63,228 nt of DNA, filler included, from Reclinomonas americana ATCC 50394 (GCA_048213135.1; 8 parts of 4 records of this genome joined end to end with filler, not necessarily neighbours in it), one strand, 5' to 3'. Shown: positions 1 through 63,228, counted from the first letter of the whole stretch. The notes: a model not told the origin generated them from the sequence alone. Translations and numbers: made by a program.

Positions 1-180
1 AGGCGAGGGAGTGAGAGCGAGAGAGCAGAGGCGAGGGAGTGGGAGCGAGAGAGCAGAGGCGAGGGAGTGAGAGCGAGAGAGCAGAGGCGAGGGAGTGGGA
101 GAGAGAGAGCGGAGGCGAAAGAGCTGAGGCGAGAGGGAGTGGGAACGAGAGAGCGGATGCGAGGGAGTGAGAGCGTGAGA
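1..180 (+). repeat. Imperfect purine-rich tandem repeat (~28-nt unit GAGGCGAGGGAGTGAGAGCGAGAGAGCA), probably intronic
   Basis: The unit is visibly repeated several times with decay and lies upstream of the LST8 acceptor at ~247. Confidence 0.7.
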
Positions 181-247
181 GTGGAAGCGTGTGCCTTGTC
201 AATCTTGCCTCCTAGTTCTTCTTGTGCTCACGGTGACGACACCGCAG

Positions 248-884
248 ATCCCCGATGGCGAGACAGCCATCCGGAGCGTGTGCCTGAACCCCGAGGGCAC
301 GCTGGCCGTCGCGGCCAACAACAAGGGCATGTGCTTTGTGTGGTCGTGGGAGTCAAAAGAGGCCACTGACGATGAGGTACACACACACACATACGCACAC
401 ACACGCACACGCATACACAATGTCTCTCTGTCTGCCTGCCTGTCTACCTGTCTTCCATCGCCCCTCACTTTCTCATTCCTCCTAGACCGGCAGCGCGGGC
501 ACCCCTCACGAGGAGAGCGACGAGACCGCATCGCTCCCCGACGTATACTCGGTGCTACAGCCGCGCTACAAGCTGGAAGCGCACAAAACCTACATCCTCA
601 AGAGCGTCTTCTCGCCCGACGGCCGCTACCTGGCCACCACCAGCGCCGACAAGACCGTCAATCTGTGGAACACCAGCACATTCGATCTGTACAAGACCCT
701 CGAAGGCCACCAGCGCTGGGTGTGGGACTGCTCTTTCTCGGCCGACTCGGTGTACCTGCTGACGGGCTCCAGCGACGGCACCGCACAACTGTGGGACGTC
801 GGCACTGGGCAGTCCATCAAGACCTACAGCGGGCATCAGAAGCCCGTGGTCGCCGTGTGTCTCGACGACACCACTGATGCGTGA
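248..884 (+). CDS. LST8: TOR complex subunit LST8 (WD40), 3' part, 2 exons
   Basis: Exons IPDGETAIRSVCLNPEGTLAVAANNKGMCFVW and AHKTYILKSVFSPDGRYLATTSADKTV...GHQRWVWDCSFSADSVYLLTGSSD match LST8; GT-AG intron ~377-486; TGA at 882-884. Confidence 0.9.
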
Positions 885-1034
885 GAGAGCCCAGCGGATG
901 GTGGTTTTTTGCACAAGGAAGGGCAATCAAAAACGCAGATAATGAAGTGAGACGCGATGCTGTGTATGCGGGAGATATCGAACGAACGATCAATCGACCA
1001 AGAAAACCAATTTGCAACGAGCGAGAGAGAGAGA

Positions 1035-2020
1035 ATGGGTTGCGGGACTTCATCAGCGGCCACACCTGTGAGCAATGCGCACTCGACGCCCGGCGATGCG
1101 CTGGCCTCCAAGACAATCGTCTTTGTGTTGGGTGCGCAAGTGAGAGAGAAAGAGAAAGAAAGAGAGAGAGACTGACAGGTGGTGGCACGCGTCACTCTCT
1201 CTCTCTCGCTGCGTGAGTGAGTGAGAGAGCGTGCGTGACAGGCAGTGTGTGCGTGTGTCTCAGTGTGTGTGAGAGAAAGAAGTTATCGATTTGCAGTTGT
1301 GTTGATCGTTGATGATTGCTGTTTCTCACTCTCTCTCTCTGTGCAATAGGCGGTCCTGGCAGTGGCAAGGGCACGCAATCTGCGCGACTTGTGGCCGACT
1401 TTGGCTTCAAGCACTTGTCCGCGGGCGATCTGTTGCGCGAGGAGCAAGCACGTGGCGGGGAACGGGCGGAGCTAATTGACCGGCACATTCGCGAAGGGCT
1501 CATTGTACCGGCGGAGATCACGATATCGTTGTTGCGCGAGGCGATTGTGCGGGCGCCGGCGGACACGTGCTTTCTCGTGGATGGATTCCCGCGCTCGGTC
1601 GAGCAGGGACATGCGTTCGAGAAGGAGGTGAAACGCGGGGCGTTTTGCTTGTTTTACGAGTGCGCCGAGGAGGAGCTGGAGAAGCGTCTGTTGAAGCGCG
1701 GGGAGACGAGCGGGCGCGCGGATGATAACTTGGAGAGCATCCGTAAGCGTTTTGTGACGTACAAGCAGCAGACGATGCCGGTGATTGAGTTTTTTGGCAG
1801 CGAGAAGCGCCTTCAGGTGCATACGTCAAACGATTTGCAGTGACGCTCTCGTGCTGTTTACTCAGTTCGTGTGTGGCGTGCACAGACCATTGACTCTGGT
1901 CGGGATGTCGACGAAGTCTACGCCGACACGAAGCGTGTCATTCACGAGACCCTCGGCGGCAAAGTCAAGGGAGTGGTGCGTTGTTCGTTGGGAGAACTTG
2001 CATCTCTCTGTCACCCATAA
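1035..2020 (+). CDS. UMP-CMP kinase / adenylate kinase family, with N-terminal MGCGTSS acylation motif; 3' end uncertain
   Basis: IVFVLG|GPGSGKGTQ P-loop split by an intron; HLSAGDLLR, LVDGFPR and GRADDN motifs. Confidence 0.88.
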
Positions 2021-2905
2021 TGCTTTCTCGTCCTTGTGTTCCCTCGATTCGTCTGTCTTTGGCATTCCCTCTCATAATCGGTGTTCCCTTGCATCTGCCT
2101 GCGCTTTCGTCAACAACGATGCTGGCGCTTACTTTGTTGTCTCTCGCGTTTGTGTTGTTGTTCACCTGTCTTGATCTTTTCCCTTGCTCTCTGCCTGCTT
2201 GTATCGTCGTTCAAAACGCTCTCGTTGATTCTGGTGTCTTTCTTCCTTCCGACTCGTGTCGCCCATATTTCTGACGTCTTCGTCTCTCTCGGCGCCTGTG
2301 TCGTCCGTCGTTCAATATGCTATCGTTGATTCTGGTGTCTTTCTCTCACGCCTTCTCGTTCTTGTTGCGCCTGTGCTCTTTCACACACAGTTCCTCCCGT
2401 TGTCTCTCCCCGTTTCTCTTTGCCCATCTCACATCCTTTTCCCCTCTTCCCTTGCCCTTCTCGTCTATTTCTCCCTTCTTCCCTCTCTTTCCTCATCTCA
2501 CCTCTTTCTCTATCTCCATCTCGCATTCCCTCCACTCTCCCTCCTCTCTCTCTCCCTCCTCTCTCTCTCCTTTCTCTCTCCCTCCTCCCTCCCCTTCTCC
2601 CTCCCCTTCCCCTTCTCCTCCATTCGCCTTCCCCTTCCCTTCCCCCCCTTTGCTCACCACCCCCTCCCCGCACGCAGTCCGCCCCCGCGGCATAAAACAA
2701 ACAACCACGACGAGAGGGGGAAAGAGACAGAGACGTCGACTCGACACATCGCCCTTCCCCCTTTGTTTGTATGTAAAGTATCTTATGTACGACCCGGTTT
2801 TGCTCGCGCACGTTTGCGAACGCACGCGCTCTTCTATATTTTCAGTGTGTGTGTAGCAGTCGCGAGGGGTCAAGTCTTCCTCGCCCACTCGCTCCCTCGA
2901 GCAGG

Positions 2906-5900
2906 ATGGAGCCTCCACAGAGCGGCCTCTTGCCGCGCATCAGGTGCATTGCTGTGTCGACATACAAAATGTATCTATTGTGCGCTGCGCGGGTGAACTC
3001 AAGCACACATGCAGGTCGACCTCAATCGAGCGCCTCATCCAGCTGGCGAGCAACTCCGGCGACCAGTACATGAGCTCGGCCATCTCTGACGTGCTCATGC
3101 AGCTGGTGGACCGCACACCGGTGGATATCGCCGCGCTGTCCGCGATTCATGCGCCGCCTGCGATGGTGGCCACACCAGCAGGCGCCAGTGGCAACACCGC
3201 GAAATCGCCTTCACCAGCGCGACGCAAGTTGCTGCCACACGGCCGACTACCGCCTACAATGGGCGGAGCGGCGGCGGCGGCAAGTAGCGGCATGCTGACG
3301 CCGACCAAGCAGATTGGAGCAGATAGCTTTGTGCCGACGGGCGACGTGCCACACCCAGTCATGCAACCGCGCGACATTACCACCCTGCAGAGTCGTTCGT
3401 GGATTGCGGATCACTCGCGAGTGCGTTTCCCCAGTTCCCCCGACCTGTTCCGGTGAGTCCTTCTCCTGCATCCATGCTTCCCTCTCCCCAAATTCTCCTC
3501 ACCGCGCCACCACCCGCCTTCCAGTGACCGGTTCGGCGCACTCGACACCTGGCCAGCGAATAGCACGCAGACACGCTTCCCCTCTCCCACCAAGTCGCGG
3601 ACCAAGAAGAAGGCACCAAAGTTCGACCGTCGTGATGCTTTCACCCGCCCCGTGACGCTGCTGGACACGGAGCCACCGTCGCCGCCTGCGGCCTTTGCCT
3701 CCGAATCGCCCGAGTTGCGCGAGCTGGTCGGCAGTGAGAGCTTGGATGGCGGCGGAGACATGCGTGCCCCGCACACACCCGTGCAAGGGGAGCAGGACCA
3801 GCAACAGCAGCACCAGCAACAGTCCTCGTCGTCACACAAGAAGGCGAGACAGGAGACGAGACCAAGTGTTGTCGGTCGTCGCCAGCCGGCCGCCCTGCAG
3901 ACCGGTGACTTGTCGCCGGTAAAGCGACAAAAGAGAGACAGCCCCGAGGTTGTCGACGGTGATGGAGCGGAGCGCGAGGTGGATGGTGCGGTACTCGGTC
4001 GCCTGTTTCCTGTTTCCTCGGTCTCAACTACTCACCCCCTGTTTTGCACAGCGCATGCCAGCAGAACAAGTGTGGAGGCCGACAGGATGCAGCGCTATGT
4101 CGGCGGCTCCAAGCCACAGTTGCTACGCCAGCTGGAAATGTACTTGGATGAGAATCTCACTCGACTCGGCGACCTCGGGTGCGTCCACTTGCTCGTGCCG
4201 TCTTCCTCACAGCACTGCTGACTGTTCCGACTGTTGCAGGCAAGAGGGACCACCGAATCTGCATCGCTTGGCCGTCTTCCGCGAGACACTGAGTTGCGCA
4301 CTTGTGTCCCCTGCCCACCTTCACCTCCCTTGCTTACCTTACTCGCCATGGCAGGCCTTCTCCTGGAACAATTCAAAACGTACAAGCCCATCCTGTCGCG
4401 CATCGTGCAAGAGTACGAGACCAACCTGCAAGTGCTGCATGCCAGCCACCTGCTCATTCCCAAGCTGCGACAAAGCATATCCTACGTTCGAGCCGAGCAA
4501 ACGCGCTCGGTGACGCAGGTACACGACGAGTTTCACACTGCCACGACGGAGATGCGACAACAGATCAGGGAGCTGGAGAACAAGCTGCAGAGTGTGTCGG
4601 ATGAATTCAGTTGCGCGCCGCACGTACGCCTCCGCCTCTTTGCAGCTCACCATTACTCACTCCCGAAAGCACAGCTGTGTTGACGTTGGAGTACGAGGAG
4701 GCCAACAAGGAGCGTCAAGTGCTGCGACGCGACAACTCGGAGCTCCGCACACAGAACACTGCGCTGATGGAGGCTCTGAAGGATTTCCGCGAGCGTGCTG
4801 CCACGAGCGAGGAGCTCGCTGCCCGCTTGCGTGAACTGGCCCTCGACCGCGATCGTGTTCTCGACGGTACCGACACAGTCCCTCCTCCGCTCCACCGCCC
4901 TTGTCACTTGCAGTAACTGATGCTCTTCCTCTTGCAGTCGAGCGCAACTTGGCCGCCGTCACCAGGGAACTGGAAAAGACGCGCAGTGACCTGTCGCTCT
5001 CTGTCAGCGCCGCAGTGTACACCGAGCTGGAGCAGGCGGCTGCCGAGGTCCGCAAGGAGAATCACGCGCTGAAGAGCAAGACCAGTGTGTTGGTGCGCCG
5101 CTGCGTTTCGCTCGAATGCCTGCCCTCCACTGCCATTCATGTTTTTTTGCGTGCAGACAACACAACTCAAATCGGCCAGCGAACGTGCCGAACTACTGGC
5201 CGCTCGACTCGCCGAGGCCGAGCGGGCGGTGCAGGCGGCGACAGTGTTGACCCCGAGACCCGACTGGCGTCGGGCATTCCGATCCATCCCCGAGGCCCTT
5301 CTGCCGGCACCACCAAACGGCGGCTCGTGGGCCATTGGCACCACTCCCACCAACGATGCCGTGGACTCGGTGCTCGAGCTCATGTCGACGCAGCAGTGCG
5401 TGGAGGTGTTGTTGAAGGAGGTCGAGTCGGTGCAGCAGCAAGCCGTGCAATATGCCGTGCAAATGGACGAGCTGCGATGCGGCCTGTGGGTGTTTGGGAG
5501 GGCGGCACGAAAGCGCGCCGTGGCCGACGCCAATGGGTGCGTGTGATGCACGAATGTCTCTCTTCTTTTTATTGACATTCTCACTCTCGGTGTGGACGGC
5601 CTACAGTCGGCGTGGACAAGACAAGTGGCTGGTTGGGCTCGGCGACGGGCCGGATGTGCCGCGACACTTGCGCTGGGTGGGCAAGATCGCCAACACCAAT
5701 GTGCAGAAACGGGAGCTGCACGAGTCTGTGCGAGCGTTCTTGGAGCACCGTCGGTCGGTGATGGCTGCGTACACACTGGAGAGCAGGACAGTGCCCGAGG
5801 TCAAGTCTTGCAGCGCCCCCCCTGCGTGTTTTCTTGTCTCTCGAGCCATCGCTAACGAGTCGTCGTTTCCGTGGTGCAGTTTGATGATGCGTGGTACGGT

Positions 5901-7287
5901 TTTGTCAAGTCACAGCAGAACGACAGCCACAAGGAGGCCACCGAGCGCATCTACAATCTTGTGGACGCCCTTCAGCGCTACCGCTACGACGCCGAGCTGG
6001 ACACTTTCAGCCGCGTCCTCAAGGGTGTGTGCATCAACACAAGTTTCCTCTCCTTGTCGTGCTCCTCTCACACTCAATTAACTCATGTGCAGGCGAGCTG
6101 GACGAAGCAGTGTTGGGCGAGCAGCAGAGCCTGGTGGCGCTGTTGAACAAGAAACTGCATCGAGTGGTGGACAAGGCGGCGACGGCGGCGGCGGCATCAG
6201 CTGGCCCCGCAGCCTCCCCCGCCGCCAACGAGATGCCGTGGGATGCGTTCTGGAGCTGCGTAAAACGAACGTGTCCAGCCAAGTCCGACGCCTATCTCCG
6301 TCGCTTGGAGGAGGTTAGTAGCTTGCACGCTTTCTATATCTTGCAACCTCGTCACTCAATGCATGCGGCTCGCTGCGATTGCAGGCCGTACGATTGGATT
6401 TCGACGGACAGCTTCCGGCGCAGGTGCCATTCGAGACCCTGCTGCAAGAGGACGGCGATCTGTGCAGCAGTGAATTCGTCGATGAACTGCGCCTCCAGCA
6501 TGTGGTGGAGCGTGAAGTCTTCTTCCGCGATCTCATGGTGTGTTTGCGTGTGTGTGTCGACTGCTTCTTCTTCGGCAACAAGCATGAGTATGGATTTCCT
6601 GATTCGGTGATTTGCCGCACGCAGCTGGAGATCATGAGTCGGGCGTCGATGGACGGTGAAATCTCGCCCAACGAGGCCCTCGCTGCAATCCAGGCAGTGG
6701 ATCCGGCGCAGCAGGTACGAGTGGGAGGCAGAAGTGGAGGTGTGTGCTTCGTTCGACACGGCTCACCGTGCTGTGTGGTCTCCAGATTCGCGAGCTGGAT
6801 CACTTGGTGGCGCGTGGCTTCGACATGCTGACTCGCATCGAGCTGTTGATTCCTGTGGGTGGTGTGGTGGACGAATCGGGCGCCACGTCCAAGCGCTCGT
6901 ACCGGTCGCAGATGCGCGTATCGGCTCACGATTTTTGTCAGGTGTGGTCGAGCATGCTCTGGTGATCTTGCGTGCACGTGTGGTGCGCGCGTCGACTCAC
7001 TTTCTACACTCAGCGTCTGCGCACGGGAGCGTTGCGCCGACGATCGCGAAAACAGTACATTCGACACGGCACTGGCGTCAAGATGCTGCTCGGCGACGGA
7101 CTCGCGGCGGTGCTCCGCGGCACGAGCTCCTCGCACGGCCGACGAGCACCGTCCACCGATCAAGTTGCGTCGCCCTGCGCTGCATCAGCGCCTTGTGTTT
7201 TTTCCTCTTATCCAGTCGTTGTCGTGCAAGCAGGAGGCTCCGTCGCGACCACTGGTGCCACTGGAGCCCCCACGTGGAGCATTGTAG
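2906..7287 (+). CDS. TSNAXIP1-like (translin-associated factor X-interacting) coiled-coil protein, many exons
   Basis: KPQLLRQLEMYLDENL...RLAVFRETL..LEQFKTYKPILSRIVQEYE and GLGDGPDVPRHLRWVGKI resemble conserved TSNAXIP1 blocks; exons are linked by short GT-AG introns; ends are approximate. Confidence 0.7.
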
Positions 7288-7776
7288 CAGGAGACGAGTA
7301 GTAATGAAGGAGAAAATGGCAATTGTTTGCAACTTCCGACAGACGACCAGTTGTGGTTGAGGTCACTGCAGCATCACAGCAGCAGTGCAGACGGCCTTTG
7401 ATATTACACGGAAGTCTCACGACCTTCTTTCGAGTAGTTTCTCTTGCAATTGCAGAAACGCCAGCATTCGCCACTTGGGCTTTCTCACGCTGTCTTTCTC
7501 AGTTTTTGATACCCATTCAAGACAGTGATGATCATGCAGCTGTGTTGCTTTGGATAGCGAAGTCTAGTTTTTCCGAAGGACCTTTGTCCTCGTTTCACAC
7601 GCATACCGGTGAGCACAAACACCACCCACACACAGCTCCTGAGTATGAGTGGCCACCTTGCATACATGCATGCACATGCGTGTGTGTGCGCGTGTGTGTG
7701 TTGCTGACCATGGCGTACATGTTGTCTCCACACACAACCACCGACCCCCACTCACTCTCTCTCCCACTCACAGAGA

Positions 7777-8896
7777 ATGTCCAGCAAGCTCTCTCTGCTG
7801 CTTCTGTTGCTCCTCGTGGTGTCTCTGGCCTCGGCATCACACGCCTCACTGACTGCGAATGCCGCTCGCGACAATGGTGCCCCCTGGTCGCGTCTCTTTG
7901 GCATGTCGCCACTGATGCAGCTGGAGAGCTTCGATCCGCTCACTGGCCAGCCCATTGAGGTGAGCAGGCAGCAAAAAAAGGACTCTCTTTATTGAGGTGT
8001 TGGATTGATTCTTCCGCGTGACACAGGTCGGTCCGTCGCTGGCATATGAGGCGCAGGGACAGGTGCGTCTGTGTCTGCCTGTGCCAGTCTAGCCCTCCAT
8101 GCTCACTCACTCTGTCTTGTCTGTCTGCATATGCGCAGGGCTTGTCGACGATTGATCCGGATCGGAGCCTGGTGGGCACGCGCTTGCTTGCTTGTCGTTT
8201 GCTTTCTACTGTCTGTGTGTGTGTTGCTCACCCACCTGCTGCGCTGCGCAGTTCTACATTATCGGCACCAACATGACGTCGCCGTACACGATTTCACTCG
8301 TTACGCGCGCTCCACTCCGCCCCTTGTGCATGGCTCGACGACTGACGCGCAGCTGCACACAGATTAGCGTGTCGTGCGCATCGGGTGGCGTCGTGGCGGA
8401 GATTCCGCTGCCGTTCCTGCTCGAGGCGTTTGTGGGCATTGTTGAGTGAGCATTGATTGGTGTTGCTGTGGCGGCGGCAGATCCACTTGTTTTCGTCTGT
8501 TTCGAATCTCCTGCCAACACTTGTACTCTGTGCGCCACAGGGCCAGTTCGTCAACTACGATCGCCCGACAAAGAGCATCATTGCCGTCGGTCGCAGTGCC
8601 GCCGTGCGTGATTCGGTATGGAGAAGCAGAATGTGCATGAGTGTGAATACGTGATGTTGCTGACACGTTGTGCAGCATGAGATCCTCCGCGTCAATCCGG
8701 AGACTGGGTGAGTGTTGTTGGTCTTCATTCTCTCACTCTTTCTCTGCGATCGTGAATGCTGAACGTGCCCCGCAGTGCCATTCGCCGCATCGCCGTTGTC
8801 GGCGACTTCCAGCCCATTGAGGTGCTCGGTGGATTCGGTGTGCTCGATCAGGCCAACGAGGTCGAGTTGCGTGCACGGTCGACTGCCCTGACTCTC

Positions 8897-8995
<99 letters not shown>

Positions 8996-9918
8996 NNNNN
9001 NNNNNNNNNNNNNNNNNNNNNNNNNNNNNNNNNNNNNNNTTAATTAATTAANNNNNNNNNNNNNNNNNNNNNNNNNNNNNNNNNNNNNNNNNNNNCCTCC
9101 CTTTTCCCCCTCCTCCCTCCCCCCTTCCTCCCTTCCCCCCCCCTCTCCCTCTCCCTTCCCCTCACATCACCACAGGTGGCTGATGCTGGCGCAAAACGCC
9201 ACCGGCCCGATCTACATCAAGTTCTACGGCTACTCGACGCGCAGTGGCGACCTGTTGAACATTATCGACAACCCCGTCGGCATGGTTGCCGCCGCCGTGC
9301 GTCCACTGCCCGCTCCACTCGTTGTGCTGGTCGTGCAACGTCTCTCACTATGTTTGTGCACAGTTCGACTCCAAGACCAAGCTGGTGTACGGCATTGGCA
9401 CTCGTGTCGACACGACGACCAACAAGTATGTGCGCACTCTGGTGACCCTCAACAGCCAGACGGCCCAGTTCAACCTTGTCGGTGACATCAAGGTTCACCC
9501 ACCTCGCTCACCCCGTGCACCCCCCTTCACCTCCTCACTCTTTTCTCCCTTTTGCGTGCAGGGCTATCTGGGCATGCTCGCCGCCATTTCGGCACTGGAC
9601 GAGAACGGCCGTGTCTTGTACGCGCTCATGCAGCCGGCCACCTCGAACAGTGGACCCACTCACGATTCGGCCGCCGGCATGCCGTGGGACGTCCTCAACC
9701 CGGGCCTCCTGCGCGACCGCCCCACTGACCCATCGCTGGTGTTCGATCTCGGTGAGTCAGCCTTCTCCTCTCTTCCCTTTCCACCCTCCACCCTCCCCCT
9801 CACTCACTTGTGCGGTGCAGTGGCGATTGATTTGGGCAGCGGTGCCGTCCTGCATGTGGCGCCGAACGCGTGCGACATCCAGCACTGCCCGTGGAACCTG
9901 CACTTCCTCAACGTGTAA
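7777..9918 (+). CDS. Secreted protein of unknown function (signal peptide, beta-rich), ~12 exons, crosses the linker at 9040
   Basis: Hydrophobic N-terminus MSSKLSLLLLLLLVVSLASASHA; in-frame exon chain to ...HCPWNLHFLNV TAA; the donor at 8866 phase-matches the acceptor at ~9175. Confidence 0.65.
8892..8995 (+). repeat. (CT)n microsatellite, intronic, at a contig end
   Basis: Direct inspection. Confidence 0.95.
9040..9051. other. Artificial contig linker TTAATTAATTAA flanked by Ns (also at 38314, 42059, 45860, 52172, 56263, 60389)
   Basis: Identical palindromic all-frame-stop 12-mer embedded in N runs seven times. Confidence 0.97.
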
Positions 9919-10042
9919 ACCCACTCGCAGTCGTGGAGACCTGTGCTGCTCTCTCTTTTTTCCCTTTACCATCACCAGCATGACGTGTGTTGTTGCTTCA
10001 TCCCAATCTCCATGTCATTAAAGTGGTGCGCCTTTTTTTTCT

Positions 10043-13000
10043 TTACTTTCGTAGTCGTGCAAGCTCCTCCTGCAGACGCGCGTTCTCCTCCCTCAGTGCA
10101 TCGCACTCGGCATGCAACCTGCACGTGCGCGAGTTAGCGCCAGCCAGGCGATTGTTCTCTCTCGCCAGACGCAACTTTTCTGATGGTGCATCCGCCAGGT
10201 GCGTCATGAGTTCGTTGCGAGCCTCCTCGGCGAGTTGCAGCTGCGCTTGAAGCTGCTCAATCTGCGTGGTTTTCGAGTGCAACTCCAACGTCAACTCGTT
10301 GCAGAGTACGCGCAGCTGATTGCCCTTGTCAGATTGGTTTGCGCGTGACAGCGACTGCGCCAGCGCTTGCTGACGCGTGGCCTCCTTCTTCAACTCCTCG
10401 CGCTCCTTCTTGCCACTATCCAGCAAGCTCTCCAGGAACGCAATGTGTTTCTTGTACCCGTCCATATCCCGTGCGTGCTCACTCGCCGCCTTGGTGCGCA
10501 CCTCCCGCTCGCGCAACACCATGGCACGCAGCTCCTCTGCTTCCGCCGTCATGGCGCTGGCCCGATTCAGGGCGGCTTCGAAACGCCGGTTCGCCGCAAG
10601 AGCCACAATCTCGGCGTCGGGATCCGGCTCTCCATCCTCTGCCACGCACGTTAGAAATGCACTCGACGCTGTGCACCAACACCGTCCACTCACCCTCCTC
10701 GACCGTCTCCAGGCACTCGAGCAAGTCGGCCTCCTGCGACGAAGTACGGTGAGATCGCAGTTCACTGAAAATCAACTCGCACAATAGCACAAACCGACAA
10801 CTCTGCGTCTGAGAACGCACGCGCACACAGAAGAGTGCATGCGTCAGCAACGTGTACAAATCGACGAAAGACCGCATCCCACACTCACCGAGATCCCCAA
10901 ACACGGTGGAGTCCACAGAGGCGGCTGAACCGAGATCGGATGCCTGTGGAAAGAGGCGCACTGGTCTCAGCGGCACCGCCTCGCCGCCATCCTGACTCGT
11001 CCTCTGCGCCGCCAGCACGTCTGGCATGGAAAGAGTGGCAGCTGCGCGACACAGCATAAGCGAGAGCGCAGAGGGAAACTGAATCGTTGATCGCTCACCA
11101 TCGCCTCCCGCTGACGCTGCGTTCAAACGGACACGCCGCTCAAAGGTCAGATGGCTCAAGCTGGAGGCCGCCGAAGACATTTCACTCGCACCGCCGCTGC
11201 CGCCACCCGTGGCGCGCGATGGACGACGGAAGCTCATCTGCACAGTCTCAAAACAAGCATTGTGACTCCACCGTCCTCTGCATCCACGCGTACTCAGGCA
11301 CTCACCCTCGCCTCCTGCATCTTGCGCAGCTTGACGCGCATTTTCTCCACGTACAGCTCCTTGTCGACACGAAGCCGCTTCAGATCGCTGTGCAGATCGT
11401 GCGCCTTGACGGCGGCCTGTCGGCGCGCCTCGCGTGCAGCCAGCACCATGTGCTCCACCTTGCGCAAGTGTCGCGCGAGCATGCGCACCTCCTTGGCGGC
11501 TCGGTCACCATACTCGCCACCGTCCACATCCTCACCACCACCGCCAGCACCACCGTTACTTCTGTCTGCGTCTCCGACAGAGGCTCCAGGTGGTCGCTCT
11601 CGCGCCCCGTCGCCATTCACACGGCCACCCATGACTCCGCCACCGACATCGCTGTCGTCCGTCAGAGACGACATGAGAGCACCAGAGGAGGAGGCATTGG
11701 AGGGCGAGTAGAGTGCCGACGCGCCACCTGCGGACAAGGCACCTCCGGCTCCGCTGCTGAGAGCCGATATTCCTGCACGTCATTTCGACTCAGCAACCTT
11801 GGGTGTGTCAAGAACGACTAATACACAACGGGGGTGCACGCAACTGCTGCTGGCGCTCGCAGCTGGCTGCAAGACCGAAGTCACGCTCAACAACGGAGGC
11901 GCCGACGACGAGAGAGAGGAGGCTGGTAGGGGGCGCGACGCGGCCACAATGGGACCCGCAGAAATGGGAGTGTCTGGCAAGTCACCGTCCTGTCGCTGCG
12001 CCGTCACGAGCGCCTGCGTCCACATGCTACGTTCTTCGTCGCTGGCGAAGAACAAGTAGAGATACTCCTTGCCGACTTTGGCCGGATTCGGCTGATGAAT
12101 GCGCATGCCCACCATGCGGCGCAACTTCTTCGGCAGGTCGTCGGGGTTCCAGTCGTCGGGCCGGTCGAACGTAGCACCTGTCAGATCCAACGAGCCTTTC
12201 GGAGTCGCATACGGCCGCGATGTCTCCTGCTCGTTTGTGAACACACCGCAAAGAAACGACACACACACACACACACTGACCTTTTGCGACCGGTACCAGT
12301 ACAACGTGGTGCGGCGGACCAGTGCATACCGCGTGCGAGTCTTCTTGCGCACAGGGTCCACAAACTCCACCGGCCCCTCGATAGTGCTGCGCCACGCTGG
12401 TGGCATGGTGTACATGTCGTCGCTAATGTCGGTGCCGAGTGTGGTGGTGCGCTTGACACGGCGGCGCACGTTGGGCGACGGCTCCATGTAATTCGGAAAC
12501 GCGTTCGGCGACGAGTCCTGACCGCGACTCGCCAACAGCGCCAGTGCATTCACCTTTTGCTCCACGCACGTTTGCAGAGCCTCAGACTGGTGGCAGAGAC
12601 GCACCAGACGAAAGCAGAGTGAGTCAAGGCGCAGGCCAGCCATGTGCACGACGCCGACCAACTGCAAACCTTGTCGGCGTACTCGCGATTTGCGGCATCC
12701 ACATCGCCCTTGAGTGACTGAACGACCTGCCACGACTGCGACAACAGCATCTGCATCTGGAAGAGCAAGGCGTCGAGGTCGTCCAACTCCACAATGCCCT
12801 CACGCATGTCGGGGTTGCGCTGCACGCTCCACATGAGTACTATTCAACAAAAAAGGGATCTGTCTCGACACTCACCAGCTCCTCGACGAGACGCATGGTG
12901 TCGGACCACTCTTGCTTCTGACTGGCCTGGATCGTCAGCAGGGAGGCACAGTACTGAGCCGGGATGTGGAGCTTCAGCGAGTCGAGCTGCACACGAATGT

Positions 13001-16000
13001 CGTGCAGCAACGAGGTATCCAACACCGAGCCACGCAATTGTAGCTGTCGAAAGCAAGTCGCACGTAAAGCATCAGCTGGCAGGAGGGCAGGAAAAGACAC
13101 CGCACGTACCCGCAAACAAATCGGCTCACACAGCGAGTCGAATGCAATGTGCTCCTCGTGGTACGATACGCCATTGAAGCGAATGTTTTGCACCTCCACC
13201 AGCGTCTTCATCTCTGTGCACTTCGTGTGAGCAGGCGAGAGCGCATGAGTGTACGTGGCAGCCACACCAACGGAACCCTTGTCAGGCAGTGATGCGGCGG
13301 CAGCAGCTGTTGATGCGCTACCATGGCGACCTAGTAGGTGCATCCACGCGCATGAGTTCGCCCATACACCAGTCAGCATGAGGAGGACACACTCACCTGA
13401 TCGTTTCACCGACTGAATGCCGCGCAGCGCATCGACCGTGTCAATGCTGATGCTCATGACGTCGTTCTTGTCGCTCTCGTCGAGCACAAAGATCTCGGTG
13501 CCGCGCACGAGAATGTGGAACTCCAGAGCAGCTGCACACGCGTTGCTGTGTTTTAGTACGTGGCAACAAGAGCGCGATCGCCACACGTGAGAGACGAAAC
13601 GACTGGGCTTGCTCGTGGCCGTCTCCTCGTCCACCTCCGACGTTCCGACACCGTCAACATCAAACTCGGTGAAACGAGGTCTGTAGTAGTTTCTCTCTCG
13701 CCGTCAGTGACTGCTCCAACAAGGAAGGAACATGTGGACAAGCAGTCGGCGCTCACCGTGATGGTGGATCGTCCTCCGATGACATCTCATCATCAAAGTC
13801 CAATGCATTCAAGCGCTCGGCAACGGCGGCCGCCATTGGCGTGGCAGGCGCGTGCAGCTGATGCAGGGGTGATAGTGGATCGCGAGCAGTTGGGTCTTGA
13901 AGGCGCTCCAGGAACTTGCCGGGATCGTCGACGATCTTTTGCACGCGCAACATCAACCTGCAATCAACGTCGTGCGGTTGAATAAAACAGCCGGTAGTGA
14001 TTAACACGGTCGAAAAAGACGCACTGTGTGACAGCTTCCATGGGCGCCACATAAAAGTGGTTGTCGCGACTGAGCAAGAAGCGCCCGAGCTGCACCGCCA
14101 CCTCCCGCAGTCAGTCGAAACAGAAACAAACAACGCGAGTCCCCGGTCGCAAAGCACACTCACGCAACATGACCAATGTTGCTCGAATTGACACCCACGT
14201 GGATCGAGTGTGCACGCATAAACAGACGAACCGGCAGCACCTCCGGCGGTGCCTCGACCACAGACGACGATTCTCCTACTGCGTGGCATATCTGCTCTGA
14301 GAACAACTGTGCAGATGAGAAGAGATATTTTTTCTGCAGACCCACCTCGCGCCACATCCGACGTAGGCGGCGGCGGCGGCGGCGGCGGCAGGGGAATCTC
14401 CACACGCACGGCAATCATGGGCTCCACTTCAAGTGGCAATGTGTCGCGACTGATGATCATGGTGGTGGAGTCGCTTGCCGCTGGAAGCACACAGCACAAA
14501 GGTGAGCTCGTGAACGGACGGCAGTGGCACAAGATAGGCGGCGCACACACCAGAGGATTCGGTGAACCAGCTGTTTTGCCGATGGGAGGCACGGTCGTCG
14601 GTCATGCGCGAAAAGTAGCGCTCCAGGAAGCGGTGCTTGTTGGTGAGCAGCGCCGAGGCCGGCGACGGTGACTCAGGCGGGCAAAACACCTGTTTAATGG
14701 GGACAGCAGGCAGGGAAGTAAGTCGTACGGTCACTGCGTCCGGCAAGCCGGAGCGACATGCTCACCTCGACCGCCTGCAGCGTGGCCTTCAACACCATCA
14801 GCTGCTGCGCTGGCTGCACCTGCACGAGGACGTGTGTGTCGGACAGCTCGACGGATGAGAGCACTGCGGTGGTGCTGTGCAGTGCTGTGAAGGTATTCTG
14901 TCAGCAGTCAGGCCACCTTGTCGTCGAGCACAGCAACGCACATGTGGAGAGTGTGGGTTCGCGTATGTCCACGCTCTGCTCCAGGGCTACTTTGATGCGG
15001 TGCAACGTGAACAGCGCCAGCACACTGCAACATTCGCACGCTGCGAGATGAGTGTGGTGGCCAGCCACAACAACTCTGCTCAAGCACGCAACGGAGGGGC
15101 GATCGGTGGGGCGGCCGGCGGCGCGGTGGAACGTGGAGTGACTACCGGCGATCCTACCTCCGACTGCTGCTGTTGTTGTGCCTTCTGCTCCTTCTGCATC
15201 TTCAGGTACTGCTGCAGGAGCACTCGCACCACGTCGGGCGGCGAATCAAAGAACGCATGCGCAAACTCAAACACATGCAACAGCTGGTCTTGGCTGATGG
15301 AGAGCGCAATCTCCTCGACCCGCCCGTACGCCACAATGGCAGGCGCCGTGGCGTGCATTGGCTGACATCATAGGACAATCCACATCAGCAGCATGTGACA
15401 AGGAGACGAGCCGACACCCAAGAACACACCTCGAGGTTCATCAGTAGCTCCACATGCATGTTGAGCGGAGCCAAGATGCGCTCCGGCAGCGAAAAGTAGG
15501 AGCTCTTGACGTCGATCTCGAAGCCATGAATGTCGAACTTGAACATGCGAATGTAGGGGATGCGGTGGGCGTCGAGCCCCGTAAAGTCGCCGAATGTTGA
15601 CGGGAACCGCGGCGCATCTTCCTCTGCTCGTGCGGAGCTCGCAGAAGACGGCGAATTGGGAGAGAGTGGTGGCGACTGTGGTGGCGTCCGTGCAGACGCC
15701 AGATCCACCACTGATGAGCGCTCAAACACACTCCGCGCGCCCAGCACCTCAAACGTGTCGGGTGCATCCCAGTTGTTCGTAATCACGACTGCACGGCTTG
15801 TGTGAGTGACCAGCAACACCACCAGAGAGGAACGAGTGCATGGTGCACGCAACTCTTGTCAAAGTGCATGCGCAGGATAACGCCGCTCGGGAACGGAGCC
15901 GGAATGGAGATGGTGGGCGATACGACTTCCACACGCATGCGGAACGGATCCGACGGCAGCACGGGACCTTGAAAGTTGACGAGTTCCATTGGCGGCTTGA

Positions 16001-18584
16001 AATGGTTGGGAATGCACTCTGCCACGCCATGCAATGAATGAACAAGATAACGCACGTCGTAAGAAGGCTGGGGTGCACAAAGCAATAGTGACTCCTGCGT
16101 CGGATCGCACCTTGGAAGAAGACCATGAGCCCGGAGATGACATCGGGGTGGATGTAAATGGCCGAAGGCTGCAGTTTCATCTCGAGTTCGAGCACTGGCG
16201 TCGGCAGCGGTGGCACAGGCAAGCGACTGATGATCTTCATGCGCAGGAACATGCTCTTGTGGTCGCGCGACATGAGCGCCACCGCCTCGGACGGATAGGT
16301 CTCCGTGTCGGAGAATTGCGGCCACAGTCCTGTCGTGAGAGAGAGAGAGAGAGGTGAGTGAGGGACTCGGTTGTGCAATGGCAGCACGTGGAGTGTGCCG
16401 CACCAGCTCGATATTCCTGATTCAACCAATCGGAGCCTTCCGCTGGTGCAAAGATGTGCGAAAAGTCCTGGTGATAGCGCGCGCTGGGGAAGTTCTCCTT
16501 GACACTGATGAATGGCAACGAAACCTGCACAACGCGACGAGGACTCGTCAACACAAACTTGCAAATATCAAGATGAAAAGGCGAGAGCACGAGACCTGCA
16601 CTTGCGTGTGCGACATTGGTGCATCCTCCTTGAAGACGAGACTGACGCGAATGTCGCTCGACACCAACGAGTAGGAGCGACTGTCGGCATCACGGCTGCC
16701 GTCGCTCAACGGCGACGATGCTGCACGTGGTTGAGTGTCGTGTGTGAGCGTGACTGCATGAAAACAGACAAGGAGGATGCAGGCAGTGCGACGCGACTCA
16801 CCAATGTCGGAGACAGAGGCTCCGAATTTCGGCATCAGCTTGATGATCAACTGCGGCACAATCATGTTGATGACGACTAGCGGATGTGGCGGGACCGCCT
16901 GTGGCGATGCAGACGAGCCACTGGCTCCACTGCTTGAGCCACCAACAGCGATGCCGGGGTCGGTGGGGCCATCCATGCCCACTGGCTCATCGTCCTGCGC
17001 GCAACACAACAACAGCACGAACAGAGTGTGAGTATGCACACGCCACTGCCTACTCTCTGCTGTTGTTGTTGCTGCTGGTACACGCACATCAGTGTCCTCG
17101 CCCAGCTCCTTGGCCAGCTCCTCCAGCTGCTCCGACGCGTCGTCCTCTTCGCTGCCATCCGAGGTCGCCGGCGGCACACCGCTCACGGCCGCCGCTGTAA
17201 GCCTCAGTGACGATTCGGTTCGCGCAGCTGCGGTCTGCGAACTGGCCGGAGCGGGTACATCGTCGCGGAAGATGCAATAGACCAGCCCAGATACCTGCCG
17301 TGCCAGAGTCAGCGCGCACATGTTGGCTCTCTTGCGTGCAACCGCCAGCACTTACCGAGTGCAGCAGGGAGCGCAAGTCGAGAGATGTCACTTGAATGAT
17401 GAGATCATCCAACGTGATGTTGACGTACACAGCTGTCGGCGTGCCACCAAGTGCTTTCTTGGTGATTGACATCTGGCGCACAGTCGAGGGTGAGCACACA
17501 CCACACACTCAAGTGAGGTGACCGCGACACCACCACAGCACCTTCATCATGCAGCTGAGGTTGCGCAGAATGTATGACCGCTCGCCCACCGTCTGTGTGC
17601 CATACGAACGCGCCATCGTGAACAGGCTGATGGAGCGCACGATTCCCTTCTTGTAGACGGTGATCTCTGGCACTCGCTTGTTGTACTTGGGCAGAGCCTG
17701 GTTCAGTGGAACCACATTCCATTCCGAGTTGGTCGTGAACATGGCAATCTCATTCAGCTCGAGGCACAGCGCCGGTGGAGTCCTGCGACAGCAGCCGTAA
17801 ACAACAACAAAAGGCTGGAATGCACACGTCACAATTCACCAATCGCCTGTGGCCTCGGTGCGATACTGGCCGAGTGTGAACAGTCGAACGAGAATACTAT
17901 TGACCTCGAAGCGCAGTCCGTCACCGATCCGATCACCGAACCCGTACTTGGCCAGTTTTGGCGGCTTCTTTGGTGGCTTCTTACTGCACACACGTGTACA
18001 CAGGTGATTGGATGCGCAACGTCAGTCACCCTCCATGCGTAGGAAGCAGCCGGTAACGAAACGTCGGGAACAGATGCGACACAAGATCTGGAGCCTCGAC
18101 CAGCGTCTCCGGCTCCACCACATCCACGACGATCTGGTCAACGCAGATGGTGACGGGCTCGGAGCCGAGCTTGGTCACCGAACACTGCACGCATATCGCC
18201 GTGAGAAAGAGCGTGCGCGAGGAATGGATGGCTCTCACGAACCTTGACGTGCGCTCGATTGATGAATGCACGAGCCAGCTTGATCTGTGGCAGTCCCGTC
18301 AGCGAGTTGATGGCGTCCACGTTCAGCTCTGCATCTCACGTGTGAGTGATGAGGTGAACACAGGAGAGCGAGTGAGAGAGAGAGAGAGGAGAGAGTGATC
18401 GCACCAATGTTGGTCAACACGCCCTCGCCCTTCATCAACGACAGCGAGATCTGCTCTCGCGACCAGTTGACGATGAATGCCTTGAGGTACTTGGCAAAGA
18501 TCTACCGCACCCACTTGCGTCAGCCGTGCGCATGCATACTTGCAACAACACAGCGACACCCACCTTGCTGATGATCGCCTCCAT
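10043..18584 (-). CDS. BLTP3/UHRF1BP1-like bridge lipid-transfer protein (chorein-N) with a PH domain and C-terminal coiled coil
   Basis: N-terminus MEAIISK|IFAKYLKAFIVNWSREQISLSLMKGEGVLTNI|ELNVDAIN... resembles chorein-N of UHRF1BP1; PH-like segment (RTRYALVRRTTLYWY...PKGSLDL...FFASDEERSMWTQAL) at ~11990-12380; exon chain checked from the PH segment to the stop at 10043, middle region only partly checked. Confidence 0.7.
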
Positions 18585-19044
18585 GATTCAGACTCTCTTT
18601 CTCTCTCACACACTTACAGACACTCGCAGCGTGCAGAGACAGAGAGACAGCAAGCACAGAGACACCACCCCTGTGCGGGAATCCACATGATTGCAAGTGT
18701 GTGAGCAAATGGTTCCCGGCACATCGATGCCGTAATGCGATCACAATGCAGACTGACAACAAACCAGCGAGCAGCCAGTGAGCTCCTCTCCTCACCTCGC
18801 CTCTCCTCTCCTCTCCTCAGCACGCACACACGCACGCACAGACTTTTTTTTTGCCGGTCTTGGACAATTGACCGACTGTAGCGGATGAGTCACCTGTAAG
18901 CGAGCGCGCCGCTGAAGGCAGTTTTCACCTCCTCTCGCGCACGCAGACCGGACAAACACACGCTGGAACATCTCTCTCACGCTCGCTTGCTCTCTAGCTC
19001 TTGTTCTCCTTTGGCGTGTGAGCGTGCGACACGAGACAGCAGAG

Positions 19045-22000
19045 ATGTATCGAGCGTTTGTCGACAAGCTGGAGGTGCTGGAGCGCACCGTGATGGAGCA
19101 GGCAGAGTCGAGTTTTGACTCGTCGAAAGCGGCCGCTGAGGTCACCACACGCCCCTCGTCATCTTCCGCGAGCTCGCGCAAGGTGTGTGCGCGTGCGGGG
19201 CACTTCACGAGTGGCGTGTCGCTCACAAGGGGTGTTTTTCTTCATAATGATAATAGCTGGATTTCGACGCGTGGGATACGGACGACGGGCGCAAAGCGGC
19301 GCTGGGTCATGCGCATCGCACGCTCTTTGAGATGGGCAAGGAGCGCATACGGCATGCGTTTCGTGAGCTCATCGAGGAATACAAGGCGGTGACGGAGGCC
19401 GACCGAGAGTTGCACGGGGGCGGTGATGTCGAACAAGACGATCAGGTTCGAGCCGTTGCACACACACTGAAAGAGACGCGCTCTGTGCTAAACACAATTT
19501 GCTGGGTGTGCGCAGAACGAGTGCGAGCGCCTGAGGAGACTAGTCGTCACTCTGCAGCGCGACCTTGCAGTTACTTCACCGCCCCGGACACATCCAGCTC
19601 CTCGCACCTTTTTTTCACACTCCCCTCTCTGTCACCTGCGCAGGAGAAGCAACGTCGACTGCACGAGAACGGCGTGTACATTGAGGTGGCGAGGGCGAAG
19701 CTGGACCGCAAGAACAAGGTCATCATGTACATTCGACGGACACTCTTCCAGGAGGTGGTGCGACTGCGCGAGGAACTGTACAAGCAGAGCAAGGCCGGCG
19801 GCAACTACACGGTACGTAGAGCAAGGCGTTCGCGATCGCATGTGTGACCAGATGGGCTCACACACGCGACGGTGGCATGCAGAGCGAGTTCGAGAGCCTC
19901 TTCGACATGGCGATGTTGATGGACGAGATCTCGCAAGGCGACGGCCCGGACCGCGCCATGTCGCCCGAGGCCAACGCCAACCTGATCGAGAAGCTGAAGA
20001 AGCAAGCCGACGCCAACAACCAGGCCATGGAGCTCAAGTACTCGGTGCTGATGGAGGAGCTGAAGGAGGTATGCGCGAGGGTCGCTTGGCCACAGAGTGA
20101 CGGGAGTTGTCCTCACCTGACTGTGTGGTAGAAATACGAGCGGCAGCTGTCTGATCTGGCCGCCGACATGGGCGAGGAGATTGCTAACCTGCGTGCTGAT
20201 CGGGAGAATGCCGAGATTCAGGCCGACTTGCGCGTCCGCCAGGCCATCGAGGAGGTGGAGAACGAGCTGGAGCTCGTCAGGAGGTGCGCGTCCACATGCA
20301 CCGTGCGCACATCCATTGCCCTCCTCTCTCTCCCTCTCTCTCACACGTGTGCACAGAGATGCCATTGATCGCAGCAGCATGATGGAGGCGGAGATGGAGG
20401 CACTGCAAAAGCGCAACGACGCTCTGAACGCGGACCTCGATCAAGCCATGACCAACTTGGCCGGCTACGACGAGCTGCAGGAGAAGCTTCGGCAGGCCGA
20501 GGAGGAGTTGAATGAGCACCGAGAGAGTGCGCAGGGCCGGCGCGCCGAGTTGGCACTGGCCGAGACCAAGCTTGCGCAGGATCACGAACAACTGCAGGCC
20601 TCCTTCAGGACACTGCAGGCCACCCTCGACGACAAGGAAGCGACACTGGAGGAGCTCGAACGCAAATGCAACGAGCTCGACGTCAAACACTCCGAGTTGT
20701 CGTACGAGAACGAGCGGTGGACGGACTTGCGATCGTCGGTGGTGCTGGACGAGGCACAGAACCGATACATATGCCAGGAGCTGGTGGACTTGCGACGGCA
20801 GATCGCCGACCTGGAGCGCACACTGCGTGACGAAAAGACGCTGCGCAACAAGCAGGCCAAGAAAATCATGTCCAAGGCCAAGGCCACTGGCGAAGAGGAG
20901 AATGGCCGGCGCTCCTCCACTTCGTCGGTCACCTCACCCAACTCGAGAGTTGCGTCGATTGTGTCTCACCCGGTGCCGGTGCGATCTCTGTCGCCTCGCT
21001 CACCCTCGTTGCTGCGTAGGCCGGTACGCCAAGTGGCGCCTCTGCTGGTGGTGCTGTCACAGAGACGGACGACAAGGAGACACAGACACAGGAGGTGACG
21101 GTGGTCGACGGAGGCCGAGTGTCCACGCTGGAGACTGCCAACAGAACACTGGAGGCCACAAAGAAGGCTCTGGAGCAGCACGCATCGACACTGGAGGAGA
21201 AACTCAACAAGGCCACGGCCGATGTCAATCGTCTGCAGCGACGCTTGGTGCAGGTGTGTGTGTGTGGTGGCAAGCGATCGGGAGAGAGCGATGACGAGTG
21301 GTTGCTGACGACGATATGCATCCACAGGTCGGCGGCGAAGGAGAGCGCAAGTTCTTCTCCTCGCCGAGCTCCAAGGGCAGCCCGAAGAATGACACCTCCG
21401 CAGCCTCCGATCAGTACGCGGGCATGGAGGTGGCGCCACCCAACGACGAGCCCTTTGACGAGCGCGCGGCCTTCCGGCCGCGCAAGGGCTCGTCGCCAAA
21501 CAGTGTGCGTCAAGTCGACATTCACGGCCTCGGCAGCGACGACAGTGCCGGCATGTCGGACGACGCGGAAGAATCGAGTTCTCGCCAAGAGCGTCGCCGA
21601 AAGAAGCGGCAAAAGGCGACGGCATTCAGGTGAGCGAACAATTGTTGTACATTTTCCGGTTTTCGGCAGCAGCTGTTGACTGATATCATGACGCGCAGCA
21701 ATATGGATGTGTATGAGCGCATGATGCAACGCTCGGTCCAGTCGCGACAGCGCCTGGAGGAACAGCGCAGCCTGCACGCCGGCGAAGTCCGTCAGATGTG
21801 GGAGCGGCTGCTGGCGGTCACCGGCTACGGCAACCTCTCCGACGAGGTGCTGTCGCCCGAAATCGACAAGATGACGGTCGAGGCGCTCGAACTAGTCGGC
21901 AATGGCGGCTACGGCGGCCGCTCTGGATTCGCTGGTGGTGCCACGAGCAGTGGGACCGAGAGCGACGGTGAGTATCCGCGGAATCGGCCGTCGCTGCAGG

Positions 22001-24423
22001 AACTGCGCGCCATGTATCATCGCCACCTGGCCGAGGCGATGCGCTCGCGATCGGTGAGTGTTCGAAAGACAGTAAGCGGAGAAGGTGGGCCGACCAAATA
22101 TACTGACCACGGTGGGCGTGGGGGCAGCCGTCGTTTGCAGCTGCCTCCGAATCATTTTTGGCCGACCATGCGGGTGAGCGTGAATTCCTGCCGGCTAACT
22201 TGCGCGGCGTCCCCGGCGCCCCCGCCACCACCACCACCACGACTTCACAGTTGCTACTGGATGCATTGGCGACGAAGCGGTTGCTCGATAAGCAGACCGA
22301 GGAGGAGATGCGCAGAGAGTACGAGCGGGACCACGGTCAGTGGGCGTCTCGCTGTCGATGTGATGCATGTTGTGCGAGTGCTGACTGTCGCAATCCACAG
22401 CTCCGATGCCGCCACCGCTGTGGGGCACACGCACACCGCAGTCGGTGTACTCGCTGATGAGCTCCACCGGTCCCCTCAACACCAGCGAGTTGAGTCAGTT
22501 GGCGACGAGCTCGCTGAACCACTCGTTGCACATTAGCAGCATGGGCGGACCGTCCGGCAGTCGCGCCTCTTCGCCACCCTCTCGCCCACCCGCCACGCAC
22601 ACGCACATGGCCAGCAGTGGCTCTGCCAGTGGCACTGCGTCGCGCTCCACGTCACCCGTGCGACAGCCGGTGGTCACTGTGCAAAACATGCCGCTGATGG
22701 CGCGCGACGGGTCGAACCCCGTGGCCCAGATGCTGCTCGGTCGCCAGTTCACCCACGAGAGCATTCGCGACGACGACGACATGGTCATGGACGACGATGG
22801 TGAAGGCGACGCTGGCGGCATGCAACAGGCCATTACTGGCTCGCACTTCTCGCCCATGTCGGTCGGCAGCAATGCCAGTATTGCGGTCGCGGCCGGCACT
22901 GGTCACAGTGGTCCAGTCACCGAGTTTGCCGCGGCCGTGGAGGCCAGTCGAAGGAAGCAACGGCCGGCCACCGCTCCGCACCGCTCGGTCGCCTCAGCGG
23001 ATCTGCTCGAAATGGCGGCCAACGGCGGCGGTGGTGGTGGTGGTCCGATCATGACCGCGACGGCGGCACTCACGGCGGCTGGCGGTGTTTCTGGTGGTGG
23101 TGCCTCTGGCCTGGTCGATGCGGCGCTGGCGTTGCGCAAGCCTCGGCCGAGCACCGCGCAGTCGCTGCGCTCCGCCTCGTGGGCTCCGTACGGCGTCGTG
23201 TCATCGTCTTCCGGCGGCGCCGTGCAGGCCACCATTCCAGAGGGTGGTGCATCGCGCAGCACGGCCTCCGAGTCCGTCTCCAACTCGGTGGTGACGGCGA
23301 GTACCGGAACCGGCACAGCATGGAGGTAAGTTGGCGCAGCGGCGATGCTCGCGGGAAGCAGACTCCTCACTTTGTTCTCGCCACAGACGACCACAGAACG
23401 CTGTCGCCGGCGTCGGCAGCCTATCGCAGTCGTCCAGTTCGAACGACATGGCAGCCTCCATGCAGCTCGTGTCGGCCTCGCACGGCAAGTTCACTCGGCA
23501 GATGCGCGACTTGCTGAACATGCAAAAGGCCGAGCGGCATCGCCAGATGCCCGCCGTCCGCAACGCACGCACCGCCAACGCCTCATTGTTCCGTGGTCGC
23601 GCACTTGTCAGGTATGGTTTTCTTGATGCGCGCAGTCTGTCTTTGTTTCCGCTGATCTCGGCGGTGATGCAGACCACTGTCGGCCGGGAAGAGAGAGGAC
23701 GAGCCGGCAAGTGTTGCAGTACGACCGACCAGCTCGAAGAGCAACATGGACTGTTGCGTGCATCGCATCACTTGTGGCTGATATCTGTTTCTCTGAGATT
23801 TGCTGATCATTGCGATTGTGTGCATGCAGTGCACGCTGCTGGCCGCGGTCGGACACCCGTACTGCCACCAGCCGCAGACACTCCCACCAATCCAGCCGAC
23901 CTCTTGCGCCATCTGTTGCGTTCCTTCTCCTCCCCTCGGTGGCTGTTCGCCGTCTCACTCCCCCTTTCCCTTTCACAGCGAGGAGAACAGTCCGCCGAGT
24001 TCATTCACGCTGACGCTCCGCAAGAAGCTCGAGCGACTGGAAGAAGGCGAGCGACAGCGTGAGGGTTCCACCAAGCTGCTGGCCTCCGATTACCTTCGGC
24101 GTGTCGTCGACGGTGATGAGAGTGGATCCGCGGTCAATGGATCGCTGGAAACCAGCCTGCAAGCCGATGTCATCAACCAGTACCTGGCGCAGAGCGAATC
24201 CACCCCGGTGCCACATCCTGCTGGCCGACCCCAACGCTCACTGAGTGTGGGCGCCCCCACACGAGGCTCCTCGGCCCCCATAAAACGAAGCCCCGACTTG
24301 CGTGGTGAACCCTGCGAGCCGGTGGAGGGTGGCGGCGTCGGAGTAGGTGGCCTCGATGTCACCAGTCCCTCCTCTCGCTTCGTGAACCGCGTGCGCTACG
24401 CCTCGCGGCAGCACATAAAATGA
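19045..24423 (+). CDS. Large coiled-coil protein with low-complexity Ser/Ala/Gly C-terminus, unknown function
   Basis: Multi-exon heptad-rich ORFs (MYRAFVDKLEVLERTVMEQ..., IMYIRRTLFQEVVRLREELY, LQKRNDALNADLDQAM) joined by GT-AG introns; RPATA/RPSTA motifs. Confidence 0.65.
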
Positions 24424-24501
24424 ATGACTTGTACTTGATAATAATGCAAGAAAAACAGGCGCGCGTCCTTCCTGCCGTGTGTGTTCGAATTCATATCAGC
24501 A

Positions 24502-27500
24502 ATGTTGTCGCGCGTATTGCGTCGGGCGTTCAGTGATGCCGCGTTTGCGGCAAGTGTCTATGAGTTGCATTCATGCACACACGCACACACACACTCTCTC
24601 TCTCTTCTGCATTGTTCCCTCACACTGAGGTGCTATGCAGTCATCCGATGCGTCGCGCCCCCGGACCTCATCTCTCCAAACATGAGACGGCCGCGGTGAT
24701 TCTGCGCTATCCCGCCGTGCAGCGTGCCATGGAAGACGAGAGCAGACGCACTGGCAAGTCGCTGGCACAAGTGGAGAAGGAGTTGTGTGTGTGTGTGTGA
24801 TTGCGTGTGTGCATTCTTGTGCCTCATCATCACCCCGTCCTCGCAGATCGCGAGACGCACTGCTGTTCATGGTCGCTGAGCCACGCATGGCACACATTCG
24901 TGTCATCTTCTATGTGCTGGTGAGGAGATGTGTGTGTATGTGATGTGCGACTGGAGTGTGCGGACGGCTCACATGCTGCGGGAATCCACCAGCGCAAGGT
25001 CATTCGCCGCATGTTCTCCAGCATCCATGTCGATCGCGAGGGCGCCACGCAGGTGTGTGGCAGGCGAGAGGAGTGATGCGGAGAAAGAGAGAATGAGTTG
25101 TCTCACGCTGCTGGTAGATTCGTGCCGCACTCGAACGAGCCCCGATTGTGCTGCTGCCGACCCACAAGGTCAGTTGTCTGTCTCGTGGACTACGCTCCAC
25201 GCTGCCTGTTGTTGGCTCAAGTGACTCGCACAGGCGCACATGGACTATCTGATCATGCCTTGGACGCTGGTCACGGAGGCTGGCATCGAGTGTCCCGTGT
25301 GTNNNNNNNNNNNNNNNNNNNNNNNNNNNNNNNNNNNNNNNNNNNNNNNNNNNNNNNNNNNNNNNNNNNNNNNNNNNNNNNNNNNNNNNNNNNNNNNNNN
25401 NNNNNNNNNNNNNNNNNNNNNNNNNNNNNNNNNNNNNNNNNNNNNNNNNNNNNNNNNNNNNNNNNNNNNNNNNNNNNNNNNNNNNNNNNNNNNNNNNNNN
25501 NNNNNNNNNNNNNNNNNNNNNNNNNNNNNNNNNNNNNGCCGGTGGAGGTAGTTAAGCAGCGATGGGGGATGCGTCACTGCAGACTGATCGTTCCGTGCAG
25601 ACAATATGAAGCTGCCGATCCTCGACTACATGTTTACGCACTCGGGGGCGTATTGGATCCGACGCTCGTTCGGCGATGATCCGCTGTACAAGGCACTCTT
25701 CACAGGCTACGTGAACCAGCTGGTCGATCGAGGCCGTTTCGTGACAGTCGGCATGTGCCACCATTGAGATCCTGTGTGCTGATCTTTTTCCATCTTTGCA
25801 GATGTCACCGAGTTTTTCCCAGAAGGAGGGCGGAGTCGCAGTGGCAAGGTCTCTCTTTTCGTTGTCATTGTCGCGGATGATGGATGTCCATCTCAGTCGA
25901 ATGGGGTGCGTGCAGGTGTTGCGACCAAAGTTTGGCATGTTTGCCACGCTGGTGGACTTGGCGTTGAGCGGTCGAGTACCCGACATGTACATGTGCCCAG
26001 TGGCGATGCAGTATGAGGAGGTACCGAGACGTGCCTTGTGATTTGTGTNNNNNNNNNNNNNNNNNNNNNNNNNNNNNNNNNNNNNNNNNNNNNNNNNNNN
26101 NNNNNNNNNNNNNNNNNNNNNNNNNNNNNNNNNNNNNNNNNNNNNNNNNNNNNNNNNNNNNNNNNNNNNNNNNNNNNNNNNNNNNNNNNNNNNNNNNNNN
26201 NNNNNNNNNNNNNNNNNNNNNNNNNNNNNNNNNNNNNNNNNNNNNNNNNNNNNNNNNNNNNNNNNNNNNNNNNNNNNNNNNNNNNNNNNNNNNNNNNNNN
26301 NNNNNNNNNNNNNNNNNNNNNNNNNNNNNNNNNNNNNNNNNNNNNNNNNNNNNNNNNNNNNNNNNNNNNNNNNNNNNNNNNNNNNNNNNNNNNNNNNNNN
26401 NNNNNNNNNNNNNNNNNNNNNNNNNNNNNNNNNNNNNNNNNNNNNNNNNNNNNNNNNNNNNNNNNNNNNNNNNNNNNNNNNNNNNNNNNNNNNNNNNNNN
26501 NNNNNNNNNNNNNNNNNNNNNNNNNNNNNNNNNNNNNNNNNNNNNNNNNNNNNNNNNNNNNNNNNNNNNNNNNNNNNNNNNNNNNNNNNNNNNNNNNNNN
26601 NNNNNNNNNNNNNNNNNNNNNNNNNNNNNNNNNNNNNNNNNNNNNNNNNNNNNNNNNNNNNNNNNNNNNNNNNNNNNNNNNGCTGTCATCGTATGCACTC
26701 ATTCTCTCTGTAGTGTGCCGATGCGGAAACATATGCGCGAGAGAATGGCGGCGTGCCAAAGCCGAGTGAGACCATTACGTGCGTCGCAGATACCACCGAC
26801 GACATCGTGCATTTTTCTAATTGTCTCCTTGTTCACCACTGCAGTGGTCTGGCACAATCGTCGCTGGCCACCATTCAGCAAAACTACGGCAGCATGCATC
26901 TGCGCTTCGGCAGACCGTTTCTGCTCCTGGAGTTTGTCAAGAGCGAGGCCGATCGACGAGGTCTCGACCTGCAAGGCAGCATGGAGGACCGTGCACACGC
27001 AGTTTCGCGTTTTCCTGTTGCTTGTGAAATGAGAGCATCGTTCACTCGCTCACTCGCGCACCCTCGGCCAGGTTCGCACGCTGGCGTATCGTGTGGCCGC
27101 CGACATGAATGCACAGCTGACTGTGTTTGCCACCGGCATGGTGGCGGCGATTGTGCTGACTGACTCTGCACGAGCCATCGATGTGCCGATCTTGCAGGAG
27201 CGAGTGCAGCATGTGGCGCGTGAAATCAGCAAGCGTGGCGGGTGCGCTTGAATGCGTCACCATCATCAGCATCACTCCAAACTCATCACTGTGCGTGCTC
27301 ATGCAGACATTTGGCAATGCCCATCGATGCCGTGCTCGGTGGCAAGAAGGGTATCATCGCCTCCACCATCAAGAGACTGAAGCGTGACTTTGTGAAGAGC
27401 CTGCGGCGACGCGGTGTGGTGAGACTAACTCAGGATGTGTGGGCCACGTTACGTGTGTGTGTATGCTTTGCTTGTCGCTCGTCTCCCCGCGAGAAACTCA

Positions 27501-28520
27501 CACCAGCGACCATTGCGGGCGCAGAATGCACCTTTTGTGGTACAAGAACACGCTCGTCCATGTGTTTGCCGAAGAGGCCATTCTACTCGTGGCTCTGCTG
27601 TCCTGTGGTAACGACGCCACACCCACGCTGGCCAGTGTCACTGAGCGCGCGCTCTTCTTGTCCTGGTTGCTGCGTTTCGAGTTTATTTTCACGGCGCGGC
27701 GAAGTGAGTCGGCAGTCGTGGTCCGTCGCTCGCTCGAGCGACTCGTTCAAGCCGGTCTCGTGGAGACAGTGGCAGCAGAGGGCGCAGACATTGTCGAATC
27801 CACCACATTGCGGTCTGGTGGTCGTTGTCAATGTGTTGTTCTCTCATACCTGCTTCTGACAGCATGCGGTCATGCGCATGCAGATTGGTGGCACGGTGTC
27901 GCGAGAATTGGTGGTTTGACTTTTTGTGCGGTCTCGTACTGCCGCTGGTCGACAGCTACTGGTGCGGCCTGTTGGCCGTGCAAGCGTTGCGTGTCGATGG
28001 GCAGTCGCTGTCGCGCAAGGAGCTGACGGCGAGAGCGCGACACTTTACCGTTCGCTTGCATGCTCTCGTTGCGTCGTGTTTTGCGGAGGGTGGCATTACT
28101 GCTTTTGAGTTGACGCCCATGTATGTATGTGCAGGGCGTGTTGGGATCACTCGAATCGACATCAACGGAGACCATGAGCAACGTGATCGCCAGCCTCGTC
28201 GATGCCAAGTTGCTGAGCAGAGCCGGGGCGGGGGGTGATTCGTTGCAGGTGGCAGTCGATGGCGGGGATCACAAGCCGACACATGTGCCGTGGCTCACCA
28301 CGCTAAATGTGGACACTGTGAGCGATGCCGTACAACAAGTGCGACAAGGTGCACAGGATGCGAAGGCAGTTGCGACAATAGCATCCAACACAGAGAAATC
28401 TTGCGTGTGTGTATGCTCACCCCTTTCTGCGGCTGTGTCCAGGCGCTGGCACTGGAGAGCACACGACGAGCGATCGAGGTGGTCGAGAGCGAGTGGCCGG
28501 TGCTGCGAGCAAAGCTATGA
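24502..28520 (+). CDS. Glycerol-3-phosphate / dihydroxyacetone-phosphate acyltransferase (GNPAT-like), gapped
   Basis: PIVLLPTHK|AHMDY catalytic HxxxxD, GAYWIRRSFGDDPLYKALF and FFPEGGRSRSGK motifs; C-terminal -AKL (PTS1), as in GNPAT. Confidence 0.85.
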
Positions 28521-28584
28521 CGGATCCTCCTCTAACATGTAATAATGAATCTGGGTGGCCCTTCCTGTTGTTTACCGGCACGAT

Positions 28585-28620
<36 letters not shown>

Positions 28621-28985
28621 GAGGAGGCAGAAGGAAGGCTGTGGGAGAGAAGCTGCATTGAGAGACAAGGGAAGGAGGGAGGAGAGAGAGAGGGGCGACC
28701 TGCGCTGTGGTCTCCAAACTATGACGGATCCCACGACAGTGATAATGAATCTGGGAGCCCTCCTGTAGCTTACCGACACGATGACGAGCCAGTGCACGAA
28801 GGAAACCGTAGCCTCAGCGCCCTCGTTTCCAAAGCAAGCACAGTCCGCAATCTCATCCACACACACCCAAGAGCTCTCACCACAACTCTTCATCTTTTCA
28901 CTGCACCACACCACCATCTAACAACAAACAAAACAACACGAACAGAGAGTGCACTATCACATGCGCCCACTCTTCCACACCGCGC

Positions 28986-29346
28986 TCACTGCTGTGGCAT
29001 CGATGATGATGATGACGACGACACATCACCATGCAGCTGCTCACGCACAGTCTCCCACTTCTCCTTGCGCACGCGCGCCTTTTCGCGGTTCTCCGCAGAG
29101 ATACGCAATCGCTCGGCGCGACAGCATCGATTCACGGCCAAGTTGACATCGTTGCAGTAGCCGACGAACTTGAGAACGGGATGTGACTGCCACACAGAGA
29201 GAGAGATGCGAAAGATGCAAGTTGGATCTCTCGTGGTCGCTGCAGGCACGAGCGCACACCCATGGAGTTACCTTGTGGCAGTTCTCCAGTGCTGCGAATA
29301 CCTCTGCGCAGTTGGGAAAGCGCAGTGTTGTCAAGTGAGGGTGCAT
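28986..29346 (-). CDS. CMC2: CMC2-like twin Cx9C mitochondrial COX assembly protein, 2 exons
   Basis: MHPHLTTLRFPNCAEVFAALENCHK|SHPVLKFVGYCNDVNLAVNRCCRAE closely resembles CMC2 (MHP...ECHK..LKFFGYCND). Confidence 0.85.
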
Positions 29347-29788
29347 TCTCTCGCGATCTAATCCGGAGCTTCGTTTGCAGCAATGATTGTGCAGGACAGC
29401 GATGTGCGGAGTCCGCAGCAGAAGCGACTCTTAGAGTGAAACTACATGTAGCATGCAGCTGCTTTTGTGGCACTTGTAGACAAGCAGTGCATTGTGTGCT
29501 CCATGCGACGTCGAATTGCGAAGTCAACTGCACAATGCAACTCGTCGTCCACTGCCGACGACAAAGTCACAGGCACGCTCTCGTGTTGTCCTTCTCTATA
29601 CACGAGTGACACACTGTGGTCCACCCAGCGCGGCGTACGAGCGACAACTCCGACTCTTGTCCTGCAAATTACTCACACTTTCACTCACTATTCGGCGCGT
29701 ACGAGCAGTTCTCGCGCACCTTCTGCACTCACTTCACACCACCAACACCTCTTCTCCCCCTGCTTCACCGTCTGCTTCTCGCACAAAC

Positions 29789-32633
<2,845 letters not shown>

Positions 32634-32634
<1 letters not shown>

Positions 32635-32659
32635 GCCTGCAGGTCGCGCCCTGCAGGCT
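32634..32659 (+). promoter_or_regulatory. Perfect 10-bp hairpin overlapping the stop codon (candidate Sec redefinition element)
   Basis: AGCCTGCAGG-tcgcgc-CCTGCAGGCT. Confidence 0.5.
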
Positions 32660-32811
32660 AACCAGCTTCTGGTTCCGTCGCACACATCATCATGTTCTCT
32701 GTATGTTTTGTTTCAAATGTCGCGGTGTTCTTTCCTTTTTTTTCTCGTAGCCCTCTCTACTCCTGCTCTCCGTGGCGTGCCCATTATTGATGGCACGGCA
32801 CGGACGTGCAT

Positions 32812-32875
32812 GTTGTCGTATGACGCTCCAACTCTGAAACGGCAAACACGCCGTCGAGTGGTGCTGATATCGGAA
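32812..32875 (+). promoter_or_regulatory. SECIS element (form II) in the TrxR 3' UTR
   Basis: ATGA core (32820-23), 12-nt helix arm GCTCCAACTCTG, AAA (32837-39), mini-stem CGGC/GCCG, complementary arm GAGTGGTGC, then TGAT (32865-68). Confidence 0.85.
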
Positions 32876-33282
32876 AATTTTCCCTGCTGCTTTTTTGTGC
32901 GTGCTCATTTGCCCCGTGTGCGAGGGCGTGAGCATGCAGGCGGTGGATTTTTTCTCGGTCAACATGTTGGATGGAGAGAGGGAGGACAGAATGAAAAGAA
33001 TCGACGTCGCGTCCCAACGGCTACGTCACACCAAAAAAAAAGCGCGCGTTTTTCGCAAATCGTGCACGCTCGTGTGTGTCTACACCTCGCTTTAGACAAC
33101 CACAAGACACACAGCAGTGAGACAGAGAGAGCGCGTGCCTGTGTGCAAGTGTGTGTGANNNNNNNNNNNNNNNNNNNNNNNNNNNNNNNNNNNNNNNNNN
33201 NNNNNNNNNNNNNNNNNNNNNNNNNNNNNNNNNNNNNNNNNNNNNNNNNNNNNNNNNNNNNNNNNNNNNNNNNNNNNNNNNN

Positions 33283-35813
33283 ATGGCCGATGGAGTGCGT
33301 GTGGCGCGCGGCCGGAAGCGCATCTCGGTGCACGAAATCGACGTGACGAATCCCGACATTCTTGATCGCTTCGTCTCCAAGGCGCACGTGGTGGTCAGCA
33401 TTGTGCCCGCCTTCCTGCACATGCATGTGGCGCAGTCGTGCTTGCGTCAGCGGAAGCACATGATCACCGCCAGCTACACGACGCCAGAGATGCAGGCGCT
33501 CGACGCGCAGGCACGCGAACTGGGCCTCATATTTTTGAATGAGATGGGAGTGGATCCTGGCATCGACCACATGTCGGCCATGTCTGTCATTGACAGGTAT
33601 CGCGATGGTGAGCATGTGAGGTGCAGGGAGTCGAAGCGGGCATATCGGCGTTGCTGTTGTCTGACTGTGAGTTGTCTGGTGTGCGTTGTGCAGCCGGCTA
33701 CACCATCAACAGCTTCAAGTCCTACTGCGGTGGTCTGCCGTCTCCCGAGTGTGCCGACAATCCGCTCGGCTACAAGTTTTCGTGGAGCCCGCGAGGTACG
33801 AGGGGCACGGGAACCGAGTGATTGCGCCCTCCCCGACAGACTGCAGCGCTAAACCGTGTCGTCTGTGTGTGCGCGCAGGTGTCCTGACGGCGGCCATGAA
33901 TGGTGCCAAGTTCATGCGCGACGGTCAAGTGGTGGACGTTGCGCAGGGTCAATCGTATGCCCGAGAGAACGTGCAGCATGTGCACGTGGCCGCTGCGTTG
34001 CGTAGCGGATGCTTGTCCACCCAGATTGCCGCTCGCTGACGTCATTATTTGTTGCCTGGTAGGTATGCGCTCGAGTGCGTCCCGAATCGCGACTCGCTGG
34101 TCTACATTGAGCGGTACGGCATCGAGGGTGTGCACACCATGTTCCGCGGCACCATGAGATACCCCGTTGCGTCGCTCGCTGCGCGTGTGCTCTTGGTCGT
34201 GTCTTGCGCCTCACATGGGATGGTAGGGTTTCGCCATTGGTGTTCGCGCATTTGTGGCTTGCGGCTTCCTTTCGGTGCAGGAGGTGGACTGGCTGAAGCC
34301 AGGCAGCCCGGCCGTGCCGTGGCGATCGTTTTCGGCGGCGCTCTTGTCGGACTCAGTGGCCGCCGGTCCTCGTCACGGTCTCAGTGAAGGTGCGTCGTCG
34401 TGGCCGTCGACAGCTCGTGTTCGCCAACTGAGACATTTTTTTCTTCTTTCTCGCAGACGAGGTGCAGCGCATGGCNNNNNNNNNNNNNNNNNNNNNNNNN
34501 NNNNNNNNNNNNNNNNNNNNNNNNNNNNNNNNNNNNNNNNNNNNNNNNNNNNNNNNNNNNNNNNNNNNNNNNNNNNNNNNNNNNNNNNNNNNNNNNNNNN
34601 NNNNNNNNNNNNNNNNNNNNNNNNNNNNNNNNNNNNNNNNNNNNNNNNNNNNNNNNNNNNNNNNNNNNNNNNNNNNNNNNNNNNNNNNNNNNNNNNNNNN
34701 NNNNNNNNNNNNNNNNNNNNNNNNNNNNNNNNNNNNNNNNNNNNNNNNNNNNNNNNNNNNNNNNNNNNNNNNNNNNNNNNNNNNNNNNNNNNNNNNNNNN
34801 NNNNNNNNNNNNNNNNNNNNNNNNNNNNNNNNNNNNNNNNNNNNNNNNNNNNNNNNNNNNNNNNNNNNNNNNNNNNNNNNNNNNNNNNNNNNNNNNNNNN
34901 NNNNNNNNNNNNNNNNNNNNNNNNNNNNNNNNNNNNNNNNNNNNNNNNNNNNNNNNNNNNNNNNNNNNNNNNNNNNNNNNNNNNNNNNNNNNNNNNNNNN
35001 NNNNNNNNNNNNNNNNNNNNNNNNNNNNNNNNNNNNNNNNNNNNNNNNNNNNNNNNNNNNNNNNNNNNNNNNNNNNNNNNNNNNNNNNNNNNNNNNNNNN
35101 NNNNNNNNNNNNNNNNNNNNNNNNNNNNNNNNNNNNNNNNNNNNNNNNNNNNNNNNNNNNNNNNNNNNNNNNNNNNNNNNNNNNNNNNNNNNNNNNNNNN
35201 NNNNNNNNNNNNNNNNNNNNGCTCGCCAAGATGGAGAGCGCGCCGGAGGAGGAGCGTGAGTTCGCCATCGACACGTTCCACTGGCTCGGCCTGTTCTCCG
35301 ACTCGGAAATGATCGTGCCACGTGGCTCGGTGCTCGACACGCTGTCTGTGCAGCTGGAAAAGAAGCTCAAATTCAAGGAGGGAGAGCGTGATACGGTGCT
35401 GATGAAGCACGACTTCCTCTTCTCCAAGGGGTACGTGCCTTATCCTGTACTATACCACCTTTCCCTTTTTGTGCTAATGTCGAAAGAATGACACAGAGAG
35501 GAGGAGGTTCAGGTCACTTCCACAATGATTGCCACTGGAGAGCCGCAGTCGTACAGCGCCATGGCACGTACAGTTGGTTTCCCACTGGCCATCAGCACCG
35601 AGTTGGTGCTCACAGTTGCGCTTGTTTTCCGCGCCCCCTCTCTCTCCTGCCTTGCGCGTCTGTCGTCGCTTACCACACGTAATTGTGTAGGGCGTCATTT
35701 CGACCCCGGGTGTGTTGACGCCGGTGCAGAAGCATGTGTACGAGCCTGTGTTGGAGGGTCTGGCACGACGAGGTATCGAGTTGGCGGAGACGGAGAAGCG
35801 GTTGAGGAAATAA
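33283..35813 (+). CDS. Saccharopine dehydrogenase (glutamate-forming; LYS9/AASS SDH domain), 5' end in a gap
   Basis: [62 protein letters not shown] and [10 protein letters not shown] motifs. Confidence 0.92.
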
Positions 35814-35901
35814 TGTCGCAGCGGCGCGCGCTGACAGGGCGTGACAGAAGTACGCATACAGTTTTTTCTTTACGGCGTGGTAATGCATGAGCTTGCAAAT
35901 T

Positions 35902-37408
35902 CTAGATGTCGCTGTCACAGCCCCACGGCGGGCACAGGTCGCTTCGCTTCTGGCAGTAGCTTCCGTGGAATCCGTCGTCGCATTGGCTGTCAGTAGAACT
36001 GCTGTGAGTGTGTGCTGCGACTTTGGAGCGCTGGCAGAATGCGAGAAAACGGCTCACCAGCGAGTGCTGCCGTCCGCGTTCTTCACGCACTTGCCGTGCC
36101 GGCCGCAGTAGCACAGCGGGCACTTGCCAGTGTCGACCTGTTCGGAGCACGTCGGCCCAGAGTAGCCTTTCTCGCACTCACTGTGATGTGTAGTGGGGGC
36201 ATTGAGTCGTTAGGCGGGCGTGTTTTGAGGGAGTGGACTCACCAGCGCTCCTTCCCGTGGATCTGCTGGCACCTTCCGTGCGGTCCGCACTGCAACGTGC
36301 AGGGACCCGGCGGCGGCGGCGGCGGCGTCGATGGCGGGACGTCGCACCAGGTGCCCGTGTAATTGTCGGTGCACTCACTGCACGAGAAACAGTAAGTAGC
36401 GTGCTTTCACGAAATCTCTAAGTTCACCAACACGAACCACGTGGGAGTGTTGTTTGGAGCAGTCACGATGCACTTGCCGTGCTTGCCGCAAAAGTGAGTG
36501 AGGCATGGCGGGAACGGAAGCAGAGCTGTTGACAAGAATGTGAGTGCGCACGCATCGCGAATCATAGTGACAGCAGGAGACGCACAGGCAATCAGCGGTT
36601 TGATGTCCGAGAGGCGCAGACCGCAGTCCTTCTTCAGGAAGTCATCGTGGACTGTGTGCCGAGTGAGCACAACGATTTTGCAAGAGATGCAAGTACTTTT
36701 CCAACAACCACGAACCTGGTGGTGGCTGGCACGAACTGCCAATGTGACCGTGAAGGCATTTGCTGATGGGTGAGCGAGGGTTAGCAGTGAAACAAAGCAA
36801 TGACGGTGCAGAGTGACTCACCACGTGGGTTTGCCATTCTCGACGACACATTTACCGTAGGTGCCGCACTTGAAATCCTTGCATACATCAGTCGACGTCG
36901 GCGGCGTCTGGCACTTCTGACCAGAGTATCCGTCGATACAAATGCTACATAGTTTGCCGACAGTTCAGTGCATGGATGATTGACGATTGCAAAACACTAG
37001 CTTCGTGCGTGCGTGCGTACCAGACTGGCGTGTCGTGCTCGACCTTGCAAGAGCCGTGCTGGCCACAGCAATAGCCCTTGCACACGTCGACTGGGCGCGG
37101 TGGTGTCTGGCAGTTCGGTCCAGAGTAGCCACCGGAGCAGGCACTGCATCATTGATGGGGAGGGAGGGAAGACAGGAAGGTGAGTCTTTTCTTGCTTCTC
37201 ACGCAGGTCTACTTTGACATCACTTACCACTTGGGTGTGTTGCTCTCCACCACACACTTGCCGTAGCTGCCGCAGTTGAAATCCTTGCATACGTCGACTG
37301 GGTATGGCGGTGTGAGACAGTTCGGGCCAGAGTAGCCACCGGTGCACACACTGCATCATCGATGGGGAAGGAAGACAGGGAGGTGAGATCTTCCCGGCTT
37401 CCCACACC
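35902..37408 (-). CDS. EGF-like repeat protein, 3' part
   Basis: Repeated exons C-VCTGGYSGPNCLTPPYPVDVCKDFNCGSYGKCV, ECEKGYSGPTC and QCDDGFHGSYC; stop at 35902. Confidence 0.8.
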
Positions 37409-38018
37409 NNNNNNNNNNNNNNNNNNNNNNNNNNNNNNNNNNNNNNNNNNNNNNNNNNNNNNNNNNNNNNNNNNNNNNNNNNNNNNNNNNNNNNNNNNNN
37501 NNNNNNNNNNNNNNNNNNNNNNNNNNNNNNNNNNNNNNNNNNNNNNNNNNNNNNNNNNNNNNNNNNNNNNNNNNNNNNNNNNNNNNNNNNNNNNNNNNNN
37601 NNNNNNNNNNNNNNNNNNNNNNNNNNNNNNNNNNNNNNNNNNNNNNNNNNNNNNNNNNNNNNNNNNNNNNNNNNNNNNNNNNNNNNNNNNNNNNNNNNNN
37701 NNNNNNNNNNNNNNNNNNNNNNNNNNNNNNNNNNNNNNNNNNNNNNNNNNNNNNNNNNNNNNNNNNNNNNNNNNNNNNNNNNNNNNNNNNNNNNNNNNNN
37801 NNNNNNNNNNNNNNNNNNNNNNNNNNNNNNNNNNNNNNNNNNNNNNNNNNNNNNNNNNNNNNNNNNNNNNNNNNNNNNNNNNNNNNNNNNNNNNNNNNNN
37901 NNNNNNNNNNNNNNNNNNNNNNNNNNNNNNNNNNNNNNNNNNNNNNNNNNNNNNNNNNNNNNNNNNNNNNNNNNNNNNNNNNNNNNNNNNNNNNNNNNNN
38001 NNNNNNNNNNNNNNNNNN

Positions 38019-38268
38019 GTGTGGCGGAGAACAACACACCCAAATGGTGAGTGATGTCAAAGTAGACCTGCGTGAGAAGCAAGAAAAGACTCACCTCCCT
38101 GTCTTCCTTCCATGTCAATGATGCAGTGTGTGCAACGGTGGCTACTCTGGACCGAACTGCCAGACACTGCCGTACCCAGTCGACGTGTGCAAAGACTTCA
38201 ACTGTGGCAGCTACGGCAAGTGTGTAGCGGAGAACAGCACACCGAAGTGGTGAGTGATGCCGAGGGAG
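38019..38268 (+). repeat. Further copy of the EGF exon+intron module, in the opposite orientation
   Basis: Near-identical to the reverse complement of 37140-37400, intron sequence included. Confidence 0.8.
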
Positions 38269-38369
38269 ANNNNNNNNNNNNNNNNNNNNNNNNNNNNNNN
38301 NNNNNNNNNNNNNTTAATTAATTAANNNNNNNNNNNNNNNNNNNNNNNNNNNNNNNNNNNNNNNNNNNN

Positions 38370-41300
38370 GTCGCTTCTCTGTCACCGACTCGCCCACCGC
38401 TGCCGACATTACTCGGCGCAAAAAGTCGGGTGGTGCGAAATCGTCGACCGCATCACAGAAGCAGTCGACAAGTCGCAAGGCTGTGGCCGCGTCGTCGTCG
38501 TCGTCGGGAGTCAAGGCCGGTGGTGCCGCGTCTGCTCGATCACAGTCGGCTCGCTCGAGCAGTCGTGAGTCGGCAGGACGCTCTGGTTCGCGTCCCAACT
38601 CTGCCAAAGCAGGCGCTGCTGCTGCTGCTGCCGCGGCGGCTGCGGAGGAGGAAGACGAAGGCGAGGACGAGGACGAGGAGGAGGAAGGCGCCGGAGAAGA
38701 TGAGTGGAATGAGGAGGACTTTTCTGGTGAGGGCGAGGAGCTCGGCAGTGATGCGGGAGACGACGAAGACGACGACGGTGCTTTCTCGGACACCAGTGCG
38801 CGCTACCGCACAGCGGCGGCCGTGGCCTCGCGTGCCAGCTCTGCGGCATCCACTGCACGTGACTCGGCTCGGTGAGTGCACGTGATGTGGAGAGTGTGCC
38901 TTGTCACAGCCGACCAACTGTGTGTTTGTGTGTTTGCTTGCAGTGAGAACCGACGTGCGCGGGCTGTGCTGCGTCGGGATCTGTATTCGGGACCCGAGTT
39001 GAAGGCGCCGCGTGGAAGCAAGGAGGTGAGTCGAAAGTCGATGCGGTACAAAAGAGTTCTTCTTTGCGTGAGCTCATTGCCCGTGTTTTCTTGCTTGCAG
39101 TGGCTTGTGGAGGTTGAGGAGTCGAATCTCCTGCTGCGCGAACTCGTACAGGAGATGGACGCGCAGGGTGTGCTGTGGAACGGGCGAAAATGGGCCGAGG
39201 AGGTGCTGGAGACGATTGGGCGCATCTTTGCACGTGAGCGCGAGTCACGCAAACTCATGTCGATGACGGAGGAGTGTGGAATGCGCGCTGTGGAATGCAT
39301 TTTCAACAGTCGCCGTGCGAAGAAGCGTCGTGGTACCGACGACCAGGAGGCAGCGGATCGTGCACGCTGTCAGCAGTTTGATCGCGAGTTGAACGACATG
39401 GCGCGAGCGGCAAATGTTTCCTGGGCTCCGCTGGGCAAGCTCGAATCGCTGTTGACAAGCAAACGACCAGGCGTGCTATGGATGTGGAGGCAAGTGGCTC
39501 GCAAGGCCTACCTTGTACTGCATCACGTCAACGAAACACTGTTTAACGAGCTCAAGGAGCGCTACCGCTACTGGGAGCACATTGGCCACTTGTATGGCGA
39601 CAGTCGAGACAAGGATCCGGCCTCGCGCGGTATGTTCATTTATTTGGTTCACCCCATGTCTTGTGCTCGCCTGCTGACTCTCGGTCTGGCGTGTAGGAGC
39701 GCGGCCGAAACCGCTCACCAAGCTGTCCTCCTCAAGGTAAACACGGAACGCAGTTTGTCTCCCTCTCTCTCTCATCACTCACTAATCCGAGTGCAGAAGT
39801 GTGGCCAGTGACACGAGCGCCCGCCGCCTGTCCGGCCGGCGAGACTCGACGGCGTCGAGTTCCACACCAGTCTCCGCGGCCGGTACTCCGTCTGTGACAC
39901 CGGCGGCCACGGCACGTGTGGACAGCGAGGCTGTGAAGACAGTCAAGTCGCCTCCTGCACAGCAGGCATCGTACTCGGTACGCCTACGCCTCCTTCCCCC
40001 CCACATGTTTCACTTGATGATGTGTCGACTTATGTGGTGCTGTGTGTTGTGACGTATAGTCGACGTGGGATCACGCCGGTTTCGACAGTGCACGAGTGAC
40101 GCGCCCTTCTCCCACGGCGGCTGCTGTGGGTTCCATACCGGTGCCAGGAACGTACGGCTCGACCGAATCGTGCGTACTCGCGTGTCGATCAGCGAGCGTC
40201 ACAACACCAGCGCTCACTGAATATGTGTGCGCAGATTACCGCCGCAGGGAGAAATCCTCCGTGGTGGTGTGCACATGTCAGAAATCAGCATTCAGGTCGA
40301 TGACCGCGAGCTGCACGAATTCGAAAAAGTGCTGCTCCGCGACCGGAACGAGCGGCAAGGCCTGTCGGCATCGGTGCTGCAGTTCCCGGTGAGGAGCATC
40401 TTGTGGCCGCGTGCATGCGCTTCCCTTCTCTCCCTGCCTCGTTGTTGACTTGTCACGTGCAGTGGAGTGCACCGGGTCGCCGCGTCGATCACTCACTGTT
40501 CCGTGGTGCGTACCTCGCGCCTGACATGGACGCTGGTGCGGGCTGGAAGAAACCACAGCGCGGCCAAATTGTGCCTCCCGGACGCCTGCGCCGCGTGCGA
40601 CAGGGGGGCGGCGCAGTTGGTGCCAGTGCCGAGTTGGACGCATCAACAGCCGTTGCGTGTTGTTTCTCTGCAAGTCTCCCACTCGCGCGACGCTCATGTG
40701 AGCAACGCACAGGTGCTGGATAGCGGCGAGGTCGTCAAGCTGCTGCCCGCTGGCATTCACTACGACTGGGAGCAGATTGTGCGCGAGGGTACGGTGCGCT
40801 TCAAGGCAGACTCATCGCTGCAGCACGACGGCGGTGACATTAGTGTCACCAGTGACATTGATCTGGTGAGCTGCTGGCGACAAATACGACTGCTAGTTCA
40901 CTCCACACTAACTCCTGCTGACAGGCGCAAGCGAGCTACGAGACACTGGAACGACTGTCGTCGCGTGTGGCCGCCTTTGGACGACAAGTGGAGGGCGTGA
41001 AGCAGGAAATGTCGGTGCGCGGCTCCATGTCGGGCTCGGCGGTCTCGGCCGACGACACTCGTGTGCTGCAGGCTACCTCGTCGCCACCCAAGGTGCCGAG
41101 TGTGTGTGTGTGCGCGCGCGCGTTGCTGTCGTGTCTCCCACCTACCATCGTAGTCGCTGACAATCGCGTTGTCATAGCGCGGACTCGCTCTGGCTTCGAA
41201 TGCCCGAGCCGACAGTCCCGAGCACTCGCGCTCACCACTGCGAATGCATGCACACCGCATGATGTTCCCGGAGGGTCCAGTGCCGGAGGCCGCTCTCGAA

Positions 41301-42014
41301 CGTCGCATTGCATTCGCGCGGGGCTCGCTGCGACCGCAGTCGGCCAAGTTGCGCGCCGCAGCAGTGAAGCACGACACATTCCACGGCACTGACTCGCTGT
41401 TTCTCCTTTTTCTTTGTTGCACAGAGAACTGCGTCGTATCCAGACCAGTGTGCGTGGCCGCAACTCGTTGCGCCTCTCCGAATCCATGGGGTTTGTCCTC
41501 TTTTTCTTATCACATCGTCGTCGTCGTGCGTGTCGTCCATCACACCCACCTCTCGCACTCTCTCTTGTCTACCGCAGCCCCGGTGCTAGCGGACAACTGG
41601 CTCTCGGTCGCTCCATGTCGGCCACTCGCACTGACAGCGCGGGACCGTCGGCACGGGAGAGCAGCGGCAGCGTGCTGGACACACTGCAGGTCGGCATGGG
41701 TCGACCGCAGTCGGCCAAGCAGTCGGTGAGTCGCGATATCGAGCGCGACGGGGTGCCGATCCAAGTGGGACTGCGACCGCGGATACGGCCGCAGTCAGCG
41801 CGACCGCCATCTGCTCCCTCGATTCCACACGTCTCTCGGGTCTGTGTGTGTGTGCTCTCACAGTTGTCGTTCTGAAGAAGCCTGCTTGCTCACTGACGTG
41901 TGTTCGCAGACCATGGAGGGGTGGATCTCGTCGGTGGCGGAGCGTGACGACGTGAAGTCGCAGATGAATGACCTTCGTGTGCGCTCCAGCGCCATGCAGG
42001 CCATCATGCTGCCA
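38370..42014 (+). CDS. Uncharacterised multi-exon protein with an acidic tract and repeated RPxSA motifs; both ends truncated
   Basis: Long exons (39100-39630 WLVEVEESNLLLRELVQEMD...) and GT-AG introns; RPNSAK, RPQSAK and RPQSAR motifs. Confidence 0.6.
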
Positions 42015-42114
42015 NNNNNNNNNNNNNNNNNNNNNNNNNNNNNNNNNNNNNNNNNNNNTTAATTAATTAANNNNNNNNNNNNNNNNNNNNNNNNNNNNNN
42101 NNNNNNNNNNNNNN

Positions 42115-42860
42115 CGCAGCACATCGAGGCCGGCAATCTGCCCGGCGTCCTTGGTGGCCGTACGCTGCGCGTCGTTGAAGTAGGCCGGCACTGTGACCAC
42201 GGCCTTGGCGACCTTCTTGCCAATGTACGACTCGGCCGTCTCCTTCATCTTGACGAGCACCATGGCTGAGATCTCCTCGGCCGCAAACAGCTTCTCCTCG
42301 CCCTTGTAAATCACTTGGATCATGGGCTTGTCGTTCGGGCCTGCACACACGACGAGTGTGAGGATACGGAATCGAGAATCGAGCACAAAAAAGATAGCAA
42401 GGCAGCAGCACACACACATTACCTTGAACGACAGTGAACGGCCACAGCTTCATATCGGCCTGCACTGTGGGATCCGTGTACTTGCGACCGATGAGGCGCT
42501 TGGCATCAAAGACTGCGTATGTGCATGTGTGTGTCAGGAATCTACTACATGCGCGAAATAGTACGAGTGTGTGCGTGATGACGCAACTTGTGTTGAGTGG
42601 GTTGATCGCCGCGTGGTTCTTCGCGGCATCGCCAATGAGGCGCTCCGTCTCCGTGAAGCTGACATAGGAGGGTGTGGTGCGGTTGCCCTGGTCGTTGGCG
42701 ATGATGGTGACCTGGTTGTTCTCGAACACACCGACACACGAGTAGGTGGTGCCGAGATCGATACCGATTGCTCCTGCACGACGGAGAGAGTGTGTGAGGG
42801 GCGGGAGACAGGGAGAAGGGGGGAGAGAGGAGAGAGGAAGCACTCACCGTTGTAGGTCAT
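42115..42860 (-). CDS. HSP70: Cytosolic-type HSP70, 5' part (4 exons)
   Basis: [41 protein letters not shown] and [14 protein letters not shown]. Confidence 0.97.
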
Positions 42861-43051
42861 TGCTTGTGCTCCGAGGGAATGTGGAAAAACTGAGTGAATC
42901 GGACCCACTTCAAAAAGGTTTATATACCCAAATTGGGGGCTGTTTCGGGGGTACGACGGGGGACACGGGGCGAGGGCGAATCTGCGAGATGCACGCGACG
43001 GGCGACGTCAGCAAGGGGTCACCATGCAGAAACAGGGAAGCAGGTAGTCGC

Positions 43052-43515
43052 TCACCGAGATTCGCCTGCTACGGTGGCGGTGGCAGGTGGGCGAGCTTGC
43101 AGGAATCGAGCTGTGACGCAATGCGCGCTGCACTCCTGTGACATGAATGACCACCACGTCCAGCAGCTTCTCGGTGGTGTTGAACTCAGGGTACACGGAT
43201 ATCAGTGTGTCGGATCCATACATCGAGGGAGCCAAATTTGGCTCCCTATTGCATCACCCACCATACTGTCTCGTTTACCTCTATTACATTATCATATCGT
43301 CGGGGAAGAGTTCACCGCTGCTGCCGGCGACTCCGTGGCACAAACCCGCTGTCACTGTCGATAATACCATCGTCGTCGTTATCCGCTCTTGTGTTCTCCA
43401 GGTGCTTCATCATTTGCTGATGGGCGTCTCGGAACTGCGCGGGTGGAGGGGAGGAGGTGAGCACAGCGAAGGCAAGGGGGAGGGGGGAGGAAGGGAGAGG
43501 TAGAGGGGGGACGGA

Positions 43516-43552
<37 letters not shown>

Positions 43553-44930
43553 NNNNNNNNNNNNNNNNNNNNNNNNNNNNNNNNNNNNNNNNNNNNNNNN
43601 NNNNNNNNNNNNNNNNNNNNNNNNNNNNNNNNNNNNNNNNNNNNNNNNNNNNNNNNNNNNNNNNNNNNNNNNNNNNNNNNNNNNNNNNNNNNNNNNNNNN
43701 NNNNNNNNNNNNNNNNNNNNNNNNNNNNNNNNNNNNNNNNNNNNNNNNNNNNNNNNNNNNNNNNNNNNNNNNNNNNNNNNNNNNNNNNNNNNNNNNNNNN
43801 NNNNNNNNNNNNNNNNNNNNNNNNNNNNNNNNNNNNNNNNNNNNNNNNNNNNNNNNNNNNNNNNNNNNNNNNNNNNNNNNNNNNNNNNNNNNNNNNNNNN
43901 NNNNNNNNNNNNNNNNNNNNNNNNNNNNNNNNNNNNNNNNNNNNNNNNNNNNNNNNNNNNNNNNNNNNNNNNNNNNNNNNNNNNNNNNNNNNNNNNNNNN
44001 NNNNNNNNNNNNNNNNNNNNNNNNNNNNNNNNNNNNNNNNNNNNNNNNNNNNNNNNNNNNNNNNNNNNNNNNNNNNNNNNNNNNNNNNNNNNNNNNNNNN
44101 NNNNNNNNNNNNNNNNNNNNNNNNNNNNNNNNNNNNNNNNNNNNNNNNNNNNNNNNNNNNNNNNNNNNNNNNNNNNNNNNNNNNNNNNNNNNNNNNNNNN
44201 NNNNNNNNNNNNNNNNNNNNNNNNNNNNNNNNNNNNNNNNNNNNNNNNNNNNNNNNNNNNNNNNNNNNNNNNNNNNNNNNNNNNNNNNNNNNNNNNNNNN
44301 NNNNNNNNNNNNNNNNNNNNNNNNNNNNNNNNNNNNNNNNNNNNNNNNNNNNNNNNNNNNNNNNNNNNNNNNNNNNNNNNNNNNNNNNNNNNNNNNNNNN
44401 NNNNAAGAACCTCGCTCCTGCACGTGTGAGAGAGGGAGAGAGAGAAAGAGAGGGAGAAGAGAGAGAAGAGACAGAGAGAAGAGGGAGTAGAGAGAGAAGA
44501 GGGAGCAGAGAGTGTGAGCGAGTGTGTGTGTGTGTGTGGAGAGAGAGAGAGAGAGAGAGAGAAGGAAGGGAGTGAGTGAGTGAGTGAGTGTGTGTGAGTG
44601 TGTGGGTGAGTGACAAGAATGAGTGAGTGTGTGTATGTGTGTGTGTGAATGAGTGAGTGAGTGCGTGCGTGTGCTTTGTGTCTCTCTTTGTGTCTCTCTG
44701 TGTGTGTCAGTGTGTATGTGAGAGACTTCACCATGGCACTCCCTCCTGTGTGTTCCACGCAAAGGCACGCGAGGTGCGAATGATCTCGCGATACAACGCC
44801 AGCACCTCTCGCCGATGTGGATTCACAAACTTGATCACTTGTGATGCCTGGCGAGGAAATGCACACATGCAAATCAGAGACACAATGAGAGGCAAGAGAG
44901 AGAGAAGGGCGCACGCGGGAAGACCATTGT
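43052..44930 (-). CDS. LYR-motif (Complex1_LYR) protein, gapped, ends uncertain
   Basis: RREVLALYREIIRTSRAFAWNTQEGVPW|SEVL; additional exons on the other side of the gap. Confidence 0.6.
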
Positions 44931-45204
44931 TGCAAGCGAGACGTAAATTCACAAAGTTGCTGGGTGACCGTTTTGTTTATTCCGATTGTGCGGAGCAAAG
45001 ACAAGGTGCGCTCCTCTCTTCCTCTTCCTCTTCCCTTCTCCTCTCCTCCCTTGTCAACCCTCTTCCCCTTCTTCCCACCTCCTCTCTCGCTTTTCTTCTC
45101 TTGAACTGTCACCCTCGTTGTCGCACACTGACCTGTTGGTTTTTCACAGACTTGCACGCGCCCGTCACTCTTCCACTCGCCTTCCCACGCACCCTCAATC
45201 GCCC

Positions 45205-45756
45205 ATGATGCAAGGTCGCACTGCTGTGTTGACCGTGCTGTTGTATGCACTGCTGTTTGCCGCTGTGACGGCCTCAGCTGCGCCGCAAAGTTGCGTTTTT
45301 GTAAGAGTGCGAGACTGAGGGAACGCGTGCCTGCGACGGACCACTAACGGTTTTCCGCATAAACAACAGAGGCGGCAAAGACGTCGGTGTGGCCACCGCG
45401 CGTCCACCGCGGCACTCTGTCGCGCCCAGTGGAGATGCCCGAGTTCACTCGCACACATGCATTTGGAGTCAAGTCGCTGTCGGAGGACGGCACGCTGCAC
45501 TCGATTGCCGGTGATTCCGAGGCCTTTTTCGTGGCCGCCGATGCCAAGTCGTGCGAGGAGGCGACGTCGCCGGCGGGTGTTGCCGTGCGCGGCACGCAGG
45601 TCCGCTTTGTCGGTCACGAGACCACGTTTAACCGTCTCAAGTTGTCCGTTGACGCCTTTGTCGATGGCATCTCGGCCGCCGCCGGTCACTACGTGCTGTG
45701 CGCTCGTGCCTCGCCCGAGCAGCAGTACGAGTCGCTGGCCCCCGTGCACATCTCCA
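45205..45756 (+). CDS. Secreted protein N-terminus, probably the 5' part of the H-type lectin gene
   Basis: Signal peptide MMQGRTAVLTVLLYALLFAAVTASA; Cys-containing beta domain similar in style to 46250-46570. Confidence 0.55.
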
Positions 45757-45915
45757 GTTGCGTTTGTGTGCACACATCGCTCACCATCCAATCGTTTAGT
45801 AACACTCCTCCACACNNNNNNNNNNNNNNNNNNNNNNNNNNNNNNNNNNNNNNNNNNNNTTAATTAATTAANNNNNNNNNNNNNNNNNNNNNNNNNNNNN
45901 NNNNNNNNNNNNNNN

Positions 45916-46572
45916 GACGGATCGGTGAACGTGGCCAACCAGGTCAGCTTGAACGAGAGCACGCGCGCGTCGGCGTACGTGATGCACTTGACGCGCATGG
46001 AGGTGGCGTCGGCATTCATCGGCGAGCAGTTGATGCGGGTGTCGGAGTCCGACGGCACCGCCAGGCCGCTAAAGCCAATCAGCACCTTGGGCGGGCCGCC
46101 AAACGGCTCCTCAAAGGTCACCTTGGTCTCGTACGAGCGAGTGCCCTGGCCGTTGGTGAAGCCACTCGGGTGGTACGTGTCCTCGGCGTCGCTGGTGCCC
46201 GTCGGCTCAATGTCGCCAAACTGAATCTGGCTGCCGACATTGATGAGCGAGCGGTCGACGGCCGTGAACTTGGAGTCGCTGTCGGCGGCCAAGCACAGCT
46301 TCAGCGAGATGCCGCGCGAGACCTTGGCCTTGAGGGCAAACGCCGAGCAGCCGCCAGTGCCGTTGTCGCACGAGCGCGGACCCACATCCTCTCCGCCGTA
46401 CGTCTTGATGTACTCGACCGACTCGTGGTTCGCCGCGGAGCAAGCCACCTGCTGCGCCACCAGCGTGAAGCGAGTGGCCGCCGACAGGTTGTGACCGCGC
46501 AGGTTGATGGTGAACTCCTCGCGAGCCGGCATGCCGAGCGTGCTCAGCGTGGCGGTCGGCGACGGCAGGGCT
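45916..46572 (-). CDS. H-type lectin domain-containing fragment
   Basis: VTFEEPFGGPPKVLIGFSGL...DTRI...FKLTWLA matches the H_lectin pattern. Confidence 0.75.
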
Positions 46573-47039
46573 NNNNNNNNNNNNNNNNNNNNNNNNNNNN
46601 NNNNNNNNNNNNNNNNNNNNNNNNNNNNNNNNNNNNNNNNNNNNNNNNNNNNNNNNNNNNNNNNNNNNNNNNNNNNNNNNNNNNNNNNNNNNNNNNNNNN
46701 NNNNNNNNNNNNNNNNNNNNNNNNNNNNNNNNNNNNNNNNNNNNNNNNNNNNNNNNNNNNNNNNNNNNNNNNNNNNNNNNNNNNNNNNNNNNNNNNNNNN
46801 NNNNNNNNNNNNNNNNNNNNNNNNNNNNNNNNNNNNNNNNNNNNNNNNNNNNNNNNNNNNNNNNNNNNNNNNNNNNNNNNNNNNNNNNNNNNNNNNNNNN
46901 NNNNNNNNNNNNNNNNNNNNNNNNNNNNNNNNNNNNNNNNNNNNNNNNNNNNNNNNNNNNNNNNNNNNNNNNNNNNNNNNNNNNNNNNNNNNNNNNNNNN
47001 NNNNNNNNNNNNNNNNNNNNNNNNNNNNNNNNNNNNNNN

Positions 47040-47759
47040 GCTGGCCAATGTCGCCGCTGGCCTCGTGAACTACTCGTCGGCCTCGGCCCGCGAGTGGTGG
47101 ACCCCGAGCGAGGGCGAGCTGTCGCTCGACCGCCACCAGTTGAAGAGCGTCAGCTTTGCGAAGCCGTTTGATCAGGTGCCGCGTGTGGCCACTGGTCTGA
47201 CCCAGGTGCACGCCTCGCGCAACGATCCCGACAACTACACCGGCACCGTGGTCGCCACCAGCGCCAAGGGCTTTGAGCATGAGTTGCGTACACACACACA
47301 CACATACACACACTGCTAGTCCATTCGCAGTGATCGGAAACACTTACACACGTGTCATTTTGCGCGTGCAGGGCTATTGTGCAGAGCAAGTCGCGCGTGC
47401 AGCAGCTGGCGTACTCGTGGCTGGCATTCCCGCCAGTGAGCCGCTCCGGCTACACGATGGAGACGGGCGATTATGCGCTCCGTGCCGATGGCGACTGCGC
47501 CAAGATCGAGTTCCCGACGGCGTTCGCTGCCGGTACCGAGGTCAAGTCACTGGTGTTTGCCACTGGCTGGGAGTTCAACTCGCACGACGACGAGCCGCTC
47601 GACTTTGACCTGGCGATCTCCACCACCACCGAGGACTGGATGGAGGTGTGCCTGGTCGGCGGCACTCGTGGCAACCTGAAGAAGGTGTCCTTCAACTGGG
47701 CTGCCTTTGGCATTCCATGGGCCCCCGTCGCCCCGCAGAGCGACGGTTCCCTCGCCTAA
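47040..47759 (+). CDS. C-terminal fragment with two H-type lectin domains
   Basis: VSFAKPFDQVPRVATGL...YSWLA and IEFPTAF...VSFNWAA; TAA at 47757-47759. Confidence 0.75.
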
Positions 47760-47964
47760 TCGGCCTGGTATCCTGAGCAATATCTATCCAACGCCTTCTT
47801 CTTCTTCTTCTTCTGTTTGTTTGCTGTTTTGATGATGAGCCTGCTGGGTCTGTGCGCGGGAGAAGTGTGCAGGAAAATACACAGCCATTCAGGCATCCTT
47901 CGATACGAAAGAAAAAAAGGGCATTGCATGACATTAACTAATCGTTGGGTGCAAGGCGCACTGC

Positions 47965-49981
47965 TCAAGAGTGCTTGGGTGACTGCGAAGCGGTGCTTGG
48001 AGGGGGCGGTGGCGGTTGCGGTTGTTCTGGTGGAGCGGCAAAGGCCTCCACAAACTTGGACGACGACATCTCCTCCAATGGTGTGACGGCCGTCAGCGCG
48101 CCACCTGGACTCGCCAGCGCATACAGGCCACTGCTGCCACCACCCACACCACCACCGCCACTGTGCCCGCCCACACCACCGCCACTGCCGTCGCCAAACG
48201 GCGAAAACAGACTGCCTGGTACCGAGGCTAGACGTAGCGGAGAGCGATTGGCTGGATGCTGTTGCTGCTGCTGCTGTTGCTGTTGTGGATGTGACTGCGG
48301 CGGTTGTTGTGATGCCTGAAGAGAGTTGCCAGTGAGTGCGATGAGCGCTCTAGAGACCCCTGCACATCATCTCACCTTACTCGGGCCAAGAGGCAGACTC
48401 AGACCGAGTCGCCTACGTTTCGTGGACGGTGCACCGGAGGACTTGTCGTCGTCTGCAGTGTCGTCCGGCGGTCCACTCGTGGCCACAGTCGACAGCAGAT
48501 GCACTCCTCCACCGTTGTGATCGCGCTTGCCGAGAGTGGGAGTCGACTCCGCATGAGGAGTCGGCGTCGGCTGGTCGGAGACGCTAAAGGGGAGCGGCAG
48601 GAGCGCTTGCGGAGTGAACGGAGCAGTAAAGCCGGGTGTAAATGCGGAATCCTCCAGTAGGCGCGCGCTACTGCCGCCAGCCAGCAGCGGCTCATGAGGG
48701 GTGGTTGGATCGGCAAAGTACGAGCGCTGCGCAGTCGAGGCTGCCGCGGTCGCCGCGGGTGCTGGCGCGGCAGTCGGTGCACTTGGCGCCGGCATAGTGA
48801 CCGTGGGCACCAGCAGCGGCAGTCCTCTGTTGGCCTGCACTGTGGACGCCGCCTCTGCCAGCAACATGGTCGTTGATCCCGACGACACCGGCAGCGGCAC
48901 AAACGATTGCGGCATCGCCGTGTACCCACTCAGCGCATGCAGTGGTGGCGGCGGCGGCGGCTGAGATGCGTGATTGCTGCTGTTGCCACGCGAGCGCGGC
49001 GGTGGCGAAGGTGTCGGCCGACCCGTCGACCGATCATCATCGTCGTCGTCGTCACCGGCAGCGGCGGCGACGGCAGCCGACCTCGCCGTACTGGCGGTCC
49101 CACGACCGCGTGTACCCGCTCGTGTAGCTCGTGATCCACGCGCACCATTGGTGGCCGGCTTGCGCTCCGTCTCGCTCTCCTCCTCCTCCTCATCATCCTC
49201 CTCCTCCTCTTCCTCATCGTCGTCTTCGTACTCCTCCTCTGCATCGTCCTCATCCTCGTCCTCATCGTCATCGTCGTCACTGCTCGGCTTTCGTCGCCGT
49301 CCTTTCCCGCGCTTTCCCGCGGAAGCTGCGGCTCCTCCAGCGGTGCCACCGCCGCGAGCACGCGACGTCCGCTGCGGCGACGGCGACGCCGAGGCGGTTC
49401 CACTGCGCTTCCGTCCCGTCTCAATGTCGTAGTTTTCCACTCGTCGCTGCTCCATTAGCACCACTCCACCCGCCGACGACGATCCCGATCCGCCTTTGCG
49501 ATTCAGTGCGTTGTGGTACGCATCCAGCAGGCTGGAGGGGTCGTCCTGGATGCAGGAGAGAGTGTGTGAGAGAGAGAGAGATAGAGAGAGCGCACGTGAG
49601 GGAGAATGATGCAATGAGCGCACACACCGTCGAGCTGAACTCGTGCAGGCGGCGCTTCTCCGACATGACTGCAGATGTGCAGCGCGGGGAGAGTGAGAGT
49701 GAGAGTGAGGCGATGAGAGGGAAAAAAGTTCGAAATATGCAGGCGCACCAATGAGGAGCACTTTGGCGTCGCACAGCACCGAGAGCTCCATGGCTTTCTT
49801 CATGAGTCCCTCTTTGCGCTTGCGAAAGGTCACTGTTGTTGGCGAAGATACAGAGAGAGAGGGAGAGTGAGACGCAGTCAATTGTTGTGTTGTGGACGCG
49901 GGCGACGGGAGGAGGCGGTGGCGAACCTGAGCGTGCCTTGTCGGCCTCGATTCGCTGTATCACGATCTTCTTGCGACCCAT
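47965..49981 (-). CDS. MADS-box (MEF2/SRF-type) transcription factor
   Basis: MGRKKIVIQRIEADKARS|VTFRKRKEGLMKKAMELSVLCDAKVLLI|VMSEKRRLHEFSST, followed by an acidic/Pro/Gln-rich tail. Confidence 0.93.
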
Positions 49982-50222
49982 AGATGATGTGAAGTGAGAG
50001 TGAGAGAGCGAGAGTGAGAGTGGACAGATGGCTCGCGATTTGTAAACTCTTTTACAGTAGTGCCAACTCAGTTTTCAGTGCAGCACAGCTGCGATGCACC
50101 CCCGACAACAATTCATTCACCAACAAACAAAGCGGCAGCTACCTCGATGATCTTCTCAACTCGCATCGCAAATGAGCCAATATTATCGATCGCGATATCG
50201 AGCACACGAGTTGCCATCGCCA

Positions 50223-51561
50223 TTAGTACCCAACACATCCACTGCGTGCACCAACAGTACTCAGTCGACATACATCTCAACGAACTCCCCTTCAAATCCA
50301 CCCCACGCAACAGCTTGTGACAAAACGCCCACGATAGAATATCCACATCCTGCGTCACATCGCCGACAGCGCCTGTGAAGCCAATGTAGCCGAAGCCGCT
50401 GGCGTTGAGGATGCCCTGCATCGCAAGCAACGTCAGCACCATCCCGGAAACCTCTCTTGCGCTGCAAATACATCTCATGATCATTCCATACCCGTTGCTG
50501 CATGTGGTGCGTAGAGTACGCGCTGTCCAGCGTCACCTCCACCACAAGTGCCGGCCGTGCAAGATTGTCCACAAACACTGTCAAGCGACCGGCCTTCTCG
50601 AACGCTGGCGGGTGATACCTGTAGTTGCAATTCATAAGAAAATGATTATGCTTGGCGAGAGCAACAACAACGACGACGACGAACCACACTCGCACTGTGT
50701 GCACTTCGCCATCCGACAGATTGGGAATGGACAGCGATGCTCCAAGCAAGTGTGACGTGGCGTGATCCGCAGAGATCGGCACACCCGACAGCGATGTGAA
50801 CACTGCCACACGCAAATCAGTCTATTATCTCTCTCCACTGTGCGCACCACCACCGCCAGCACATTGCTTCATCATACCTGCAACGTGATTATCTGCATAG
50901 TTCACGTACTCGGTGGCATTGATCCACCAGTTGTCCAGGCCCTATCACCACAGTGATTAGTGACGACAGACAGTAAGTTTATCAGGCAGCTGCGTTGCAC
51001 CCACCTGTTTGGGATCCGTGTACTCCTTGTTGAACTGTGTACGTGTTGTGCGTACTGCAGTCAGCAACCACCAAGCTACATTCCTCAACACACACACTAC
51101 AAACCCAGGTGTCAAACTCGACAGCCAGAATGTTGCTCATGCCCTCGTATCCCAGACCTCGACCAACCGCCGATTGCGGATCTGTTGCCCAGCTGTCCGG
51201 CAGCAGGCCCTGGTTGTCCATCGACAACGCCTTTTGCAGCACCAGCGCAAAGCCGTCGCCTCCCGCACAGAATCTACATGTCACATGCGTTGGCACACGC
51301 ACGCACACACACACACGCACTGCTCCCCCCAACAACGAACCCATCCAGCTCCGTGCACAGACCCGGATTGTGGATGCGGAACTTGAAGCGTGCCTCGAAG
51401 CCGTCCTTCATGTACACTGGATCACCGGCCCACACACCAGATCGCAGGTTGCGATCGGTCAGCATCGGGACCGCACCGGCCTGGCGTCGAGTCAGTCGCA
51501 TGACGCGGTTCGGCATTGGTGCGATGTCGTCGAACACAAACTGCGCAATGGAGTCAGCGAA

Positions 51562-51633
<72 letters not shown>

Positions 51634-52127
51634 TACATACTTACATACTTACATACATATACACACGCATGCAGACACTCTAGGTCTCTAATACACAGCT
51701 CGACAGACACACTGCAGCAGTACCTGTGGCAAAATACTGTACAGTGCGGACGCGTAGCTTGTATCCACAGTCACCAGCATGTTCAGCGATGTCAAATCGC
51801 GCGCAGTTAGATACAAGCAATTGCCGACAGTCACTGGCGTCATGCTGTCACCGACAACTTCTACGGCAGCGCCGGGAGCATCCTGACAGCGGAAATCCGT
51901 AAAGTTGAAATCTGTGGTCGCAGTAATCAGCACAACGAAACAACACACAGCACACTGCTCATCTCTTCTCAACACATACCAAGCCACAGTTGGAACGTGT
52001 ATTGCGACGGACCACTCTTTTGTGGGAACTGGTTGTCGCCCAGGACACCAACGTAGTACGAGGAGCAGCCGACCGGCGTGCACGAACCTGCATGTATTCC
52101 ACAATCAGGATCAGTCCGCTGCACCAC
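50223..52127 (-). CDS. L-type (legume/ConA-like) lectin domain protein, 5' truncated
   Basis: GFEARFKFRI, GGDGFALVLQ, GLGYEGMSNILAVEFDTW, NLSDGEVHTVR and GYIGFTGAVG...ILSWAF. Confidence 0.85.
51565..51628 (+). repeat. (CA)n microsatellite, intronic
   Basis: Direct inspection. Confidence 0.95.
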
Positions 52128-52572
52128 NNNNNNNNNNNNNNNNNNNNNNNNNNNNNNNNNNNNNNNNNNNNTTAATTAATTAANNNNNNNNNNNNNNNNN
52201 NNNNNNNNNNNNNNNNNNNNNNNNNNNGGAGGCGGTGGCGGTGGTTTGTTCCCTGAAGGTCCGCCTGCCTCGGGAGCCATCAGCGACAAGGGAATGCCCG
52301 CATCCTCCGCCGGCTTCACCTCCTCCTGCATCGTACGCGACACCAGAGCATACAGCGACTCCACCGGCTGCTCCACCGCTGTCTCCTCCACCATGCTCAC
52401 CAGTGGCATCGCCACCAACTCATCCATGAGCGGTGGCCGCTCTCGCCGCGGTCGACGACGCGCAGGCGGCGTCACCGGCGAGAAGTGCACATCCCCACCA
52501 GAGATGTCTACACCAGTGGTGAGAGAGACACAGAGAAGAGAGAGAGAGAGAGNNNNNNNNNNNNNNNNNNNN

Positions 52573-54450
52573 TCCGCCACAGCAGCAGCAGCAGCAGCAA
52601 AAGCCGCCGCAGTTGCCGTACATGAACAAGCGCGGCAAGAAGTTTGTTCCCGGCGGCAAGTACGTCAATCCGTATGGCGCGCCGAGTGCGGGCATGATGG
52701 GCGCGCCGCAGGCCAGTGGTCCGTCGGCCTACGAGACCCTGGCGCACGAGTCCATCAGCTTTACCGTCGACCTCAGCCAGGCGTCGACGCTATACAATGT
52801 TGTGAGGAAGGAAGGTGTGCTCTCTTTTCCATGCACTACTTTAGTGTCTTGCTCGGCGGCTGACAGTGGGGTTGTTGCAGAGGCCCAGTGTGCCAAGTGT
52901 CACGTGCGTGGCGCGCTGCAGCTTCCGTGCGAGCACTTTTTGTGCACCGCCTGCCTCGTGGAGCAGGCTGAGCAGTTGGTGGAAGCCTATGGCTCCAGGC
53001 AGAAGCGTCTGGCTGCGGCCGATGCCAAGGCTGCGGCGGCGGCAACGACGACGACCACCACCACCACCACCACCGCCGCCACGACTGGCGTCAGCACGAG
53101 GAAAAAAGGCGGCAAGCAGAAAAAGGCGGAACCGCCAAAGCCATCGGCTGATGCTGTGCTCAAGAAGGTACGCGTTGGAGATGCATGTACAATGATACAT
53201 GCACGTGCTCACTCTCTTTGCCGCAACACAGGAATTGCTCGAGTCGGCCAAGGAAATGGCCCGCAAGCTAAAGGAGAAACAGAAGAAGAAGAGTCGAGAC
53301 AAGGCACAAGCAGCAGTGGCTGCCGCTGCCGCCGCAGCAGCAGCAGCACCGGAAAGTAGCGACGGTGTCGCGACACAGAAGCAGGAGGTGGCAGAGGAGG
53401 AGAAGGAGGACAAGGAAGAGAAGAGCAAGCAGGCGGTGGATTCATCCGTGGTGGCTGTTGCGTACTCTTCCCGCCTAACTGGTCGCGACTTCGTCTCATC
53501 TCCGCACGCAGCATCCGATCCCCGACGTTCTCCTGCAGCAAACGGGATTCGAGTGCATCATTTGCAGAGTTGCGCCTGGCAGCAAGCTTGTCTTCTCGCA
53601 CTCGCTCCTTGCTCACTCTACGAGCTGCACGCAGCATGTGGTTACTGAGTTTGTGCAACTACCGGCTTGCCGTCGAGTGCACGCCTATTGCCTGAAGTGC
53701 GCAAAGGCGTCGTTCCCGCCCAATACCAACGTCGGCTCCTGCGCTTACTGCCGCATGGTGTGTGGGAGGCGGCCGCGCTTTTTGCATTTTCTCGTGCGCC
53801 TGTCGCTGACACGCCCTGTCGCAGACCTCGGCACTGCGAGCACCCATCGAAAAGTACGTGCGACACTGGTCGCCGGATTGTGTGCCGCTCTTTGTCAAGT
53901 GCTGTGTGCGCACGTGCCTTCAAGGTATGCATTGCCATGTCACCTGTCGGATTCTCATCGCCACTGACAAATTGTGTTCGCAGCCGTGCCGGTCAACGTG
54001 ATTGACAGAGCGTTCTCCAAGGAGGAGCAGCAGGCCAAGCGGCTCGGGCAGACAGATCGCGTGCTCAAGCTGCGCGAGTGTCGTCGCGACTACGGGACGT
54101 GGCTGTGTCAGACGATTCGCCAGCGCCGTTCGCAAGCGGCCGCGCAGCAGCTGGAGATGGCGCGCAATCCACCACCCCCACCGCCGCCGCCGCTTGCTGC
54201 TCCTGTTCGGTTTGCAAATGCTCTGCAGCAGCAACTGTCGTCGGCTATGAAGAAGGCACAGTTCCAGTACCCAATGTTTGCGTCGAGTGGCGGGCACATG
54301 AGCTTTTTGTGCGCGTTCGATCACCATTTCCACGAGTTATTCGACGAGGAGTATGATGACGAGTACGATGACGAGCGCGAAGACGAGTACGACGAGGAGT
54401 GCGATTGTGACGAATGTGTGAGAGAGCGAGAAGAGGATGAGTACTGTTGA
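52573..54450 (+). CDS. RING-type zinc finger protein with an acidic C-terminus, 5' truncated
   Basis: CAKC...LPCEHFLCTAC, and after splicing FECIICR|HVVTEFVQLPACRRVHAYCLKC...CAYCR. Confidence 0.75.
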
Positions 54451-54547
54451 TGAATGAAGAAGAGTGAAGACACATTGATTCCAATACATTCGGTTTACAA
54501 GTACATCATCACGAGTGAGCTGCTTCGTGAGGGGGGCGCGGGGTGGA

Positions 54548-55857
54548 TCACCAGCGGCCGGTGCCCATGGTCTCCGCCAACGAGGCCTCTTCGTATTTTC
54601 TAATCAAGACGGCTGCGGAACAAAGTTAACAGTGCAACGGAGGGAGAGAGACAGAGACAGCATGCGACGCACTTCGAGCAAGTCCATTCTCCAGTCGCCC
54701 GCGCAGATCCGAGAGCGATTCACGTGCGCGCTGAAGCTCACGGCGAGCCCTGCACCCGTCGTCAGAGGGAACACCCACAACAACTTGCGCAGGAGCAACA
54801 ACGACGACGACGACGCAACTGTGCCTTGGCGGCACGAGTCCAGAACATGCGTACACAATTGAGCACGACCACGGCCTTGCGCTTGCACCGCACCCACAGT
54901 TCATGCATATCTCGCTGATCGTCATCCAGCCACTCCACACCCGACTCCTCCGACTGTGCGTCCACCGCCTGCCGCGTGATATTGTGCTTGGCCATCCACG
55001 CATCCTCCAGCTCGCGCTCATATTGCTCCTGCACTCATCGTCAAGGCGCGCACACCAAAAAGCACCACGGCATACACATTGCGTACGAACCGCAAGCTCG
55101 CGGTGTCGCTCATAGTCGGCCTCGTCGGGGTCAATCAGACCGCCCAAGTCCAATATCTCCAACGTCGAACGCTGTTGCGTGTGAATGGTGAGCTCATATT
55201 TCCGCAGAGAAACGCACCGGAGAATGCTCCTCACCGATCGCGACTTGCTGAGCTTGTCCTCAATGCGCTTCTTCTCGAGGATTTGCCGCACCAAACGATC
55301 ATTCCGTTGTCGCAGGATCTATTATTGTAAACCACTATGAGAAAAAAGGAAAAACCGACGAACGATTTGCTGCTGATGATAAAAGGCAATAATGCGAGTG
55401 TCAGAGTGTGTCGCAGTCGGGTGACAGTTGGGAAATGTGTGAGACACGCGCGCAAGCAAGGCGCGGAAAGAGGCTCACTGCAGTGGGATACACGAGTGCA
55501 AGGGAGAGAGAGTGCGAGAGACACAAATAAAGTGTCACTTGCTCTCATATTCATTCGCACACACTCTCACACACACTCTCGCTCACTCACACACACGCTC
55601 TGTGTATGAGCGCGCACAACAACAACACCAGCACACCCACGAGACATGAGAAGAAGAAGAACGCCCAAGGAAAACCGTCTCTCTTTCTCTCGGTCACTCA
55701 CTCTCTCTCTCTCTCCCTCTCTCCCACCACACACCTTGGCAATGTTCTTCTTGCGCCGATCACACACCAACAGACCGTGCTTGAACTCCAGCGCGTTGGC
55801 CTGAAGCTGACGGAGAGCCGTCGAGCCGCCCTCCTCGCCCACACTCTCCTTTAACAT
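54548..55857 (-). CDS. Hypothetical helical/coiled-coil protein, multi-exon
   Basis: Exon chain MLKESVGEE...KNIAK|ILRQRND...|QEQYERELEDAW...|ARRELQRARESL; last exon uncertain. Confidence 0.5.
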
Positions 55858-55977
55858 AGTCGCGCACGTGCTCTCTCTCACACACACACTCACACACTCA
55901 GACACGAGAAGGCGTATTGCTCTGCGCGATCACTACACGAGTGGAGGCGATCGATCCACCCGCTCAACTAACACTCA

Positions 55978-56218
55978 ATGGAAACTCTCTCAGCCGAGGT
56001 CGAGCGCCTTCTGCTGGCAGTCGCCGAGTCGACCAGTGCTGAGGAGCGACAAGGCATGAACACACACACACACACACACCTCCTTGCTTGCCTCACACAC
56101 TGACTCGCTCTCTCTGTCATAGCGCGCACTGCACTAGTGTTTGCGCAGCTGGAACGCGAGCTGGTGCCGGTGATGGCACGCTCGACAGTGTTCGCCGAGG
56201 CAGCGACTGCAGAGAAGC
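55978..56218 (+). CDS. 5' fragment of a hypothetical protein
   Basis: METLSAEVERLLLAVAESTSAEERQ, then a probable GC-AG intron and a second exon running into the linker. Confidence 0.35.
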
Positions 56219-56412
56219 NNNNNNNNNNNNNNNNNNNNNNNNNNNNNNNNNNNNNNNNNNNNTTAATTAATTAANNNNNNNNNNNNNNNNNNNNNNNNNN
56301 NNNNNNNNNNNNNNNNNNAACGGCGGCTTGTGCGCGCGGCACTGCGGCGACTGGGATTCGAAGTCGATGACAAGTGATCATTTCACTCTTTCTCCACACC
56401 ACTGCGAGTGAC

Positions 56413-57821
56413 TCAGCGACGCTCGTCCGTGTCGGTGGCTCGTGAGCTTGCCCACGCTCTGGCGCGGTCCTCTTCGCTCATCGACCGCTCCACATCGGCG
56501 TCGCGCGGAGTGTTCAGTGGAGGCTGTGTGGGGCGACGACCGCGGTCAAAATCGTCAATGTCGGCGTCGGCGTCGCGGAATGAGGGCGGTCCACTGTTGC
56601 TGCTGCCCGATTGGAAGGGTGACGGTGCGCTGGCACTTGACAGCGGCAACAGGCGGAACAGGGTGCTGGCAATGGCGTTGATGGACGTGGAGAACTGGCG
56701 ACAGGAAGCGGGGGGGAATGAATTGGAGAGGCAGCGACACGGCTTCTGTTTGCGTGCACGCACCTGATTGTGCACATCGCCGAGCCACTCGAGCTCGTCG
56801 AGTCGCCGATCGAGGAAGCCCCATGTCTCCTTGAATCCGGGACTCCGATCGCGCAGCATGTACACCTCGGTGGCGCCGTAGACACCGGCCAGTGCCGCGC
56901 GCTTCAGGTACCATTTGTGCTGCATGTGGATGCGAAGAGTGAGCGAGTGAGTGAGGCGGTGAGCAGCTATGCATCGGACGAAACATCAATCGACGTGTCG
57001 CCGCAGTGATGCCAGATCTCGTCGACGAGCAGCGCGCCCTGTCGCAGACTATCCGGTAGCATTGGTGGCGACGCAAGCAGTGCCATGGCCTGTACACATC
57101 TCAGCAACAGACACACCACTCGACAAGGAAGACTGGGGCACGCAAACCTGCGGCCAGCTGGCCATAAACGGTTCGAGCATGAGCAGCCGCGTTCGAATGC
57201 ACGACTTGAGGCGATCGCGCACCGGCAGGCTGCACACCACACACACACCACCTCAGCGACCTGCGTGCGTGCTCTCAAGCAAAGAAGAAGAAGAAAGAAG
57301 ATGACGCAACGTGCGGAGATTGGTGTTGGCCAGCGTCCGCGACAGCTCCAGATTCGACGACTCCACCACGTACAGCGCCAACTCCGCCCCCGCACCTCGC
57401 GGGAACATGCCCAGTGCCGCCGGCGACAAGTTCAACTGCACGAGAGTCAGAGCAGACTGCGAGCAAAGCAGACAGAGAGGGAACGACGACGCAACATCAA
57501 CAAGCGCCGCCTTGACACTCTGCTCCGACCACCCATACCGATGCACATGCCCCAGCGCCTTCTCCAGCACCTGCTCGCGACGGCCCTTCCCGCCAGCCCC
57601 ATCACTAGCACTGCGAGACAGTGAGCAGCAAGCAAGCAGAGACAGAGACAGAGACTTTAGTGCTGGTACCGATCGCCCTCGCCCATGGCCGCCGCCAGAG
57701 TCGATGTCGACTCGCTGGCGGCTGCTTCTGAAGCAGACGATGACGTCACAGAGTCGCCAGTGAAGAGTCGAGCGCGTGAGATAAGCCGAGGGAGAACAAG
57801 AGCTCTGCGCAAGAGAAGCAT
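56413..57821 (-). CDS. COQ9: Ubiquinone biosynthesis protein COQ9, mitochondrial
   Basis: HVHRYGWS, GMFPRG, LVDEIWHHCGDTSID|HKWYLKRAALAGVYGATEVYMLRDRSPGFKETWGFLDRRL; Arg-rich presequence. Confidence 0.92.
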
Positions 57822-57896
57822 GATTGCGAAAAAAAGCAGCAGAAGCGAAAATTTCTCACTCTCTTTTTTGTGTGTCATCCTTTGTGTGAGGCGATA

Positions 57897-58772
57897 ATGG
57901 CGGCGGCAGCGGCAGGCGGAAAGACGGCGGCACCACTGCGGTGTGTGATCACACACACAGTGAGAGAGAGAGAGTGTGTGTGTGACACGTGTGTGACATG
58001 GCCATGTGTGTGCACAGTGAGATCTCGCGCTTGGAGGTGGCCGAGCACTGGAAGGACGATGATTGCTGGTTGATCATTGAGGGCAAGGTGTGTGTCTCTG
58101 TTGTCTCTCTCATGTGCACACACGCACGTGCGCTGACTTGCACATTCGTTTGTTTGGCAGGTCTTCAACGTGACCAAGTTCCTGCCCGATCACCCCGGAG
58201 GCGCAGACATTCTGTTGCGTAAGAGAGAGTGTGCTTGTGTGTGCGTGTGTAAGAGCTGTTGCTGATGATGATGCACGCGCAGGCTGGTGAGATACGCGTC
58301 GCATATCGGAGTTGATGCGCTGTTAGTTTTGAGTCACTCACCTCCGTCCTTGTGTGTCTTGCTTGACGCGCTCGCTGAGTGCAGGAGGAGGTACGCCTAT
58401 CATCCCTCTCTCTCACATTGCTCGTGTTCTCATTTGACTATGCAATGCAGGGCGGTGGCGATGCCACAGAGGGCTTCCTCAACGTGGCGCACAGCAGCAA
58501 CGCGCGCACTCAGATGGAGTCGTTCCTCGTCGGCACCGCCAAGTCCGAGACTGAGGAGGAGAAGCAGCAGCGGCTAAAGATGGTCGCCGAGCGCAGTTCC
58601 GTTCATCGCTCTCTGCATGTCTCGTTTGTGAGTCGTTTGCTGAACCCATTGCCCCGCAGGAAAGAAGGTGGCCGCCAACCGCCCCGGTGCCGGCAGTCCC
58701 GTGTGGCTCAAGCTGCTGGTGCCGCTGCTCATTGTCGTCTTTGCGCTGCTCACCCGCTTCATGGGCAAGTGA
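57897..58772 (+). CDS. CYB5: Cytochrome b5 with a C-terminal membrane anchor; includes 4-nt and 6-nt microexons
   Basis: EVAEH..DDCWLIIEGK|VFNVTKFLPDHPGGADILLEE|GGGDATEGFLNVAHS; transmembrane segment WLKLLVPLLIVVFALL. Confidence 0.92.
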
Positions 58773-59601
58773 GCTCCTTCTATTACCACACTGTTTTATC
58801 TCGCTGGATGGGGTGCTGCTGCTGCTGCTGTTGCGACGAGCGATGGGATGACCTCCCATTATTCGCCGCCGCCGCCGCACGTTCCCCTGTAGACTCTTTC
58901 TCTCTTTTCTTTTTGCGCCCGCCTGCGCATCGCTCTGGTCAGTAACTTGGATGATTGACAACCATTGCTGGTTTTCCTCAAGCACACCATCCACACAATC
59001 GTTCACTCGTTTCCGCACACAAGAGGGAGAGGAGACAAAAATCCTCTTGGCGTGGCAGCGACACGGGGGGAAAACAGACGACGATAATCAAGTACAGCAC
59101 GCACGAGCGCGCGCGACAAAACAACACGTTAACAACAACAGCNNNNNNNNNNNNNNNNNNNNNNNNNNNNNNNNNNNNNNNNNNNNNNNNNNNNNNNNNN
59201 NNNNNNNNNNNNNNNNNNNNNNNNNNNNNNNNNNNNNNNNNNNNNNNNNNNNNNNNNNNNNNNNNNNNNNNNNNNNNNNNNNNNNNNNNNNNNNNNNNNN
59301 NNNNNNNNNNNNNNNNNNNNNNNNNNNNNNNNNNNNNNNNNNNNNNNNNNNNNNNNNNNNNNNNNNNNNNNNNNNNNNNNNNNNNNNNNNNNNNNNNNNN
59401 NNNNNNNNNNNNNNNNNNNNNNNNNNNNNNNNNNNNNNNNNNNNNNNNNNNNNNNNNNNNNNNNNNNNNNNNNNNNNNNNNNNNNNNNNNNNNNNNNNNN
59501 NNNNNNNNNNNNNNNNNNNNNNNNNNNNNNNNNNNNNNNNNNNNNNNNNNNNNNNNNNNNNNNNNNNNNNNNNNNNNCTCTCTCTCTCTCTCTACACACA
59601 C

Positions 59602-60344
59602 ATGCGAGCAGAGCTGCTGCAGTGTGCGATTGCTGGGAACACGGATCAAGTGCGGGAGTTGTTGGATCGAGGCGTTCCGCCCACTGCGCTTGACAGGTAC
59701 GCCTGCACACACACACGCACACCTGTGTCTCCTTCTCTCTCTCTCTGTTCATGTCTTGGTTCATCATGGCCAACTGACACGCATCCCTCGGTCTTCGCAG
59801 TTTCAATCAGACTCCACTCTTCTACGCCATTCGCGACAACGACAGCGAGCTGGTGGAGCGGCTGATTGCGCTCGGCAACAGTGTGCATCACACGCAGGCG
59901 TCGGGTGGAGTGCCGCTGCACGGGTGCTCCATTTATGGGCGCACAGAAATTGCCGTGTTGCTGATTGACAAGTACGGGGCGGAGGTGAATGCGCCAAAGA
60001 ACGACGGGAAGACGCCGTTGCATCGGGCGTGTGGTGGTGGGCACTTGGAGACGGCAAGAGCGTTGTTGGAGAGGGGTGCGGATCTCGGCTGGGAGGATAA
60101 TGATGGAAGGACACCGCTCGACATTGTCAAGGCCGAGCATGCTGGTGTGTTGTCTTGTCTTCCTCCATCATGTCCATTGGTGTGTGTGTGTGTACTGACA
60201 AGTGTGGGGTTCATGCTGCAGCGCGGTGGCACGAGTTTTTGAGGGGTCTCACGCTGGACGAGGTGGAGACGGATCGGTAACAGCAGCAGCAGTGGGAGCA
60301 GTATGGCTCTCTGGTCACGCCACATGGCGTTATGTTGTGCTTTT
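59602..60344 (+). CDS. Ankyrin-repeat protein, partial
   Basis: QTPLFYA, GVPLHGCSIYG, GKTPLHRACGGGHLETARALLERGAD and GRTPLD. Confidence 0.88.
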
Positions 60345-60444
60345 NNNNNNNNNNNNNNNNNNNNNNNNNNNNNNNNNNNNNNNNNNNNTTAATTAATTAA
60401 NNNNNNNNNNNNNNNNNNNNNNNNNNNNNNNNNNNNNNNNNNNN

Positions 60445-62245
60445 GAGGGCGAGACCATTATTCAGGAGGCGGAGAACGAGCCAGAGTTTGACGGCAACGT
60501 GCTGATCCTGCGCGTGTTGAACATGCAAACCAAGTACCTCAACTTTGTCAAGGAGGAGTTTGAGAACTCGAACATTTTCCACCGCGCGCTGAAGGAGGCC
60601 TTCGAGGCCTTTGTCAACACCGAGGTGAAGATCAAGGACCAGCGCATGCTCATTGCAGAAGTCTTGTCGGCGTTCTGCGATTCAATGATGCGCAGCGGTC
60701 GCGAAAAGTACACTGACGAGGACATTGAGGTGCGTGCGCGCATTATTATGACCTGCCGTCTTTATTTGTGTTGACCGCGCTCACTCTGTATACGTCTTGC
60801 TTGCGGTGTGCAGGAGTTGCTGGAGAAGACGGTACATTTGTTCCAATATGTGCACGACAAGGACTACTTCCACGAGAGCTACAGGAAGCTGCTGGCGAAG
60901 CGCCTGCTGGAGAGTCAGATCAACGAGCACGAGGAGCGCATGCTCATTTCCAAGCTCAAGGTGCGCACGCGGGCGTGAACATGATTTTTGTAGGCGCAGT
61001 GGCCTGACTCGTTCCTTGCTGGAACAGATGCGACTTGGTGCGGCCTTCACCAACAAGCTGGAGACAATGATCAACGATCGCAACATGAGCACGGAGCAGA
61101 TGCAGCGGTTCAAGAAGTGGACTGNNNNNNNNNNNNNNNNNNNNNNNNNNNNNNNNNNNNNNNNNNNNNNNNNNNNNNNNNNNNNNNNNNNNNNNNNNNN
61201 NNNNNNNNNNNNNNNNNNNNNNNNNNNNNNNNNNNNNNNNNNNNNNNNNNNNNNNNNNNNNNNNNNNNNNNNNNNNNNNNNNNNNNNNNNNNNNNNNNNN
61301 NNNNNNNNNNNNNNNNNNNNNNNNNNNNNNNNNNNNNNNNNNNNNNNNNNNNNNNNNNNNNNNNNNNNNNNNNNNNNNNNNNNNNNNNNNNNNNNNNNNN
61401 NNNNNNNNNNNNNNNNNNNNNNNNNNNNNNNNNNNNNNNNNNNNNNNNNNNNNNNNNNNNNNNNNNNNNNNNNNNNNNNNNACTTGTTCCGACACATGAT
61501 CTTTGAGCACATTCGTCGCGAGGTGATGGGTGCGGTGCTGGAGAAAATCAACGAGGAGCGCAAGGGCGATGCGATTGATCGCTCAAAACTCAAGTCGGCG
61601 ATTGAGGTGAATGGCCGTCTTGTCGTCTCATCGCCTCCGGTTTTGCTGGAGAATCGGCTGACCGTTGTTGTCTGTCTCCGCCCAGGTGTTTGTGGAAATG
61701 GGCATTGAGGGCGAACTGTCAGTGTACAAGCGCGAGTTCGAGGAGCCGTTCCTCGTCGACACACGCAAGTTCTACATGATTGAGTCGTCGGCGTGGTTGG
61801 AGATGGACTCGTGCCCCGAGTACATGACCAAGGCCGAGCACCGCATTCATGAGGAGCAGCTGCGCGTCGAGCACTACCTGCACGCTACTACGCGAGACAA
61901 GCTGATGAGGTGGGTGGGATGGGGAGGGCGATGGGCATTCAGCAACCGAGTTGTCCGACACGTGATATGCGCGCGCACGCACACACAGAGTGGTGGACGA
62001 CGAGCTGCTGAAGAGTCACCAGGAGCAGTTGCTGAATATGGGCAACTCAGGTTTCCTGGCGTTGCTCCGCACGCAGGATCGTGACAGTTGCGCGTCCTCT
62101 CTTGTGTGTTGAGTACGGCCGCTGGAGTGAGTTAAGTGACTCACAACGTGCGCACACAGACCTCGGCTTGATGTACCGCCTGTTCCATCGGCTGACCGAC
62201 GGTCTGGAACCGATGGCACTGATGTTCAAGGAGGAGGTGAAGCGA
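60445..62245 (+). CDS. Cullin (CUL1-like) fragments, contigs out of order
   Basis: DKDYFHESYRKLLAKRLL, MLISKLK and FTNKLETMIND in 60445-61124; the upstream-type segment INEERKGDAIDR, YKREFEEPFL, SCPEYM, DLGLMYRLF lies after it in 61482-62245. Confidence 0.88.
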
Positions 62246-62728
62246 NNNNNNNNNNNNNNNNNNNNNNNNNNNNNNNNNNNNNNNNNNNNNNNNNNNNNNN
62301 NNNNNNNNNNNNNNNNNNNNNNNNNNNNNNNNNNNNNNNNNNNNNNNNNNNNNNNNNNNNNNNNNNNNNNNNNNNNNNNNNNNNNNNNNNNNNNNNNNNN
62401 NNNNNNNNNNNNNNNNNNNNNNNNNNNNNNNNNNNNNNNNNNNNNNNNNNNNNNNNNNNNNNNNNNNNNNNNNNNNNNNNNNNNNNNNNNNNNNNNNNNN
62501 NNNNNNNNNNNNNNNNNNNNNNNNNNNNNNNNNNNNNNNNNNNNNNNNNNNNNNNNNNNNNNNNNNNNNNNNNNNNNNNNNNNNNNNNNNNNNNNNNNNN
62601 NNNNNNNNNNNNNNNNNNNCCATGCCGACCACACGCAACGCCTACATAAAAACAAACACACACACACATGAGGAAACGACGGCACGTCGCTGGCCGCAAA
62701 CGACGGGCGGGCGAGCGAGGAGTCGCAC

Positions 62729-63200
62729 CTTGGACTCGCCGTGCGTGGTGTAGTAGCGATCGAGATAGGCAAAGAGACGTTGCAGCCAGCGCACAATGAC
62801 CTTGTGATTCTCCCATCGCCGGCACAATTCCATCAGCAACTCGACACTGTGTTTTTCCCTAATGGCTGGCACCACACGCTTTCTCAAGTAGTTCTCCACC
62901 CACGCTTGATAGCCCTACAACGCGGGAGAGACGTACACATTCGAGTGAGGTCGAGTTGAACCAAAGTGAGATGGTGCGCGCCATCACAACTGCACCCCGC
63001 ACGCACGCACGCACCTCATACAGACGGTCTTGGTTGGTCTTCTGTGGCGGCTGGTTGCGCTGCGCTCGCGTCTGTGTCGGGTTGATCATGTTGCCCTGAG
63101 GGAACGCACGCGCGTGCGTGTGTGAGTGCGGACAACATCGCACACGCCAAACAACACACACACACACCTTGGCAATACTCAAATTGTACACCACACTGTG
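62729..63200 (-). CDS. Cullin N-terminal fragment (probably the same gene, inverted contig)
   Basis: VYNLSIAK; ENYLRKRVVPAIREKH..LLMELCRRWENHKVIVRWLQRLFAYLDRYY. Confidence 0.85.
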
Positions 63201-63228
63201 ACACAGGCAGTGTCAGTAACAGGAGAGA

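Follow-up and report, generated by a model that had tools for sequence, protein, structure and literature searches.

In addition to the canonical donor, introns of the intron-rich eukaryote Reclinomonas americana use a second 5′ splice donor consensus, GTTGCGT, which follows an exonic base other than G. Exact junctions in four conserved genes show that this class exists, and the introns carrying it are ordinary U2-type GT-AG introns whose donor is probably read one base out of register by a changed RNA. The window, meaning the whole stretch of 63,228 nucleotides analysed here, filler included, consists of eight contigs joined by N44-TTAATTAATTAA-N44 spacers and represents ~57 kb from one draft assembly (ATCC 50394, GCA_048213135.1), in which junctions were placed on the basis of homology and gene modelling. 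Rfam gave no matches in the window, and no published description of an H/GTTGCGT donor class (the slash marking the junction) was found.

Abundance and exact junctions of the GTTGCGT donors

Donor usage was assayed with a donor-agnostic gene finder, which accepted any GT and combined a coding Markov model with acceptor, branch and length features, and with a self-trained version that adds a self-learned donor hexamer table covering +1 to +6. In the donor-agnostic pass, GTTGCG was the most enriched donor hexamer, found in 12 of 120 predicted introns versus 69 of 7624 GT sites (11-fold, binomial p=1.3e-9). It was the donor in 26 of the 138 introns predicted by the self-trained pass, which may inflate the class because hexamers already found are rewarded. 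The heptamer GTTGCGT occurred 28 times on both strands, versus 13.0 +/- 3.7 times in dinucleotide-preserving shuffles (0 of 100 shuffles reached 28), and served as a donor at 11 of these 28 places in the agnostic and at 21 in the self-trained pass. When the window was reversed as a null control, two introns were predicted, neither with GTTGCG, though 40 GTTGCG sites were present.

A preliminary description of this DNA had listed 28 such donors with a non-G last exon base. All 28 coordinates carry the motif, 22 on the plus strand (45757 included) and 6 on the minus strand, and the -1 base is A in 15, T in 8, C in 5 and G in none. The donor-agnostic finder recovered 11 of them as donors and the self-trained finder 20, the eight that the latter did not recover being 8300, 8441, 8866, 24564, 24782, 45757, 50311 and 53569. 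Donor 8866 lies 130 nt before a contig end; 45757 indeed has no visible acceptor, because its contig ends 58 nt downstream. Seven unlisted GTTGCG donors were obtained from the self-trained finder (7164, 28068, 28369 and 40652 on the plus strand; 14168, 15092 and 15853 on the minus strand), and an unlisted GTTTCG donor at 56984 on the minus strand was added by homology.

The junctions were then fixed by scans against homologues, in which any dinucleotide was allowed and junctions scoring at most 4 units below the top one were taken as near-best. The introns examined by homology, together with the controls, are as follows.

31854..31929, plus strand: thioredoxin reductase intron, 76 nt; donor GTTGCGTT after exonic t, acceptor CAG, junction GDVLY/GKLE
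33997..34062, plus strand: saccharopine dehydrogenase-like intron, 66 nt; donor GTTGCGTA after c, branch GCTGAC, acceptor TAG
34166..34226, plus strand: saccharopine dehydrogenase-like intron, 61 nt; donor GTTGCGTC after c, branch CCTCAC, acceptor TAG
35615..35690, plus strand: saccharopine dehydrogenase-like intron, 76 nt; donor GTTGCGCT after a, acceptor TAG, junction LVLT/GVIS
42513..42587, minus strand: HSP70 intron, 75 nt; donor GTTGCGTC after a, branch CCTGAC, acceptor CAG, junction NT/(I)FDAK
57436..57495, minus strand: COQ9 intron, 60 nt; donor GTTGCGTC after t, branch CTCTGAC, acceptor CAG
57230..57310, minus strand: COQ9 intron, 81 nt; donor GTTGCGTC after c, acceptor CAG
56920..56984, minus strand: COQ9 intron, 65 nt; donor GTTTCGTC after t (GTTTCG class variant), junction GDTSID/HKWY
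33608..33693, plus strand: control, canonical intron; donor GTGAGCAT after g
33796..33878, plus strand: control, canonical intron; donor GTACGAGG after g
32026..32080, plus strand: control, canonical intron without G at -1; donor GTGCGTGT after t
57090..57147, minus strand: control, +3T donor in the canonical register with G at +5 and -1; donor GTTTGCGT after g
31651..31737, plus strand: control, GC-AG intron; donor GCAAGTGG after g, acceptor TAG

At six donors the class junction was the sole GY-AG pair among the near-best ones: at 31854, which both gene finder passes also predict, among 7 of 1792 junctions; at 34166 among 4 of 1842 (junction RGTMRYP/GF, where homologues read RGTLRRPGF); at 35615 among 6 of 982; at 57495 among 21 of 1510; at 57310 among 28 of 1518; and at the variant donor 56984, absent from the earlier list, among 6 of 1220. 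The seventh junction, 42587, was fixed from PDB alignments: in chains such as 1s3x_A and 5bn8_A, residue 66 is matched by the last full codon of HSP70 exon 1 and residue 68 by the first full codon of exon 2, while residue 67 comes from the split codon. Six of the seven shift-type junctions fixed exactly by homology are thus listed donors, in the HSP70, thioredoxin reductase, saccharopine dehydrogenase-like and COQ9 genes where the preliminary description had placed them. The putative donor 33997 is moderately supported, being the top GY-AG pair in a poorly conserved region (score 103.0 versus an unconstrained best of 115.2) with no other in-frame GT donor nearby. Among the controls, the canonical, +3T and GC-AG junctions were likewise the sole GY-AG pairs among 10 near-best of 2012 junctions (33608), 9 of 1191 (33796), 9 of 1137 (57090..57147) and 13 of 2097 (31651), and 32026 had the highest score of 1155. 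The GTTGCGT class accounts for 8 of the 15 junctions checked by homology and for about 16-25% of the introns predicted.

The following introns of the class are gene finder predictions, made by the self-trained pass unless both passes are named; "unlisted" means absent from the preliminary description.

4293..4354, plus strand: predicted intron, 62 nt; donor GTTGCGCA after a; length not a multiple of 3, closest other in-frame GT donor 60 nt off
4610..4674, plus strand: predicted intron, 65 nt; donor GTTGCGCG after a; the donor-agnostic pass instead took a GTGTGT donor 18 nt upstream
7164..7233, plus strand: predicted intron, 70 nt, unlisted; donor GTTGCGTC after a
11728..11844, minus strand: predicted intron, 117 nt; donor GTTGCGTG after a; both passes
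14090..14168, minus strand: predicted intron, 79 nt, unlisted; donor GTTGCGTG after t; read-through meets an in-frame stop 6 nt past the donor
14875..15092, minus strand: predicted intron, 218 nt, unlisted; donor GTTGCGTG after c; acceptor the least certain
15789..15853, minus strand: predicted intron, 65 nt, unlisted; donor GTTGCGTG after a; both passes; no other in-frame GT donor within 60 nt
20949..21019, plus strand: predicted intron, 71 nt; donor GTTGCGTC after a
23753..23829, plus strand: predicted intron, 77 nt; donor GTTGCGTG after t
23915..23978, plus strand: predicted intron, 64 nt; donor GTTGCGTT after t; both passes
28068..28134, plus strand: predicted intron, 67 nt, unlisted; donor GTTGCGTC after c
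28369..28442, plus strand: predicted intron, 74 nt, unlisted; donor GTTGCGAC after a
40652..40712, plus strand: predicted intron, 61 nt, unlisted; donor GTTGCGTG after c; both passes
45290..45369, plus strand: predicted intron, 80 nt; donor GTTGCGTT after a, branch ACTAAC; both passes; no alternative in-frame GT donor, in-frame stop 26 nt into the intron
47283..47371, plus strand: predicted intron, 89 nt; donor GTTGCGTA after a; no alternative in-frame GT donor
53457..53634, plus strand: predicted intron, 178 nt as one; donor GTTGCGTA after t; equally possible are the two introns of the preliminary description, 53457-53511 and 53569-53634, flanking a 57-nt exon
54750..54819, minus strand: predicted intron, 70 nt; donor GTTGCGTC after a; both passes
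58214..58282, plus strand: predicted intron, 69 nt; donor GTTGCGTA after t
58596..58659, plus strand: predicted intron, 64 nt; variant donor GTTCCGTT after a; both passes; no alternative in-frame GT donor
62087..62159, plus strand: predicted intron in a cullin fragment, 73 nt; donor GTTGCGCG after a; both passes

Intron type

The GTTGCGT introns are ordinary U2-type GT-AG introns with a second donor consensus, because their length, CTNAY branch and YAG acceptor are as in the remaining introns and they share no other sequence. Their median length was 72 nt (interquartile range 65-79 nt) versus 74 nt for the others, and CAG was the acceptor in 22 of 26 GTTGCG introns (TAG in the other four) versus 75 of 89 non-GTT introns. 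CTNAY occurred in the last 45 nt of 88% of these 26 and 82% of these 89 introns, a comparison that is not fully independent because the branch feature is part of the gene finder score; the CTNAY branch was seen in all homology-fixed introns. At the seven fixed junctions, excising the GT-AG intron restored the frame and a protein that matches its homologues. U12-type introns are comparable in forming a second intron class with a long, near-invariant donor motif and no preference for G at -1, but the donor here is not RTATCCTY, and the branch is the same CTNAY as in other introns rather than the U12-type TCCTTAAC. RTATCCTY matched once in the window versus 1.4 times expected by chance and never at a donor, the sole match lying inside an HSP70 intron near its branch region.

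Register of the donor motif

In GC-rich protists and algae, canonical GT-AG donors read GTGAG, GTGCG and GTACG after exonic G. The majority class of the window is of the same kind, and the GTTGCGT class with its non-G -1 base comes in addition. As had been described, GTGAG, GTGCG, GTACG and GTGTG commonly follow exonic G: in the self-trained pass G stood at -1 in 65 of 74 canonical +5G donors but in 0 of 34 shift-type donors, and in the agnostic pass in 52 of 63 and 0 of 19, respectively (Fisher p=2.8e-11). Since the donor table is limited to +1 to +6, the -1 base is an independent observation. Across all 69 GTTGCG sites in the window, the difference between sites with and without G at -1 reached only p=0.076.

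The class consensus, (C)(A/T/C)/GTT(G>T)CGT, equals the canonical (C)AG/GTGCGT with the intron +1 G changed to T and cleavage one base upstream, at the only GU. Positions +3 to +7 (TGCGT) are identical to canonical +2 to +6, with C+5, G+6 and T+7 nearly invariant (T at +7 in 21 of 26 GTTGCG donors), and the A-rich -1 and C-rich -2 positions (13 of 26 each) resemble canonical -2 and -3. When scored on the canonical columns, the three exonic bases gave log-odds of +7.4 if shifted by one and -36.1 in the same register; intronic +4 to +8 gave +55.4 on canonical +3 to +7 versus -57.8 unshifted, which partly follows from the class being defined by its hexamer. The exon-side bases therefore fit a one-base register shift and not a bulge, and the earlier alignment of G/GTGCG with /GTTGCG describes the data well, in the exon-side bases as in the match of +3 to +7. 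Reciprocally, +3T donors that keep +5G (GTTCGT, GTTTGC and GTTAGT) have G at -1 in 8 of 10 cases, compared with 0 of 19 for +3T/+6G donors (p=1e-5), a pattern that favours a register shift over a +3 bulge.

The class is, however, almost solely an NCGT subset (GTTGCG 26, GTTTCG 4-5, GTTGAG 0): no predicted donor reads GTTGAG, although GTGAG is the most frequent pentamer of the canonical class (18 of 138). In addition, canonical -2 is G in ~20% of donors, so that a pure shift predicts ~20% G at -1, whereas 0 of 34 was observed. The class is therefore not the whole canonical set moved by one base.

Duplexes with U1 were predicted using the textbook U1 5′ end, which may differ from that of the organism itself. 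The class consensus gave -1.1 kcal/mol versus -7.5 for the canonical consensus, and the mean was -1.2 kcal/mol for the 26 GTTGCG donors versus -6.3 for the 89 non-GTT donors. Class members ranged from +0.5 to -2.7 kcal/mol, textbook U1 pairing weakly with GUUGCGU in any register; the best offset was the shifted one in 15 of 26, the canonical one in 0 and another off-register match in 11. This weak pairing, together with the near-invariant C+5, G+6 and T+7, suggests that U1 is altered, that a second U1 exists or that some other factor is involved. The shifted-register reading of the preliminary description is partly supported: the exon-side bases and the +3 to +7 alignment agree with it, and the poor textbook pairing and the restriction to the NCGT subset count against it. 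An altered U1, U6, U1C or Prp8, as proposed there, is a candidate cause.

We infer the register shift, and likewise which snRNA or protein would read the motif. In the reading that we consider probable, the early recognition helix, normally formed between the U1 5′ end and the 5′ splice site, would form one position off its usual register, with the intron +1G replacing the exonic -1G, +3U replacing +2U, and G+6 and U+7 standing in for G+5 and U+6; the catalytic core would then set cleavage at GU. The recognising RNA would be changed: either U1 itself would differ at the positions that face +4 and +5, or a U1 variant would exist in addition.

Rival readings and known donor systems

A dedicated second U1-like snRNA, with a 5′ end fully complementary to GUUGCGU plus exonic A and C, could read the class while standard U1 reads the canonical donors, so that two parallel recognition particles would feed one U2-type spliceosome. 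This is rather unlikely, though several observations agree with it: the motif is near-invariant over seven bases, its use at 21 of 28 occurrences is far more specific than that of any canonical heptamer (at most 20%, for GTGAGTC), no register gives it more than weak pairing with textbook U1, C+5 is required though it mismatches standard U1, and human U1 variant genes are reported in PMC3561869 and PMC10870369. On the other hand, A at -1 and C at -2 are what the unchanged U10 and G11 of standard U1 would select, so a small change in a single U1 would serve equally, and a second snRNA alone leaves the absence of G at -1 unexplained.

Retention of the canonical register with one U bulged at +2/+3, G+1 and U+2 pairing first and then G+4, G+6 and U+7, is improbable. 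GTTGCGT can be written as GTGCGT plus one T, and a +2/+3 bulge was demonstrated experimentally in humans, according to PMC4856993 (Tan et al. 2016; also Roca et al. 2012), which gives 54-68 of 201,541 sites for this register. The human sites resemble the present class in the one extra U after GU. Such a bulge keeps -1 opposite U1 C9 and should favour G there, but G was seen in none of the 19 (agnostic pass) or 34 (self-trained pass) donors; the same-register exonic log-odds were negative, and the canonical offset was best in none of the 26 duplexes. The bulge register is thereby disfavoured.

That the class is an artefact of chance motifs or junctions mis-set by the preliminary description and the gene finder is very improbable. 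Outside the four genes the junctions are predictions, the first, codon-usage-only version of the finder was noisy, and the finder mis-set donor 32026 by 6 nt and missed the GC-AG intron at 31651 and donor 56984; against this stand the seven junctions fixed by homology without any dinucleotide assumption, the agnostic enrichment, the excess over shuffles and the two introns obtained from reversed sequence. A recently spread mobile family (introner-like elements) carrying its own conserved 5′ end is disfavoured and the least probable reading of all, for despite the uniform heptamer and similar lengths, an 8-mer was common to 45 of 325 GTTGCG intron pairs versus 1091 of 6216 other pairs, and +8 to +10 are not conserved.

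The closest counterpart of a donor read one base out of register is the mammalian shifted-register 5′ splice site of the GUUAAGU type (Roca and Krainer 2009, as cited in PMC4856993 and PMC9311317). In both, U stands at +3 after GU, the remainder follows the canonical consensus one base further along, cleavage still takes place at GU, and the intron +1G would occupy the usual pairing place of -1G. The present class differs in carrying GCGU instead of AAGU, in pairing poorly with textbook U1, in lacking G at -1, and in its frequency: these sites are a rare exception in mammals, and the noncanonical registers of humans together are put at 1.5-2.1% of 201,541 sites in PMC4856993, compared with 16-25% of predicted introns here. 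Rare enough in humans to count as a curiosity, this kind of donor begins roughly one intron in five in this DNA. As a tentative extension, off-register recognition may have become a main mode in this lineage, used by at least a fifth of the introns, through a U1 altered where it faces +4 and +5 (complementary to GCG) or through an additional U1 paralogue that is complementary to GUUGCGU and acts alongside the standard one. Such a paralogue, if real, would add to U1 and U11 a third system of donor recognition found in nature.

Sequence examined and occurrence of the motif

The window consists of eight contigs of a draft assembly, separated by seven N44-TTAATTAATTAA-N44 spacers, which place stop codons in all six frames at the following positions:

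8996-9095, spacer
38270-38369, spacer
42015-42114, spacer
45816-45915, spacer
52128-52227, spacer
56219-56318, spacer
60345-60444, spacer

Further N runs lie within the contigs, and all results refer to about 57 kb of sequence with a G+C content of ~58% (window, Ns excluded); some genes, for example that of HSP70, are interrupted at the spacer joins. Pfam searches of the open frames indicated a eukaryotic nuclear gene set, including WD40, adenylate kinase, PH-domain, GPAT, large thioredoxin reductase, saccharopine dehydrogenase-like (hereafter dehydrogenase), HSP70, H-type lectin, SRF-type factor, COQ9, ankyrin and cullin proteins, and Rfam at gathering thresholds gave zero matches in the window. 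The best identity of the thioredoxin reductase was 57%, and the best identities of the dehydrogenase, 55-65%, were to proteins of Mucorales, Bacteroidota and unnamed metagenome entries. A metagenome scan for relatives gave 80 loci with a top identity of 60%, and found no near relative for comparing intron positions; these loci were left out of the later steps.

The preliminary description had listed 28 donor sites of the form GTTGCG or a named variant, in which the last exon base is never G. Both statements were reproduced, as the motif was present at all 28 coordinates and was preceded by A in 15, T in eight and C in five of them. Over both strands GTTGCG occurs 69 times, and the heptamer GTTGCGT occurs 28 times, compared with 13.0 +/- 3.7 in dinucleotide-preserving shuffles, 0 of 100 of which reached 28.

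Donor use and the last exon base

Donor use was assayed by a dynamic-programming gene finder combining a three-periodic Markov model of coding sequence, fitted to the window itself, a penalty per intron, and intron features free of the donor, namely acceptor type, a CTNAY branch motif and length. An initial finder using codon usage only, with no intron features, had been too noisy and mis-modelled HSP70; a listing of canonical-looking donors with open flanks also proved too noisy, since coding sequence is rich in GTGCGC. In an agnostic pass, which allowed every GT as a donor at the same cost, 120 introns were predicted, and GTTGCG was the donor in 12 of them, whereas it accounts for only 69 of 7624 GT sites over the two strands, an 11-fold enrichment (binomial p=1.3e-9) that ranked top among all hexamers. 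The same model applied to the reversed, uncomplemented window predicted two introns and no GTTGCG donor, despite 40 GTTGCG sites. In a self-trained pass, a donor table of the +1 to +6 hexamer was learned from the finder's own output and iterated, and the prediction settled at 138 introns, 26 of them with a GTTGCG donor.

The number of GTTGCGT heptamers used as donors was 11/28 in the agnostic and 21/28 in the self-trained pass, and GTTGCGC was much less specific, with donor use at 4 of 29 sites. Shift-type donors, defined by +3T, +6G and a +5 base other than G (consensus H/GTTGCGT, where the slash marks the cleavage site), made up 19/120 introns (16%) in the agnostic and 34/138 (25%) in the self-trained pass; both figures are quoted because self-reinforcement can inflate the latter. 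As for the 28 sites of the preliminary description, 11 were recovered as donors by the agnostic and 20 by the self-trained pass, leaving 8300, 8441, 8866, 24564, 24782, 45757, 50311 and 53569, of which 8866 and 45757 lack a visible acceptor because their contigs end 130 and 58 nt downstream. The self-trained pass also added seven GTTGCG donors to that list. Seven GTTGCGT sites were not called as donors; three of these belong to the listed but unrecovered sites, and only one is antisense to a modelled gene. Two GTTGCGT copies lie inside exon models on the sense strand and may be extra donors missed by the gene models:

27986 (+), c/GTTGCGTG
10175 (-), a/GTTGCGTC

Since the donor table took intron positions only, the last exon base (-1) is an independent observation, and it separated the two donor classes sharply (Fisher p=2.8e-11, agnostic; p=4e-20, self-trained).

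Table. Donors with G at -1, by donor class and finder pass
Canonical donors (+5G): agnostic 52/63; self-trained 65/74
Shift-type donors (+3T, +6G, +5 not G): agnostic 0/19; self-trained 0/34

The separation held within +3T donors: -1G preceded 8 of the 10 with +5G (GTTCGT, GTTTGC, GTTAGT and GTTTGT) and 0 of the 19 with +6G (p=1e-5). Over all 69 GTTGCG sites, donors made up 0/6 of those after G and 26/63 of those after another base, a contrast that is weak (p=0.076) because only six sites have a preceding G. A comparison of canonical donors lacking -1G for GCGT richness comprised only nine cases.

The 26 GTTGCG donors carried T at +7 in 21, A at -1 in 13 and C at -2 in 13 cases, and their introns matched the other introns in length, acceptor and branch motif. 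Intron phase was alike in the two classes (p=0.58), and no U12-type donor was found in the window. Past the first seven bases, the GTTGCG introns were no more alike than other introns, and therefore do not form a mobile intron family.

Junctions fixed by homology

For thioredoxin reductase, the dehydrogenase and COQ9, homologues were collected (for COQ9 by a full HMMER search, a word-based search having given one match) and exons were mapped by tblastn. All junctions within 60-100 nt on each side were then scored, with any dinucleotide permitted, by aligning the spliced peptide to 10-14 homologues, and junctions within 4 units of the top score were taken as near-best. In each of six scans, exactly one GY-AG pair (GT or GC donor with AG acceptor) was contained in the near-best set:

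31854, thioredoxin reductase, GDVLY/GKLE; 1792 junctions scored, 7 near-best
34166, dehydrogenase, RYP/GF; 1842 scored, 4 near-best
35615, dehydrogenase, LVLT/GVIS; 982 scored, 6 near-best
57495, COQ9; 1510 scored, 21 near-best
57310, COQ9; 1518 scored, 28 near-best
56984, COQ9, variant donor t/GTTTCGTC; 1220 scored, 6 near-best

The last of these was absent both from the preliminary list and from the finder output. For HSP70, alignment to PDB chains (e.g. 1s3x_A and 5bn8_A) matched the final complete codon of exon 1 to residue 66 and the first complete codon of exon 2 to residue 68, and therefore the split codon at 42587 supplies exactly one residue. The junctions in conserved genes to which the preliminary description had appealed (HSP70, thioredoxin reductase, dehydrogenase and COQ9) are thus fixed by homology or PDB alignment. 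At 33997, located in a poorly conserved stretch, the shift-type donor was the top GY-AG option and the sole nearby in-frame GT, scoring 103.0 vs 115.2 for the unconstrained best. The control junctions were as follows:

33608, canonical, g/GTGAGC; confirmed by junction scan
33796, canonical, g/GTACGA; confirmed by junction scan
35431, canonical, g/GTACGT; one of three near-best GY-AG pairs
32026, canonical, t/GTGCGT; confirmed by junction scan
57147, g/GTTTGC; confirmed by junction scan
31651-31737 (+), GC-AG intron of thioredoxin reductase, g/GCAAGT = g/GCAAGTGG to TAG; homology-fixed

Shift-type donors account for 8 of the 15 junctions examined in the four genes, a count that includes 42422 (HSP70, g/GTAATG), which is predicted only.

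Several observations on individual gene models accompany these results. The COQ9 gene, 56413-57600 (-), has four introns, three with shift-type donors (57495, 57310 and 56984) and the fourth, at 57147, with +3T in the canonical register after G; the finder cut this gene in two. The finder, which accepted GT donors only, also missed the GC-AG intron. The predicted last exon of thioredoxin reductase, 32518-32547 (+), ends in ...GGCST followed by TGA, and the homologues collected end in ...(T/S)GC at the predicted stop. In a cullin PDB alignment, homology in the open frame 61662-62081 stops near the predicted donor 61910, and the donor at 62087 is likewise predicted. The cullin fragments are in scrambled order and lie on opposite strands of the same contig, which looks like mis-scaffolding across N gaps:

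60445-60771 (+), cullin fragment, Pfam profile positions 291-390
61662-62081 (+), cullin fragment, profile positions 151-233
62645-62914 (-), cullin fragment, profile positions 48-106

Recognition register and significance

The finder and homology results confirmed the observation of a second donor class in the preliminary description, which if anything understated it, and such a class very probably exists. The proposed register shift is moderately supported. The motif corresponds to canonical (C)AG/GTGCGT in which T replaces the first intron G and the cleavage site moves upstream by one base. In the shifted register, -1 and -2 would occupy the canonical -2 and -3 places, where A and C are preferred here as in other organisms. 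Of the two noncanonical registers with a human precedent, the exon side fits the shifted one, with a log-odds over three exonic bases of +7.4 for the shifted vs -36.1 for the unshifted register. In a +2/+3 bulge register, -1 would stay opposite C9 of U1 and G would be expected there, which is contradicted by the consistent lack of -1G.

Three features are not explained by a simple shift on a standard U1. Duplex energies, calculated for the textbook U1 5' end and ignoring pseudouridines and proteins, were -1.1 kcal/mol for the class consensus vs -7.5 for the window's canonical consensus, with means of -1.2 for the 26 GTTGCG donors vs -6.3 for 89 non-GTT donors; the best duplex offset of the GTTGCG donors was the shifted one in 15/26 and the canonical one in 0/26. 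GTTGAG was absent from the predicted donors, though GTGAG is the commonest canonical pentamer, so that the class amounts in essence to GTT(G>T)CGT and is not a shifted copy of every canonical donor. Furthermore, about one canonical donor in five has G at -2, whereas shift-type -1 is never G; speculatively, this absence might reflect selection against competing canonical-register pairing. The weak duplex together with the GTT(G>T)CGT restriction suggests a reader of the motif with G and C at the positions facing +5 and +4, which could be a U1 of this lineage altered at these places or a second U1 variant. The textbook donor consensus has A more frequently at +4 than this window, where the 65 canonical donors with -1G and +5G were near-flat at +4 (C 23, T 19, A 18, G 5) and strongly preferred G over A at +3 (44 vs 11); the low +4 A may be relevant to the U1 5' end of this lineage.

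Few RNA-RNA contacts in eukaryotes are as conserved as the pairing of U1 with the 5' splice site, and off-register pairing is to our knowledge confined to rare exceptions, worked out with human minigenes. According to PMC4856993, noncanonical registers combined are estimated at 1.5-2.1% of 201,541 human donors, with the +2/+3 bulge register at 54-68 sites, and a review lists the shifted and the bulge register among the alternatives to a canonical helix (PMC9311317). A diplonemid survey reports (G)/GTATG or non-GT-AG introns and not GTTGCGT (PMC12621601), and PMC10599564 contained nothing on registers. In the open-access literature neither the motif as a donor class nor lineage-specific co-variation of U1 and donor was found, and a genome paper could exist. 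Collectively, we interpret the class as U2-type introns with an off-register donor that is both tightly defined and in major use. In a genome of this kind, gene finders trained on a single donor model would get at least a fifth of the introns wrong, as happened in the first passes here. If true, this reading would provide a natural system for studying cleavage-site choice independent of the U1 register and the tolerance of U6, U5 and Prp8, and would also allow the co-evolution of snRNA 5' ends and splice sites to be asked.
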